The notes under the pieces are model-generated. The model ran no database searches, had not been told where the DNA came from, and worked only from the letters and a program-made list of their open reading frames with translations. This document shows, piece after piece, positions 1 through 64,000 of a stretch of DNA of 64,000 nucleotides. Numbering within the stretch: the stretch's first letter is position 1; every line of letters starts with the position of its first letter. Position numbers and translations under genes: made by a program. This stretch comes from an uncultured Nitrospiraceae bacterium (GTDB lineage: Bacteria > Nitrospirota > Nitrospiria > Nitrospirales > Nitrospiraceae): NCBI GenBank assembly GCA_963846575.1, contig CAWJWJ010000002.1:1472001-1536000 (forward strand), in the 5' to 3' direction.

Positions 1-165
1 GGCTGGCCGATGCTGGCGTTGGACCGGATCTGGGTGGCCCCGGCCTCAGCGCTCGTGAATGTAGAAGCCCACCAGTCGGCGTTGAGTCAGATCGCGTCCG
101 ACCATCTCCCCGTCATAGGAGAGATTTGTCTCGGAGAAGCCGACCGTGAACAGCCGCGGTCCTAA
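1..165 (+). CDS. 3' end of endonuclease/exonuclease/phosphatase (EEP) family protein (partial)
   Basis: Frame 1 reads GWPMLALDRIWV...IASDHLPVIGEI...*; LDRIW and SDHLPV are C-terminal EEP motifs. Confidence 0.85.
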   Translation, partial: GWPMLALDRIWVAPASALVNVEAHQSALSQIASDHLPVIGEICLGEADREQPRS

Positions 166-626
166 GACTGCGCGACCAGCGGCAAATCGGAGGTCTCGGG
201 AAGTTCGATGGAATATTGGCCATGCCCCAGATAAGTCAGGCGGAGCTGTCCGGCTCGGCTCAGCCGATCCACCTCGGAAAAGACCTGGTTCCAGGTGAGG
301 GTGGGACAGGCACGGACCAGCATGTCCAGATCGCATTTCTGCACAGTGGCGAAGACATCCAGAATCGTGGCCGCAGCCGGGCTCAGGCCGCGTTCTGCTG
401 CCAGGTCCGGACGCTCCGTCTTCCTGTCCGCCTTGGGCAGTGTGCCGAATCGCCTGGCACAGGGCGGGCAGTAGGTGTGGGTGAGGAGGTATTCGCCGTT
501 CAAGATGTGGTGAAGTTTTAAAAATGTGCCCAGCGTGTCCCAGCGCTCCTTTGTTCCGGCCGTGTCGACATTCTCGCGCACTCTGTTGCATACACAGCAT
601 ATGGGGATGACGATGGCGGCGTTCAT
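162..626 (-). CDS. Hypothetical protein: N-terminal CxxC...HxxCxxC metal-binding module plus C-terminal winged-helix-like domain
   Basis: IPICCVCNRVR..W..L..H..THTYCPPC, then CPTLTWNQVFSEVDRLSRAG; GGAGG RBS upstream. Confidence 0.7.
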   Translation of the reverse strand: MNAAIVIPICCVCNRVRENVDTAGTKERWDTLGTFLKLHHILNGEYLLTHTYCPPCARRFGTLPKADRKTERPDLAAERGLSPAAATILDVFATVQKCDLDMLVRACPTLTWNQVFSEVDRLSRAGQLRLTYLGHGQYSIELPETSDLPLVAQS

Positions 627-701
627 GGTACCCCTCCGGTTGGAATGAACTGCACAGAGACGACGTTGGATCGCATCCTACTTAGGTTGAAGTCTCCTGA
701 A

Positions 702-721
702 AACTAGGGGCTGCCCTAGTT
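702..721 (-). promoter_or_regulatory. Palindromic activator box AACTAGG-GGCTGC-CCTAGTT with -10 TAGGAT (675-680) for the gene starting at 626
   Basis: Perfect 8-bp arms; -10 lies 21 nt downstream on the minus strand. Confidence 0.75.
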
Positions 722-764
722 CTTTCGTAGGATTGGCAGGGGAAGCCACTGTCAAGAGCTTGGT

Positions 765-796
765 TCCACGTCCCGGCCGGTAAGCCGGGACGTGGA
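765..796 (-). terminator. 13-bp stem-loop downstream of the 835-1299 gene
   Basis: TCCACGTCCCGGC-cggtaa-GCCGGGACGTGGA; no clear U-tract. Confidence 0.5.
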
Positions 797-834
797 GGTG
801 GCAGGAACGGAACGATTGCCCGACGGCCGTAGAA

Positions 835-1299
835 CTACTGCGAGTCCGCCTTGTGACGCGACAGCTTCTGAATCAGCTCAGCGGCCCCTCCGTCCGAGGC
901 CACGACCTTGACATAGTCCCCGGTTTGAAAGGTGCAGCCCTCCTTGCCCTTCGCAATAAACTCCAACCCCTGTCCCGGATTGTCGGCAGGGCTCTTGGAG
1001 GCGCTGGACGGCAGGTCCTTGACCGCTTCGCGGCTGGAAGACAAATCTGCGCCCGTTCCACTGGTGCAAATCACATTAGTGTCCTTCGTCACCCGCAAGT
1101 TGATCTCTTTGCCATGGTCGCCTTTGATGAAATATTCGTCGGCATGAATTCGATCAATCGTTCCGAAAATAGCCTTGTCCTGTCCTGCCTGGTTCGTCGC
1201 CTGATCCTTGTTGCTCGCTTCCGCCGTCCAGGGGATGCCGATGGCCACGAGCCCTGCGACGATTATGCCGGCTGAATCGAATCCTGTCCTCTGGGTCAT
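835..1299 (-). CDS. Exported hypothetical protein
   Basis: AGGAGG RBS before ATG at 1299; hydrophobic signal ending AEA; two Cys. Confidence 0.7.
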   Translation of the reverse strand: MTQRTGFDSAGIIVAGLVAIGIPWTAEASNKDQATNQAGQDKAIFGTIDRIHADEYFIKGDHGKEINLRVTKDTNVICTSGTGADLSSSREAVKDLPSSASKSPADNPGQGLEFIAKGKEGCTFQTGDYVKVVASDGGAAELIQKLSRHKADSQ

Positions 1300-1491
1300 C
1301 ACTACCTCCTTGATGAATGGTGAGGAGTCCGATCCGACATGGAGCGGACCCATACTCCTCATATCCTCCATGCTGGCCCGGGGCATCTGGAGATCCCCCT
1401 GGTCTCGACGTCGTCCAAACCATCATTTTGAAGCGGTAGATTCGCTGAAGGGCACTGTAGAGGAACGCGCCGAAGACATCGGGGACAGCTC

Positions 1492-3225
1492 TCAGGACGT
1501 ATGGTCGCCTCCCCCTGCCGGGACGGTGTACCGTTCTTCGATGGCGGCGCGGATCAACCGGCGGCTTTCCCCGGCCGGTAGTCCGGGCTGTTCTTCAACC
1601 TGGCGGATGGATTGCGCCAACGTCTCGTCTTTGATCATTTCAGCGGTCCAGGTTGAGTAGTCGTGAGCATGGAGATGGTGGAGCCAGGTTTCCTCGTCCA
1701 CACCGTCGGCCAGTTGCATGAAGAGCAGCAGGTTCTGAGCACGGAGATTCAACTGGCCCCGAGGGCCCTTGAAATAAAAACTTCGCTCCGGAGGCAGCTC
1801 GCCCTCGGCATACTTTCGCCGATGGCGGCGCCGTTGGACGGTACTGGGGGCGATTTCCACGATAGCAGGACGCTCCTGGGAGGCCCGATTCCATAGGACC
1901 GCATGGCCTGATTCAAGTTTGTAGTCCTCCATGATCGGTGCCCCCTGCCGGATCGCAGTGCAGTAGGTCCTGAGCGTCTTGTCCGGCGAAGTTCCCAGGG
2001 CGAAGAGCAGACTGGCGGTCTCCAGGATCGCAGGATCGATCTCCTCAGGATGCACCGTTACATAGATCATGCATCCCATCTCTCTTGCGAGGGCATGGGC
2101 GGTGGGATTGCCGCCCACGGGCAAGAGGTGGTGTGTTTCATCCACCAGGACCCAGTGAGGCCGTCCGGTCTGTGCGCGGAGTTCCCGCAGCTTCGGCAGC
2201 AGGTTCAGAAAGAAAGGGGGCCGGTCTTTTAATGGCAGGCCGACGAGATTGACCACCACATGATTGTTCGGATTGGCCAACGCCGTGAGAATTTCCGTCA
2301 TGCTGGGACCATCCTGAGCCGTGCCCAGGACAATCGCCTGAGGGAAGTCTTCATAGTCGCCCTCCGGATCGATCACGCAGACCTGATAGCCTTGTTCGCC
2401 GAGCCGCTCTACGAGCCCGGTGGCCAGCGTGGATTTTCCGCTGCCCGAGGTGCCGGCGAGCAGGAGATTCTGTCGCGCGGGATAGAAGACCATCTCCTCT
2501 CCGTCCTCCCGCCGGCCCAGGAGAACCCGGTGTCTTGAGACAGCCTGTTCTGATTGTTGAAGATCGTTGTCCACCAGATCGTCAATGATTTCTATGACGC
2601 CCATGCCGCGGGCTCCCGCAGTGGTGCGGTCGGCCGTCTGTTTCAGCATGGGCACCGCATTGGCCACGGCGACGGCATATTCGGAGAATGCCAGCATGGC
2701 ATGGTCGTTCTCTCCGTCGCCGATGGCCACGATGTTATGCGGAGACAGTTCCATCTGCTTGAGCGCCGCGGTCAGGCCGGTAGCTTTGTTCACGCCGTGG
2801 GGAAGGACCATCACTGCGCCCTTATTGAAAATGATGCGGAGTTCCAGGCCGAGGTCCCGGATCACGTCGAGGATGACGGATTCATAGGGGACACGCGTGG
2901 CGACGATGCAATGTCCGAGACTCAGGTGCTGCACCCCCCGACGCTGCACTTCCTCAAGAAATGCCGGCCGCGGAGCCTGGGCGAGCAGGGTGACCTCTTT
3001 GGTGGCCGGCCGATAAAGCACGCCGCCGTTTTCCGCCACGACCCAGTCGCAGAGCGAGAGCTGAGGAAATATTTCCAACAACTCCGGTAGGACCCGGCCT
3101 GTGACCAGGATCAGTTTGCGACCGGATGCCAGCAGCCGCTCGATGGCACTGACCGTTTCTGGGGTGACGATTCCGTCGGTCGCCAGGGTTCCGTCATAGT
3201 CGGCTGCCAAGGCCAGATAACGCAT
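1492..3225 (-). CDS. HAD-IIB (Cof/SPP-like) phosphatase fused to a P-loop ATPase domain
   Basis: ADYDGTL, GVNKATG, IGDGENDHAML; Walker A GTSGSGKST, Walker B VLVDETH. Confidence 0.85.
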   Translation of the reverse strand: MRYLALAADYDGTLATDGIVTPETVSAIERLLASGRKLILVTGRVLPELLEIFPQLSLCDWVVAENGGVLYRPATKEVTLLAQAPRPAFLEEVQRRGVQHLSLGHCIVATRVPYESVILDVIRDLGLELRIIFNKGAVMVLPHGVNKATGLTAALKQMELSPHNIVAIGDGENDHAMLAFSEYAVAVANAVPMLKQTADRTTAGARGMGVIEIIDDLVDNDLQQSEQAVSRHRVLLGRREDGEEMVFYPARQNLLLAGTSGSGKSTLATGLVERLGEQGYQVCVIDPEGDYEDFPQAIVLGTAQDGPSMTEILTALANPNNHVVVNLVGLPLKDRPPFFLNLLPKLRELRAQTGRPHWVLVDETHHLLPVGGNPTAHALAREMGCMIYVTVHPEEIDPAILETASLLFALGTSPDKTLRTYCTAIRQGAPIMEDYKLESGHAVLWNRASQERPAIVEIAPSTVQRRRHRRKYAEGELPPERSFYFKGPRGQLNLRAQNLLLFMQLADGVDEETWLHHLHAHDYSTWTAEMIKDETLAQSIRQVEEQPGLPAGESRRLIRAAIEERYTVPAGGGDHTS

Positions 3226-3306
3226 TCCGCCCACCCCTTCCCTAAGGCCCACATGCCTCTGTTGTCGGTTTACCGGATCAAGCTACCGGCTTTAGTTTCC
3301 CGAGGC

Positions 3307-3338
3307 AGCTAGGAAGTCTCCTAGGGAAGTTCCGAGCT
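3307..3338. promoter_or_regulatory. Two overlapping palindromic boxes in a divergent promoter; -10 TAGCTT (3280-3285) on the minus strand
   Basis: AGCTAGG-AAGTCT-CCTAGGG (3307-3326) and TCCTAGG-GAAGTT-CCGAGCT (3319-3338). Confidence 0.7.
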
Positions 3339-3389
3339 GGCCTGCTCTCTGATCCATGACAGAAGAATGTATAAACTGGGGTAGACGAG

Positions 3390-4394
3390 ATGGCCGGTGC
3401 CCGTCATGGTCTGTGGATCAGTCGTATCTGCATCGTACTCTTGCTGACAACGGCCTGCATAGGCTGTACGACGCTGGTCCCACCGACCCGGCAGGGATCG
3501 GCGACCGAATCAACCCAGCGCTGCGCGCCAGCCATGACCAAGCGGGCGCGTGCAGCTACTGCGTCGCGCCATCAGGATCAGGCCGCGTCGCCGGCTCCGG
3601 CTCAGTCGCCATTCAGTGCCGACGCGAGGCGCGTGGCGGACGTGATCGGCGTGTTGCCTGTACTCGATAAGATAGCCAGCAGGAAGGCGTCTCGGGAGGA
3701 GAGCCGACTGGATATCTTAATACTTCGTCAGCGCCTGACCGATCAGGTCCTGTTGACCCTCTTCGAAGTGGCCTCGGCCACGGCGGAGTTGACCTGTGAA
3801 CGGGACCGGGCCGCTCAGGTTGCGGACCGTCTCGACGCACTCGATAACGCACGGGTCAAGCGGTTGACCATTGCCTCTATCGTATTGGGGGGGATCGCGG
3901 GAGTCATCACCGGCGGCGTGGGACTGGCGGCTGGCGCCAGCACGGCGGGGGATGCCGCCGAAGTGGCGGGCGGGGTGTTCGCCTCCTGGTTCGGCGTCTC
4001 GGCGCTCTTTATCCACTCCGAAGCCGACTTTCGTCATGACCGGAATGCCTTGCAAGAGGTCTGGGGGAATCCGTCGGAGTCGACGATCTTTTCTCCGGTC
4101 ATCTGGCGGTTTTTGCATAACACCCACACGGAAGGTATGAACGCGCCGCGCGACGAGGTCGTGGATGCATGGCGACAGGCCGGACGGTTGGGCGCCAATG
4201 GATCGGAGGACGAACATCACCGGCAGGATCTGTTCTTCGGTTCAGGAGGCCGGTACGGGGCGGCCGAGTTGCGTGCACGTTCCTCCATGCTGGAAACCCT
4301 GGAAGCGTCGATCAGATTGATGCATGAGGAACTGGAAGTGCTGCTCCGGGAAATTGTCGAGCAGACGAAGCAAACCCCCGAGACGGCTCGATAA
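3390..4394 (+). CDS. Hypothetical lipoprotein with an internal Gly/Ala-rich hydrophobic hairpin
   Basis: Lipobox-like CIGC; glycine-zipper-like segment; stop lies 2 nt before the next gene. Confidence 0.7.
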   Translation: MAGARHGLWISRICIVLLLTTACIGCTTLVPPTRQGSATESTQRCAPAMTKRARAATASRHQDQAASPAPAQSPFSADARRVADVIGVLPVLDKIASRKASREESRLDILILRQRLTDQVLLTLFEVASATAELTCERDRAAQVADRLDALDNARVKRLTIASIVLGGIAGVITGGVGLAAGASTAGDAAEVAGGVFASWFGVSALFIHSEADFRHDRNALQEVWGNPSESTIFSPVIWRFLHNTHTEGMNAPRDEVVDAWRQAGRLGANGSEDEHHRQDLFFGSGGRYGAAELRARSSMLETLEASIRLMHEELEVLLREIVEQTKQTPETAR

Positions 4395-4396
4395 GG

Positions 4397-4849
4397 ATGG
4401 AGGTGACGATGAGGTCGAGAAATCTGCTGACGCGCGACGCAGGTCTGTTCAACCGCTTGGCGAACGAAGCCTCCCGGGTCATGGGAAGCGTGGCCGCGTT
4501 CGGGGCGGCGCTGGGCATCGTGATCGTCTGGGGCCTGACCGGTCCGCTCTTTGAGTACAGTGATACGTGGCAGCTGGTTATCAATACGGGAACGACCATC
4601 GTAACGTTTCTGATGGTCTTCCTGATCCAGAATACGCAGAACCGGGACAGTGCGGCGATCCAATTGAAGCTGGACGAAATGATACGGTCCACCGAAGGCG
4701 CTCACAATGCCTTGCTTGATCTGGAGAAGCTGAGCGTGAACGACCTTGAAGAGATTCGCACCCTCTATCAAAAGCTCGCGGAAAAAGCCCGTCGCGAACG
4801 GCAGGGCGGGTGGGGAGATACGGGCACGCCGGATGTGAACCCGGCGTGA
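4397..4849 (+). CDS. Low-affinity iron permease family protein
   Basis: SDTWQLVINTGTTIVTFLMVFLIQNTQNRD..AIQLKLDE signature. Confidence 0.9.
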   Translation: MEVTMRSRNLLTRDAGLFNRLANEASRVMGSVAAFGAALGIVIVWGLTGPLFEYSDTWQLVINTGTTIVTFLMVFLIQNTQNRDSAAIQLKLDEMIRSTEGAHNALLDLEKLSVNDLEEIRTLYQKLAEKARRERQGGWGDTGTPDVNPA

Positions 4850-4864
4850 ATCCCCGGCCGCCGG

Positions 4865-6427
4865 TCAGTGAGGTTGTTCTTGCTTCAACGGCCTGAGATC
4901 GCTCGTTGCCGGTCCATTGAGGACTTTCCCGAATTTATCGAACCGCGAGCCGTGGCAAGGACAATCCCAGGTCATTTCCGAATGGTTCCAGGCTACGATG
5001 CAGCTCAGGTGCGGACAGACGGCCGAACAAGTGTGAAGCACTCCCTCCGCGTCGCGATAGGCTGCAATTTTTGTGAGCCCGTCCCTCAACACCGCTCCCT
5101 GTTCTTTCCCGATCTCCTGCTCGCTTTTGACGTCGCCTCCGGTCACCCAATCGGCGTACTGCGCGACCACGTTGAAGGATTCGCGCACAAACGTTCCTGC
5201 CGCGCGTACAGGTTGGCGTGACGGATCGTAAAGCGCCGCCCAGGGCGATTCGCGACCCGTGATGAGGTCGGTGAGCAGCAGTCCGGCAATCGTACCGTGG
5301 GTCATCCCCATGCCCGAGTCGCCTGTGGCAATGTAGACGTTGTCGACGTCTCCGGGATTCCGACCGATGAAGGCCAGGCCGTCCACAGACTCCATCACTT
5401 GCCCGGACCAGCGGAAAGTCACACCCTCCATCATGGGAAAACGCTCCCGTGCCCAGGCCTCCAAGCGAGCATAACGGCGCTCGCCGTCGTCGGCCTGTCC
5501 GGCCTTATGGTCTTCACCACCGACGATGAGCGTCGTCTCTTGACGCCCTTGCGGCGCGGTCCGGCGCTGCAATCGGACATAGTGATAGGGATCGAGCGTA
5601 TCCCAAAATAACGCGGGTTCAAGCGTTGCCGGCGGCATCGCCGCTCCGATGACGTACGTGATGTAGGCCGCCTGTTTGGTATGGATCGTGACCGTATTGT
5701 TGATCGGCGTGTTCGTCGCGATCACGATGGCGCCGGCGGTGACGACACAGCCCTGGCTGGTTTCGACCTGCGCCTTTTTGCCGCCCGTGACGGAGGTGAC
5801 CTGCGCGTTGCTGAAGAGCCGTCCTCCGCCCGTCTGGATGGCCCGCACGAGGCCGGCCAGGTATTTCATGGGATGGAACTGGGCCTGCCGGGGGAAGCGC
5901 AGGCAGGGCCCGGTCTGGAATGTCATGCCGGGGACCCGGTCAAGCCGCTCGACATCGCTCAGGCCTGCGCGCAGCGAAGCTTGCCATTCCTCGTCGATGT
6001 CTGCGCGTGACTCCGCGGATGGCGCGAACAGATACCCATTCACCCGCGTGAAGTCGCAATCGAGGACCTCGGTCTTGCACGTTCTGTCGATCCACTCGAT
6101 GGCCGCCGTATGGCTATTCGCGGCCAACCGCGAACCGGGCTGCCCATGCAGACGCTCCATGGCAACATAACCATCGTCGATGGCATTCGAGAGGTGCGCC
6201 GTCGTGCGCTGGGTCATGCCTCGTCCCGGTTGCCCGTCGTCCAGCACGATCACGGATTTGCCTTCCTTCATCAGACAGTAGGCGGTGGTCAGCCCTGCGA
6301 TACCGGCACCCACAATACAGACGTCGGCGTGCGCTCCCGTCGTGAGTGGTGGAGTCACGAGCATGTCCGCCGACATCCACAGCGATACGGTCTCCCCTGA
6401 GCCACGATTCATCATAGTCTCCTTCAT
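4865..6427 (-). CDS. FAD-dependent oxidoreductase (DAO family) with C-terminal Rieske [2Fe-2S] domain (YhfW-like)
   Basis: GAGIAG; CPHLSC...WDCPCHGSRF. Confidence 0.92.
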   Translation of the reverse strand: MKETMMNRGSGETVSLWMSADMLVTPPLTTGAHADVCIVGAGIAGLTTAYCLMKEGKSVIVLDDGQPGRGMTQRTTAHLSNAIDDGYVAMERLHGQPGSRLAANSHTAAIEWIDRTCKTEVLDCDFTRVNGYLFAPSAESRADIDEEWQASLRAGLSDVERLDRVPGMTFQTGPCLRFPRQAQFHPMKYLAGLVRAIQTGGGRLFSNAQVTSVTGGKKAQVETSQGCVVTAGAIVIATNTPINNTVTIHTKQAAYITYVIGAAMPPATLEPALFWDTLDPYHYVRLQRRTAPQGRQETTLIVGGEDHKAGQADDGERRYARLEAWARERFPMMEGVTFRWSGQVMESVDGLAFIGRNPGDVDNVYIATGDSGMGMTHGTIAGLLLTDLITGRESPWAALYDPSRQPVRAAGTFVRESFNVVAQYADWVTGGDVKSEQEIGKEQGAVLRDGLTKIAAYRDAEGVLHTCSAVCPHLSCIVAWNHSEMTWDCPCHGSRFDKFGKVLNGPATSDLRPLKQEQPH

Positions 6428-6502
6428 ATGAGTGGTATTGGAAGTTGAATAGCTCGCCGGGCGACCTGTGAAGGATGACCCGGCCGCGAAAGAGAAGGAG
6501 TG

Positions 6503-7069
6503 TTACGGGTATCCTGCCACGCGCTGGCTGTCCCAGAACACGAATGGCCTCGTGCCGATTAAGGGGGATCCTGGAGCATAGGACTTCAGGCCCAATTCTC
6601 TCTGCCATGCGGTCATGTCTCTCACCACAAGCGTGGGAGAGCGGTCTCTAAGACCGTCTCCGGCGCCTGTGGTTCGATCCCGGACCTGTCCGATTATGGT
6701 GACCAGGGTGTCCTTCTGAAGCGCACCGGTATTCTTCATCTCCTGCTGGCCATCGACCGCGCTGTAGCGACCGGTGGACGAAGTGATGACCGGATGAAAA
6801 AACTCGTCCAGGGGAAGGTACTGGAGTTCGACCTGCGTGTGGCCGGACGCGTGCGACACGTCGAGGACCTTCCCTCCCCAGATAACCGTAGTGCCCTCGT
6901 AGGCGCTGGGGTTTTGTGCGACCTGCTCCCAGGTCACATCTTTTCTAATGTCCCCCTCGAGATGCTTCGGCACAACCTGATACATGGCGCAGCCTGCCGA
7001 AAGCACAAGGATGCCGCAGGCATGGGCCAACAAAACGAGAAGTTTTCCGAATGTGGTCATTGGCGTCAC
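6503..7069 (-). CDS. Slp family outer-membrane lipoprotein
   Basis: SAGC lipobox; P.AY.G..VIWGG...TQVE....PL...GR..A...VTIIG. Confidence 0.85.
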   Translation of the reverse strand: MTPMTTFGKLLVLLAHACGILVLSAGCAMYQVVPKHLEGDIRKDVTWEQVAQNPSAYEGTTVIWGGKVLDVSHASGHTQVELQYLPLDEFFHPVITSSTGRYSAVDGQQEMKNTGALQKDTLVTIIGQVRDRTTGAGDGLRDRSPTLVVRDMTAWQRELGLKSYAPGSPLIGTRPFVFWDSQRVAGYP

Positions 7070-7218
7070 GACCTCGATGACTCGACTTCTTCTGACGTTG
7101 GGTGGCGTCGAACAGAGCCGGCGGAGGCTACAACGCGTGATCAGCGATTCAAACGACGATTGACGCCCTGGAAAGAATCGACGGAATCACGCGCTGCAGC
7201 CCACCAACCTATCCAATG

Positions 7219-7674
7219 TTATCTCGTCGAGGTGGAGTCTGATCGATTCGACGAGGAGTCCGAACGCTCGATCTTCAACACGCCCGATTCATTCATCTCT
7301 CCGCTCGGTCCACTGGAATCCATCCGCACCGTATACCGGTACGACCCGGCACGGTTGAGGCACAGGCTGGCCGTCTCGTTTTCGTCGATGGATGCATGGT
7401 TGTTTTTGAACATGTTGGAAAAACCACCGAACCCGTTGTTGCAACTGATGTTGGTCTCGATGGGGTCGAGAAAGATGATCCGGACCGTGCCGGTTCGTCG
7501 GTTGATCCAGCGGATCTCGTCACCGACCCCTGCGCTCCGTTCCGTGGGCTCGACGTGCTGCGCGATCTTGATATCTTTCAACTCTCCCGTTCTTGTGACT
7601 TTCGGCACGCTGGAACAGGCTGCCACGGTGCAGACGAGACCGGCTGCGAGCAGAGGTGTCAATAGAATACGCAT
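7219..7674 (-). CDS. Lipoprotein with cupredoxin-like fold
   Basis: VAAC lipobox; VGDEIRWINR, F/L..AG.Y.Y pattern; no evident copper ligands. Confidence 0.65.
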   Translation of the reverse strand: MRILLTPLLAAGLVCTVAACSSVPKVTRTGELKDIKIAQHVEPTERSAGVGDEIRWINRRTGTVRIIFLDPIETNISCNNGFGGFSNMFKNNHASIDENETASLCLNRAGSYRYTVRMDSSGPSGEMNESGVLKIERSDSSSNRSDSTSTR

Positions 7675-7756
7675 GGGTGTTTCTCCTCCATGTAAAGCTG
7701 TATAGGTGAAGGTACGATGCCTTTCACTCACGTTACCCTGCCTCAGGCGATCCCGC

Positions 7757-7776
7757 CCCTCGTTATAACCCTAGTT
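7757..7776 (-). promoter_or_regulatory. Palindromic box (minus strand AACTAGG-GTTATA-ACGAGGG) with -10 TAACGT (7730-7735)
   Basis: Same motif geometry, 21-nt spacing, oriented toward the 7674 gene. Confidence 0.6.
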
Positions 7777-7878
7777 TCTCCCTCGCGATCTCAGAGGGCG
7801 GGCCGTTTATCCTACGTAGGGTAGGCATGAACGGGACCAGGCGCAGCGATAGCCGGGAAGGGAGCGGATGTCGATCCT

Positions 7879-7898
7879 ACCTAGGGATTCTCCGAGTT
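7879..7898 (+). promoter_or_regulatory. Palindromic box ACCTAGG-GATTCT-CCGAGTT with -10 TAGGCT (7919-7924) for the ku operon
   Basis: 20-nt spacing to TAnnnT. Confidence 0.7.
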
Positions 7899-8008
7899 GG
7901 TGTCCGCCCTGTGCGTGATAGGCTACGCACCCTGACCACTGTGATGGTGGATTCGCTGATGCTGATCACGAGGCCAGGTGAGGGAGCGGTCACGGAGCTC
8001 ATGACGGC

Positions 8009-8218
8009 GTGAGGATATGTCCTTTCGATTGCCATGTGTGTGACGAACCGGATTGTCGGCGAGGCGCATGCAAAGTAGTGGGGGACGCGATGTTGTCGGT
8101 CTGCGACGGCTGCGGCGAACCGGTTGCCTGTCTTAACTGCGCCTGCCTTTGTGCGTTGTGTGCTCACGAGTCGTCCAGCAAACCCTCCGCCAAGAAGCCG
8201 ATCCGCAAGAAGGTGTGA
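8009..8218 (+). CDS. Small cysteine-rich (12 Cys in 69 aa) putative metal-binding protein
   Basis: GTG start after GGAG; several CxxC/CxC clusters, basic tail; stop lies 1 nt before the ku ATG. Confidence 0.6.
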   Translation: MRICPFDCHVCDEPDCRRGACKVVGDAMLSVCDGCGEPVACLNCACLCALCAHESSSKPSAKKPIRKKV

Positions 8219-8219
8219 C

Positions 8220-9080
8220 ATGCCTCGACCGCTCTGGAAAGGCACGATCAGTTTTGGACTCGTCAATATTCCCGTGGTGCTGTATTCGGCGGAGAACCGG
8301 AACAACTTCGATTTGACGTTGTTGGACCGCCGCGACATGAAGCCCGTCGGGTTCAAGCGGTACAACAAAGAAACCGGGAAAGATGTGACATGGGACCAGA
8401 TCGTGAAGGGGTATGAATACGAGAAGAGCCGCTATGTGGTACTGACGGACGAGGATTTTCGCCGCGCGAATGTTGAAGCGACGCAAACCATCGACATCGT
8501 GCGGTTCGTACGGGCTGAAGACATTTCACCGACGTCGTTCGAGACGCCCTACTATCTCGCTCCTGACAAACGGGGAGAGAAGGGTTATGCGCTGCTACGG
8601 GAAACGCTGAAAAAAACCGGAAAGGCGGGCATTGCCACCGTGGTCATCCGCACGAGGCAGTATGTTGCGGCGTTGATTCCGTGGGACGAGATGATCGTCT
8701 TGAATACGTTGCGGTATGCCAACGAGCTGAAACCCGGCAAAGCCCTTGAGATTCCCGCCAAAAGTCTCAAGGCTTCCGGCGTGACGCCGCGCGAGTTGGA
8801 GATGGCCACCAAGCTGGTGGATGAGTTGTCGGATGCCTGGAAGCCCGCGCAATACAAAGACACCTATCATGATGATCTGATGCGTCTGATCAACAAACGC
8901 ATCAAGGCCGGAAAAACCGAGGTCGTCACGACCGAGGAAAAAGACGGCGAAAAGGGCCGACCGGCACGGGCCAAGGTCGTGGACCTCATGGCTCTGCTCA
9001 AACGCAGTGTGCAGCAGTCCGGTAAATCAAAAGGACGGACCCCGAAACAGTCCCGTCCCGTGAGTCGCAAAACGGCCTGA
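8220..9080 (+). CDS. ku: Non-homologous end-joining protein Ku
   Basis: MPRPLWKGTISFGLVNIPV...IVKGYEYEK...basic C-tail. Confidence 0.97.
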   Translation: MPRPLWKGTISFGLVNIPVVLYSAENRNNFDLTLLDRRDMKPVGFKRYNKETGKDVTWDQIVKGYEYEKSRYVVLTDEDFRRANVEATQTIDIVRFVRAEDISPTSFETPYYLAPDKRGEKGYALLRETLKKTGKAGIATVVIRTRQYVAALIPWDEMIVLNTLRYANELKPGKALEIPAKSLKASGVTPRELEMATKLVDELSDAWKPAQYKDTYHDDLMRLINKRIKAGKTEVVTTEEKDGEKGRPARAKVVDLMALLKRSVQQSGKSKGRTPKQSRPVSRKTA

Positions 9081-9088
9081 TTTTTCCG

Positions 9089-10204
9089 ATGAAACCTCTT
9101 GCCGTCCCTACCACGAGCAGGCTCAATCCCGAACGCTCCGCCGTTGACGCATTTCGATCCGCCAGGACCGCCGGCCTCCGGTATGTCTCGGACCTGAGGC
9201 CGGGCATAGCCCGGAAGGGACGAGGGAAACGCGTCTCGTACATCCGCCCGGACGGCACCGTCATTCGCGGGCAGGTGTGTCTGAAGCGGATTCGCTCACT
9301 CGTCATTCCACCGGCTTGGACCGACATCTGGATCTGTCTTGACCCGCAGGGGCACCTGCAGGCCACGGGCCGAGATGTGCGGGGCCGCAAGCAATATCGG
9401 TATCATCCACGCTGGAACGACATCAGAAACGAGACCAAGTACCACCGCATGCTCACCTTCGGCCGCCTGCTGCCGCGCATTCGCCGGCGGGTGACCGCCG
9501 ATCTGAGACGCCCCGGTCTGCCGCGAGAGAAAATTCTCGCCACCGTCGTGCGGCTGCTTGAAGTGACCCTGATCCGGATCGGCAACGAAGAATATGCACG
9601 GACCAACGAGTCCTTCGGCTTGACGACCCTGCGGGATCGCCATGTGAAGGTGAAGGGCAGCACGCTTCGCTTTGAGTTCCACGGAAAAAGCGGGATCCGC
9701 CACAGCGTGGATGTGACCGACCGGCGCCTGGCTCGGATCGTCAGGCAAAGCCAGGAACTCCCCGGATACGAACTCTTTCAGTATCTCGACGAGGACGGGA
9801 CACGGCGGTCCATTACGTCAAGCGACGTCAATGGGTATCTGCAGCGCATCGCCGGTCAGAACTTCACGGCGAAGGACTTCCGCACCTGGGCCGGGACGGT
9901 TCTGGCGGCGCGGGCGCTCAAGGAATACGCGGGGCGATGCGACTCCCTGAAGCAGGCGAAACGAAACGTGGCCGCCGCCATCGGCGTCGTGGCCCTGCAG
10001 TTGGGTAACACGAAGGCCGTCTGTCGAAAGTGTTACATCCACCCGAAGATTGTTCAGGCCTACCTGGACGGCACGTTACTCGATAGTCTCAACCGGCCGG
10101 CACGGCGGGACTCGCTCCGGGCGTTGCCGCGTCTCCCGCCGGAAGAAGCCGCCGTTTTGAGTTTTTTGCATGAGCGCCTCCTGAACTCAGTCGAACTCAC
10201 ATAG
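9089..10204 (+). CDS. Bacterial DNA topoisomerase IB
   Basis: IPPAWTD.WI, GRKQYRYH, RIGN, KDFRTW, catalytic Tyr in CRKCYIHP. Confidence 0.95.
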   Translation: MKPLAVPTTSRLNPERSAVDAFRSARTAGLRYVSDLRPGIARKGRGKRVSYIRPDGTVIRGQVCLKRIRSLVIPPAWTDIWICLDPQGHLQATGRDVRGRKQYRYHPRWNDIRNETKYHRMLTFGRLLPRIRRRVTADLRRPGLPREKILATVVRLLEVTLIRIGNEEYARTNESFGLTTLRDRHVKVKGSTLRFEFHGKSGIRHSVDVTDRRLARIVRQSQELPGYELFQYLDEDGTRRSITSSDVNGYLQRIAGQNFTAKDFRTWAGTVLAARALKEYAGRCDSLKQAKRNVAAAIGVVALQLGNTKAVCRKCYIHPKIVQAYLDGTLLDSLNRPARRDSLRALPRLPPEEAAVLSFLHERLLNSVELT

Positions 10205-10216
10205 AGGGGCATCACC

Positions 10217-12127
10217 ATGAAAGGTGTGGATACAGACGTCGTACCGCAAACTGTTTCTGCATGTCAGGGATCCTCCGCTCACCCCACCCGGCTTGGAGCT
10301 CATGTGACACCCGAAGGGGTGGCCTTCCGCTGCTGGGCGCCGAAGCCCACCACAGTGGAAGTCGTGCTTGAGCCTCAGGGGACGGTCTATGCTTTGAGCA
10401 GAGAGGCCGATGGCTATTGGGTCGGTGTGGTGCCGGAGGCATCGACCGGCATGACGTACCGGTATCGTCTGGATGGTAAAGGACTATACCCTGATCCCTG
10501 TTCACGGTTTCAACCGGATGGACCTCATGGACCGTCGCTGATCGTCGATCGGAACTCGTTCCGGTGGAGCGACCAGGAGTGGGCCGGCCTCACCATGCAC
10601 GGTCAGGTGATATATGAATTGCACATCGGGGCGTTCACCCCCGAAGGAACCTTTGATTCCGCCATCACCCGTCTGGATGCCCTGAAGGAACTGGGAATCA
10701 CCTGCATCGAAGTCATGCCGGTGGCGGAATGCCCGGGCCGGTGGAACTGGGGATACGACGGGGTCGGTCTCTATGCGACGACCCACGTCTATGGCAACCA
10801 GGATGGCTTGAAACGGTTCGTGGACGAAGCGCATCGACGGGGACTCGGGGTGATCCTCGACGTGGTCTACAATCACCTGGGTCCGGAAGGGAATTACCTG
10901 CCGGCGTTCAGCGATGACTACTTTACCGACCGCTATCCGAATGAGTGGGGTCAGGCCATCAATTTTGACGGAGCTGGTTCGTCGGGAGTGCGGGAATTTT
11001 TCATTCAAAACGCCTGCTACTGGATCGAGGAGTTTCATCTGGATGGGCTCAGGCTGGACGCGGTCCATGCCTTTCATGACAGCGGTCCGGTTCATGTGAT
11101 TGCGGAACTCTCTCAAGCGGCCAGGCGGGCGGCCGGCAGCAGATCGATCATTCTGATCGCCGAATGCGAAGCCCAATGGATCTGCACCATTCAGCCGGTG
11201 GCGCAGCAAGGGTGGGGACTTGATGCAGTCTGGAGCGAAGATTTTCACCATACCACCCGCGTGGCGGCCACCGGGCGAAGCGAGGGCTATTACACCGATT
11301 ACCGGGGCACGCCCCAGGAACTCATCTCCTGTGTCAAACGGGGATTCCTCTATCAAGGCCAGCGATACCAATGGCAGCAGAAACCACGGGGAACCGTCGT
11401 CACGGGAGAGCCGGCGGACGGGTTCGTCTTCTTTCTTCAAAACCACGATCAGGTGGCCAATCAGTTGCGTGGCGACCGCCTGCACCAGAAGACCAGCCCC
11501 GGGGTCTACCGTGCCCTGACGGCGCTGCTCCTGTTGGTCCCTCAGACTCCCATGTTGTTCATGGGCCAGGAATTCGCGGCCTCCGCTCCCTTCATGTTCT
11601 TCGCAGATTTTCCACCGGGCGAACTGGCGCGGCAGATCCACGAAGGCAGGAAACAGTTTTTGGCGCAATTTCCGAGTTACGGGTCGCCGGATGCACAGGC
11701 CGCGATCGCCGATCCTTCTGCCGCGGCGGTCTATCGCCGGTCGAAACTAGATTGGTCGGAGCGCGAACGGCATGTTGAGTCCTATGCGTTGCACCGGGAC
11801 CTGCTCCGGCTGCGCCGCGAGGATGCGGTTATTGCCCAACAGGCGCGCGATCGCGTGGACGGTGCCGTGATCGGACCGGCGGCCTTCGTGCTGCGGTACG
11901 CCGGGCCGGCAGGAGAGGATCGGCTCCTGGTCGTCAATCTGGGCGCCGACCACGACTTTCGTCCGGCTCCCGAACCGTTGCTCGCCCCTCCGGCCGGGCG
12001 CTCCTGGTCAATGGCCTGGTCGAGCGATGCCCCCGCCTATGGAGGACCCGGAGTCATCGACCCCCTGACCGACACAGGATGGGTGGTTCCTGGCGGATCG
12101 GCAACATTCTATTCCACGCGACGTTGA
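10217..12127 (+). CDS. treZ: Malto-oligosyltrehalose trehalohydrolase (GH13)
   Basis: NWGYDG, DVVYNHLGPEGNYL, GLRLDAVH, QNHDQVAN, MLFMGQEF. Confidence 0.92.
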   Translation: MKGVDTDVVPQTVSACQGSSAHPTRLGAHVTPEGVAFRCWAPKPTTVEVVLEPQGTVYALSREADGYWVGVVPEASTGMTYRYRLDGKGLYPDPCSRFQPDGPHGPSLIVDRNSFRWSDQEWAGLTMHGQVIYELHIGAFTPEGTFDSAITRLDALKELGITCIEVMPVAECPGRWNWGYDGVGLYATTHVYGNQDGLKRFVDEAHRRGLGVILDVVYNHLGPEGNYLPAFSDDYFTDRYPNEWGQAINFDGAGSSGVREFFIQNACYWIEEFHLDGLRLDAVHAFHDSGPVHVIAELSQAARRAAGSRSIILIAECEAQWICTIQPVAQQGWGLDAVWSEDFHHTTRVAATGRSEGYYTDYRGTPQELISCVKRGFLYQGQRYQWQQKPRGTVVTGEPADGFVFFLQNHDQVANQLRGDRLHQKTSPGVYRALTALLLLVPQTPMLFMGQEFAASAPFMFFADFPPGELARQIHEGRKQFLAQFPSYGSPDAQAAIADPSAAAVYRRSKLDWSERERHVESYALHRDLLRLRREDAVIAQQARDRVDGAVIGPAAFVLRYAGPAGEDRLLVVNLGADHDFRPAPEPLLAPPAGRSWSMAWSSDAPAYGGPGVIDPLTDTGWVVPGGSATFYSTRR

Positions 12128-14211
12128 CCAGGTCTGGCGGGGAAAGGGAGGCACCTCGAATCGTGACGATCAAGCCGGCCGGTCATCTCATCAATCTTGC
12201 GATACCCCGTGAGGCCCTGCAGGACAATCAGGCCCTGCTGTCGAAGGAATGGCTGGTGACGAACGGTCTGGGAGGCTATGCGTCCCAGACTGTGTTGTGC
12301 GCGCCCACCCGGCGGTACCACGGCATCTTCGTCTCGGATCTGCCGTCCCCGTGGGGGAGAACCGTCATGATTCCCCGCCTGGATGAGGAAGCCATCGTCG
12401 ATGGCGACTCGTTCCTCTTGAGCGGTGTCGAGTTCCAGGATGGCCGCGTGCAGAGCGATCTTTCCCCGGTATTCAGCGGATTCACGCGGGAATGGCAGAC
12501 CCCGGTCTGGCGTTGTGTGATCAAGGGACGACGGCTGGAAAAGCGGGTCATCATGCCGTACGGCCACAATTCCGTCTATGTGGAATACCGGTTACTCGAG
12601 GGGGAGGCGATCCGCCTCCACCTCCGTCCCTTCATCACCTTCCGCATGCTGGATGCGCGACTCCATACTGCCCGGCAACCTGCCTTTCCACTCACGGTGA
12701 TCGACGGACGCTACGAAATGCAACTCTCCGAAGGCGCTCCATCCCTGAAGATGTGCCTCCGGCCTGACGGGGGAACCTTCGTCGCGGATTTCATAACCAG
12801 CAGGAGTGTGTGCTACCGGGTGGACCGGGATCGCGGCTCAGACTATATCGAAGATCTCTCAAGTCCCGGATACTTCAGCGTGGATCTCACCGCCGTTCGT
12901 CCCATCGCGTTTCTCGCCAGTACCGAGTCGTGGGACCTCCTGGGGTTTCATCCGGAGGCGATCTTCGAGGCTGAAGCGCAGCGGGTTCGCAGGTTGTTAG
13001 CCGACCGGCCGGACCAGAGCGATGACGACATGGAGCAATGGCTGACCCTGGCGGCCGACCAGTTCATCATCTGTCCCGGTTCACGATTGGAGGAGCAGGC
13101 GCTGGCCCGGGCGTCGGGTGATGAAGCGCGAACGGTGATTGCCGGCTACCATTGGTTCACCGATTGGGGCCGGGACACCATGATCAGTCTGGAAGGACTG
13201 ACCCTCTGCACCGGCCGCTACCGGGAGGCGCGATCGATCCTGCGTACGTTCGCCCACTACATCAAGGATGGGTTGCTGCCTAACTTGTTTCCCGAGGGGC
13301 AACGGACCGCACTGTACCATACCGTGGATGCGACGCTGTGGTACTTCCACGCGCTGGATCGGTATCACCGTGTCACCGGCGATACCGAGACCGTCACGAC
13401 GCTCCTGCCCACCCTGAAAACCGTCATCGACCACCATATGAAGGGCACACATTTCGGGATCCGCGCGGATGCGGAGGATGGGTTATTGAAGGCGGGGGCG
13501 GATGGGCTTCAGCTCACCTGGATGGACGCGAAGGTCGACGGCTGGGTGGTCACCCCTCGGCGTGGCAAGCCGGTGGAGATTCAGGCCCTCTGGTACAACG
13601 CTCTCCGCTGCATGGTCAGCTGGGGAAGGATGACCGGCGAGATGACGGATCGCTGGGAGGAGTTGGCCGTGCGGGCCCAACGGTCGTTCAATGCCCGATT
13701 CTGGCGGGAGGAAGGCGGCTGCCTTTTTGACGTGGTGGACGGAGAGCAGGGGAACGATGCCAGTTTCCGCCCCAATCAGGTGCTGGCTCTCGCGCTTGAG
13801 TATCCGATTCTCGAAGAAGTCCGCTGGCGTTCCGTGGTCGATGCGGTGGCGGAACAACTGCTGACGCCGGTTGGTTTACGGAGTCTCTCCCGGGACCACC
13901 GCGACTACAAGCCGATGTACTTCGGAGACCTTCGAGCGCGGGACGCCGCCTATCATCAGGGCACGGTCTGGGCCTGGTTGATCGGACCCTTTATCGACGC
14001 CTGGCTGAAGGTCTATAAGGATCCCTCCGGGGCCCGTGCGCTGCTGGAGGGATTCCGCTCCCATTTGCTGGACGAAGGTATCGGGACGGTCAGTGAAATT
14101 TTCGATGCGGAACCGCCCTATCACCCGCGGGGGTGCATTGCTCAAGCCTGGAGTGTGGCGGAGGTGCTGCGAGTCTACCGGAAGACGCGGACCGCTTCAG
14201 AGAAGGTCTGA
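12124..14211 (+). CDS. Amylo-alpha-1,6-glucosidase / glycogen debranching enzyme
   Basis: EWLVTNGLGGYAS, AGYHWFTDWGRDT, TWMDAK, YHQGTVW, QAWSVAE; TTG start overlapping the treZ stop (alternative ATG at 12079). Confidence 0.92.
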   Translation: MTRSGGEREAPRIVTIKPAGHLINLAIPREALQDNQALLSKEWLVTNGLGGYASQTVLCAPTRRYHGIFVSDLPSPWGRTVMIPRLDEEAIVDGDSFLLSGVEFQDGRVQSDLSPVFSGFTREWQTPVWRCVIKGRRLEKRVIMPYGHNSVYVEYRLLEGEAIRLHLRPFITFRMLDARLHTARQPAFPLTVIDGRYEMQLSEGAPSLKMCLRPDGGTFVADFITSRSVCYRVDRDRGSDYIEDLSSPGYFSVDLTAVRPIAFLASTESWDLLGFHPEAIFEAEAQRVRRLLADRPDQSDDDMEQWLTLAADQFIICPGSRLEEQALARASGDEARTVIAGYHWFTDWGRDTMISLEGLTLCTGRYREARSILRTFAHYIKDGLLPNLFPEGQRTALYHTVDATLWYFHALDRYHRVTGDTETVTTLLPTLKTVIDHHMKGTHFGIRADAEDGLLKAGADGLQLTWMDAKVDGWVVTPRRGKPVEIQALWYNALRCMVSWGRMTGEMTDRWEELAVRAQRSFNARFWREEGGCLFDVVDGEQGNDASFRPNQVLALALEYPILEEVRWRSVVDAVAEQLLTPVGLRSLSRDHRDYKPMYFGDLRARDAAYHQGTVWAWLIGPFIDAWLKVYKDPSGARALLEGFRSHLLDEGIGTVSEIFDAEPPYHPRGCIAQAWSVAEVLRVYRKTRTASEKV

Positions 14212-14217
14212 CAGGCC

Positions 14218-14946
14218 ATGGCCGTTGTGCGAATCGGCACGTCAGGCTGGCACTACAAACATTGGCTCGGTCCCTACTATCCCCCAGACCTGCCTCTCCG
14301 CGGCATGCTCGATTACTATGCCCGGGACTTTGACAGCGTCGAGATCAACAATAGCTTTTACCGTCTGCCATCACCGGCCACGTTCCAGGCCTGGCGCGAT
14401 GCCACGCCGGAAGATTTCTGTTTTGCCGTGAAGGCCAGCCGCTACCTGACGCATCGGAAAAAACTGATCGAGCCACAGAACCCTCTTGCCACGCTCCTGG
14501 CTGCTGCTCAGGTGTTGGGACAAAAACTCGGACCCGTCCTGTTCCAATTGCCGCCGAACTGGCACTGCCATCTGGCGCGGTTGCGGGAGTTTCTCGGGGC
14601 GCTCCCCCCGGGCCACCGGTACAGCATCGAATTTCGTGATGTCAGCTGGCACAACGAATCCGTCTACCGTTTGCTACGAGCCCACAACGTTGCCTTCTGT
14701 CTCTACGACCTGGGAGGCGTGCAATCCGCGCTCGAGGTCACGGCGGATTTCGTGTACGTGAGGCTGCATGGGCCGGGGGCCAAGTACCAAGGGAGTTACT
14801 CGAAGCGGGCACTCGCGAGCTGGGCCAAGCGGATCGACCGTTGGCGCAGAGCGGATCTTGGCGTCTATGTCTACTTCGATAATGACCAAGCCGGGTATGC
14901 GACCATCAATGCCTTGACGCTCCACGAGGCCTTGCACACCGGTTGA
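14218..14946 (+). CDS. DUF72 (YecE) family protein
   Basis: IGTSGW.Y, VEINNSFY, FAVKASRYLTH, YVRLHG, YFDND. Confidence 0.93.
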   Translation: MAVVRIGTSGWHYKHWLGPYYPPDLPLRGMLDYYARDFDSVEINNSFYRLPSPATFQAWRDATPEDFCFAVKASRYLTHRKKLIEPQNPLATLLAAAQVLGQKLGPVLFQLPPNWHCHLARLREFLGALPPGHRYSIEFRDVSWHNESVYRLLRAHNVAFCLYDLGGVQSALEVTADFVYVRLHGPGAKYQGSYSKRALASWAKRIDRWRRADLGVYVYFDNDQAGYATINALTLHEALHTG

Positions 14947-14963
14947 TCCTGTGGTGATCCACA

Positions 14964-16331
14964 CTAGTCCCGTGCCCTGTGAGGCGGCCCGGTTGAACGG
15001 GGCTGCTGCTTGCCCCGGGGATCGCGCCCCTCGTAAGTCGCCCGTTCATCGGAGAATGAAAACTTTCCATAGATCAGATACCCGTCGTATGCGCGCCCCG
15101 TTTCTCTGGTCCAACCCATGGTAAGCATCATCAGCATCGCGCAAAGCGACAGGGCCACGAGGAGCTTCGGGCTGAAACGGTCTCCGCCGCTCTCCGGCCG
15201 CTCCGGCCACCACAGGGCACGACCGGAAAACGATCGGAAAAAATAGGCCCAGTTCAGCAGGCCGAACAGGACGAGGACCGCGATGGCAAAATATTTGTTC
15301 GGTTGCATCTTTCCAAGCGGATTGATCGTCGCATCACTGAGCAGCGGAAAAAACGGCAGGTGCTGAAGCTGATAGGGCATGGAGAAGATCAGTCCGGCCA
15401 TGGTCACCACAACGAGGGAAACCGGGAGGACCAGCCGCCCGGTGGCCTGGGTCGAGAGGGCCGGCCTGACGGCGCGCCAGATGTAGAACGACCCGATCAC
15501 GATCAGGAGGCTGTACAGCAGGGCGACCAGGTCGAACAGCCCGGATCGGCCACCCAACATCAGCGTATGAAACACTTGCGGTTCCGTGTACCGGATCCGC
15601 AGGAGATACTGGTAGCCAAGGATCGGCATGATCAGCAATGCGCCGAATCCGATGGTGAAACAGACGCCGCCCGCCCAGCGATAAAACGTCCGATCCTCGT
15701 CCGTTTTGGCCCGTAACAGGCCGATGGCCGTCAGCGCTGCGAGGCCGAAGCCGGTCCAGGTGAGGTTGCCGAAGAATCGATGGACATCCAGATGAATCAT
15801 CGTCGGATTGAACACCACATTTGCAAAGTCATTGAGAGGCCGGGGCGTGAGCATGTAGGAGGCGACGATGTCGATCATCAACATGGCGATGAGCGACGCG
15901 GCTGCCGCGAGCCATCCAAAGCTGAGATGCCATCCCTTCCGCACCCGGTTCCGGGCGGCCCAGTCCCAGGAGTAATACCAGAGATAGGCGAAGACGGCCT
16001 CGGCCAGGAACAACGATGTTTCCAGAATGAGCGGCCAGAACATGATGCGAAAGAGGGTGCTCCAGAAGTGCGGCCAGAACACGTTCAGCGAGAAGATCAG
16101 AGCCACTCCCAGGAACGACACGGCGGCGGTCGTGAAGATCAAGGTGAAGGCGATGAGTCGGGACAACCGTTCGAAGCGCGGGTGCCTGGCCACGTAGCCG
16201 ATGGTTTCGCTCGCCGCGCCGATCAGGGTGGACCCGACAATGAAGGTTGCAAACAGGGCATGAGTGAGCGCCGCGGCCGCAATGGCGATCCGGCCGTACA
16301 TCATGGGAATATCGAGAGGCTCCACATCCAT
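14964..16331 (-). CDS. Cytochrome bd-like oxidase, CydA-like subunit 2
   Basis: Multi-TM protein; ALTHALF, VHRFFGN and MGWTRETGR align by eye with CydA His19, His186 and GWxxxExGR. Confidence 0.75.
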   Translation of the reverse strand: MDVEPLDIPMMYGRIAIAAAALTHALFATFIVGSTLIGAASETIGYVARHPRFERLSRLIAFTLIFTTAAVSFLGVALIFSLNVFWPHFWSTLFRIMFWPLILETSLFLAEAVFAYLWYYSWDWAARNRVRKGWHLSFGWLAAAASLIAMLMIDIVASYMLTPRPLNDFANVVFNPTMIHLDVHRFFGNLTWTGFGLAALTAIGLLRAKTDEDRTFYRWAGGVCFTIGFGALLIMPILGYQYLLRIRYTEPQVFHTLMLGGRSGLFDLVALLYSLLIVIGSFYIWRAVRPALSTQATGRLVLPVSLVVVTMAGLIFSMPYQLQHLPFFPLLSDATINPLGKMQPNKYFAIAVLVLFGLLNWAYFFRSFSGRALWWPERPESGGDRFSPKLLVALSLCAMLMMLTMGWTRETGRAYDGYLIYGKFSFSDERATYEGRDPRGKQQPRSTGPPHRARD

Positions 16332-16335
16332 CGTG

Positions 16336-17586
16336 TCAGTTCCTTCCGGCGTCAAAATGGCCTGGATCTGATATCCCGCTGGGGCCCCGATCGGCGGCGG
16401 GCTGACGCAGTTCGTCCTGGAGGGAAATGCGGCCACGGACGGTATCGGGCCGGCGTGACGTTTCCCTGATGGTGCCCATCGTCAGATAAGTCAGGATCGA
16501 CAGGAGGCCGATTCCGAGCGCGAGGGGTCTGAACAGCGCGCTCGAGCCGTCGATGGCCCTGAAATATGTCCCGCCCCGGGCGATCAGGTACCACACAGTC
16601 ACTCCGATCAGCAGGAAGAGGAACAGCCGTCGCATCGGCGGAGAGCCGACCGAGGCCACCATCAGCAGCGTGCTCGCCACCATTCCGGCATCGTACCAGC
16701 GAGTGGTGGGGAGCGCAGGCCCCGCCGACCGTATGAGCAGGTAGTTGCCGAGAAAGAGCAGGCCGATCAGGATGAATTGCACATAGACGAAGGGCTGGTA
16801 GGGGCCTTGGATCAGTTGCTCGTACGCACCCGGTGCGGCCCGACGGAACAGCGTCGCGTACAACCATCCGGTAAGCGGTTGGAGGAGGAGGCTGGCCAGC
16901 CCGATGACCCAGCCGGTTTTGAAGAGGTGCAGGTAATAGGGGCGGACCTCTTGGTCTTGAGACCGCCCGGCTCGCCAGGCTCCATAGGCGGCGATCACAA
17001 ATCCGGCGATCACAAAATTGCCCCCCATCCGATGGAGCACCAGGGGGAGCCAGGTGTCGTTCAAGAGGTCGGCCCATGCTCCCTCTTCCGATACGGGGGT
17101 CAGCATGTAGGAGCCCATCCCGTCCAGCATGAAGACCCAGCAAAGCATGAGGAAGGCTGCCGATCCTCCCAGGGTCACGTGCAGCCTGTGGCTATAACCC
17201 CTGAGCCGTTCCCAGAAATGGTAATAGGGGTAGAGAAGCAGGAGTTGCAGGAAGAAGGCGCCCATGCCGAACCAGATCGGGAGGCGGAACTGATTCCACA
17301 TCCACATCGTCGTGACCGGGAAGAGGCCGATCATGAGGTCCAGCATGATCACGGCGAGAACGGTGCTCACACTGAACACGACGATCGTAAAGCGGGTCAG
17401 GGTGCGCGAAAGGTCGAGATCGAAGGGATTGGTGCGGCCTCTCCATTCGAGCCATGGGGCCAGCAGCATGAACGCGACCGAAGGCGCCGCGAGCGTGATG
17501 TGCAGCAGGCTGAATAGTCCCACGACCAGGCTGTTGCCCAGGAGCGGGAAGCGAATCGCTTCGAGTTCAGTTCCGAAACCATCCAT
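16336..17586 (-). CDS. Cytochrome bd-like oxidase, CydA-like subunit 1
   Basis: LLHITL, SYMLTP, LHRMGGN, MGTIRETSRRP. Confidence 0.75.
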   Translation of the reverse strand: MDGFGTELEAIRFPLLGNSLVVGLFSLLHITLAAPSVAFMLLAPWLEWRGRTNPFDLDLSRTLTRFTIVVFSVSTVLAVIMLDLMIGLFPVTTMWMWNQFRLPIWFGMGAFFLQLLLLYPYYHFWERLRGYSHRLHVTLGGSAAFLMLCWVFMLDGMGSYMLTPVSEEGAWADLLNDTWLPLVLHRMGGNFVIAGFVIAAYGAWRAGRSQDQEVRPYYLHLFKTGWVIGLASLLLQPLTGWLYATLFRRAAPGAYEQLIQGPYQPFVYVQFILIGLLFLGNYLLIRSAGPALPTTRWYDAGMVASTLLMVASVGSPPMRRLFLFLLIGVTVWYLIARGGTYFRAIDGSSALFRPLALGIGLLSILTYLTMGTIRETSRRPDTVRGRISLQDELRQPAADRGPSGISDPGHFDAGRN

Positions 17587-17597
17587 AGGATATCGTC

Positions 17598-18608
17598 CTA
17601 CCGGTGAGACGGCGGACTATCGGCCTTCATGGACGCGACGAATGACGCCAGCATCATGCGTTCGTCGGCAGACAACTCCCCGCGGAACGACGGCATCATG
17701 TCCTTGCCCTGCGTGAGGATGTCGTAAATCTCAGTGCGCGTCAGGGCTCGAACCCTCGCCGTCCGCAGATTGGCCGGCAGCTGGTTCAGGTAGGGAGCCA
17801 CCGGACCGGTTCCCTCGCCGCCTTCGCCATGGCAGGGCAGGCAATTGATCCGAAACAATTCCCCGGCACGGTCGGGCAGCCGATCGGCGGCCAGGGCCGC
17901 GTGGGAGATCACGGTCCGGCTGTCCCGGGGAATGCTGCCGGATGGAGAATGCAATCGCGGAGCTTCCTGACTTTGATAGGATTGCTGCTCCTGCATGTCC
18001 TGAGAACAGCCCGCCGCCGCGAGACAGCAGAGCGTCAACATGGCCACGGTGTGAGCGGGGCTCTGTCCCTTGAGGAGCGGAAGGTCGCCGGAGACCGACC
18101 GGATATCCTGCGCGCCGGCTTCTTCCAGGATCCTCCTCACGGCTGCTGCCTGGCCGTCGCGAACATCCCGCACCGACAGGGCCAGCCGCCCCTCGTCAAT
18201 CCTGGCCTCACGATCGACGGTCAGATTCCGGGATCCCCTGATCCTGACGATCATGGTGACAAACGTCACCATGATCGCCATCAACATCATGGTTTCGTAG
18301 GAGATAATCCCCACCACTGGAGCCGCGACAATCGGTTTGCCACCCGTCATCAAGGGATAAAGAACCGCAGTGCCGGCGGCAAAAAACAGGCCGATCCCGA
18401 TGCCCACCAACCCTGCCGCGATCGTGAGTCCATAGGGCCAGAAGGGCGGGTGTGGCTGAGTTCTGGGATCGGCCAGCGGGATTGGAGAAAGGAGGGTGAT
18501 CTGCTCCTGGGAAATGCCGATCCTTTCCAATCGAAGGCGGGACGAATCGATGTCGGCATCCGGCGGGAAGAGCGCGAGCAGCCCGATCCTCGTCTGATTC
18601 TCAACCAT
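17598..18608 (-). CDS. Alternative complex III ActD (DUF3341)-ActE (monoheme cytochrome c) fusion
   Basis: YPLMTGGKP...ISYE (ActD); AGCSQDM..Q, CLPCHG and MPSF (ActE). Confidence 0.85.
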   Translation of the reverse strand: MVENQTRIGLLALFPPDADIDSSRLRLERIGISQEQITLLSPIPLADPRTQPHPPFWPYGLTIAAGLVGIGIGLFFAAGTAVLYPLMTGGKPIVAAPVVGIISYETMMLMAIMVTFVTMIVRIRGSRNLTVDREARIDEGRLALSVRDVRDGQAAAVRRILEEAGAQDIRSVSGDLPLLKGQSPAHTVAMLTLCCLAAAGCSQDMQEQQSYQSQEAPRLHSPSGSIPRDSRTVISHAALAADRLPDRAGELFRINCLPCHGEGGEGTGPVAPYLNQLPANLRTARVRALTRTEIYDILTQGKDMMPSFRGELSADERMMLASFVASMKADSPPSHR

Positions 18609-19920
18609 GGAGACGTCCTTCTTTCTCTTCCCAGATGGAAATGATCGGAACGAATTTGATGGCGAGCACGTAGAGAAGCACGGCGAGCGCGAAGGACCCG
18701 GCCATGATGGTCAGTTCCACCCAGGAGGGGAAATAATCGCTCCAGTTGTAGCTGAGCCGCGGATGCGCGAGGGGTGGAATGAGGATCAGCATCCGTTCGA
18801 TATACATTCCGACATTGATGCAGAGACCGATCAGCATCATGCCGACGGGCCAATGCCGGAACGCGGGAATGGTCAGCGTCATGAGCGGGAGCACATAGAT
18901 CAACAGGATCATGGTCCAGTGCGGCACGGCAAAGGGTCCGCTCATGAGCGAATGCAGGATGACCATGTGGTCCGGTACCTGGCCGTACCACACCGTCAAT
19001 TGGTCTGTAAAATAGAAATAGGCCAGGGTCAACGTCGTCACGACCATGAGCTTTCCGAGCTTGTCGAAATGCTCCAGGCGTATGTAGGTCTCCAGCCGGT
19101 AAGTCCGCCGCACCAGATAGAGACCGATGGCCACCATGCCCAGCCCGGAATGCACGGCGCCGACGACGAAGGAGGGCGCGATGATCGACGTGTGCCAGCC
19201 CGGCACCAGGGACATGCCGAAATCATAACCGACAATGGAGTGCACCGAAATCATGACCATCACGATCAGCGGGGTAATGATGCGGATGGCCGTGTTGAGC
19301 GCCTGCCATTGCTGCTGGGACCCCTGCCATCCAAGACTGAGCGCGGCATAGATCGGCCGGCGCCAGCCGCTGATGCGATCGCGGGCGAGCGCGAAATCCG
19401 GAATGAGCGGGAGATAGAGGTAAATCGTGCTGGCGGTCGCATAGGTAAACACCGCGGTGGCATCCCACATCAAGGGCGAACGGAAGTCGGGCCAGATTTC
19501 ACGCTGGTTGGGATAGGGAATCAGGTAATACCAGCGCCATGACCGGCCCAGGTGGTAGAAGACGAACAATGTGGCGATCACCACCGAAATGATCGTCATG
19601 AGCTCGGCGATGCGGGTGATCGGGCGGCGCCATTCGGCCTTGGAGAGGCGGAGAACTCCGGAAATGAACGTCCCCGAGTGACTGACGCCGATCCAGTACA
19701 CGAAGGACGCGATATAGGCGCTCCAGAAAATGGGAGGGTGAAGGTTGGTCTGCCCCATTCCGGTCTCGATCTGGTAGATCCAGGCCCCGGCCCCGGCGGA
19801 GACGACGGCGGCCAGACACACCACCAGCAGGACATAGCCGTGGCCCCCAGGGGCCAGCGGAGCCAGCAGATCCCGATTGATGGCCTGCATGTCTTTCCAG
19901 CCGGCGGATCCGTGATTCAT
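18601..19920 (-). CDS. actC: Alternative complex III ActC (NrfD/PsrC family)
   Basis: FVYWIGVSHSGTFIS, WRRPITRIAE, FRSPLMWD, SVHSIV..DF..S.VPGWH. Confidence 0.92.
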   Translation of the reverse strand: MNHGSAGWKDMQAINRDLLAPLAPGGHGYVLLVVCLAAVVSAGAGAWIYQIETGMGQTNLHPPIFWSAYIASFVYWIGVSHSGTFISGVLRLSKAEWRRPITRIAELMTIISVVIATLFVFYHLGRSWRWYYLIPYPNQREIWPDFRSPLMWDATAVFTYATASTIYLYLPLIPDFALARDRISGWRRPIYAALSLGWQGSQQQWQALNTAIRIITPLIVMVMISVHSIVGYDFGMSLVPGWHTSIIAPSFVVGAVHSGLGMVAIGLYLVRRTYRLETYIRLEHFDKLGKLMVVTTLTLAYFYFTDQLTVWYGQVPDHMVILHSLMSGPFAVPHWTMILLIYVLPLMTLTIPAFRHWPVGMMLIGLCINVGMYIERMLILIPPLAHPRLSYNWSDYFPSWVELTIMAGSFALAVLLYVLAIKFVPIISIWEEKEGRLHG

Positions 19921-20639
19921 TCGTCCAACCGTTTGAGATAGGTAATCGCGGGATGCGTGCCCAACGATTCCAGCAGATGGAACCCTCTTCGGCTTTTCGA
20001 CATCTGTGCAACCTGACTGTCCGGATCATTTCCATCGCCGAACACGAGCGCCGTGGTCGGGCAAGACTGCACGCAGGCCGGCGTGATGTCTCCGTCGCGC
20101 ACAGGCCGGCCTTCGCGTTCCGCCTGCTCCTTGCCCTGCCTGATCCGTTGCACGCAAAACGTGCACTTTTCCATGATCCCGTTTTGGCGGACCGTCACAT
20201 CGGGGTTGAGTTGCTCTTGCAAAGGCGGGTCCCAATGCGGATCGAACCAGTTGAACTGCCGGGCGGTGTAGGGACAGTTGTTGCCGCAGTACCGGACTCC
20301 GATGCATCGGTTGTAGACCTGGGCGTTCAACCCCTCCGGCGTGTGATACGAGGCATAGACCGGGCAGACCGGCTCGCAGGGCGCATCCGCGCATTGCTGA
20401 CACAGCACGGGCATAAACTTCGCTTTGACGTCGGGATATTCGCCTTCCCAATACCGTTCGATGCGAATCCAGTTGATCGCACGGCCTTCCGCGGCTTCTT
20501 GCGCGCCGGAAATGCGAATGTTGTTTTCCGCATGGCAGGCGACGACACAGGCTTCACATCCGGTGCAACGATCGAGATCGATGACCATTTGCCAGCGGTG
20601 TGGCCGCGGTTCCGATGTGTGTTCGTGATCTGCGCTCAT
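19917..20639 (-). CDS. Alternative complex III ActB2 Fe-S subunit
   Basis: CTGCEAC..AC, CQQC..APC..VCP, RCIGVRYC.NNCPY, MEKCTFC, PAC..SCP. Confidence 0.92.
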   Translation of the reverse strand: MSADHEHTSEPRPHRWQMVIDLDRCTGCEACVVACHAENNIRISGAQEAAEGRAINWIRIERYWEGEYPDVKAKFMPVLCQQCADAPCEPVCPVYASYHTPEGLNAQVYNRCIGVRYCGNNCPYTARQFNWFDPHWDPPLQEQLNPDVTVRQNGIMEKCTFCVQRIRQGKEQAEREGRPVRDGDITPACVQSCPTTALVFGDGNDPDSQVAQMSKSRRGFHLLESLGTHPAITYLKRLDE

Positions 20640-20702
20640 GAGACGTTCCTCCGGTTTGGCCCGATGCGTGGCACGATTAACGTGACGGTTCCGACCGGGC
20701 CG

Positions 20703-22907
20703 TCACCCCCCGGCCCTATGCGGTTTTTCAATCGAGAGCAAATCGGTCCCGGCGTTGGTCCCGGGATGCTCCAGGAGCACCAGATTGCCGGGAACCGCGA
20801 GCGGTTCGAGTCGAATCCTCGTCGCCCCGAGCGCCAGCGCGCCTGATTCCGCATCGAACAGCGGGGCCAGAATCGAGAGGGGATTGGCCCCCCTGTGACT
20901 CGCGTAGCGACCGTAGTCGGTATGACCCTGGCCGATCGGCATGGCAATGACGTCGGGCCTGATCCCGGGATAGTGCAGAGCCGGCGCATCGATGGATCCA
21001 TGCGGCGAATGGACGCGGACCATGTCGCCCTGGCGTATCCCGTATGACCGGGCCGTTGCCGGATTGATTTCCACCCAGCTCCCCCATATCGCGCTGGTCA
21101 GCGTATCCGGTAATTCCTGTAGCCACGGGAGATTCGCGCCGCGGCCCTGCCCGAGTGTCTGAGAGGGGTAGGGGTAGAAGTGCAGCGGAAAGTCGCGCAC
21201 GTCTCCGTCGAACTGCGCGGGCTCGTAGGCCGGCGGGAACAACCCCATTCGTAAGTGCTGCTTGCTGGTGGAACCGGACGGCCACCAGCCTCCCAGCTGA
21301 AGATGCTGTTCCCAGCGGGTTGCCGAGCCTGGAGGGGGCGACTCCGGGGACGGCGCGAGTCCATCCCACCGTTTCCTGAGCAGCTCAACAAAGCTGCGTG
21401 GGAGTTCGGTATCCGGATGCAAGCGTCGGGTCAGGTCCAGAACCGTCTCTCCCAGAGAGCGGGTATCGTAGAGCGGGGTGACGACCGGCTGAACGAGGCT
21501 CGCGCCTCGCCGCGGGGAGGAGCCGTCCTGAACATGGTCTCCCCAGGTTTCCAGCCGGGAATGGTCAGGAAGGATGAGATCGGCCATCGCGCTCGACTCG
21601 TCGAGGCACGTACTGAAACTTGCGATGAAGGAGGCGCTGGTAAAGAGTTGGCGGATGGGAATCGCCGCCGGCACCGTAAACAGCGGATTGCAATCATACA
21701 GCAGCAGCACCGGTCGCTGATTGCCGGCAGCGGTCGCTCGCGCGAGTTCTCCTATGCGTCGCTCGGAAAGCCACTCCACCTCCGTCCGCTCGCGAAAGGG
21801 CGCGTCGGAATACCAGCGGACGCCACCCTGCCGATTGAGGTTACCCGCCAGGATATTGAGACCGTTGATCGCGAGCTGGGCGGCAAAGGCGTCCGTATGT
21901 GCGCAGGCCGCTCCGCCGCCTATCGCCAGAGGATGTTCGGCGTCGGCGAACGTCCGGGCCATGTCCTGGATCTGGTCCAGCGGAATGTCCGTCCTCGCCG
22001 CCACTTCTCGAAGAGGAAGACTTCCGTAGAATCGTTCGAGCGCCGCCCGCTCTTTCGGGGACAGATCCGCTGTTCCCCCGGTCAACAGCAGTTGCCCGAT
22101 GCCGAGCGCGAGCAAGCCCTCGGTACCGGGCCTGATCGGAACCCACCGATCGGCATTGGCGCCGGTCAGTGACAGACGCGGCTCGATGTGAACGAAGCGG
22201 CCGCGCCGCGTGGGCCGGCCTTGCCGCATATGGCCGAACGCAATCCCGAACGCGACGGGCGATAACCATTGCTCGAGCAGTGGGGCACCGAACGACAAGA
22301 GATAGGTAGCCTGTGCGACATCGTACTGAGGAATGCCACGGACGCCGAATGCTCTCTGCCCGGCCGCCATGAGTGAGAGTTCCGAGTCCGGATCGTAGAA
22401 GAACAGTTTGCCGCCGACCGAACGCACGAAGGTGGACAGGAGGTCCGCCAGCGTTCCCGACAAGGGGCGGCTGATCATGATCACCTGGCCGTCGGCGCCT
22501 CGAAGTTTCTCGGCCAGCTGACTGACCCCCTCATCCCAGGAGGTGGCCGTCCAGTCTCCTTCCGCGCCGGCTGCGTGTCGACGAAGGGGACTGCGGACAC
22601 GGTCGGGGTTGTACAGGCGTTGCAGCGAGGCCTGGCCCTGCGCGCAGAGTTTGCCCTGATTCAACGGGTGCTCCGGATTGCCCTCGATCTTCTTCGCGCG
22701 TCCTTCCATCACCCGCACGATAATTCCACAGCCCGCCTGGCATTCTCCGCAGGTCGAGGCATACCAGTTTGCAATACCGGGTACGATCTCATCGTCGGGC
22801 AGGAGGTAGGGGACCAGATGACGAACTTCGGCATCGCAGCCGGGCAGCACCGTGCTGGCGGCAGTCAATCCGAGTGCTTTCATGAAAGTCCGGCGTTTTA
22901 CATCCAT
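20703..22907 (-). CDS. Alternative complex III ActB1, molybdopterin oxidoreductase-like subunit
   Basis: Tat motif KRRTFMK, LPGC; CGECQAGC...LC; LPWLQELPD..T..W; molydop-binding C-terminus. Confidence 0.9.
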   Translation of the reverse strand: MDVKRRTFMKALGLTAASTVLPGCDAEVRHLVPYLLPDDEIVPGIANWYASTCGECQAGCGIIVRVMEGRAKKIEGNPEHPLNQGKLCAQGQASLQRLYNPDRVRSPLRRHAAGAEGDWTATSWDEGVSQLAEKLRGADGQVIMISRPLSGTLADLLSTFVRSVGGKLFFYDPDSELSLMAAGQRAFGVRGIPQYDVAQATYLLSFGAPLLEQWLSPVAFGIAFGHMRQGRPTRRGRFVHIEPRLSLTGANADRWVPIRPGTEGLLALGIGQLLLTGGTADLSPKERAALERFYGSLPLREVAARTDIPLDQIQDMARTFADAEHPLAIGGGAACAHTDAFAAQLAINGLNILAGNLNRQGGVRWYSDAPFRERTEVEWLSERRIGELARATAAGNQRPVLLLYDCNPLFTVPAAIPIRQLFTSASFIASFSTCLDESSAMADLILPDHSRLETWGDHVQDGSSPRRGASLVQPVVTPLYDTRSLGETVLDLTRRLHPDTELPRSFVELLRKRWDGLAPSPESPPPGSATRWEQHLQLGGWWPSGSTSKQHLRMGLFPPAYEPAQFDGDVRDFPLHFYPYPSQTLGQGRGANLPWLQELPDTLTSAIWGSWVEINPATARSYGIRQGDMVRVHSPHGSIDAPALHYPGIRPDVIAMPIGQGHTDYGRYASHRGANPLSILAPLFDAESGALALGATRIRLEPLAVPGNLVLLEHPGTNAGTDLLSIEKPHRAGG

Positions 22908-22952
22908 ACGCGCTCTGGCTCCCTTCTCAGGGACCGACCATGGAGGTCAGCT

Positions 22953-23471
22953 TCAGTGATGACAGGTCAGGCAGTCTTGAGAGGCGCCTCGCTGCTGATG
23001 GCAGGAGAGACACCACCCCATTTCAAACGTGGCCGCCCGGGGTGTACTGGTCATGTGGTCCACCTGGCCGTGGCATGTCGTGCACTGCAGTCCGTGGGCG
23101 AGGTGCCGCTCATGTGTGAAATACACAAAATCAGGCAGTCGCTGCAGCCGGACCCACGAGACCGGTCGTTGTTCGTTCCAGTGATCGAGCAAGGTCTGAA
23201 TGCCCGGATTGTTGGCGTCGATATTCTGATGGCATCCCATACAGAGCTTCAGGCTCGGGACGCTGGCTGTCGGTGATTGATGTGCGGAGCGATGGCAGAA
23301 CAGACAATCCAGCTTCAGTTGGCCGGCATGAACTTGATGACTGAAGGGGATGGGCTGCCGATCCTGGGCGGCCGAGTCTGCGCTGCCCTTTGAATAGAGG
23401 AGTCCAGCGACCAGTGCGGCTGTGGCGGCCAGTAGGAGAATGCCGAGGCTGTTCCACTTCGAACGATCCAT
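22953..23471 (-). CDS. actA: Alternative complex III ActA pentaheme cytochrome c
   Basis: QPIPFSH..H; five CxxCH (CLFCH, CMGCH, CTTCH, CLSCH, CLTCH); LPDFVYF.H. Confidence 0.92.
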   Translation of the reverse strand: MDRSKWNSLGILLLAATAALVAGLLYSKGSADSAAQDRQPIPFSHQVHAGQLKLDCLFCHRSAHQSPTASVPSLKLCMGCHQNIDANNPGIQTLLDHWNEQRPVSWVRLQRLPDFVYFTHERHLAHGLQCTTCHGQVDHMTSTPRAATFEMGWCLSCHQQRGASQDCLTCHH

Positions 23472-23556
23472 GTACCAGTGTTGCCGATGGCGGTAGAGAG
23501 TACGTAGGACGCGCGCTACGCGCACGTCTTACATATCCTGAACTAGATGAGACTCC

Positions 23557-23576
23557 CACTAGGGAACCCTCCTGCC
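23557..23576 (-). promoter_or_regulatory. Degenerate box facing actA (GGCAGGA-GGGTTC-CCTAGTG) with imperfect -10 TATGTA (23530-23535)
   Basis: One full half-site and the same 21-nt spacing. Confidence 0.45.
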
Positions 23577-23609
23577 TAGAGGGGCCCGCCCCGAGGACTA
23601 CGAGGAGAT

Positions 23610-23629
23610 GGCTAGGGGACCTACTAGCT
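23610..23629 (+). promoter_or_regulatory. Palindromic box GGCTAGG-GGACCT-ACTAGCT with -10 TACAGT (23651-23656)
   Basis: 21-nt spacing; faces the OMP-slp-ligD genes. Confidence 0.65.
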
Positions 23630-23923
23630 CCCACACCGAAACAGCATGAGTACAGTGAGGGGCGTCCAGCAGCCTAGGAAGTGCCGCAGCAAGTATCGAC
23701 AGGCGGACGGAGGAGACTGGTCGTGCGTGGGCGACCGCTTGAAACCCGATTGACGGCATGATCAGATGAAGAGCAGAACAGGCGCCGAACCGCTCAGGAC
23801 AAGACCGGCGAGGCTGCTCGCAGGCTGGAGCTCAACATTCCGTCATCATTCCGTTATCCGATTATCCTGAACGGGTCTATCGAGCCGCAATCGGCTGCCC
23901 GAGTGAGAGAGATCGAGGACATC

Positions 23924-24559
23924 ATGACCGCATGGATCAGAACGACCACCATTGTGGTAGGCATCCTGCTCGTGGCAGGAGTCGCGCCGGTTCGTCCTGC
24001 GATGGCAGAATGGTATGTGGCGGGCCAGTTCGGCGCGAACTTTGCGGATCAACTCAGCGATATCCGGGGCACCGGCGGACTCAGCGGATTCAGGGCGCCG
24101 GATTTCGACATGCAGAATTCATTCGCGTATGGGGGAAAGCTGGGTTTGTTTCCAGGCAACGGCTGGTTCGGCCTGGAGCTCGACGTGTTCAATAGCACTC
24201 CTCACATCAAAAACCTCGACAATGTGCCCGGTATTCACATGCGGGTGACGAACGTGGGGGTCAATCTGCTGGCGCGGTACCCGGGTGTGACCTTCCAGCC
24301 CTATGCGGGAATCGGCGCCGGTGCGGCCATCGCGCGGATCGGTGATTCGGCCACCACCCGTGCCAATACCGACGTGTCATCCGCCCTGAACTTACTCATC
24401 GGCATCAGGGCCTTCGTCACGCCCTATGTCGCGGTTTTCACCGAATACAAATTCAGTCAATCGACGTTTGAGTTCGACAAGGCGTTCGGCCCGACGAGCG
24501 GATTCAATGGAAATTACGATGCGCAAATTCTGGTCACGGGTTTCTCCTATCACTTTTGA
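23924..24559 (+). CDS. Outer-membrane beta-barrel protein
   Basis: Signal peptide ending AMA; QPYAGIG; terminal GFSYHF. Confidence 0.85.
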   Translation: MTAWIRTTTIVVGILLVAGVAPVRPAMAEWYVAGQFGANFADQLSDIRGTGGLSGFRAPDFDMQNSFAYGGKLGLFPGNGWFGLELDVFNSTPHIKNLDNVPGIHMRVTNVGVNLLARYPGVTFQPYAGIGAGAAIARIGDSATTRANTDVSSALNLLIGIRAFVTPYVAVFTEYKFSQSTFEFDKAFGPTSGFNGNYDAQILVTGFSYHF

Positions 24560-25289
24560 ACAACGGGCATGGCCGCAAGACCTGGTCGCCGCGGTCCTGC
24601 TTCCCCTGTTCCTGTTGTGTGGCGCCTGCGCGCAAAGCGCGCATCAATCCGGCCGTGATTTGCTCGATCGTGTGCTACCGGACCGGGTGCAGCAGCAGGT
24701 CGATGAGTCCATCTCGTTCGCGGAGCTGAAGGCCGATCCCGCAGCCTACCAGGGCAAGACCATCATGGTGAGCGGCATCGTGCTGAAGAGTAAACGGGTG
24801 AAGGATCGAACGGAGATCGAAGTGTTGCAGATCCCGACCGGGTCCGGCGCCGTGCCGACCAAAGATCGAGCGAGGTCTCAGGGACGGTTTCTTGCGGTGA
24901 AGAGCGGGGAGTTCCTCGATCCGGCCGTGGTGGACGCGGGGACCCCGGTGACGGTGGTCGGTGAGGTGAGTCCAGCCGTGACCCGGGCCATGGACGAGGG
25001 CGAATACACCTATCCCGTTCTCGAAGTGAAACATCTGGTGGATTGGGATGAGGTCAATCCACAGATGCGCGCGGCGCCTTACGCCTATCCCTACGGTCGA
25101 TCCATGTACGCCTACCCCTATTCCTATTGGGGGCCGTACGGCGGATGGGGCGGCTGGTATGGCGGCTCTCCGGGCTACGGGTATGGATACCCCTTTTATG
25201 GGCCGTTCTACGGCATCGGGGGCGGGGGCGGTTCATCCGCTCCCAGCGGGCCGCCTCCGTCCTCCGCCCCGCCGCAGTTCAAAAAGTGA
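24519..25289 (+). CDS. Slp family lipoprotein with G/Y/P-rich tail (start uncertain)
   Basis: CGAC lipobox; TEIEVLQ.P, QGRFLA...FLDPA, VTVVG, YTYP. Confidence 0.8.
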   Translation: MRKFWSRVSPITFEQRAWPQDLVAAVLLPLFLLCGACAQSAHQSGRDLLDRVLPDRVQQQVDESISFAELKADPAAYQGKTIMVSGIVLKSKRVKDRTEIEVLQIPTGSGAVPTKDRARSQGRFLAVKSGEFLDPAVVDAGTPVTVVGEVSPAVTRAMDEGEYTYPVLEVKHLVDWDEVNPQMRAAPYAYPYGRSMYAYPYSYWGPYGGWGGWYGGSPGYGYGYPFYGPFYGIGGGGGSSAPSGPPPSSAPPQFKK

Positions 25290-25327
25290 TCTGACGCACC
25301 CGCATCTCCTCGTGGAGCAGGCCAGCT

Positions 25328-27940
25328 ATGGGGCTCCGGCAATATTGGAACAAGCGCAATTTCAAAGAAACGCCTGAACCCCGGGGCAAATCTGTGCCGG
25401 CGACGGGGCGGTTGCGGTTCGTCGTGCAGAAACACGCCGCCAGCCGTCTCCATTACGATTTTCGCCTGGAGTTGGAAGGCACGTTGAAGAGTTGGGCCGT
25501 CCCCAAGGGACCCAGTCTGGATCCGAAACAGAAACGGCTCGCGGTCCATGTCGAGGACCATCCGATCGATTATGCCGCTTTCGAAGGCATCATTCCCGCC
25601 GAACAGTATGGCGGGGGCACTGTCCTGCTCTGGGATCAAGGACATTGGGAGGCGATCGGGGATCCCCTGTCGAGTTATCGCCGGGGTCGACTCAAGTTTT
25701 CCCTTTATGGAGAAAAGCTGCGGGGCATCTGGAATCTCGTTCGTATGGGCAGACGGGAAGAGGCGGGCAAAGAGAACTGGCTTTTGATCAAGGAAAAGGA
25801 TGACGAAGCCAGACAGGGTAAGAAAGGCGATGTCACAGACCTCCATACGGGGAGCGTGGCCAGCGGCAGGACGATCGAACAGATTGCCAGCGGGAACCCT
25901 GCGGTCTGGCACTCGAACCGAGCGCCTGCCACGAAGGCCCGGGCGGTCTCGAAACGGCGGGCTGTCACCGGTGCTCCGGCTCCCGGAGCGCGCAAGGCGC
26001 GACAGGAAGCGCGGATCACCCCGCAACTGGCGACCCTGGTGGATGACTCTCCGGAGGGAGAGGGGTGGGTGCATGAACTCAAATATGACGGCTATCGAAT
26101 CCTCTGCCGGATCAAGGACGGCTCCGCTGCCCTATTCACCAGAAATGGCAATGACTGGACCGGCAAGCTCCCCCATATCGCCGCGGCCGCGGCCCGCCTG
26201 CCCCTCAAGACCGCCTGGCTCGACGGCGAAGTGGTGGCCCTGCTGCCGGACGGGCGCGTCAGTTTTCAAACGTTGCAGAACGCCTTTGAAACGCATTCGG
26301 ACAGCCATCTGGTCTATTTTGTTTTCGATCTGCTGTATCTCGACGGCTACGATCTGCGGTCCGTACCGCTGATCGATCGGAAACGTTTGCTGGCCCCCCT
26401 CGTCGAGGACCGTTCGGGCTCCTCCGTGATTCAATATAGCGATCACATCACGGGGCAAGGGGATGTCGCCTTTGCCGAGGCCTGCCGCAGCGGCATGGAA
26501 GGCTTGATCGCAAAGCGCGTCGATGCGTCCTATGGAGCGGGAAGAAATCGGAACTGGGTCAAGGTGAAGTGTGGACACCGGCAGGAATTCGTGATCGGCG
26601 GATTTACCGATCCCGCGGGATCACGAACCGCCTTCGGGGCGTTGCTCCTCGGGGTGTACGACCACCAAGGCCGGCTTCAATTTGCCGGCCGGACCGGAAC
26701 GGGGTTTTCCGATCGGTCGCTCAAGGAATTACACGCCCGCCTCAAGAAACTCGAGCAGGCCACTTGTCCGTTTGTGAATCCGCCCAAGGGCAGCGGCCGC
26801 CGGGGCGTGCACTGGGTCAGCCCGGTGCTGGTCGCTGAGGTCGCCTTTGCCGAGTGGACGAACGAAGGTCAACTGAGACAGGCTTCATTTCAAGGCCTGC
26901 GTGAAGATAAACAAGCCCGGTCAGTGCTTCGTGAGCGACCGGACGTCAAGAATTCCAGTGGGGGATCCCGTAAGGACGCTGCTGCGGGACGCGGCGGCCG
27001 AAAGGTCAAGAGCCACGTGGCGACCGGCTCGAGCCCTCGGTCGTCAAACAACGACACGCTGGTCGGAGGCGTGAGACTGACCCATCCGGACCGCCTGCTG
27101 TTCCCGGAACAGGGCGTCACCAAATTAGCGTTGGCCCAGTATTACGAGAGCGTCAGCGACTGGATCCTGCCGCACGTCGAGGACCGGCCGCTGACTCTGG
27201 TCCGTTGTCCGGACGGATACAAGAAGGAATGTTTCTATCAAAAACACGCGAGTGATCACATCCCCGAAGAAGTCGGACGGGTCGAGATACCAGAAGAAAA
27301 GGGGAGTTCCTGTTATATGGTCGCAGACTCGCTCGAAGCATTGGTGGGATTGGTACAGATGGGGGTTTTGGAACTGCATACCTGGGGGGCGAAGCGGGAT
27401 AAGCTCGAGCGGCCGGATCGCATGATCCTGGATCTGGATCCGGATCCCGCGGTCGAGTGGGCGGACGTGCTCGAAGGCGCCCAGCTGCTGCGTACGCTGC
27501 TCGACGAATTGAACCTCGCGTCTTTCGTCAAGACCACCGGCGGGAAAGGCCTTCATGTCGTGGTGCCCTTGCAGCGTGTCCACAGCTGGGACGAGGTGAA
27601 GACGTTTTCCAAGGCCCTGGCGGACCATCTCGTCCGGCAGATTCCTGACCGTTTCCTGGCGACCATGTCCAAACAGAAGCGAAGGGGAAAGATCTACGTA
27701 GATTACTTGCGTAACGCCCGAGGCGCCACGGCCGTCGCCGCCTATTCCACGCGGGCCAGGCCGGGCGCACCGGTGTCGGTGCCGTTGGCCTGGGATGAAC
27801 TATCGGTCGACATACGCTCCGATCATTTCACACTTTCCAATGTGCAGGATCGGCTCCGTCGGCTGCGCAAGGATCCCTGGCAGGACTACTCGCGGACCAG
27901 GCAGAGAATCACGCGCACGATGATGACGAGCCTCACCTGA
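25328..27940 (+). CDS. ligD: DNA ligase D (phosphoesterase-ligase-polymerase)
   Basis: FVVQKHAASRLHYDFRLE; ELKYDGYR; DLDP, KTTGGKGLH, YVDYLRN. Confidence 0.97.
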   Translation: MGLRQYWNKRNFKETPEPRGKSVPATGRLRFVVQKHAASRLHYDFRLELEGTLKSWAVPKGPSLDPKQKRLAVHVEDHPIDYAAFEGIIPAEQYGGGTVLLWDQGHWEAIGDPLSSYRRGRLKFSLYGEKLRGIWNLVRMGRREEAGKENWLLIKEKDDEARQGKKGDVTDLHTGSVASGRTIEQIASGNPAVWHSNRAPATKARAVSKRRAVTGAPAPGARKARQEARITPQLATLVDDSPEGEGWVHELKYDGYRILCRIKDGSAALFTRNGNDWTGKLPHIAAAAARLPLKTAWLDGEVVALLPDGRVSFQTLQNAFETHSDSHLVYFVFDLLYLDGYDLRSVPLIDRKRLLAPLVEDRSGSSVIQYSDHITGQGDVAFAEACRSGMEGLIAKRVDASYGAGRNRNWVKVKCGHRQEFVIGGFTDPAGSRTAFGALLLGVYDHQGRLQFAGRTGTGFSDRSLKELHARLKKLEQATCPFVNPPKGSGRRGVHWVSPVLVAEVAFAEWTNEGQLRQASFQGLREDKQARSVLRERPDVKNSSGGSRKDAAAGRGGRKVKSHVATGSSPRSSNNDTLVGGVRLTHPDRLLFPEQGVTKLALAQYYESVSDWILPHVEDRPLTLVRCPDGYKKECFYQKHASDHIPEEVGRVEIPEEKGSSCYMVADSLEALVGLVQMGVLELHTWGAKRDKLERPDRMILDLDPDPAVEWADVLEGAQLLRTLLDELNLASFVKTTGGKGLHVVVPLQRVHSWDEVKTFSKALADHLVRQIPDRFLATMSKQKRRGKIYVDYLRNARGATAVAAYSTRARPGAPVSVPLAWDELSVDIRSDHFTLSNVQDRLRRLRKDPWQDYSRTRQRITRTMMTSLT

Positions 27941-27974
27941 TTTTCGAAACAGCACCAGGGTGCTTTGATTTGTG

Positions 27975-27994
27975 ACCTGGGGGGACTGCTAGTA
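27975..27994 (+). promoter_or_regulatory. Degenerate box ACCTGGG-GGGACT-GCTAGTA with imperfect -10 TATCAG (28016-28021)
   Basis: Same geometry, about 78 nt before the 28072 ATG. Confidence 0.5.
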
Positions 27995-28071
27995 GAGCGG
28001 ACATTACGGTTTTGATATCAGTGAGCATGACATTCGGTCGCACTCACTGAACCATTCGAAAGGAGAGCCGT

Positions 28072-28332
28072 ATGAACGCCACGACGATGACCATCCCCAC
28101 TGTGACGAGGAACCGGCATGACGCCAGGTCTGGCGCATGTGATTCCCCCAGCTGTACTCGATGCGGTGGATTACTGGTCGACGAGCGCTGCATGGACATC
28201 GGTGAAAGCCTGGGTGGGTACTGGTTCATGGCCATGCGCTGCGTGCAATGTGGCGATATCGTCGACGAAGTGATTTTACGGAATCGGTATGCGCAGCTCC
28301 CGACGAATCAAGAGATCGTGCGCGCGGCGTGA
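28072..28332 (+). CDS. Small zinc-ribbon-like protein
   Basis: AAGGAG RBS; CTRCGG...RCVQCGD. Confidence 0.75.
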   Translation: MNATTMTIPTVTRNRHDARSGACDSPSCTRCGGLLVDERCMDIGESLGGYWFMAMRCVQCGDIVDEVILRNRYAQLPTNQEIVRAA

Positions 28333-28376
28333 CGAGCGCAGCCCGGGTACGCCGCTCACTGCGACGAGGAGGGGGT

Positions 28377-28565
28377 ATGGCACAGTTCATGGTCCCACTC
28401 ATGCGATCCGGAGCCTTATGGTCCTGCAGTCGAACCGCCCGCCTCGATCAGCGGCGGGGATTCTGGACACGGGTGCTGCGATGGTTTTCGGGCGATCCCG
28501 AGCACCCGCCGATCTCGCTTGTTTTTCGTAGTTCCGCGCTCAGGCGGGGAACGCGACGGTACTGA
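28377..28565 (+). CDS. Small hypothetical protein (62 aa)
   Basis: GAGGAGG RBS before ATG; MAQFMVPLMRSGALW...RGFWTRVLRWF. Confidence 0.5.
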   Translation: MAQFMVPLMRSGALWSCSRTARLDQRRGFWTRVLRWFSGDPEHPPISLVFRSSALRRGTRRY

Positions 28566-28911
28566 AGAGGGCATTTTCGGCTTGCCGGGAGTCCAGCCGC
28601 GTCTGCTGGACGACGATCGGGATATTCGATTCGACGACGCAGGCGTAATCGGTATCGAGGGGGACGGGAGCCGGGTCCGCCAGATCATTGATACGCAGAT
28701 GTTTGGTCCGCCGTGCGGCAACGGTTACCCGATAGGGTCCGACAGGCTCGCGGTCAGAAAAATACACGGTGATGCGGACCTCCGCCTCCCGGTCTGCTGT
28801 ATTCAGCAGGCAGAGAGTCTCGTGGCTCAGCATTTGCGGAGACGGCCCATGGCTCCCCGCCGGGATGTATCCTTCTGCCAATGCCCATCTCGTCCGTCCG
28901 ATTGCTTCCAT
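28540..28911 (-). CDS. Anabaena sensory rhodopsin transducer (ASRT) family protein
   Basis: IGRTRW..AEGYIP, SHET.C.LN, VVQ.TRLDSRQAENAL. Confidence 0.9.
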   Translation of the reverse strand: MEAIGRTRWALAEGYIPAGSHGPSPQMLSHETLCLLNTADREAEVRITVYFSDREPVGPYRVTVAARRTKHLRINDLADPAPVPLDTDYACVVESNIPIVVQQTRLDSRQAENALFSTVAFPA

Positions 28912-28955
28912 GGCGACATGCTCCTCTTCTCTGGTTGTGATGCCCTACGCCCTGC

Positions 28956-30710
28956 TTAGACCACCTCCCTGATTTTATTTTCGACAAAGGTTTTGACGAG
29001 CGCCCAGGGATCCTCGGTCCCCCGCGCCAGCGCCCTCGCGAACTGCCAAGCCTGGTCGGTCGTGATTTTGCCGGGCAGCGGCGCTTCGAAAGGATCGATC
29101 ACGGCTTGCACCACGACCGGGCCGGGCAGCGAGAAGGCCTGTTGCAGGACTCCGCGGACCTGACGAGGATCCTCCACCGTCAATCCCGTCACGCCGCAGG
29201 CCTGCGCAACGCCGGCGAAATCGATGGGCTGCAGTTCCACTCCGTACTGAGGATTGCCTTCGAAAGCCAGCTGTTCCCATTTGATCATGCCGAGGAGGTT
29301 GTTTTTCATCACGATGATTTTAACGGGCAGGGCATATTTCACCAAGGTGGCCAGTTCTCCCATCAACATGGTGAACCCGCCGTCCCCCGCGATACAGACA
29401 ATCTGCCGGCCGGGGTACGCCACGGCGGCGCCTATACTGTAGGGCAGACCGTTGCCCATTGAAGCCAGCGTTCCGGAGGCGGAAAACTCCATCGTGCCTT
29501 TCATTCGGATATGACGAGCCGCCCAGGTGGTGAGGGTGCCGGTGTCGCAGCAGATAATGGCGTCATCGGCGAGGAATTCATTCATGGCATGTACCACGAC
29601 CTGGGGCTTGAGGGGCGAGTCCATTCTGGTGCCGCGTTCTTCCATGAGTTGGTTCCAGCGCCCCATGTTGTGCTGTGCGGATTCCAGAAAACGACGGTCG
29701 GTCTTTTTCTCCAGCAGAGGCAGCAGGGCACGGAGCACATCCCAGCATTGCCCGACGAGTCCCACTTCCACCGGGTAGCGCAATCCGATTCGAGCGGCAT
29801 CGAGATCGATCTGGACGGCCCTGGCCTGGCCCGGTTTCGGATAGAATTCCAGATAAGGAAAACTGCTGCCGGCAATGATGAGCGTGTCGCAGTCTTCCAG
29901 CACGTCCTGGGAGGGAGCGGTGCCTAACAAACCGATGCCCCCTGTGGTGAGGGGATGATCGTCGGGTACCAGGCCTTTGCCCAGTAACGGCTTGATGATG
30001 GGGGCCCCTAGGAGGTCCGCCAGCTCAATGATTTCTGATTTAGCCGCCAAACACCCGCGCCCCGCGAGGATCGCGATCTTCGATCCTGCCTGGATGACAC
30101 GCGCGGCCTTCTGAAGCAGCGTCGGGGACGGGAGGGGAAGCGGGTCGGTATAGAGGTCTCCGCTGTGCAAGGGAATATTGGCTTTGGAACGTTTGTTGTC
30201 CGCACTCCAGTCCTGGATGTCTTTGGGAATGGTCAGGTGCGCCACTGTGCGATGGGAAATCGCCGCTTTGATGGCCGCATCGACCACGTTATTCACATGC
30301 CCGGGCCCCATCACCCGCTCGGTGTAGGCGGCCACGTCGCCGAAGAGTGTATTCAAATCGACGTCCTGTTGGTAATGGGTCCCGATCAAATCGTGGAAGG
30401 TGTGCCCGGTGATCGCCAACACCGGTTGCCCGTCGCTTTTGGCATCGTATAAGCCGTTCAGGAGGTGAATACCGCCGGGCCCGGAGGTGGCCAGGCAGAC
30501 GCCCAATCGCCTGGTGAACTTGGCATAGCCGCAGGCGGCGAAGGCGGCCGATTCTTCGTGCCTTACCAGAACGAGCCTGATTTTATCCTGTCGCGTTCGC
30601 AGAGCCTCATAGATCCCGTTGATGCCGTCTCCCGGCAGACTGAACACGGTATCCACGCCCCAGTCGATCAACCGCTCAATCAAAATATCTGCGACGGTGT
30701 GCGCCATCAT
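28956..30710 (-). CDS. TPP-dependent pyruvate oxidase (PoxB family)
   Basis: LPGDGING, VRHEESAA, SGPGGIHLLNGLYDAK, GDGGF...NN. Confidence 0.88.
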   Translation of the reverse strand: MMAHTVADILIERLIDWGVDTVFSLPGDGINGIYEALRTRQDKIRLVLVRHEESAAFAACGYAKFTRRLGVCLATSGPGGIHLLNGLYDAKSDGQPVLAITGHTFHDLIGTHYQQDVDLNTLFGDVAAYTERVMGPGHVNNVVDAAIKAAISHRTVAHLTIPKDIQDWSADNKRSKANIPLHSGDLYTDPLPLPSPTLLQKAARVIQAGSKIAILAGRGCLAAKSEIIELADLLGAPIIKPLLGKGLVPDDHPLTTGGIGLLGTAPSQDVLEDCDTLIIAGSSFPYLEFYPKPGQARAVQIDLDAARIGLRYPVEVGLVGQCWDVLRALLPLLEKKTDRRFLESAQHNMGRWNQLMEERGTRMDSPLKPQVVVHAMNEFLADDAIICCDTGTLTTWAARHIRMKGTMEFSASGTLASMGNGLPYSIGAAVAYPGRQIVCIAGDGGFTMLMGELATLVKYALPVKIIVMKNNLLGMIKWEQLAFEGNPQYGVELQPIDFAGVAQACGVTGLTVEDPRQVRGVLQQAFSLPGPVVVQAVIDPFEAPLPGKITTDQAWQFARALARGTEDPWALVKTFVENKIREVV

Positions 30711-30734
30711 GCTCCTTTTGCGATCACATGGAGG

Positions 30735-31922
30735 TCAGGGTGCGGTGGTACTGCGCGTCAGCCGTGGAAGCACCAGTTCCTGGGCGAGGATTTTCAAACA
30801 GGCGGCGACGGGGATTGCGAGCAGCAGTCCGTAAAATCCGCCGATCGCGCCGCCGATGAAGATCACGATCAATACGGTCACAGCGCTCAGGTCCATGGAC
30901 TGGCTCTGGACCCAGGGCGTCAGCATCCAACTCTCGATGAATTGCACGACGAGATAGGCCAGCGAAGGCCACACCACCACCGTCATGAGATCAAAACTGC
31001 CGCTACCCGAGAGGATGTCGAGATATTTCAGGAGTATGGCCAGCGGCCACCCGAGGAGCGACGCATAGGGGATGATGGTGAGGATTCCGGTGAACAACCC
31101 CAGAATAAACCAGTAGCGTATTCCTGTGAGCGCCCATGCAAGCGAATAGAGAATGGCCGAGCCGAGGGCGATCGCGACGCGCCCGCGGAAGAAGCCGCTC
31201 ACCGCTTCGTCCATCCGTCGCGCGATACGGCGGACCTGCGGTCGATATTGGACGGGGATGTAGCGCTTGAGCTCGGTGAGTGCGCTGTCGAATTGCCATG
31301 CGAAGAAGAAAAAATAGATCGGGACCAAGGTGAATGCCAGGACCACGGCGGTCGTGGTGCCGATGACCGCGCCCAGCATACCGAACGCCTGTCCCGTCCC
31401 TGAGAAGAGCGGTCTCAGGATGGAAAGGGGATCTTCCTTGAGGGAGGTCGCAATCGTCGACAGCGGCTCGGAGAAATCACCGAGACTGATGTGATACTGC
31501 TGCGCGATGCTCTCGATGTACCGCGGCACACGCTCGGCAAGCGACTGGACCTGCTCCGCGAGGAGCGGCCCCAACCACGTCACCAGTCCGCCGAAGGTGA
31601 GGACGGAGAGGAGGAGCAGGAGGGAAATCGACAGGGGACGGGGAACGTTCCACTGCTTCTCCGCCTTGGTGATCAAAGGATTGCATAAATAGGCGAGGAG
31701 AAGTGCGGTCAGGACGGGGGTAAACACCCCGCGCAGATAGTATCCAAACCAGAGCAGGCCCAGGATGCCGGTCACCCATAACACATCCCGGACCGGCGTG
31801 ATTTCCCACAGGTGGCGGTCTTGGGCCGGTCGCGGTTCTGCCGCCGCCGTCACACGAACCGCCACATCGCGCAGCATCGGACTTTGCTCCTCCGCCAGCG
31901 CCTCTGGATATTCTGATTTCAT
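30735..31922 (-). CDS. AI-2E family transporter
   Basis: LLAYLCNP, IPY, VQFIES..LTP, GG..G.LLAIP. Confidence 0.9.
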   Translation of the reverse strand: MKSEYPEALAEEQSPMLRDVAVRVTAAAEPRPAQDRHLWEITPVRDVLWVTGILGLLWFGYYLRGVFTPVLTALLLAYLCNPLITKAEKQWNVPRPLSISLLLLLSVLTFGGLVTWLGPLLAEQVQSLAERVPRYIESIAQQYHISLGDFSEPLSTIATSLKEDPLSILRPLFSGTGQAFGMLGAVIGTTTAVVLAFTLVPIYFFFFAWQFDSALTELKRYIPVQYRPQVRRIARRMDEAVSGFFRGRVAIALGSAILYSLAWALTGIRYWFILGLFTGILTIIPYASLLGWPLAILLKYLDILSGSGSFDLMTVVVWPSLAYLVVQFIESWMLTPWVQSQSMDLSAVTVLIVIFIGGAIGGFYGLLLAIPVAACLKILAQELVLPRLTRSTTAP

Positions 31923-31944
31923 CCGCCTGTGATCCCTTTCCCGG

Positions 31945-32913
31945 TTAGGAGCCTGCGTGAAGCGGCTCAGCTCGCGTCTGTCGCGTCCGCGCACGGCGTA
32001 AGGCCGAAGCCGCATGCTCGATCAGGGCATTCATCTCTCCCCCGAGCAGGATCACGACGCCTGTCAAGTAGAGCCACAGCATAAGTACAATGACTCCTGC
32101 AATGGACCCGTACGCGGCATTATAAGTTCCAAAATGGTCCACATACACCTTGAAGCCCAGGGAGACTCCCACCCATAACGAGACCGCGAACACGGACCCG
32201 GGAGTCACCCACCGCCAATCATGCTCGATATTAGGACAAACAAAATAGATGATCGCCAATGCCAGGAGCATGAGTAGCACGGCCACCGGCCATTGCAAGA
32301 CGTTCCAGGTGATGAGAAATAACCAGCTGAGCCCCACCAGACTCGTGATCCATTCACCGATGCGGGCGCCATACAGGATCAAGGTCATGGACACGATGAT
32401 AAAGAGGGCAAGCCCGATTGTCAGGAGCGTGGCAATGACGCGAACTTTCCAGTAAGGCCTGGTCTCTTCCGCGCCGTACACGATGTTTAAGGTCTCCATA
32501 ATCGCCGTCACGCCGGTCGAGGAAGCCCACAAGGCGCCGAGTAGACCGAGCGAGAGGACGTCCCCGCCGCTGCCTTCCACCACGTTATCCAGATACCTCT
32601 GGAGGAGCGAGAGGGCGTCTGAGGGTAGGACGGTGCGAAGGTACGCGAGGAGTTCGGGCATGACCCGCTCGAGAGGGAACAGGCCGAGGACAGCAGTCAG
32701 AAACAGGAGTGCCGGAAACAACGCGAGCAGGAAATAAAAGGCCAACTGGGCGGCGCGGCCGAGAATGTCATTCTTCTGGCTGTCCTGCCAGAGACGCTGT
32801 CCTAAATCCTTCCAACCGAGGCCGCCGAGCTTCCATGGGTTGGAACGCGGAGACGGACTGGTCAATGAAGCGGGCACGAAATCCCTCTCAGGAAAGCAAG
32901 AACCGCTGCGCAT
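31945..32913 (-). CDS. YihY/BrkB family membrane protein
   Basis: AAQLAFYFLLALFP, Y...YGSIAGVIVLMLWLY. Confidence 0.92.
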   Translation of the reverse strand: MRSGSCFPERDFVPASLTSPSPRSNPWKLGGLGWKDLGQRLWQDSQKNDILGRAAQLAFYFLLALFPALLFLTAVLGLFPLERVMPELLAYLRTVLPSDALSLLQRYLDNVVEGSGGDVLSLGLLGALWASSTGVTAIMETLNIVYGAEETRPYWKVRVIATLLTIGLALFIIVSMTLILYGARIGEWITSLVGLSWLFLITWNVLQWPVAVLLMLLALAIIYFVCPNIEHDWRWVTPGSVFAVSLWVGVSLGFKVYVDHFGTYNAAYGSIAGVIVLMLWLYLTGVVILLGGEMNALIEHAASALRRARTRQTRAEPLHAGS

Positions 32914-32973
32914 CGCAGGACGGCCGGAGCCATGGGTTCCCGGCCGTCCTGGAGGCTGAGGGCCGGCATAACG

Positions 32974-33741
32974 TTAGCTTTCAGAATATTCCTGCGAGCC
33001 TGTGGCTGTGACGGGCCTCGTCGCGGATTGTGCAGGTGGATTGGATGCGCGATTGCGTAGGTTCTCTCCTTCTGGTCGTGAGGCCGAGGTAGCAGGACGC
33101 CGGGTTGTCGACCCCTGGCCGGTTTCGAACTGAGACGAGAGATTGACCCCGAAGGAACGCGCGATCTCCGGCATCATTTTGCGCGCTAATTCCAACATCA
33201 GGGAACGCCCGAACTGCATGAGTACCGCCTTCGTCTCCTCGGCCTCCTGAGTGAACTCCTGCGACATGCCGTCCCACAGATTCGATCGATGTGAGGCTGA
33301 CTGCCGCGTGCGGGGACGAGGCCCGGTCGGATAGTAGTCGTAAATGCCTTCCTTCCGCTCGGTCGTCGCACCGGGTTGTCGAGCCGATTCCGGCATGACC
33401 CGCGAGGCATGGGCGCCGGGCGGATAGTAGGGGTAGACGCCGCTACGTCGGCTTCGGGATTCCATCATGCCGATCGCGAAGCCCACGCCTATCGCCCCGC
33501 CGAGCATGAGCCAGGGGAATTCGTCAACCTTGTGAATCGGATTGAGGGCCGCTTTGGTTTTGTCGACCATCTGATTGACGCTGTGCGACGTCTCATCGAG
33601 CATCTGCGAAAATTTCATGGTCGCTCCCTCCGCCGTATCCTTAATGCGTTGTTCCAGCAGCTCGAGCTTTTCGGCTATGGCTACTCGCGTGTGGACAATG
33701 TCTTTCAAGTCCTGGTCGATAGTAGTTGTTCTTTGATCCAT
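32974..33741 (-). CDS. Hypothetical protein (DUF3618/DUF883-like)
   Basis: N-terminal coiled coil; PWLMLGGAIGVGF anchor. Confidence 0.65.
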   Translation of the reverse strand: MDQRTTTIDQDLKDIVHTRVAIAEKLELLEQRIKDTAEGATMKFSQMLDETSHSVNQMVDKTKAALNPIHKVDEFPWLMLGGAIGVGFAIGMMESRSRRSGVYPYYPPGAHASRVMPESARQPGATTERKEGIYDYYPTGPRPRTRQSASHRSNLWDGMSQEFTQEAEETKAVLMQFGRSLMLELARKMMPEIARSFGVNLSSQFETGQGSTTRRPATSASRPEGENLRNRASNPPAQSATRPVTATGSQEYSES

Positions 33742-34112
33742 CGTGCATCTTCCTTTATAGAGTGGACGGTACGGAAGGGCCAGAGGCGCAGGCTCGAGCC
33801 CACCCTTGCCAGGTTATACACAACAAGGCCGCTGAGTGCGGCGGCCATCAATGCCACCAACCCGTAACAACCCCAGAGGGGAAGGCCGGTATAGGTATGG
33901 AGGAGGTGAACCATCATGACGAGAAGAAAGGTGACCGTGACCAGGCCAAGCACCAGACCGACCGCGGCATACAACAGGCCCGAGACGACCTTGCGCAGCT
34001 CCAGCTGCATCTCATGCTGAGCCAGTCGAATTTCCTGGTTGAACAGTTGGCGAAGGTCGGCGACGAGGCCGCTCGCCAGCGCCGCAATGGAAATCGGATG
34101 AGGGTTCTCCAT
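33705..34112 (-). CDS. YqjE / holin superfamily III-like membrane protein
   Basis: L..DL..LF.QEI.LA..E, two TMs, P.RTV.SIKED..WIK. Confidence 0.85.
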   Translation of the reverse strand: MENPHPISIAALASGLVADLRQLFNQEIRLAQHEMQLELRKVVSGLLYAAVGLVLGLVTVTFLLVMMVHLLHTYTGLPLWGCYGLVALMAAALSGLVVYNLARVGSSLRLWPFRTVHSIKEDARWIKEQLLSTRT

Positions 34113-34133
34113 AGGGATTCCTTTCCGCTAGGT

Positions 34134-34463
34134 TCAGTCGGTGCGCAGTCGTGAGAGTAAATATCCGCAGCCCACACCTACCATGAGGGCCTGCAGGGGA
34201 TACCGTCTGATCAGCAGTTCGAGATCCTCCACGATGCCGGACATGCCTTCTTGCTGTAAATAATCGGCGGTGCGCCGAACCCCCTGCGATACCGCCTCCG
34301 CCGCTTCGCCGAACGTGCCGCTGCCAGAGAACTGCTCGCTTGCGGAATCAAGCACCTCTTCGGCCCGCCCGGTGAGTTTCTGAGCCGAATGGGCCGTATC
34401 ACTCGCGACGTTCTTGATGGCCGATCCGATGGCTTCTTCCAAGCTTAACTTTTCGCGTTCCAT
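34134..34463 (-). CDS. ElaB/YqjD-like tail-anchored protein
   Basis: IRRYPLQALMVGVGCGYLL C-terminal anchor; GGAGG RBS. Confidence 0.7.
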   Translation of the reverse strand: MEREKLSLEEAIGSAIKNVASDTAHSAQKLTGRAEEVLDSASEQFSGSGTFGEAAEAVSQGVRRTADYLQQEGMSGIVEDLELLIRRYPLQALMVGVGCGYLLSRLRTD

Positions 34464-34599
34464 AATCCGGTTCCTCCATGAAAACAACGATCGGTGCTTC
34501 TCAAGGCACGCTCGCCTGAGGTGATAATTCACTCCGTGGTATTCACTTCGTGATGATGCACTTCTTCAAGTCAGACTAGCGCGCCGGAGCAGACCGATG

Positions 34600-34619
34600 A
34601 ACTGGGCAAAGCCCTAGAC
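34600..34619 (-). promoter_or_regulatory. Palindromic box AACTGGG-CAAAGC-CCTAGAC with -10 TAGTCT (34573-34578)
   Basis: 21-nt spacing; heads the 34463-28540 minus-strand gene run. Confidence 0.7.
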
Positions 34620-34658
34620 GTCGAGATAGGGCGGACCGGCCGGTGTTCGCGACGGAGC

Positions 34659-35114
34659 TCATGTGGCCGAGGCCTGTGGACTCGATGATGCCTGCTGCCC
34701 TGGGGGGCCCGCGTCGACGAAAGGAAACATGTCGCGTTCCTCCGCCACGAAATGCAGGCGGACGGTTTGCATCATGTCTTCGAAAAACTCATCCAGGGCT
34801 TGATCGTCGTCGGTTTCCGACTGTTCCACCTCGCTCATCATCGCCTTGATTTCTTCATGCTCCAGCAAGGCCTCCTCCACAAGTCGACGGCCCTGTTCGC
34901 TCCCATTCCCGATGTCCGCATACAGCAGTTCCTCTTCCTTTTGAAGATGTAACGCCAGAGCATGGAAAATTTGATTCACGATGGCGTGACGGGAATCGGC
35001 GGCGGCGTTCAAATAGAGCTGGTATAAGGCCATGATGTGGCGATGTTCCTCTCGCACCGTTTTCCAGATATCGCGGGTCTCAAGAGAACTGCCGGTGTCT
35101 CGTTCAGAATTCAT
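34659..35114 (-). CDS. Hemerythrin (HHE) domain protein
   Basis: EEH, HLQKEE.LLY, EHEE, HFVAEE.DMFP. Confidence 0.85.
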   Translation of the reverse strand: MNSERDTGSSLETRDIWKTVREEHRHIMALYQLYLNAAADSRHAIVNQIFHALALHLQKEEELLYADIGNGSEQGRRLVEEALLEHEEIKAMMSEVEQSETDDDQALDEFFEDMMQTVRLHFVAEERDMFPFVDAGPPGQQASSSPQASAT

Positions 35115-35194
35115 AATCTGCCTCCCTCGAGGGTCGATGGTGGCCCGTCTTTGCTGATTGTGTAGAAACACTAGCAGCCATTCTGAATCGTGCG

Positions 35195-35214
35195 AACTGG
35201 GCAAGACCCTAAAT
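35195..35214 (-). promoter_or_regulatory. Palindromic box AACTGGG-CAAGAC-CCTAAAT with -10 TAGTGT (35168-35173)
   Basis: 21-nt spacing; upstream of the hemerythrin gene. Confidence 0.7.
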
Positions 35215-35242
35215 TATACTGGCGGCAGCAGGGGAGAGCGGC

Positions 35243-35395
35243 CTAGATGCGATCCGTCATGGTGAGAAGCAGGATCACCAATAAGACGGCTCCCATCAGG
35301 CTGCTGGGATAGAATCCCCAATGACGGCTATAGGACCAGGCGGGAAGGGCACCGATGACCAGCAGACTCACGAGGATCGGGAGGAGGTTGTTCAT
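35243..35395 (-). CDS. DUF3309 family small membrane protein (50 aa; absent from the ORF track)
   Basis: MNNLLPILVSLLVIGALPAWSYSRHWGFYPSSLMGAVLLVILLLTMTDRI; GGAGG RBS. Confidence 0.85.
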   Translation of the reverse strand: MNNLLPILVSLLVIGALPAWSYSRHWGFYPSSLMGAVLLVILLLTMTDRI

Positions 35396-35470
35396 CTGGG
35401 TCCCTCCATAGGGGAAGTCGAGAGGGGGAGTCGAGACATGCCGTTGACGGCACGCCTCGACTGGGCCCGC

Positions 35471-36946
35471 TTATCGGACGTCCTGCTTCAACAATGCCCG
35501 GGAATTCGTGTCCTCCACTGCAATCCGACCGTTCGCGCTCGCAGTGCCTTGAAGCAGAATGGTGGCCACTAAGGCCTGGGGAGTGGAGAGTGCCTGGTCC
35601 GGCTGTTCGCTGGTCACTAGAATGTCCATGGTGATGTTCCCGGAGGTATGGTTGCCGGTCATGGCTTGTTTCATGCGCTCGAGCTGTAAGGAAAAGTCAG
35701 AGACGGCCGCCTTCCGAAGTCGCTCCTGTAACTCCCGGTCTACGGTTTTCCAATATCCCATGCGAATGGAGTCAATGGCGGTTTTCGACTCGTTCGCCAT
35801 CTGGAGATCGGGAACCGTCAGAGCCTTACCCCCGTCCTCCAGGTGAGGGGTACCCCAATAGTAAATCTTTCCGCGGAGATCACCGCTTGTTTCGACCGTG
35901 AGGAGCACGCGACCGTTCGCATCTGAGGCCGTGACCTGTTCAATGACTGCTGTTTCCGAGCCTGCGGGATCCAAAGCAAGCGACTGATGAAATAACTTGC
36001 TCTGCAACTGGTGGCTGAGATTGGCGTAGGTGACCGGGATACGTGCCAGCACTTTAAACGGCTTGGCCTCCCCCGAAATGGTGCCCGCATTGATGAGCGC
36101 CGTGGTCGGAGACGCGTCATGGCAGGTCGGCTCAAAGGTAACAGTCGGCATTTGCCTGGCCACCGCGCTGATAATCGTATTCTGCGTGGTCCCTTTTTGC
36201 GGACCCAAGGTCAGTTCCCTCGGGTTTCCATATAAACATGTCCGTGTATTGAGGGAGGCCACGGGGACGGAGACGGGCCCCTCCAGATCATCCCAAAGGC
36301 GCTGGAATTGTAAGCCGAATGTGTCCGGCCGGACAGCGGACGCCAGCGCGGCTTTTGCTTCGGATAGAGAGAATAACTCGGCAAGTTGATCCTTGACGGG
36401 GACGTTGAACATGTTGCAACGCGAGTCGCTTTCAGGCTTGAGCCCCGTGTTGACCCCAGAGGGCTCGAAACTGAAGGCGACCGAGTCATGATTCTGTAGT
36501 AGCACCAGTTTCCCCGTTGCATCCAGGGTCGTATAGACGGGATCGAGCCGGCAAGCGCTGGATCCGCCCCTGGCTTCGATCTGACCCTGATATTCGGCAT
36601 GGATGGCCACGAGACCGTCCTGAATCCGCACTTCGGGCTGGCCGCTACGGACAAACGTCCATCGAAAATCCTGCGCCAGAGGATGTCCTGCCTCGGTAAA
36701 CCGCTCAGGTATGGCGTCGCGGATGGCCGTTTGCACCGGCGTGAGGTCTGTTTTAATCTGCAGCGGCACCTGAGAGACCGGCGCTTTGGGCTGTTCTTTT
36801 TTCATGTCCTCAAACGAGGGGACGCGGCTGGTAATCGGTGGTGGTACCGGCTTCGTCGAAGCCTGTGGAATCGTATGGCTGCAGGCCCCGACAGCCATCA
36901 GGACGGACAGCAATGCCGGAACGGTAGCGCGTGAACGGTATTTCAT
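35471..36946 (-). CDS. DUF4403-like lipoprotein
   Basis: VGAC lipobox; beta-rich; G.IY.WGTP motif. Confidence 0.7.
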   Translation of the reverse strand: MKYRSRATVPALLSVLMAVGACSHTIPQASTKPVPPPITSRVPSFEDMKKEQPKAPVSQVPLQIKTDLTPVQTAIRDAIPERFTEAGHPLAQDFRWTFVRSGQPEVRIQDGLVAIHAEYQGQIEARGGSSACRLDPVYTTLDATGKLVLLQNHDSVAFSFEPSGVNTGLKPESDSRCNMFNVPVKDQLAELFSLSEAKAALASAVRPDTFGLQFQRLWDDLEGPVSVPVASLNTRTCLYGNPRELTLGPQKGTTQNTIISAVARQMPTVTFEPTCHDASPTTALINAGTISGEAKPFKVLARIPVTYANLSHQLQSKLFHQSLALDPAGSETAVIEQVTASDANGRVLLTVETSGDLRGKIYYWGTPHLEDGGKALTVPDLQMANESKTAIDSIRMGYWKTVDRELQERLRKAAVSDFSLQLERMKQAMTGNHTSGNITMDILVTSEQPDQALSTPQALVATILLQGTASANGRIAVEDTNSRALLKQDVR

Positions 36947-37069
36947 CGAAGCCTCCCTGACATCATCGACCGCAGCTCGACCCCCTGCGGCGCACGTGAC
37001 GTCACGACCAGGGTCCGTACCGGCCGATCCGCCGCGACGAAACGCGACGGATCGGTTGGCGCCGAGCGA

Positions 37070-37375
37070 CTAGGGTTGAATTTGTAAATTATTATTGACG
37101 GTTCTGACGCCCTTCACCTCACGAGCCAGATCCGCAACCCGGATTTTTTGGTCCGCTGATTTAACGACCCCGTTCAACGTCACCACGCCGCGCTCCGTAT
37201 CCACGTCGATCCGCGAAAAGTTGGACAGGCGATCGGAGGAGAGTTTGGACTGTACGGAGGCCGTGATCGTGGCATCATCGATCGTCTGTCCGGCCGTCTT
37301 CCCGGTGGTAGACTGGCACCCGAAGATGGACAGAGAGGCAATGGCAAGCACGATGCAGGCAAAACGACTCATCAT
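37070..37375 (-). CDS. BON domain lipoprotein
   Basis: IFGC; IDDATITASV..KL, IDVDT..GVVTL.G.V, V.GV..V.NNL. Confidence 0.92.
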   Translation of the reverse strand: MMSRFACIVLAIASLSIFGCQSTTGKTAGQTIDDATITASVQSKLSSDRLSNFSRIDVDTERGVVTLNGVVKSADQKIRVADLAREVKGVRTVNNNLQIQP

Positions 37376-37432
37376 GATAATTCTCCTGGTCTATGTGTGG
37401 TTGAACTCAATGGCAACTTCGTCAGACCAGCG

Positions 37433-37753
37433 TTATCGGGATGTGGCTTCCGAAGCGACCTTCTCCGCAGTCTCCGCGCCTTTGTCGACAAATTCGCGGG
37501 CGCTCCGCCCGGCATTCCGGATGGCCTGCTTGCCGCCTTCCACATATTCCTGGCCACGTTCCACGACATTGTCCCATGCAGCCCGGCCCTGTTCGGCCGC
37601 ATCGTCGAGTTCGTCTTTGGCACGGGAGGCATAATCCCTCAGCGAGGACCGAAGCTCAGATCCTGATTGTGGCGCCAACAACAATGCGATGCCGGCGCCG
37701 ATAAACGCACCAGCCATAAAGGCCGACCAGTTGGATGATTCTTCTGTATACAT
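37433..37753 (-). CDS. YtxH domain protein
   Basis: FMAGAFIGAGIALLLAPQSGSELR. Confidence 0.92.
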   Translation of the reverse strand: MYTEESSNWSAFMAGAFIGAGIALLLAPQSGSELRSSLRDYASRAKDELDDAAEQGRAAWDNVVERGQEYVEGGKQAIRNAGRSAREFVDKGAETAEKVASEATSR

Positions 37754-37867
37754 TGCTCAACCTCCTTCGTTCTACGTATCGAAACCGTTGATAGATGTAA
37801 TTGACGATGCACTGTCGTCCCTGTCCGCTGTGCTGTTTCTCAGTCTAACAAGCCGACGGAAATCGCT

Positions 37868-37887
37868 AACTAGGCAAGGCCCTAGTT
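37868..37887 (-). promoter_or_regulatory. Palindromic box AACTAGG-CAAGGC-CCTAGTT with -10 TAGACT (37842-37847)
   Basis: Perfect 7-bp arms; 20-nt spacing; upstream of ytxH-BON. Confidence 0.78.
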
Positions 37888-38315
37888 GAGGGAGTTTCCA
37901 GCCCATGCAGCGGTGGGCGAAGCTACTCGGCCCGGGATCCCGCGGGTCGGTCCGGAAATATTCCCGGACCCCGCAGAGTTGATGAAGGGAATAACTACGT
38001 AGGTCTCAGATGATCTGATCCGCAGCCGGTATCGCGCGTCCAACTTGGTTCCGGCGCAGGCCGGCGTGGACGCGCGGTCGGGACCGGCGCACCGGGCCGG
38101 AATGAGACAGAGGCGGGCGATGGCACGATCTTTGAGTTGATCCGTAGGGTGAAGTATGGGAGGATTGCCCCGTGGCAACCGACAGGCCGGGACGCCGGGA
38201 GTGGGCCGATGACCTGGTCTCAGCGGAGTCGGGGGAGCGGTCGCACAATGGCTCCGGGAGACCGGCGGAGTTTATGCAAGCTGATTGAATGTATTCAGCG
38301 GAGGGAGAGGAGCCG

Positions 38316-38726
38316 ATGCCGACAACGACACAATTTGTAGTCAGTGGACAAAGTAAGCCCGGGGTGCTGGCCGAGGTCGCCGCAGTGCTGGGGGCCGCAG
38401 GGGTCAATATCAAGGCATTCTCCGCGCCAGAGGTGACCGGGCCGGGAAAGCTCCGTCTGATCGTGGCCGACGTGGATGCCGCTCGGATCGCGTTGAGAAA
38501 ATCCAAGATCAAGTTTCGCGAAGAGACGGCGCTGATCCTGAGTCTGGAGAATAAGCCAGGGGCCTTGAAGCAGGTCGCCGATTCGCTGACCAGAGCCCGC
38601 ATCAACGTGAAGTGCGGCTATTGTACCCCCTCGCGAGAAGGGAAACGCGCCATTGTGGTGCTGACCGTGTCGAACACGACCAAGGCGCTAGGCGTGCTGC
38701 GCACCCAATCACTGGACGAATTTTAA
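38316..38726 (+). CDS. Tandem ACT domain protein
   Basis: SKPGVLA...GVNI; LENKPGAL...INV. Confidence 0.88.
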   Translation: MPTTTQFVVSGQSKPGVLAEVAAVLGAAGVNIKAFSAPEVTGPGKLRLIVADVDAARIALRKSKIKFREETALILSLENKPGALKQVADSLTRARINVKCGYCTPSREGKRAIVVLTVSNTTKALGVLRTQSLDEF

Positions 38727-38736
38727 CCCGCTCAGG

Positions 38737-39417
38737 ATGGGGGAGAAGAGCACAGGTCTCATCCGTTCTCTTCTCCTCCTGCTCCTACTCTCCCTTCCCT
38801 TCTCGTTCAGTGGCTGCTCCGGCTGGAGCCCGGCGCGTCCGACCTATCCATCCGGTAATCCGGTTGGATTCGTCGAACGGGGAACCGCTTCATGGTACGG
38901 GCCGGGATTCCACGGAAATCGCACGGCGAATGGTGAAGTGTATGATATGCATCAACTGACGGCGGCGCATCGAACCCTGCCGCTCGGCTCCGTGATTGAC
39001 GTACGGTCCCTGACCAATGGCCGGCAGGTGACGGTGCGAATCAACGATCGCGGCCCTTTCGCCCGCGGCAGAATCCTGGACTTGTCCTTCGCGGGTGCCC
39101 AAGCGATCGGCATGGTCGGGCGCGGGACCGACGACATTGAATTGCGGGTCATCCGGTATCAGGGCAGACCCGAAGGAACGGGGGTCTTTCGTGTACAGGT
39201 AGCATCGTTTGCCGACCCGGCGAACGCGGAGTTCTTAGTCGACCGACTCAAGGTGCGTTATCCCGGATCAAAGGCCGTGGGGATCGATTTGCCGGAAGGC
39301 CGGCGGTATCGGGTGTATACCGGGCAGTTCCAAGGTGAACGTGTGGCCGAGGAGGCCGCGTCATACCTGAAAAAGGTTTTGAATACCGATCCCATGATCG
39401 TTCGTGACGACGGCTGA
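38737..39417 (+). CDS. rlpA: Septal ring lytic transglycosylase RlpA with SPOR domain
   Basis: GTASWYGPGFHG, TAAHRTLP, INDRGPF; VQVASF. Confidence 0.92.
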   Translation: MGEKSTGLIRSLLLLLLLSLPFSFSGCSGWSPARPTYPSGNPVGFVERGTASWYGPGFHGNRTANGEVYDMHQLTAAHRTLPLGSVIDVRSLTNGRQVTVRINDRGPFARGRILDLSFAGAQAIGMVGRGTDDIELRVIRYQGRPEGTGVFRVQVASFADPANAEFLVDRLKVRYPGSKAVGIDLPEGRRYRVYTGQFQGERVAEEAASYLKKVLNTDPMIVRDDG

Positions 39418-39706
39418 GCTTCGCATCACGTGGTATTTGAGGTTGCGGGAGGGGCGAATCCAGCCGACGTGACTGATAGTACGACCAGTCCCCTTCGGCC
39501 TGTAATGATGCTAACCCTTGATGCGTCTCTCCGCCTGTGCTAATTGTATATCTGATGGATGATAGTGACCCGAGAGGACCGTATCCGGTTTCCTTCTCAC
39601 CCCGCAGGGCAACCCTTGCAGTTCGGACCACGGGCTCCGACCTGATCCAAGTATCCAGCATACAGAGCCACAGCTTCGTCCGGTCCTTTTACCCTCGATA
39701 GGTCTT

Positions 39707-43013
<3,307 letters not shown>

Positions 43014-44912
43014 TTACTCACGGATGAATTGGGCTGCAAAACTGCGGATCTCTTGACCGTTTAAGACATGAAACCGCCGCAACCGGTCGATCATCTGGCC
43101 GGAGAAGCGGCTCATGGGAATCGGGACCAGCTGTCGACCAAACTGCTTGGCAATCTGGCGCCAGCGGGCCTTGGGTGGAACGGGCGTAACCAGTGCCAGA
43201 TGCGTTTCTCGAGAATGGACGGCTCCCGCTGCAATCAAGCGCTCCTCGAGCGTCCTGGCGAAGCCGAGCGCCTCATCCGTCCACACGTCCGGAATCGCAC
43301 GAGGAGGGTAGATGAACAGGGCGCCACCATAACAAGATTGGCCGATGCCCGGGGCGACCATGTGGTTTAGGAATGGCGTGGCATAAAAACAGAGGGTGGA
43401 CTCCTGCGCATGTTCGGCGTACCAGGTGGCCTGCCAGCTATAGCTCTCCGGATCGGCCGGTGTATCGAACAGGAAAATCACGGTATCAACGTTTCCGCGC
43501 GCCGGAGGAATCTCTTTGACGTAGATCTCCAGCCTTTTCGGACGGCCTGGTTTCTGGCGCTGATACCAATGCCGCAGACTCTCCCGGATATCGATACCGT
43601 CTTTCATCGAGGTCGTGAACTTCTCGCTTTTGGCCAGATCGGCGCCAATGATGGCCTTCGCCTGGTCACGAACGTGGGTATGAAAACTTTCTATCTTGGA
43701 GTCTTCCGGAGGCCAGGAACATTGCCGGTGAGGATTCCAGAGATAAGACCATTGCCGGCTGGTACGGCGGGGCGGGCGGGGCCGGAGTGACAGGGAGCGC
43801 CAGACCACGGGGGTGCCCTGGAGCCGATTCGTCGCGTGGACGATCTGGTCGTCCGGCAACGCGAACTGGCCCAGCCCCGCCGAGATGTGAGGGAGGCGGG
43901 CCTGCTCGATGTCCTGATAGGAATAACTTTTGGCGGTTTCGAGCAGGCTGATGGCAAAGTCGTCACCGGCCATCTGTTTGGCGGCAAGGACCAACGTATA
44001 GAGGTCAGGTGTCAGGCGGCGGTCCAGCAGCGCCAGGTTTCGAACATAGTGCAGATACAGCTGCAGTAGCTGAGGCGTCACCCAGGTGGGAACGGCGTGA
44101 CCGTCCGTATCAGGGGCTGTCTGCGAGCGTGTGCGGGTTTCGAGCAACAACTCTTTGATGCCGTCGATGGACAGGTGCCGGTCCGAATGGACGCTGGCCC
44201 GCCGTCGTTCGTACAACTCCGTCAAAAAGGGTAATTCCCCGAGCACGAAATATAAGGATGTCGGTTCGACCAGGTACCGTTCCGGCCTGCCTGCCACGGG
44301 ATCGGGCGGGTGGTAGGCCGCTCGCTCCTGATAGGCCTGGCGAATCCAGGGCCAGTCCGCCAGGTGACAGAGGCACAGAATGTCAGCATGCTCCATTTCA
44401 AGCTGGTGGAGTTGAAAGGCCATCCAGGCGATCCGTGCCTGTTGTTGCGTCGTATCCGCAGGGGCCGTGAGGGTGGGTACCATCGCGGCAGCAAAGGCCG
44501 CGTATGAGAGGCGTTTCACGACATAGGGATCAGGAGACAGGAGGGGAACCGGCTCAACCAGTGCGGTTTCCCTGTCGATGTAGGCGCGGGGGATTCCCTC
44601 TCCGATGGCGACGCGTATGCCCATGATGACGGCCTGGCATGGATCGACCGGCACGTAATTTACCGACGCTGGACCATCCGTCCGATGTTCCCGCTGAACG
44701 ATCACACTGATCGTCGGTAGATCGGCCACGGCATCTTCAAGCGGTTCCTCAAAGGAAGGCGGCAACGGAACGGCCAGACAATCGCATCGGCGGTCGGTCA
44801 GCCGGTCTCGCACTTCCTGCGCGACATCGCCGCTTCCGTGCAAAATCGGGAACAGGCTTATGCGCGGGGACAGGCGAAAAACAGAATCGGCGGTAGAAGA
44901 TGGCACTGCCAT
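43014..44912 (-). CDS. Conserved hypothetical protein, partner of the MoxR-like ATPase
   Basis: 632-aa ORF overlapping the AAA gene stop by 1 nt; no motif recognised. Confidence 0.75.
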   Translation of the reverse strand: MAVPSSTADSVFRLSPRISLFPILHGSGDVAQEVRDRLTDRRCDCLAVPLPPSFEEPLEDAVADLPTISVIVQREHRTDGPASVNYVPVDPCQAVIMGIRVAIGEGIPRAYIDRETALVEPVPLLSPDPYVVKRLSYAAFAAAMVPTLTAPADTTQQQARIAWMAFQLHQLEMEHADILCLCHLADWPWIRQAYQERAAYHPPDPVAGRPERYLVEPTSLYFVLGELPFLTELYERRRASVHSDRHLSIDGIKELLLETRTRSQTAPDTDGHAVPTWVTPQLLQLYLHYVRNLALLDRRLTPDLYTLVLAAKQMAGDDFAISLLETAKSYSYQDIEQARLPHISAGLGQFALPDDQIVHATNRLQGTPVVWRSLSLRPRPPRRTSRQWSYLWNPHRQCSWPPEDSKIESFHTHVRDQAKAIIGADLAKSEKFTTSMKDGIDIRESLRHWYQRQKPGRPKRLEIYVKEIPPARGNVDTVIFLFDTPADPESYSWQATWYAEHAQESTLCFYATPFLNHMVAPGIGQSCYGGALFIYPPRAIPDVWTDEALGFARTLEERLIAAGAVHSRETHLALVTPVPPKARWRQIAKQFGRQLVPIPMSRFSGQMIDRLRRFHVLNGQEIRSFAAQFIRE

Positions 44913-45865
44913 TATCGGCCGGGGTGTAAAGGGTCGTCGCTTTCAAAGAAAAAATCGCCCAGGCCTTGCGGCAAAGCTTGATCGCCCAACGCGCGTTTCC
45001 GTCTCCGCGACTGGGTTGGCAGATCGAGCGCTTCCTCGCCCAGGACTTTGATGAGCGATTCCCGCCAGGCGGCATCGACGGATAGGGGGTCGGCTGGATC
45101 TTGCGCGCGGCGTTTCAAGGCGTATTGCAGCAGGTGAATACCGTCACGCACGGAGTAGTCGAGGCTGAGTTGGTGCGCTTCCTGCAGGAATTCGACCGTC
45201 ATGGCCAACATCTCCGCCGGGGCGAAGGGCAAATGGTAACGAAGAATCGCCAGTTCGTCCTCGCGAGCGGGGAAGCCCATGCCCAGCGTCGGCTGCAAAC
45301 GCGACAAGATGTAGTCTGGCACCTCATAGGTCGAGGCATCCTCGTTCATCGTGACGCAGCAACGAAAATCCGCATGGGCTCTGATCAGAATCCCCGCGAT
45401 GATGGATTCGACGCATCGCCGGTGATCCAGGAGAGAGGCCAGGGAGGCCCAACTTTTTTCGTTCATCCGGTTGCCCTCATCCAGGACACAGATGCTGCCT
45501 GTGAGGACTGCGGTGATGAGCGGTGAAGCGTGGTAACTAATGGTACCGGACTCCGCCAGCACCGGCGTAATCAGCAAATCCTCCGGACGGGTATCCGCCG
45601 TGCACTGAAAGACGTACAGGTTCTGCTTGCGCTCGCGTGCCCCCGCCATCGCCAGCGTGGTCTTGCCGATGCCCGGTTGTCCCGTGATGCGGGGTGAAAG
45701 GGGCAGGTCGCGTTCGTCGATGACCAGCCAGCAGGCCAGCAGTTGTTTGAGAATCTCCCGGTTTCCGATCCACTCCTGGCCCATAGTCATGGGCTGCGCC
45801 AGATGGAGAGTGATACCCTCAACGGTTACGGTTCGGGAAGCGGACGGCTGTGCGCTCAGTGACAT
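44912..45865 (-). CDS. MoxR-like AAA+ ATPase
   Basis: [17 protein letters not shown]...TMN. Confidence 0.88.
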
Positions 45866-46107
45866 GGTCTTTCTGCTTGCCGGTTGGATAGAATGAGGAG
45901 AACGAAATTTTCACCGACCGTAGCATAGGGGTAGGGAGAGGGTCAAACGAAGTTCCGTCCCATTTCGCTTTGACTTTCGCTGCCTTGGCCCGTATTCTTA
46001 CTACTTTCTCAGGCCGCGAAGGCGAAGCGGATGAGTCACCACATCGTTGCCTTGATCGCATGCGCACGCGATTCCTGAAGAGGAGCGGCAACCAAGGAGC
46101 GACATTT

Positions 46108-46794
46108 ATGATGAGCGAGTATAACGGACGGGGCAGGTTGGCGGCAGGGATTCCCATCGGACTGCTCGTGCTGAGCAGCTTGACCCTGGGCGGCTGCGTC
46201 ATGTCGGAAAAATACGAAGCCGAGAAGGCGAGAAGCTTGAACTTCCAGCGTCTTCTGGCCCAGGAGGAGAAGAGGAGTTCAGAACTCGACAGCGAGGTGA
46301 AACGGACCAAGCGCGAATTGAGCGAATACGAGGCGCGTAATCGGGAACTCGGCGCTCAGGTCGAAGCCGTGCGTCAGCAGGCGGCTCAAATCCAGGAAGA
46401 GGCTCAGGCGATGAAGGAAGCCTCGTTGTTGGAAAAACGGGCGCACGAGGATATGAAGCGTTTGACCACGATCCCCTCTAAAGGGAAGAAGGTGGCACCG
46501 CCGGCGAGGAAGGATTTTTCAGCGGAGGTCGATGAAGCGTTGAAATCCGATCCATCTTCCGAGATGAAACTGGATGCGGTCAAGGATATGCCCGGCCAGG
46601 AGCGTTCGGCATTGGAAGCCTTCGGCGCCGATCCCTCCTCCGAGACCAGCAACACCCACACGGTGCGCTCCGGGGACACCCTGTACCACATCAGTCAGAA
46701 ATACCATGTGGGCCTCACTCAGCTGCGCAAGTGGAACCATTTGACGAACGACACGATCCAGGTGGGGCAGAAGTTGATTGTCAGCCAACCCTAG
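46108..46794 (+). CDS. Coiled-coil lipoprotein with C-terminal LysM
   Basis: LGGC; HTVRSGDTLY.IS..Y...L.KWN.L....IQVGQKL. Confidence 0.88.
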   Translation: MMSEYNGRGRLAAGIPIGLLVLSSLTLGGCVMSEKYEAEKARSLNFQRLLAQEEKRSSELDSEVKRTKRELSEYEARNRELGAQVEAVRQQAAQIQEEAQAMKEASLLEKRAHEDMKRLTTIPSKGKKVAPPARKDFSAEVDEALKSDPSSEMKLDAVKDMPGQERSALEAFGADPSSETSNTHTVRSGDTLYHISQKYHVGLTQLRKWNHLTNDTIQVGQKLIVSQP

Positions 46795-46812
46795 CGGACC
46801 GTACGGAACAGG

Positions 46813-48309
46813 ATGAATAAGCCTCACTATTCACTGACACTCGATGAATTTCGCTCCCTGGCGACGGAAGGCAACCTCATTCCGTTGTACCGGGAAATTC
46901 TGGCGGACTACGAAACGCCGGTGTCGGCCTTTGCCAAGATCGATCACGGGCCGACGGCCTATCTCCTGGAGAGTGTCGAAGGTGGAGAGAACTGGGCGCG
47001 ATATTCCTTCCTGGGCAGCGGCGCTTCGGCAGTCCTTCACGAAGAAAAGGGAGACCTGCGGTTGATTCGCGGCAGAAAAAGCCGGTTGATTCCAAGCCGC
47101 GGTAATCCCCTGGAGCGGTTGCGCGAACTGATGGAGGAGTATCGACCGGTGACCGTGCCCGGGTTGCCCCGCTTTGTCGGGGGCGCGGTTGGCTATTTCA
47201 GCTACGATATGGTGCGGACGTTCGAGGAACTTCCCGTGCTGCGCAAGGACAGCCTCGGGATGCCGGACCTTGCATTTCTGCTGACCGACACCCTGCTCAT
47301 CTTCGACAATGTCGCCCAGAAGATCAAGGTGGTTGCCAACGCCCATGTAGAATCCACGAAGGAGCGGGACGTACGGGCCGCCTACCGGCATGCCACTGCT
47401 CGGATCGAAAAGATGATCGCTCGATTGAAGCGGCCGCTGCGGCAGCCTCGCCAGAAACGTCGTCGCAAACCGATCACCTTCACGCCGAACATGAACCGGG
47501 CCGATTTCGAGAAAATGGTCGTCCGGACGAAAGAGTATATTCGCGCGGGTGACATCGTGCAGGCCGTCCTTTCCCAACGGTGGGAAACGCAGATCCATAC
47601 CACGCCCTTTCAACTCTACCGCGCGTTGAGGGTGATCAATCCATCGCCCTACATGTATTACTTGCGAGTGGCCGGGGTAGAACTGGTCGGGTCGTCTCCG
47701 GAGACGTTGGTGCGCTGCGAGGACGGACACATCTCGTTGCGTCCCATCGCCGGCACGCGTCGTCGCGGCCAGACCGCGGAAGAGGACCAAGTCCTTGGAC
47801 GACAGCTCCTGGCCGATGAGAAGGAGCGGGCCGAACATGTCATGCTGGTCGACCTGGGGCGAAATGACGTGGGCCGGGTCGCCTCGCGGGGCTCGGTGAA
47901 GGTCGAATCCCTGATGCAAGTCGAACGGTACTCCCACGTCATGCATATCGTGTCGCAGGTCACCGGGGCGTTGGAGAAGAGCAGGTCGGTGTATGACGTC
48001 ATGCGGGCCTGTTTCCCCGCGGGCACCGTGTCCGGCGCTCCAAAAATTCGGGCCATGCAGATCATCGAAGAACTGGAACCGGCACGTCGCGGACCGTATG
48101 CGGGTGCAGTCGGTTACTTCGGCTTCTCCGGCAACATGGACCTCTGTATCAATATACGGACCGTCGTGATCAAGGGTCGACAGGCCTATATCCAGGCCGG
48201 GGCCGGAATCGTTGCCGATTCGATTCCCGAATACGAGTACGAAGAGACCTGCAACAAGGCTCGGGCCATGATGAAGGCGATCGAGCTCGCTGAGCAGGGA
48301 CTCGAATGA
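46813..48309 (+). CDS. trpE: Anthranilate synthase component I
   Basis: LLES, NPSPYM, EHVMLVDLGRND, FPAGTVSGAPK. Confidence 0.96.
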   Translation: MNKPHYSLTLDEFRSLATEGNLIPLYREILADYETPVSAFAKIDHGPTAYLLESVEGGENWARYSFLGSGASAVLHEEKGDLRLIRGRKSRLIPSRGNPLERLRELMEEYRPVTVPGLPRFVGGAVGYFSYDMVRTFEELPVLRKDSLGMPDLAFLLTDTLLIFDNVAQKIKVVANAHVESTKERDVRAAYRHATARIEKMIARLKRPLRQPRQKRRRKPITFTPNMNRADFEKMVVRTKEYIRAGDIVQAVLSQRWETQIHTTPFQLYRALRVINPSPYMYYLRVAGVELVGSSPETLVRCEDGHISLRPIAGTRRRGQTAEEDQVLGRQLLADEKERAEHVMLVDLGRNDVGRVASRGSVKVESLMQVERYSHVMHIVSQVTGALEKSRSVYDVMRACFPAGTVSGAPKIRAMQIIEELEPARRGPYAGAVGYFGFSGNMDLCINIRTVVIKGRQAYIQAGAGIVADSIPEYEYEETCNKARAMMKAIELAEQGLE

Positions 48310-48413
48310 CACAGGACCGGACGGCAGATAGCCGATAGCCTGGCGGAGGCCGAATGGACGTCCGTATAGTTCTCCGCATCCCGGCAGCCGGCCATCGGCT
48401 CTAGAGAGTCGCT

Positions 48414-48977
48414 ATGTTACTGATGATCGACAACTACGATTCATTCACCTACAACCTCGTCCAGTACTTCGGGGAGCTGGGTGAGGATGTGCGCGTCTAT
48501 CGCAACGATAAGATCTCACTAGCGGAGGTCGAAGCCCTGAAGCCGCGCCGGCTGGTCATCTCCCCCGGTCCCTGCACCCCCAAAGAAGCGGGGATTTCCG
48601 TGGAGGCGATCCGCTACTTCGGCGGGAAGTTGCCGCTCCTGGGGGTCTGTCTCGGTCACCAATCCCTCGCGGTTGCCTTCGGCGGTGAGGTGATCCGCGC
48701 CGAACGCCTCATGCACGGCAAGACCTCGATGGTTCGCCATGACGGCCGCACGATTTTCCGCAATTTACCCAACCCCTTCGAGGCGACCCGGTACCATTCG
48801 CTCATCGTGAACCGCAAGACATTGCCGGACTGTTTTCAGATCAGTGCCGAAACCGCCGAGGGCGAAATTATGGGCATGCGGCACAAAACGCTGGGCATTG
48901 AAGGTGTGCAATTTCATCCCGAGTCCATCCTCACCACTGCCGGCAAGGAGCTCCTGCGAAACTTCCTCAAGCTGTAG
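48414..48977 (+). CDS. trpG: Anthranilate/ADC synthase component II
   Basis: [21 protein letters not shown]. Confidence 0.93.
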
Positions 48978-49019
48978 CCGCAACCATCGGTCAGTTGACG
49001 CCAGCCACCGGTTCCCGGA

Positions 49020-50033
49020 ATGATCAAAGACGCGCTTCAAAAATTGGCCGAAGGAAACAGTCTTACGGAACTGGAAGCTGAAACTGTCATGGGTGAAATC
49101 ATGGACGGTGCGGCAAGTCCCGCGCAGATCGCGGGATACCTCATGGGCCTGAGAATGAAGGGCGAGACGGTGGATGAGATTGCAGGCTCTGTGCAGGCCA
49201 TGCGGACTCGAGCGAAGAAGATCCAGGTAGCCGACGCCCAGGTGGTGGATACCTGCGGGACCGGCGGTGATGGGGCGCACACGTTCAATATATCGACCAC
49301 CGCCGCGTTTGTGGTGGCGGGGTCCGGTCTGGCGGTGGCCAAACACGGCAATCGGTCAGTGTCCTCCAAGTGCGGCAGCGCTGATGTATTGGCGGCGCTC
49401 GGCGTACGGATCGAGCTTCCGCCTGAACGGGTCGCGGATTGCGTGAACGAAGTCGGCATCGGGTTTCTCTTCGCTCCGCTCTATCACAGTGCCATGAAGC
49501 ATTGCGCCTTGCCCAGACAGGAACTGGGAATTCGCACCCTCTTGAACATCCTCGGACCGTTGACGAATCCGGCGGGGGCGCGCTTGCAGGTCGTAGGGGT
49601 GTTTGCTGCGGGGTTGACAGAGTTACTAGCTCAAGTACTGCTGCGTCTGGGTGCGCAACATTGCTTCGTGGTGCACGGCATGGATGGACTGGACGAGATA
49701 ACCCTGACGGACCGAACCAGGATTTCGGAAGGAAAGGGAGGAGTCGTGTCGAGTTACGTGCTGGACCCGTCGGAGTTCGGCCTTCAGCGCGTGAATCCGA
49801 AGGAGTTTCTCGGCGGCAGCCCGGCAGACAATGCCCTCATGTTACGAGACATCCTTCGTGGGCGTAAGGGGCCGAAACGCGATCTCGTCTGCCTGAATGC
49901 CGCGCCGGCCCTGGTAGCGGGGCGGAAGGCGAAGACGTTGCAGGAAGGATTTCAATTGGCTCAGCGCACGATCGAGACAGGTGCAGCGATGGATAAACTG
50001 GATACGCTCATCGACTTCACAAAAAAGGTATGA
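49020..50033 (+). CDS. trpD: Anthranilate phosphoribosyltransferase
   Basis: DTCGTGGDG, KHGNRSVSSKCGSAD. Confidence 0.96.
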   Translation: MIKDALQKLAEGNSLTELEAETVMGEIMDGAASPAQIAGYLMGLRMKGETVDEIAGSVQAMRTRAKKIQVADAQVVDTCGTGGDGAHTFNISTTAAFVVAGSGLAVAKHGNRSVSSKCGSADVLAALGVRIELPPERVADCVNEVGIGFLFAPLYHSAMKHCALPRQELGIRTLLNILGPLTNPAGARLQVVGVFAAGLTELLAQVLLRLGAQHCFVVHGMDGLDEITLTDRTRISEGKGGVVSSYVLDPSEFGLQRVNPKEFLGGSPADNALMLRDILRGRKGPKRDLVCLNAAPALVAGRKAKTLQEGFQLAQRTIETGAAMDKLDTLIDFTKKV

Positions 50034-50040
50034 CGTCGCC

Positions 50041-50865
50041 GTGATCCTAGATCAAATCCTCGCCCATAAAAAAGCCGAGCTGCGGCACAAGAACAGCCGC
50101 GGGTACCTGGCGGATCTGAAAACCAAAATTCGTGATGCCGGACCGACCTTGGGATTTGCCGTGGCTCTTGACGCCTGCCGCACGGCGACGAAGCCGTCCC
50201 TGATCGCCGAGGTCAAAAAGGCCTCACCCAGTCTTGGTCTCCTGCGTCCCGAATTCGCGCAACGCTTCGACCCTGTGGCCATTGCGGACGCGTACCGGGC
50301 ACATGGCGCTGCGGCCGTCTCGGTGCTGACGGATCAGGATTTCTTTCAGGGCAATCTGGACTATCTGGCCGATGTCAAACGGAAGGTGGGCCTGCCGTCG
50401 CTGAACAAGGAATTCATGGTCGCCGACGTCCAGTTTTATGAAGCGCGGGCCTATGGAGCCGATGCCGTGTTGCTCATTGTGGCCGGTCTCGAGCGACAAC
50501 AGCTCATCGACTTCTCGGCCCTCGCTCACGAGCTGTCGCTCGATGTGTTGGTGGAAACGCATCACGAACGTGAGCTGGACATTGTGCTGGAATGGATGCC
50601 CGGCGTGCGCATGATCGGCATCAACAATCGGGACCTGAAGACGTTTTCGACCGACCTGGGCGTCACGCTCCGGCTGGCTAAACGCATTCCCGGCGACCGG
50701 TTGATCGTCAGCGAGAGCGGCATTCACAAGCGGGAGGATGTCGTGCGGCTAGTTGAAGCCGGCGTCCATGCCATGTTGGTCGGGGAGTCGCTTATCAGAG
50801 CCCAGGACAGTGGCGCGAAAATTCGTGAACTCTTCGGGGAGACTACAGACAAGGAGCAGGCATGA
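50041..50865 (+). CDS. trpC: Indole-3-glycerol phosphate synthase
   Basis: IAEVKKASPS, SVLTD, GINNRDL, SESGI; GTG start. Confidence 0.95.
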   Translation: MILDQILAHKKAELRHKNSRGYLADLKTKIRDAGPTLGFAVALDACRTATKPSLIAEVKKASPSLGLLRPEFAQRFDPVAIADAYRAHGAAAVSVLTDQDFFQGNLDYLADVKRKVGLPSLNKEFMVADVQFYEARAYGADAVLLIVAGLERQQLIDFSALAHELSLDVLVETHHERELDIVLEWMPGVRMIGINNRDLKTFSTDLGVTLRLAKRIPGDRLIVSESGIHKREDVVRLVEAGVHAMLVGESLIRAQDSGAKIRELFGETTDKEQA

Positions 50866-51176
50866 CAAGTTGGTGTGCGTTCACAGTGGCGGCGCTCATG
50901 CTGATGATCGCGGGTTGCGTCAACCAGGAGATACATGAATATTCCCCGAAGTGGGATTCCTGGATGGGAAGCAGCAAGGACGATCGCATTAAGGACATGG
51001 GCATTCCTACCAAGTGCCATTCCTTCAAGGACGGCGGAGAAGTCTGCGAGTGGTCGGTCCCCCAACAGGACGGGCGGCAAGACCTGATCGGGCTGACCTT
51101 CAACGGCCGGGGACAGGCCTGTCAATGGTCCTATCGAGGATTTTACGGGATGCAGAAAAGTCAGAGCAGCTGCTGA
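50862..51176 (+). CDS. Small Cys-containing lipoprotein inside the trp operon
   Basis: AGGAG RBS, ATGA overlap with trpC, IAGC lipobox. Confidence 0.75.
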   Translation: MTSWCAFTVAALMLMIAGCVNQEIHEYSPKWDSWMGSSKDDRIKDMGIPTKCHSFKDGGEVCEWSVPQQDGRQDLIGLTFNGRGQACQWSYRGFYGMQKSQSSC

Positions 51177-51178
51177 AC

Positions 51179-51811
51179 ATGCCCCTGAAGATCAAGATTT
51201 GCGGCCTGACGAATGCCGAGGATGCTGCGGCGGCGGTCGAAGCCGGCGCAGATGCGGTCGGGTTTGTTTTTCACCGGAAGAGCCCTCGTTGCGCGGACGC
51301 GGCGGTCGTGCGGGCCATCGTGCGGGCCCTGCCACCATTTGTGTTACCGGTGGGGGTTTTTGTCAACGAAGAGGCGACGGTGGTCCGGGACGTGATGGAC
51401 CGGTGCGGTCTGGCACTGGCGCAACTCCATGGCGATGAAACCGCGGAGTATTGTGAGGCGCTGTGCCGGCCGGCACTGAAAGCCATTCGCCTTAAAGATC
51501 GCCTCTCCTTTCTGGCATTGGCGGAGTTTCAAGGCCGGGCCGGCGTCCGGGGTTTTCTGCTGGATGCGTTTTCCCCCGATGCCTATGGAGGCACGGGGCA
51601 GACTGCCGATTGGTCGCTTGCTGCAGAGGCGGCCGCGTCCGCCACGATCCTATTGGCTGGCGGTCTCACCCCGGAGAACGTGAGACAAGCCATCACCAAG
51701 GTGCGCCCCTATGGCGTGGATGTGAGCAGCGGGGTCGAGGCAAGCCCCGGCAAGAAGAATCATGAGAAAGTCCGAGCCTTCGTAGAGGCGGTCAGACTTG
51801 TGTCATCATAG
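51179..51811 (+). CDS. trpF: Phosphoribosylanthranilate isomerase
   Basis: KICGLT, QLHGDE, GGTG...DW, LAGGL, DVSSGVE. Confidence 0.95.
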   Translation: MPLKIKICGLTNAEDAAAAVEAGADAVGFVFHRKSPRCADAAVVRAIVRALPPFVLPVGVFVNEEATVVRDVMDRCGLALAQLHGDETAEYCEALCRPALKAIRLKDRLSFLALAEFQGRAGVRGFLLDAFSPDAYGGTGQTADWSLAAEAAASATILLAGGLTPENVRQAITKVRPYGVDVSSGVEASPGKKNHEKVRAFVEAVRLVSS

Positions 51812-51857
51812 TTCAGCGTTTATACTTTCTTTTTTTATGAACAGCTGAGGAACTGAT

Positions 51858-53048
51858 ATGGCGATACCAGATCGACAGGGACGATTCGGATCCTACGGGG
51901 GACGCTATGTGCCTGAGACTCTCATGCCGGCTTTGCTGGAATTGGAACAAGTCTATCAAAAGACCCGCCGTGACAAGGGTTTCCAGGATGAACTCAAGCA
52001 TTACTTGAAGAACTATGTCGGGCGCCCGACTCCGCTTTATTTTGCGCAGCGTCTGACGAAGCGCCTGGGCGGCGCCAAGATTTACTTGAAGCGCGAAGAT
52101 CTCTGTCACACCGGCGCTCATAAGATCAACAATGCCATCGGGCAGGCGCTCCTCGCAAAACGGATGAAGAAGCCTCGACTCATCGCTGAAACCGGCGCGG
52201 GTCAGCATGGCGTCGCGACCGCAACCGTGGCGGCGATGTTCGGCCTCGAATGCGAGATCTACATGGGTACCGAAGACATGCAGCGGCAGGCATTGAATGT
52301 CTTCCGGATGCGCCTTCTTGGAGCGACGGTCACGGGCGTAGATGCCGGCAGCCGTACCCTCAAAGACGCAATCAGTGAGGCGATGCGTGACTGGACCACC
52401 AACGTGCGGACCACCCACTACGTGTTGGGATCCGTGCTTGGCGCGCATCCCTACCCGATGATGATCCGGGATTTTCAATCGGTGATCGGGCGCGAAGCCC
52501 GCAAGCAGATACTGGCCGCGGAAGGACGCCTTCCCGATGCTCTGGTCGCCTGCGTCGGCGGAGGGAGTAATGCGATCGGGCTGTTTCACGCATTTGTACC
52601 CGACAAGAAGGTGAAGATGGTCGGGGTAGAGGCGGGAGGACTCGGCATCGAGAGCGGAAAACATGCCGCCCGATTCGCGGGGGGCCGGCCTGGCGTCCTC
52701 CAAGGCACCATGACCTACCTGCTCCAGGATGACAACGGTCAGGTGAACCTGACCCATTCGGTTTCCGCAGGGCTGGATTATGCGGCGGTCGGGCCCGAAC
52801 ACAGCTACCATAAGGAGACGAACCGTGCCCAGTATACGTCGGTGACGGATGATGAGGCCTTAGAAGCCTTCGATCTGCTGGCACGGGAAGAGGGGATCAT
52901 GCCGGCACTGGAAAGTGCTCATGCCGTCGCGGAAGTCATCAGATCCGCTCCAAAGATGAAAAAGAGTCAGACCGTGATCGTCAATCTCTCGGGGCGCGGT
53001 GATAAGGACGTGCAACAGGTGGCCAGGATCAAGGGCGTAACGCTCTAG
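51858..53048 (+). CDS. trpB: Tryptophan synthase beta subunit
   Basis: [25 protein letters not shown]. Confidence 0.97.
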
Positions 53049-53116
53049 CGCAGAACCCACGGAATGACCACGATGAACCAGGCCACGAGCGGCATACTGG
53101 AGGAACCGGTAACAAG

Positions 53117-53917
53117 ATGAACCGTTTGGATGACAGGCTGACTCAACTGAAGGCGAAGGGCAAGAAGGCGCTCATTACTTACATCATGGCAGGGGATCCC
53201 TCCCTTCAGGACACGGAACAGCTTGTGCTGGAATTGGAGCGTGCCGGAGCCGACGCCATTGAACTGGGAGTGCCTTTTTCCGACCCGATTGCGGACGGGC
53301 CGGTGATTCAAAAGGCAGCCGAACGTGGTCTCCGAAGCGGCACTTCTCTCCGAATGATCCTGAATTCTGTCCGGCAGCTACGCGGAAAGACGCAGATTCC
53401 CATCGTGTTGATGGCCTATTACAATAGCGTTCGTGCGTTCGGGGAAGCGGAATTTTGTCGGGATGCCGTCGACGCCGGCATCGACGGATTGATCGTTCCC
53501 GATATGCCTCCGGATGAGGCGGGACCTCTGCGCGACCCGGCCAAGCGGGCCGGCCTTCATCTGATTTTCCTGCTGGCCCCCACCAGCACCGCAACCCGGC
53601 GCGCCTATGTGGCGAAGGAGTCCGGAGGATTTGTCTACTACGTTTCCATCACCGGCATTACCGGCGCCAAACTAAGCGACATCACGGGGGTGCGCGATAA
53701 CGTCGACAAAATCAGGCGTCATACGAAGACGCCCGTTGTCGTGGGGTTCGGCGTGGCCACGCCGGAGGACGCCGCTCGGGTGGCTGATGTTGCCGACGGG
53801 GTGATCGTGGGGAGCGCCATCGTGCATCGGATGGCCGCGCACGGACAGGATGGACGACTCATTCAAGAGGTGGGTGCGTTCGTGCGCTCTCTCAAGGCGG
53901 CTATGCAGCCGGTCTAA
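53117..53917 (+). CDS. trpA: Tryptophan synthase alpha subunit
   Basis: ELGVPFSDPIADGPVIQ, GFG, VIVGSA. Confidence 0.97.
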   Translation: MNRLDDRLTQLKAKGKKALITYIMAGDPSLQDTEQLVLELERAGADAIELGVPFSDPIADGPVIQKAAERGLRSGTSLRMILNSVRQLRGKTQIPIVLMAYYNSVRAFGEAEFCRDAVDAGIDGLIVPDMPPDEAGPLRDPAKRAGLHLIFLLAPTSTATRRAYVAKESGGFVYYVSITGITGAKLSDITGVRDNVDKIRRHTKTPVVVGFGVATPEDAARVADVADGVIVGSAIVHRMAAHGQDGRLIQEVGAFVRSLKAAMQPV

Positions 53918-54301
53918 CCTCAACAGGGACTTCGTTCTTCCCTGCTGTTCTTGTCTCGTTTCACCGATATCAGGAGCCTGCCAGCATTCTACTCCGGGCT
54001 CTGTGTCTCTGAAGAAATACGCCCAGGCAGCATTTCCGATTTCCATGCACAACACATCCGGGTGAAGCGCACCGCCCCTGGCCGCGAGGGACGGATTCCG
54101 CTGCGACCCAGTTCGACCCGGGTCTAGCTGTGACTCACAACCATCATGGCTCGAAGAAGACGCGTCTTCGATCTCGCGACGGTGCGTGCGTTGGTTCGTG
54201 CTACAGCGTTCTGAAGGAGATGTCGTTGTGAGTCCCTGTCAGCCCGGGGGGGAGCAGGCACGAATCCGACGGAAAGGAAAGGGTCAGGGAAGCAGGAATG
54301 G

Positions 54302-54907
54302 CTAGCGCTTGTCCGGCGGCATGTACTTGATCATGTCCGAGGCTAATTTCGTGGCCAGATCCCGCATATCCGGACGGATGAAAAGGTAACTTTCCTGCAC
54401 CTGGTGCCGCGCTTTCCAGACGATGGCACCATTCACGGCATCGACCAATCGCATGCTGAGTCCCACGCGGGCTATGTTGTCGCCCTCTTCCCTCGTATAT
54501 TCCCACGCATTCACCTTGACGACCAGGAGTGAGTCCGCTCCCAGCGCGTGGCCGATCCTGACTGCGGAAGCCTTGTCCGATTGACCGGTGGTTTCCATGC
54601 GGGAGAAGTACGTGACCAGGGCATCGAAGGCATCTTTGGTCGTTTGAAAGGTGTCCGTCACCTGGTCCGGCGGGACGACCTTTTCGACCCGTCGGCTCTT
54701 GATCAGTACTTTAGCGACCACTTCTTCAACATCCTCACGAGCGCTGTCATAGTTTCCTGAGATTGGAAGGATGGCCATGGTCTTGGGATAGAATCCCCGC
54801 GCGGCGGGACCCTCCCACATCTCCTGCAGGCCGCCACAGCCGGCCAGCAGTCCAAAAAGTAACAGGCTCACTATGATGCGCTTGAGGGGAATTATGCGAT
54901 AGGTCAT
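54302..54907 (-). CDS. Hypothetical lipoprotein (GNA1162/CsgG-like)
   Basis: LAGC; IG..LGAD; RLVD..NG.IVW. Confidence 0.65.
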   Translation of the reverse strand: MTYRIIPLKRIIVSLLLFGLLAGCGGLQEMWEGPAARGFYPKTMAILPISGNYDSAREDVEEVVAKVLIKSRRVEKVVPPDQVTDTFQTTKDAFDALVTYFSRMETTGQSDKASAVRIGHALGADSLLVVKVNAWEYTREEGDNIARVGLSMRLVDAVNGAIVWKARHQVQESYLFIRPDMRDLATKLASDMIKYMPPDKR

Positions 54908-54954
54908 GTCGTGTAGATGCAGTGTGCCAAAGTCAATCAATGTCGAAAGAATAC

Positions 54955-56097
54955 CTAGAAGGTCAAGGCTATGGACCCGGATGCCAGGGCGGCTTGGTCC
55001 CTGAAATCATACCCGCCTGCGATGTCGATCCGCAAGTCAAGGATGCGTAGGCCGAACCCTGCCGTGGGAATAAAAGGGGTTTTGGCATCCTGCATATTCT
55101 TAAAGGCCCCGAGTCTGAACGAAAGCAGTTCCGAGAGGATGGTCTGCTCGGCGCCGAGACTCAACAGCTGGCTCGACAGGCCGGGAGTGAGTGTATTGTT
55201 CTTCGTGATGTCCACATCCGCAGTCAACGTCAAGGAGTTGTATGGGTTGACGGCGAGGCCGGTTCTTATCTGCGGAAGCAGTTTGAACTTGTCGCCGTTC
55301 GGCGCATCGAATGTGGGCGCGTTGATATCCTTTGCGACAATGCCCATCCGCAGCCAGGAAGAGGGTCTGAACATTGCGCCGACATCGATTCCCAGCGCGG
55401 TGGAAATCTTTGCGCGGCCGAGGTCTTCAAATACTTTCACGTCGTCACTGGCGCCGCGAACATTCGTCACGCCTGTGTAGGCCGCGCCTTGAATGATTTT
55501 GCCCGTCACACCGATAGAGAATATCCGGTCCATAAATGCATAGGCATAGGATAGGGCGGCCTGTCGGGCCTCCAGCCCGTTCATGGCGAACTGGCCGTTC
55601 ACTGTCAGGTTGGTGCCGTTATTCGAAAACCCGACCGGACCGCGAAGGAATCCTCCCCCCGTGGCCACGTCGGAGACATTGAACCCCAGGGCATGTTCAC
55701 CGAAATTACCCTTGACGTAGAAGCCGCCGGAGGCCGCGGCCGTGAGGTTCGTCCCCGGCCGGTTGATCCGGTCGACCAGTTGTTGCAGGCGCGCGACGTT
55801 GCCCGCCGAGGTGTCGTTCAAGTTCAGATTGTTGATGTCTTTAAATGCGTCGAAGAGGTCGCCGCGGTCCACGAACTGACCGCCGCCCTGGAAGCGGATA
55901 TCGAACTTTTTGCTCATGGCCATGCCGGCCGGATTCCAATAGGTCGCGAGTGAGTCGGTGGTGGTCGCCACGCCGGCGCCGCCCATACCCATTTGGCGTG
56001 ACCCCACAAAAACGAATTCCACGGCTGCCGCTTGCAGTGGCAGCAGGAGGGCCAGGATCCCAGCGACGCATCGGACAACGAGTGTCAGCTTCTTCAT
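54955..56097 (-). CDS. TraF_2-like outer-membrane beta-barrel protein
   Basis: Signal peptide; RQMGMGGAGVA..YWNPAG; terminal Phe. Confidence 0.7.
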   Translation of the reverse strand: MKKLTLVVRCVAGILALLLPLQAAAVEFVFVGSRQMGMGGAGVATTTDSLATYWNPAGMAMSKKFDIRFQGGGQFVDRGDLFDAFKDINNLNLNDTSAGNVARLQQLVDRINRPGTNLTAAASGGFYVKGNFGEHALGFNVSDVATGGGFLRGPVGFSNNGTNLTVNGQFAMNGLEARQAALSYAYAFMDRIFSIGVTGKIIQGAAYTGVTNVRGASDDVKVFEDLGRAKISTALGIDVGAMFRPSSWLRMGIVAKDINAPTFDAPNGDKFKLLPQIRTGLAVNPYNSLTLTADVDITKNNTLTPGLSSQLLSLGAEQTILSELLSFRLGAFKNMQDAKTPFIPTAGFGLRILDLRIDIAGGYDFRDQAALASGSIALTF

Positions 56098-56240
56098 CGG
56101 ATGTGCAGAACTCCTCAAACCGGTCGACGAGGCGCAGTGTACGAAAAGATGCCAAAGGCGTCAATAAATCTCAACCAAGGGTGGCGGCGTCCGGGTTCGC
56201 CTGTCCCGGTCAGAATATGGACAATCACTTTCGGGCCCTG

Positions 56241-56909
56241 CTATTGCGAAACAATCATCCCGTCTTGCATGGATACGATCCGGTCGGCGTGGGCTGACAG
56301 CTTGTCATTATGAGTCACGATGACGAAGGTGGTTCCTCGCGAACGGTTCAGTTGGCGAAGGAGGGTAAACAGGGCATCTCCCGTGTGCGTGTCCAGATTG
56401 CCCGTGGGCTCGTCGGCCAGCACGAGATCCGGTTGCTGCATTAACGCGCGGGCGACGGAGACGCGCTGTTGTTCGCCGCCGGAGAGTTCCCCCGGCTTGT
56501 GGTGGAGACGATCGCCCAAGCCGACCTCCCGCAATAGCTTCGTCGCCTCGCCCGAGACATCCGCCAGATCTCGTTGCTGAATCATGGCGGGAAGGCATGC
56601 ATTCTCCAACGCCGTGAATTCCGGAAGCAGATGATGAAACTGGAAGACGAATCCCACTCGTTTATTCCGGAATTCGGCCTGCTGCTGCTCGGTGAGTTGA
56701 AACAGGTCCTGCCCTTCGAACGACACGGTACCCTTCGTCGGACGATCCAACGTGCCGAGAATCTGCAGGAGGGTGCTCTTGCCGGCCCCCGAGGCGCCCA
56801 TGATGGCGATCAACTCGCCGCGCTGAATGCGGAGGTTGATGTTGTTGAGCACCACCAGTTCCCGCCCGCCCATGGGAAATGATTTATAGAGGCCGACGAC
56901 GTCAATCAT
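56241..56909 (-). CDS. lolD: Lipoprotein-releasing ABC transporter ATPase
   Basis: GASGAGKST, FVFQFHHLL, LSGGEQQR, DEPTGNLD. Confidence 0.93.
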   Translation of the reverse strand: MIDVVGLYKSFPMGGRELVVLNNINLRIQRGELIAIMGASGAGKSTLLQILGTLDRPTKGTVSFEGQDLFQLTEQQQAEFRNKRVGFVFQFHHLLPEFTALENACLPAMIQQRDLADVSGEATKLLREVGLGDRLHHKPGELSGGEQQRVSVARALMQQPDLVLADEPTGNLDTHTGDALFTLLRQLNRSRGTTFVIVTHNDKLSAHADRIVSMQDGMIVSQ

Positions 56910-56975
56910 GTTTCAACTGTATCCCGGTAAAGTCGCTTCGCCCATGTCGTTCCTGGCTTTGGGCGCTCGCTGCAG

Positions 56976-58253
56976 TTATTCATAACGCAGGGCAGCGGCG
57001 GGGTCGAGTTTGGCCGCTTGGAGCGATGGATAGAGCGTGGCGACAAAGCTGATCAGAATAGCCGATCCTGCCACGAGCAAGACATCCGAGCCCATCACGT
57101 GCACAGGAATGCGGGAAATGTAATAGACCGTCGGGTCGAACGACCAAAACGTTTGAATCAGCCAGAGGAATGCATAGCCGAGCGGCACGCCGATCGCGGC
57201 CCCGGAGCAGCCGATAATCAAGCCGTTGAGCATAAAAATTCGCATGATGCCTTTACGTGTCGCCCCCATGGCCTTGAGGATTGCGATCTCGCGCTGTTTT
57301 TCCGTCACAATCATCGTGAGCGTACTGACGATATTAAAGGAGGCTACGATGGTGATGAGCACCAGCAGCAGGAACATCATGGTCTTTTCGAGCTTCAGCG
57401 CCGAGAACAGGTTGCGGTTCATCTGCATCCAGTCCCTGGCCCAGAATGAAAACCCGAGACTCTGTTCGATCGTGCGGGCGATTTCGGCCGCGCGGAACAC
57501 ATCAGTCACCTTGACTTCAATCCCCGTGACGCTGGCGCCCATATTAAAAAACTTCTGCGCTTCGCCCAGTTCAATATAGGCGAGCGAGGAGTCGTATTCA
57601 TACATGCCGGACTGAAAGAGACCGACGACCACGAACTGCCGGATCTTGGGCGTCATGCTGGCGCCGGTGATAGGCCCCACCGGCGATACGACATTCAGTG
57701 TATCCCCGGTAAAGACGCCCAGCCGCATCGACAGCTCTTTCCCCAGAATGATACCCGGTCGCATGGCGGCTTCAGGTCCGCCTGGTTCCCGCTCTTTTTC
57801 GGGGATGGTCACCTTGATCGGCCGGGACAAGTCCTCCAGGTTGCCACCCAGGAGATTGTGAGCCAATTCCGTGACGGTGCCTTCGCGCGCCGGATCGATT
57901 CCGCGGAGGATAATGCCCTGCACGCCGGATGAAGAAGTCAGCAGGACCTGGCGAAAGATAAAGGGGGTGGCGGCGACGACATCCGGGACGGCTGCGACCT
58001 TTTTGACCTGGTCTTCGTAATCGACCATCGATTCCTTCATGCGGTCATTTACCAGGATGTGCGCCGTCGTGCCGAGAATCTTGGCCTGAATATCTTCCTT
58101 GAACCCCGTCATGATCCCGACGGTGCCGATCAAGGCGGCGACGCCGAGCGTGATGCCGGCGATCGAGACGATCGTATTGAAGGAGATGGTGCGGTTGCGT
58201 CGCTTGGCGCGTAGATAGCGCAATCCGATAAAAATCTCATAAGGCAGCGCCAT
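56976..58253 (-). CDS. Lipoprotein-releasing ABC transporter permease LolC/E
   Basis: GLRYLRAKR, EKQREIAILKAMG, LDPA.ALRYE. Confidence 0.93.
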   Translation of the reverse strand: MALPYEIFIGLRYLRAKRRNRTISFNTIVSIAGITLGVAALIGTVGIMTGFKEDIQAKILGTTAHILVNDRMKESMVDYEDQVKKVAAVPDVVAATPFIFRQVLLTSSSGVQGIILRGIDPAREGTVTELAHNLLGGNLEDLSRPIKVTIPEKEREPGGPEAAMRPGIILGKELSMRLGVFTGDTLNVVSPVGPITGASMTPKIRQFVVVGLFQSGMYEYDSSLAYIELGEAQKFFNMGASVTGIEVKVTDVFRAAEIARTIEQSLGFSFWARDWMQMNRNLFSALKLEKTMMFLLLVLITIVASFNIVSTLTMIVTEKQREIAILKAMGATRKGIMRIFMLNGLIIGCSGAAIGVPLGYAFLWLIQTFWSFDPTVYYISRIPVHVMGSDVLLVAGSAILISFVATLYPSLQAAKLDPAAALRYE

Positions 58254-58255
58254 GG

Positions 58256-59737
58256 TTACTTTTCCGGCCTGAGTTGCGGGAAAAGAATCACATCACGGAT
58301 GGAGGCTTGATTCGTAAACAGCATCACAAGCCGGTCGATGCCGATGCCTTCACCGGCGGTCGGCGGCATGCCGTATTCGAGTGCCCGCAAAAAGTCTTCG
58401 TCCACCCGGTGAGCCTCTTCATCTCCGGCTTCATGTTGGGCCGCCTGGGCTTCAAAGCGTTCACGCTGGTCGAGGGGATCATTCAACTCGGAAAAGGCGT
58501 TGGCGAGTTCCCGGCCGGCGATGTAGAGCTCGAAGCGATCGGTCAGCGAAGGATCGCTGTCCTTGCGGCGCGCAAGCGGCGAGATCTCAATGGGATAGTC
58601 CGTGATGAACGTCGGCTGTTGCAAACGAGGCTCGACGGTCTCCTCAAAAATGTCATTCAAGATATTCACCAGCGATTCCTTCGGAGAGACATCGACACCG
58701 AGGCGTTGGGCCGCAGCGATGGCTTCGTCCCGGCTCGTAAGGACGGATCGCGGCAGGTTGTTTACTTCCAGAATGGCCTGATGGTAGGACCATCGTTGCC
58801 AGGGCGACGCAAGGTTGATCTGAGCCCCCTGATACTCGATGGTCGTGGTGCCGAGGATGTCATGGGCGAGCCGTCCGAAGAGGGCCTCCGTCAGCCGGAT
58901 CAAATCCTGATAATCGGCATACGCGACGTAGAACTCCAACATGGTGAACTCGGGATTATGAATCGTCGAGATTCCCTCGTTCCGGAAGTTACGATTGATC
59001 TCAAAGACCCGCGGAAAGCCCCCTACGATGAGGCGCTTCAGATACAGTTCCGGTGCGATGCGGAGATACAGATCGGTCGCCAGGGCGTTGTGATGGGTGA
59101 CGAACGGCTTGGCCGCGGCCCCGCCGGGGATCGGATGCATCATCGGCGTTTCCACTTCCAGGAATCCGTGCTCGATCAGAAACGCACGGATGCCGGAGAC
59201 GATGCGGCTGCGTAGCGCGAAAATCTGGTGTACCTGGGGGTTGGCGATCAAATCGACATAGCGCTGCCGATATCGGGTTTCCACGTCGGTGAGCCCATGC
59301 CACTTTTCCGGCAGTGGACGGAGCGCCTTGCTGAGAAACGTGAGGGTTCGCACATCGACCGTAAACTCGTTGGTTTTCGTGCGGAACAGGATGCCGGAGA
59401 CGCCAATCCAATCTCCGATATCCAGATCTTCGGAAATGTGATGAGCCTGTTCCCCGAGCGTGTCTTTCTTCAGGTAGACCTGTAGCCGTTCCGATCCGTC
59501 TTGCAGGACCGCGAATGCCGCTTTGCCGAAGCGGCGCAGACCGACTACTCGCCCGGCGAGGGTGCAGGCGATCTGCTCCTGCTCGAGCGCCTCTTTGGGC
59601 TTATCGCCGTACCGGCGAACCAATTCTCCGGCTCGATCTTTGACCTCAAAACGCGTTCCGTAGGGCTGCACCCCGAGCTGCTTGAGTTGATCGAGTTTTT
59701 TGATGCGTTGTTGTCGTTGGTCGTTGATTTCGTCCAT
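58256..59737 (-). CDS. lysS: Lysine--tRNA ligase
   Basis: YRQRYVDL, YLRIAPELYLKRL, YGMPPTAG.GIGIDR. Confidence 0.98.
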   Translation of the reverse strand: MDEINDQRQQRIKKLDQLKQLGVQPYGTRFEVKDRAGELVRRYGDKPKEALEQEQIACTLAGRVVGLRRFGKAAFAVLQDGSERLQVYLKKDTLGEQAHHISEDLDIGDWIGVSGILFRTKTNEFTVDVRTLTFLSKALRPLPEKWHGLTDVETRYRQRYVDLIANPQVHQIFALRSRIVSGIRAFLIEHGFLEVETPMMHPIPGGAAAKPFVTHHNALATDLYLRIAPELYLKRLIVGGFPRVFEINRNFRNEGISTIHNPEFTMLEFYVAYADYQDLIRLTEALFGRLAHDILGTTTIEYQGAQINLASPWQRWSYHQAILEVNNLPRSVLTSRDEAIAAAQRLGVDVSPKESLVNILNDIFEETVEPRLQQPTFITDYPIEISPLARRKDSDPSLTDRFELYIAGRELANAFSELNDPLDQRERFEAQAAQHEAGDEEAHRVDEDFLRALEYGMPPTAGEGIGIDRLVMLFTNQASIRDVILFPQLRPEK

Positions 59738-59823
59738 CGGTATAGCCGTTTGTCCCTCGTCGATTGTCTCTCAATGGTTCGCGCGCGACGCTTCGCGAAC
59801 CTGACGTTCGTGGCTGGTCTCGG

Positions 59824-60967
59824 TTAGAGGTCGTCGTCTTTTATCACAACCGGTTCGGGAGTCTTGCCGCCGGTCAACTTTTTCTGAAGATACGCCTCGA
59901 TGAAGCCGTCCAACTCGCCGTCCATCACAGCGGAAACCTGGCCGACCTCGTATCCGGTCCGGTGGTCTTTGACCATCTGGTAGGGCTGGAAGACGTAGGA
60001 TCGGATCTGGCTGCCCCAGGCAATATCTTTTTTTTCACCGACGATCGCGTTGAATTCCGCTTCTTTTTTCCGCTGCTCCACCTCGAACAGGCGGGCTTTC
60101 AGGATTTTCATGGCTCCATTACGGTTTTGCAGCTGCGACCGCTCGTTCTGACATTGCACGACGATATTGGTGGGAATGTGAGTGATGCGAATAGCAGTCT
60201 CGACCTTGTTTACGTTCTGACCGCCGGCTCCGCCGGCCCGAAAGGTATCGATTCGTAGATCTTTCTCGTCGATCACGACTTGAACGTCGTCGTCCAGTTC
60301 GGGATAGACGAAAACCGACGCGAAGGAGGTGTGCCGCCGCTTGTTGGCATCGAACGGGGATATACGCACGAGCCGATGCACTCCCGCTTCCGCCTTGAGG
60401 TATCCGTAGGCATAGGGGCCGGTCACGGAGAGGGTCGCGCTCTTGATGCCGGCTTCGTCACCAGCGAGAAGGTCGAGTGTTTCGACCTTGAAGCCCTTTC
60501 GCTCGGCCCACCGTACATACATGCGCAGGAGCATCTGTGCCCAGTCCTGGGACTCCGTTCCTCCGGCGCCGGGGTGGATGGCGAAGATTGCATTACTTGA
60601 ATCCAACTCGCCCGAAAGGAGCAGTTCAATCCGGAACTGGGCCACCGCCTTCTCAAATTGCGCGAGCTCCGCGGTGAGTTCCTGTTCAAGTCCCGCGTCG
60701 CCTGATTCCATCGCCAGATCAAGCAGGGCTTCAATGTCGCTTTGCCGACGCTCGGTCTCGCGCCAACGGCTCAGCTCCCGATCGAGGCTGGCTTTGCGTC
60801 GATTCACCTTGGCGGCGGCCTGTGTATCTTTCCAAAAATCTGGCTGGGCGGTCTTCGCGTCGATATCGTTCAGTTCAGCGGTCATCCGAGCCAGGTCAAA
60901 GATGCCCCCGTAATTGAGCCAACTGCTCTCCGAGAGACCGAACACGGGTAGGGACATCATCCAACAT
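59824..60967 (-). CDS. prfB: Peptide chain release factor 2 with programmed +1 frameshift
   Basis: ATG at 60967 gives MLDD...LRGHL then CTT TGA C (60895-60901) preceded by GGGGG; SPF and GGQ motifs downstream. Confidence 0.96.
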
Positions 60968-60985
60968 GGCACAATCCTTTCTGTA

Positions 60986-62620
60986 TCACGCCGGCCGGCC
61001 GGCCGGCTCGCCACCGGCGGGTTCGGTCGATTGAGAAAAAAAGCCGGTCAGGAATAAAAGCGCGGTGAGTATAGCACAGGCATAGGCAAAGAGATCACCG
61101 TATTGCGCGTAAAAGGTCTGTTGATGGCTGACGGCAATGGTCTCCTTCAGCGCTTCCTGGGTGAAGATCGAAGACCGTTGGGAGATGTGTCCATAGGCAT
61201 CAATAAATCCGGAGATGCCTGTGTTTGCAGCCCGGGCAAAGGCGACGCGATTTTCGACGGCCCGAAACACGACCATACCGAAATGTTGGTAGGGTGCCGA
61301 GGACGGTCCGAACCAGGCATCATTCGTAATGGTGACCATGAAGTCCGCACCGTTGGCGGCAAACTGTCGCACGAGATTGGGGAAAATAACCTCATAGCAG
61401 ATCACTACCCCGAATTTGAGATGGAAGTCCGGAACAGTCGAGGCCGCCGCCATCGGCGGCACCTTCTCGCGCGGCTTGAACATCAGCAACGTGGAGCCAG
61501 GGCCTGCTTCGAAATCGCCGATCCCTTCTACCAGTTTGTCGAGGAAGAACAGCAGGGAGTTGTGGAACGGAATGTATTCGCCGAACGGCACGAGATGTTG
61601 TTTGTCGTAACGGCCAAGGATCTGACCATCTGTGGCCAGTAGATACGCACTATTGAGCAGAAAGGGCCGACCATTGGGATATCGTCGCAAGGCTGGGCTG
61701 CCGAATAATAGCGGAGCGCCGGCTTTCTGGGCCATGTCATTGACCAGGGCCCGGTACTGTGGTTCCATTTCAAAAACAAACGGGGTGGCGGCCTCGGGCC
61801 AAATAATGAGATCGAGATCGTCTCCCAGTCCGGCAGTAAGACGGTCGTATCGTTCCATGGTGTCCTGCCGAAAGGCGACGTCCCATTTCTGGGCCTGTTC
61901 AACGTTCGGCTGTACGACCCCAACGGAGAGGGTACGGGTCGGTGTCTGGTGCGCGGCCGACAAGAGCGTCGTCCCGTAGAGCAAGGCCACGCCGAATCCG
62001 GCGGCAGCGGCGGCGGAGGAGGGCCAGGGGAAGGAACGAATCTGAAATCCGCGATAGGCTTTAATGCTCCAGATGATAGTTTCGGCGAGTGCCGCATTAA
62101 CCAGTACCAGCAAAAACGACACACCGTATACTCCGAAATGGTCGGCTAGTTGAATGATCGGAAGCCATTGATATTGGGAATAGCCGAACAGCGCCCAAGG
62201 CAGGCCGGAGAGAAAATACGTACGGGCTAATTCCAACGTCACCCAGAGAAAGGGGGCGGGTAGAAAGCCTAGCGTCGGAAAAGTCGTTCTGATCCAGGCG
62301 AGCCCGCCGGCATAGATGCCTACATAAAGACCGAGATAGACGGTCAGCAACAACATCACCAAGGCCGCGATGGGGAGTGGGACCTTCCCATAGAGGTGCA
62401 TCGCAGTGATGACCCAAAACATGGAGCCCGTAAACGCAAGGATCCCGGTGAGCCACCCGAAACGGAAAGCACGGCCAGGTGACGCATATTCGACCGCAAT
62501 ATGGAGAGGAACCAGCGCGAACCAGGCGAGTAGACCAAGGTCGAAGGCCGGGAATACCAGGGGATAGAGAAGACCGCTCGCGCAGGCAAGCAGGATGAGG
62601 CGTGCGCGGGAAATGGTCAT
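60986..62620 (-). CDS. lnt: Apolipoprotein N-acyltransferase
   Basis: [34 protein letters not shown]. Confidence 0.96.
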
Positions 62621-63643
62621 TGATCGTAACTTAACGAAAGACCGTCAGAGATTCAACCGTTTGATTCGGATGGCTCTCGCCGGAAGGGAATCGCAATCGG
62701 TGTTGCGGGGTACCTGAACAGGATAACGATTGAGGTCTCCGCTACGGTCCGGAGGTGCATTGAACCACCCAATCTCCTCGTGAAAAACCGGCTGATCCAG
62801 GGACTTGTGATTGAGGCGTGGCCATGAGTCTGGGCTGAACCGGAAAGAGAGGTGCCGGCGTAAGCAGGTTGGGGGGGAACCGGGGTTCCGAATGGCGTCA
62901 CAGTTCTTGGTACTGTGCGGGGGGAGGAGTTGATCGTGGAGCGATCCCACCAGCCGGTGAGGTGGTCACCCGTGGATGGACGATTGGCGGCTGAGCAGCA
63001 GAAGGCTGGCCGGAGCCCTACCTCAAGCGAAGACGAGCATCACAGTCATCAATCGCATTGCCGCACCTCCCACACGTGATCTATCAGAGCTGTACTCATA
63101 TTCTACCCCTTCTCGAATCGGCCCTGCATCGTGACGGATTGCGTCTTCCTCAGATCGACAATGCCCTGCAACCCGCGCGGGTGATCGATTCTTCCCGTAT
63201 TGACCGCTTTCCTACCGGAGCGTAGACTCATAAGAAGGACGCAGTACCACCCTAATAGGAGGTGGTCGCATGGTCTCCCGTGGCGAATATGTCAGCCGCT
63301 CCGACCATGCCAGTCTTGTCCAATTTGCCGCCTCCATTTCCCACTCCGGTTCTGCACTTTTCCCGAGTTATTCAAAGAACGCGCATATCGATTGGCCGAG
63401 TATTTCCGTTCGCGCCCGACGCACAGGGCTCGACGTTCGGTTCACCGGATGTGACTCGGTCACGCCGAATAACACTGTCTGGATATGTCACGGCTTTCGC
63501 GGCCCGAATGTACAGGCCAGCACGATAACCGAGGAGGATCTCCCCTATGGCAAGACGGAAGAACGGTTGGATAGCTCAGACGCAGGCGCAACGGCATCAA
63601 GACTGTTTGCCACGCGCCGAACTACCCGAGGAAGGAGAACGCG

Positions 63644-64000
63644 ATGGGACGGAAATATGATCACGTCGATGTCATGACGGCAATTGGATTAGTCGCCACT
63701 TTGTTTGGAGGCTATCTGTTTGTGACGGCCGCCGACGGATTTTGGCAAGCGCCTTCGGTTCCCCCCATGACCGCCATGACGGTAAGCAGTGACCCCTCCG
63801 CTGGGATGGCGTATCTGCAGCCTGTATTGGGGCGAGCCATTCTTGACGAGGTATTGCTCGATCGAGAAGCGGGCGCGGCCGTATCAGCAGCGGCGAGGGA
63901 ATTGAACCGCGCTGTGACTGAGTATCAACGAGTTTCCGCTTCGCTGTTAAGTCCGCTCGTACTGGCAGAGTTGGCAGCGTTCGGGCAGGAAGCCGATCAT
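63644..64000 (+). CDS. Hypothetical membrane-anchored protein (5' part, runs off the window)
   Basis: AAGGAG RBS; MGRKYDHVDVMTAIGLVATLFGGYLF...YLQPVLGRAI; open to the window end. Confidence 0.7.
   Translation, partial: MGRKYDHVDVMTAIGLVATLFGGYLFVTAADGFWQAPSVPPMTAMTVSSDPSAGMAYLQPVLGRAILDEVLLDREAGAAVSAAARELNRAVTEYQRVSASLLSPLVLAELAAFGQEADH

Follow-up and report, generated by a model that had tools for sequence, protein, structure and literature searches.

A palindrome phased to -10-like hexamers as predicted operator of a NarL/FixJ-type response regulator at stress and dormancy genes of an uncultured Nitrospiraceae bacterium

The window analyzed here, a stretch of 64,000 nucleotides from an uncultured Nitrospiraceae bacterium, contains nine sites scoring at least 12 bits for a palindrome of consensus aACTAGGg-N4-cCCTAGTt, every one of them within positions 1-38,000; the scores come from a PWM trained on the same genome's own sites. 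All nine are intergenic by ORF-based gene calls, as a preliminary description of this DNA had claimed for its copies, and its statement that the housekeeping half is free of them also holds, with no PWM site of at least 12 bits in 38,001-64,000. The strict pattern CTRGG-N6-CCKAG gives nine matches in the window at six distinct places (704, 3309, 3321, 7881, 34602 and 37870), against 0.31 expected from dinucleotide shuffles, and none of 100 shuffles reaches nine. When the PWM is applied to the twelve copies listed earlier, nine score at least 12 bits, but that at 35195 reaches only 8.6 and those at 1385 and 23557 resemble background; the copies at 7757, 23610 and 35195, listed as full, deviate from the pattern then given by one to two bases.

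The site at 702..721 (AACTAGGGGCTGCCCTAGTT) has the genome's top PWM score, 25.0 bits; its -10-like hexamer TAGGAT (675..680, minus strand) lies 31 nt from the dyad and faces ORF 162-626 (minus), whose 154-aa product has no Pfam family. Two sites that overlap by 8 bp follow. That at 3307..3326 (AGCTAGGAAGTCTCCTAGGG; 18.2 bits), with TAGCTT at 3280-3285 (minus), faces the gene for a HAD-type hydrolase of 586 aa (1492-3252, minus) and ORF 835-1386 (minus), and that at 3319..3338 (17.1 bits), flanked in neither direction by a TAnnnT at the canonical offset, faces an unknown gene (3390-4394, plus) and a member of the low-affinity iron permease family (4397-4849, plus). A half-degenerate palindrome at 7757..7776 (12.1 bits), with TAACGT at 7730-7735 (minus), precedes ORF 7219-7731, an Slp lipoprotein (6503-7069) and an FAD/Rieske oxidoreductase (4865-6427), all on the minus strand. 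Behind the site at 7879..7898 (ACCTAGGGATTCTCCGAGTT; 20.6 bits), with TAGGCT at 7919-7924 (plus), lie the genes for Ku, topoisomerase IB, a TreZ-like alpha-amylase (CBM48+DUF3459), a glycogen debranching enzyme and a DUF72 protein (8124..14946, plus), which, from their spacing only, form one apparent operon; the Ku-upstream site was found in all five other island-bearing genomes.

Further along, the site at 23610..23629 (one core mismatch, 16.6 bits), with TACAGT at 23651-23656 (plus), precedes plus-strand genes for an OMP beta-barrel (23903-24559), an Slp protein (24426-25289) and LigD (25328-27940), and a palindrome-like site at 27975..27994 (15.0 bits), which has no hexamer at the canonical offset, stands 88 nt ahead of ORF 28072-28332 (plus). 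The site at 34600..34619 (AACTGGGCAAAGCCCTAGAC; 16.0 bits), with TAGTCT at 34573-34578 (minus), heads a gene string at 28540..34532 (minus) that we infer to be co-transcribed and that encodes an unknown protein of 132 aa, a Holin-X-like protein, an unknown protein of 255 aa, BrkB/YihY, an AI-2E-family transporter, a TPP enzyme and an ASRT-family protein, and the site at 37868..37887 (AACTAGGCAAGGCCCTAGTT; 21.8 bits), with TAGACT at 37842-37847 (minus), heads genes for YtxH, BON, DUF4403 and DUF3309 proteins (35243..37753, minus). Conservation at orthologous promoters is directly observed for both of the latter, which are kept in eight of eight other genus genomes fetched while their flanks have diverged. 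The weak copy at 35195..35214, its core broken by CCCTAA, is accompanied by TAGTGT at 35168-35173 (minus) and faces the hemerythrin gene 34659-35204 (minus). Two gene starts taken from the longest ORFs, at 7731 and 35204, run into a hexamer or a site and have therefore probably been called too long.

All eight hexamers listed in the preliminary description were recovered, at dyad offsets of 30-31 (20-21 nt after the 20-mer), and the shared stress and survival set that it had proposed stands with Ku, LigD, topoisomerase IB, trehalose/glycogen enzymes, BON, YtxH and hemerythrin. A TA at the same offset had also been reported for three degenerate copies, of which 23557 has one (TATGTA at 23530-23535, minus) and 1385 and 27975 have none. 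The copy at 1385 (1385..1404; 4.1 bits, background level) was accordingly rejected as a site, and the supposed membership of a respiratory (ACIII-like/bd-like) operon in the regulon, which hangs on the one copy facing it (23557..23576, 3.3 bits), is not supported.

Genome-wide, 63 of the 67 sites of at least 14 bits are intergenic, compared with 17% of the genome (binomial 1e-43). Spacing is equally restricted, with 20 copies at N6 and 0, 1, 4 and 0 at N4, N5, N7 and N8, respectively, and a TAnnnT hexamer occurs at dyad offsets 30-32 in 43 of the 67 sites (43/134 half-orientations) when 2.6 are expected from other offsets; 24 of the 67 are without it. Raw abundance behaves differently: the genome holds 20 copies of CTAGG-N6-CCTAG and 18 of the backward-read pattern, and a threshold of 14 bits gives 72 PWM matches in the reversed genome and 67 in the real one. 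At a threshold of 18 bits these numbers become 5 and 32, but below about 16 bits the real genome yields no more matches than its reversed controls. The genome-wide frequency check proposed earlier thus bears out intergenic location but not raw counts above every reversed control, and what goes beyond chance is site placement, N6 spacing and hexamer phasing. The sites also cluster, 29 of 94 (at least 12 bits) falling within 156 kb where 3.5 are expected, and the motif-rich cluster spans G000:C2:1,422,000-1,510,000 with outliers reaching 1,578,000. The cluster is therefore larger than the half-window to which an island-wide regulon had been assigned and, with 65 of the 94 sites outside it, the regulon is genome-wide. 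Literature searches for the palindrome found nothing in print.

The symmetry of the motif is a direct observation. The PWM consensus is itself palindromic and the half-sites are equally conserved, since of 56 sites 30 have their higher score in the promoter-proximal half (Wilcoxon p=0.70); likewise, these promoters show no -35 consensus beyond a weak TTG. Equal half-sites and the missing -35 consensus agree better with binding of a symmetric dimer than with a sigma element. An alternative sigma factor often drives stress regulons and the genome encodes 13 sigma-70-family proteins, yet a promoter element of such a factor is a very improbable source of the conservation: the halves are alike whatever the promoter direction, a single palindrome can work for promoters of either direction, the 20-22 nt from the promoter-proximal palindrome end to the hexamer are too long for a -35/-10 pair, and the -10 is an ordinary TAnnnT. 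If transcription starts 5-9 nt past the hexamer, the dyad would be centered near -43.5 and the site would cover the position expected of a -35 element. The same arrangement would suit a repressor that blocks RNA polymerase at -35 and releases the genes under stress, and repression is possible for NarL-family proteins. We nevertheless judge it improbable, for a repressor would find no -35 consensus here to cover, class II activation typically shows such strict phasing to the -10 hexamer, and the DosR activation complex has the same geometry.

The window contains no GerE gene, as noted before; the regulator presumed missing, however, may be represented by two REC+GerE (Response_reg + GerE) proteins, RR1 (G000:C2:1445775-1446461, plus) and RR2 (G000:C2:1446610-1447266, minus, convergent with RR1), encoded about 25 kb upstream of the window inside the same motif-rich cluster. 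Three PAS/HisKA_3/HATPase/REC hybrid kinases (1454149-1457691, 1457877-1459835 and 1460673-1462769) are encoded 7-16 kb from this pair, regulators and kinases together lying 12-26 kb ahead of the window's first base. The first kinase gene is preceded at 117 nt by a 17.9-bit site with the hexamer TATGTT, and palindrome and hexamer also precede the second, which predicts positive feedback. Directly before RR1 there is no site of at least 12 bits, and the site nearest to RR2 in this genome has no TAnnnT hexamer towards RR2. Among 75 island and window proteins scanned, only RR1 and RR2 have a DNA-binding Pfam domain. Twenty RR1/RR2/RR3 sequences show no variation at the phospho-acceptor residues D9, D10, D53, T81 and K103 or at K184, E187, F188, H189 and K190 of the K-x-x-E-F-H-K recognition helix; RR3 is a paralogue that adjoins an efflux operon and has a conserved palindrome 73 nt past its stop codon. 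The earlier reading of the box as an activator-type site abutting -35 and bound by a LuxR/NarL-superfamily (GerE HTH) dimer is supported at the level of family, as a prediction. Its likeness to RcsB and lux boxes is one of geometry and not of membership: RR1, RR2 and RR3 score 77-93 bits with the NCBIfam RcsB model (cut-off 235). The top model, MctR, gives 163-171 bits (cut-off 300).

LuxR and LasR read, through a GerE-type HTH, a lux/las box that is a 20-bp CT-N12-AG dyad near -42.5, abutting -35. The boxes described here share that design and had therefore been considered a possible quorum regulon. An AHL-type regulon is, however, hardly credible in this organism, since the autoinducer-binding domain PF03472 has no match in the whole genome (99.93% complete) although the E. 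coli control search gives one, and since the linked regulators carry receiver domains instead, predicted to depend on phosphorylation. Only slightly less remote is a CRP/FNR-family dimer, for which a 5-N6-5 site near -41.5 to -43.5 would equally be a class II layout, and one of whose four HTH_Crp_2 genes in the genome is preceded at 237 nt by an 18.5-bit palindrome; none of these four lies in the island, the half-site is FixJ-like and unlike TGTGA or TTGAT, and the motif follows EFHK-type GerE regulators over 80 loci in two phyla.

Over 23 species of the genus, presence or absence of the regulator pair goes with that of the island and the palindrome. RR1 has an orthologue in 16 of 23 genus genomes. 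All 12 loci compared, from three genera, have RR1 and RR2 as convergent neighbors, RR2 being preceded in each by a site that scores 10.5-20.7 bits. The 20-kb surroundings of the pair in five genomes of three other genera each contain 3-8 sites that reach 12 bits, accompanied by orthologues of Dps, CsbD, SOD-like proteins and a HisKA_3 kinase. Within the genus, exact palindromes number 7-18 in 12 genomes with the regulators (RR+) against 1-6 in 6 without (RR-), and palindrome-plus-hexamer composites 6-17 in 9 RR+ against 3-5 in 3 RR- genomes, related genomes being non-independent samples and this co-occurrence not being independent of the island. Outside the genus, the composite count has a median of 4 (range 0-22) in the 16 genomes whose RR1-like gene reaches 60% identity, a line chosen after the data had been seen, and of 0 (range 0-4) in the 34 lacking such a gene. 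Ku (E<=1e-20) is present in five of five RR+ genomes and absent from the five RR- genomes searched, in which the top YtxH-like match shows just 37-41% identity; regulators and targets were thus acquired or lost as one block. Evidence independent of the island comes from the loci of EFHK-helix relatives (80 loci, 578 kb, 93 sites of at least 14 bits), of which the 62 from Nitrospirota hold 83 sites against 18 in shuffles and the 18 others (16 titled Acidobacteriota and 2 "uncultured bacterium") 10 against 1.9. In four of these 18 (L089, L101, L120 and L128) a site lies just past the regulator gene, correctly spaced from a hexamer in all except L128.

The same relatives sustain the principal alternative, namely that the operator is real and the island is driven by another EFHK paralogue (RR3, one of three others, or several interchangeably), with RR1 and RR2 being cargo or modulators. 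Sequence alone cannot tell which paralogue serves the island, because six in this genome share the helix and some good sites, though few, persist in RR- genomes, among them the palindrome beside RR3; moreover, the acidobacterial relatives have the same layout of regulator followed by site. We consider this alternative unlikely, though more probable than those above, because genomes with RR3 but without RR1/RR2 have just 1-6 palindromes and no island, the pair sits in site-rich DNA in four genera, and the kinase operon neighboring it has the site.

We therefore favor, as the probable explanation, a model in which the palindrome is the operator of a dimeric NarL/FixJ-type response regulator, with RR1 and RR2 as the candidate binding proteins, that activates a stress/dormancy island. 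The neighboring PAS/HisKA_3 hybrid kinases would phosphorylate RR1 and RR2, and the phosphorylated dimer, in the manner of DosR, would bring RNA polymerase to sigma-70-type promoters from a center near -43.5 (class II). An accessory island of stress and dormancy genes, about nine of its promoters lying in the window, would then be switched on along with scattered targets. Paralogues with the K-x-x-E-F-H-K helix, such as RR3, probably read the same type of operator at a few targets of their own. As for the signal, the kinds of genes involved suggest starvation, low oxygen or desiccation. More tentatively, and with the odds somewhat against so broad a claim, Nitrospira and the acidobacterial relatives of this regulator family may run a general stress/dormancy program by phosphorelay instead of an alternative sigma factor, in the form of a portable 90-kb "survival island" of some 70 genes with its own FixJ-like pair, at least three PAS hybrid kinases and one operator at -43.5, carried by about two thirds of the genus's species. 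If this were true, the island would decide which nitrite oxidizers outlast starvation, anoxia or drying.

The closest known parallel is DosR/DevR of Mycobacterium tuberculosis (and OsdR of Streptomyces), a NarL/FixJ-family REC+HTH dimer on a 20-bp palindrome, binding here being predicted. According to the portions available of PMC13486717 and PMC3177182, the DosR box is centered at -43.5 with a suboptimal -35, its dimer contacting sigma region 4 and alpha (PMC13486717), and 33-34 bp separate the proximal Dev box from the start point (PMC3177182); the corresponding position here is predicted from the hexamer. Both systems would have auto-induced sensor kinases (predicted here) and a regulon of survival and dormancy genes that includes trehalose metabolism. 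In contrast, the half-site here is CTAGGG, two bases further out, and not the GGGACT of the Dev box (PMC3177182), and promoters here mostly have a single palindrome where DevR promoters, in the text available of PMC3177182, always have at least two tandem boxes (2-4). Recognition residues differ as well, being K-x-x-E-F-H-K here, and two convergent regulators with three PAS hybrid kinases stand in place of DosS/DosT. DevR ranks fifth among solved structures for RR1 (E 1e-24) and sixth for RR2 (E 2e-21), a similarity at family level only, and membership of the DosR/DevR orthologous group was rejected given the different operator and the lack of tandem boxes at every promoter.

Sites of FixJ, from the alphaproteobacterial FixLJ oxygen-sensing system, share TTCCCT with the half-site here, as judged from the part available of PMC4999443, which gives a FixJ site (TAAGTAATTTCCCTTA), a SELEX sequence (GTAGTTTCCC) and sites reaching -31 at fixK. 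In a structure comparison run with RR3 as the paralogue searched, the HTH came closest to the EsrB, EL222 and FixJ group (FixJ C-domain 1x3u at E 6.5e-9). PAS-containing kinases occur in both systems, those here being HisKA_3 hybrids, but the FixJ regulon, as far as known, is very small (fixK, nifA) and acts via a FixK cascade, FixJ recognizes an imperfect palindrome that is poorly defined, and assignment to the FixJ equivalog was rejected at 69-84 bits (NCBIfam cut-off 255). Finally, the gene content, with Dps, CsbD, YtxH, BON/OsmY-like proteins, trehalose, glycogen, a ribosome hibernation factor and SOD, resembles that of the RpoS, SigB and EcfG regulons. Dps, CsbD, YtxH, BON/OsmY-like proteins and others of this kind belong to classical stress regulons run by sigma factors; the element here, however, is a transcription-factor palindrome before an ordinary -10 and not a sigma-specific -35/-10 pair.

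The 20-bp palindrome that recurs before genes of the window is a real and conserved feature. To describe it in the 4.2-Mb, two-contig genome concerned (G000), in which the window spans G000:C2:1472001-1536000, a palindromic weight matrix was seeded from the 20 exact genome-wide copies of CTAGG-N6-CCTAG and then iterated, arriving at the consensus aACTAGGgaa/ttcCCTAGTt. The pattern put forward in the preliminary description, CTRGG-N6-CCKAG, has nine matches in the window, corresponding to six distinct places, against 0.31 expected from dinucleotide shuffles, and nine window sites score at least 12 bits with the matrix (702, 3307, 3319, 7757, 7879, 23610, 27975, 34600 and 37868). With just 8.6 bits, the 35195 copy, originally listed as a full one, falls below the 12-bit line, and the supposedly degenerate copies at 1385 (4.1 bits) and 23557 (3.3 bits) are background by this measure. 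The reported absence of the motif from the housekeeping half holds, with no site of at least 12 bits in window positions 38,001-64,000, and all eight of the -10-like TAnnnT hexamers named at the outset are present, 30-31 nt from the palindrome center (the dyad).

Could such a motif arise by chance? Raw genome counts are of little help, as CTAGG-N6-CCTAG occurs 20 times and its backwards counterpart, GATCC-N6-GGATC, 18 times, and the matrix finds 72 sites in the reversed genome versus 67 in the real one at 14 bits (5 versus 32 at 18 bits). Since both controls are equally frequent at low stringency, counts alone were set aside as evidence. The facts that are decisive against chance are placement, N6 spacing, hexamer phasing and clustering. 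First, the intergenic placement noted for the window extends genome-wide: 63 of the 67 sites scoring at least 14 bits are intergenic by our own ORF-based gene calls, in a genome of which 17% is intergenic. Second, enrichment is limited to the N6 spacer (20 copies, versus 0, 1, 4 and 0 for N4, N5, N7 and N8). Third, TAnnnT lies at dyad offsets 30-32 in 43 of 134 half-orientations, where 2.6 would be expected from other offsets, so that 43 of the 67 sites carry the hexamer. Finally, the interval G000:C2:1.422-1.5785 Mb holds 29 of the 94 sites of at least 12 bits, with 3.5 expected.

We argue that the palindrome is a predicted class II response-regulator operator, working by an ordinary, conventional mechanism. 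When the 56 one-sided sites were oriented to face their hexamer, both halves proved to be conserved alike; by eye the proximal half had seemed the better one, as a sigma-type element might be expected to show, but this was not borne out, as that half scored higher in just 30 of the 56 (Wilcoxon p=0.70). Between palindrome and hexamer, these oriented sites hold no information but a weak TTG at the would-be start of a -35 element. If transcription started 5-9 nt past the hexamer, the dyad would be placed at about -43.5 and the end of the 20-mer at -33 or -34. Sites 34600 and 37868 are retained in all eight other genus genomes fetched, with the hexamer offset unchanged, although the sequence flanking them upstream and a large part of the spacer have diverged. 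A site also precedes the Ku gene in five of five further genomes, the hexamer being directed at Ku in three of them.

Judged by the family names of the genes they face, the sites would serve a general stress or dormancy regulon. Those inside the window face genes for Ku, topoisomerase IB, a TreZ-like enzyme, glycogen debranching enzyme, DUF72, an outer-membrane protein, Slp, LigD, YtxH, BON, DUF4403, DUF3309, hemerythrin and a HAD hydrolase, several further unknown proteins, and a gene string running from an unknown protein through a TPP enzyme and an ASRT-family protein. This last gene (28540-28911, minus strand; Anabaena sensory rhodopsin transducer, E 1.5e-54), here found in a nitrite oxidiser, closes the string behind site 34600. 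At 8124-10204 (plus strand), a bacterial topoisomerase IB gene begins 9 nt after Ku, and the two share an apparent operon with genes for trehalose and glycogen enzymes, unusual company for NHEJ genes. Over the 50 kb that precede the window, sites face GlgC, alpha-amylase-family and GH15 genes of glycogen/trehalose metabolism, hemerythrin, a SOD-like gene, Dps/ferritin (with two CsbD genes in the string behind it), a phospholipase D-like gene and a kinase operon; in the rest of the genome, the genes faced encode a ribosome hibernation factor, a KaiC-like ATPase, a MEDS protein, glycosyltransferases and more sensor kinases. Respiratory genes, which had been counted among the targets, are not supported as members, the ACIII-like/bd-like operon being faced by a lone 3.3-bit copy. 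At 14964-23525 (minus strand), the ACIII-like module encodes a cytochrome c7-like protein, a molybdopterin subunit, a 4Fe-4S protein, NrfD and an ActD-cytochrome c, and two genes for cytochrome bd-like oxidases come after it.

Which protein binds these sites, where transcription starts and which signal is sensed are matters that we infer. As originally remarked, the window contains no LuxR/NarL gene: none of the 23 GerE-type genes of the genome lies within it. The quorum option raised at the same time found no support, an autoinducer-binding domain occurring in 0 of these 23. Inside the site cluster, 25 kb before the window, two convergent genes each encode a Response_reg plus GerE protein, RR1 (G000:C2:1445775-1446461, plus strand, 228 aa) and RR2 (G000:C2:1446610-1447266, minus strand, 218 aa), and of 75 island and window proteins scanned no others have a DNA-binding Pfam domain. 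Within the next 16 kb come three PAS/HisKA_3 hybrid kinases, the first with a 17.9-bit palindrome and the hexamer TATGTT 117 nt upstream. Immediately upstream of RR1 lies a 441-aa ORF (L002:4228-5553, plus strand, that is G000:C2:1444228-1445553) without a match in Pfam or NCBIfam, itself preceded at 94 nt by a 15-bit palindrome. In 12 of 12 loci, drawn from three genera, RR1 and RR2 are adjacent and convergent and RR2 has a site upstream. Autoregulation is predicted because sites before RR1 or RR2 in other genera have hexamers aimed into the regulator genes, an arrangement not seen at RR1/RR2 in G000. The RR1/RR2 neighborhoods of five genomes from three other genera contain 3-8 sites per 15-40 kb fetched, along with orthologues of the Dps, CsbD, SOD-like, DUF1207 and kinase genes. 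In several genomes tandem palindromes, 26-34 bp start to start, recur in the divergent region between RR2 and the SOD-like gene (G000:C2:1447433/1447459; fetched loci L057, L069, L070, L074 and L079), reminiscent of the tandem Dev boxes of DosR/DevR.

The distribution of regulators and palindromes was counted over related genomes, which are not independent samples. RR1 orthologues (85-96% identity) occur in 16 of 23 genus genomes, and none was found at E<=1e-70 in the other 7; the island is accessory, with the same 16 of 23 species carrying it. Exact palindromes number 7-18 in 12 genomes with RR1 and 1-6 in six without it, and the palindrome-plus-hexamer pattern 6-17 (nine genomes) versus 3-5 (three genomes), control-pattern counts being alike in both groups. 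Of 50 family genomes from outside the genus, 16 have an RR1-like gene by a line of at least 60% identity that was set after the data were seen, with a median of 4 composite patterns (range 0-22), versus 0 (range 0-4) in the 34 without. Ku is present in five of five RR1-bearing genomes and absent from five of five searched that lack RR1, and the top YtxH-like match in the latter is 37-41% identical, in a 3.2-kb locus without a site of at least 11 bits; island and regulators thus come and go as one block. Targets beyond the island were tried as an independent test, and the MEDS-domain gene was matched in 0 of 10 genomes and the KaiC-like gene in 1 of 10; as both are accessory, they are uninformative on site loss without the regulators. 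A tRNA-flanked mobile island was likewise rejected, as the window and the preceding 52 kb contain no tRNA gene and GC content is flat; one tRNA-Leu lies far downstream, in fetched locus L005. In-frame stops within otherwise well-matching orthologues (Ku in genome G004, RR1 in G098, RR2-like genes in G102, G038, G136 and G104) may represent decaying copies or assembly errors.

The regulator family reaches beyond the island. Six paralogues in G000 share the recognition helix K-x-x-E-F-H-K, and this helix and the phospho-acceptor residues are invariant across 20 RR1, RR2 and RR3 sequences. RR3 closes a HisKA_3 kinase/regulator operon, and a palindrome with hexamer, 73 nt past its stop, faces OEP/HlyD efflux genes; genus members that lack the island retain this site as well. 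The order in that locus (L035, G000:C2:2430001-2438000, with the site near 3420) is a sigma-54 activator, a HisKA_3 kinase and RR3, then the palindrome and the OEP/HlyD genes. Scanning one genome per species for EFHK regulators gave 80 loci (578 kb), including Nitrospira moscoviensis, 16 titled Acidobacteriota and 2 titled "uncultured bacterium", with 93 sites of at least 14 bits in total: 83 versus 18 in shuffles for the 62 Nitrospirota loci, and 10 versus 1.9 for the other 18. The locus from the cultivated N. moscoviensis NSP M-1 (L065) encodes an RR1 relative of 67% identity, with a 21.5-bit palindrome and its hexamer, at the correct spacing, some 160 nt upstream. In four of these 18 (L089, L101, L120 and L128) a site directly follows the regulator gene, that of L120 being the best at 24.5 bits, and the hexamer is correctly spaced in all but L128, which has none. 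Operator type and regulator family are thereby linked in two phyla, without singling out the paralogue that serves the island. An 18.5-bit palindrome 237 nt upstream of a CRP/FNR-family gene (G000:C2:135505, locus L036), with no hexamer at the canonical offset, could connect a second regulator with the regulon.

Nitrospira are the principal nitrite oxidisers in soils, waters and treatment plants, and to our knowledge almost nothing is known of their gene regulation. The operator with its candidate regulators and kinases would offer a testable approach to how slow-growing bacteria of this kind pass into and out of a protected state, the regulator pair and palindrome together a marker to predict which species have that capacity, and the defined promoter with the regulator pair possibly a genetic tool. 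The biology opened by this regulon is as yet undescribed: the literature searched yielded no description of motif or regulon, the passages of PMC8510549 on a Nitrospira genome bin treat CRP/FNR (NnrR) sites alone, and those of PMC8115632 have nothing on either.

Among known systems, none of the NCBIfam equivalog models is passed by these regulators (MctR, the best, at 163-171 bits against a cut-off of 300; FixJ at 69-84 against 255; RcsB at 77-93 against 235). The DNA-binding domain of RR3, the paralogue searched, is nearest the EsrB, EL222 and FixJ group, and FixJ sites, as published (PMC4999443), have TTCCCT in common with the palindrome half-site. Another parallel is DosR/DevR, from which the promoters described here differ in operator sequence, protein subfamily and their single-box architecture. 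According to PMC13486717, the DosR box is centered at -43.5 next to a suboptimal -35 element, its symmetric dimer contacting sigma region 4 and alpha, and Table 1 of PMC3177182 places the proximal Dev box 33-34 bp from the start point. With the start position that we infer here, both the geometry and the logic of the palindrome promoters match this system.
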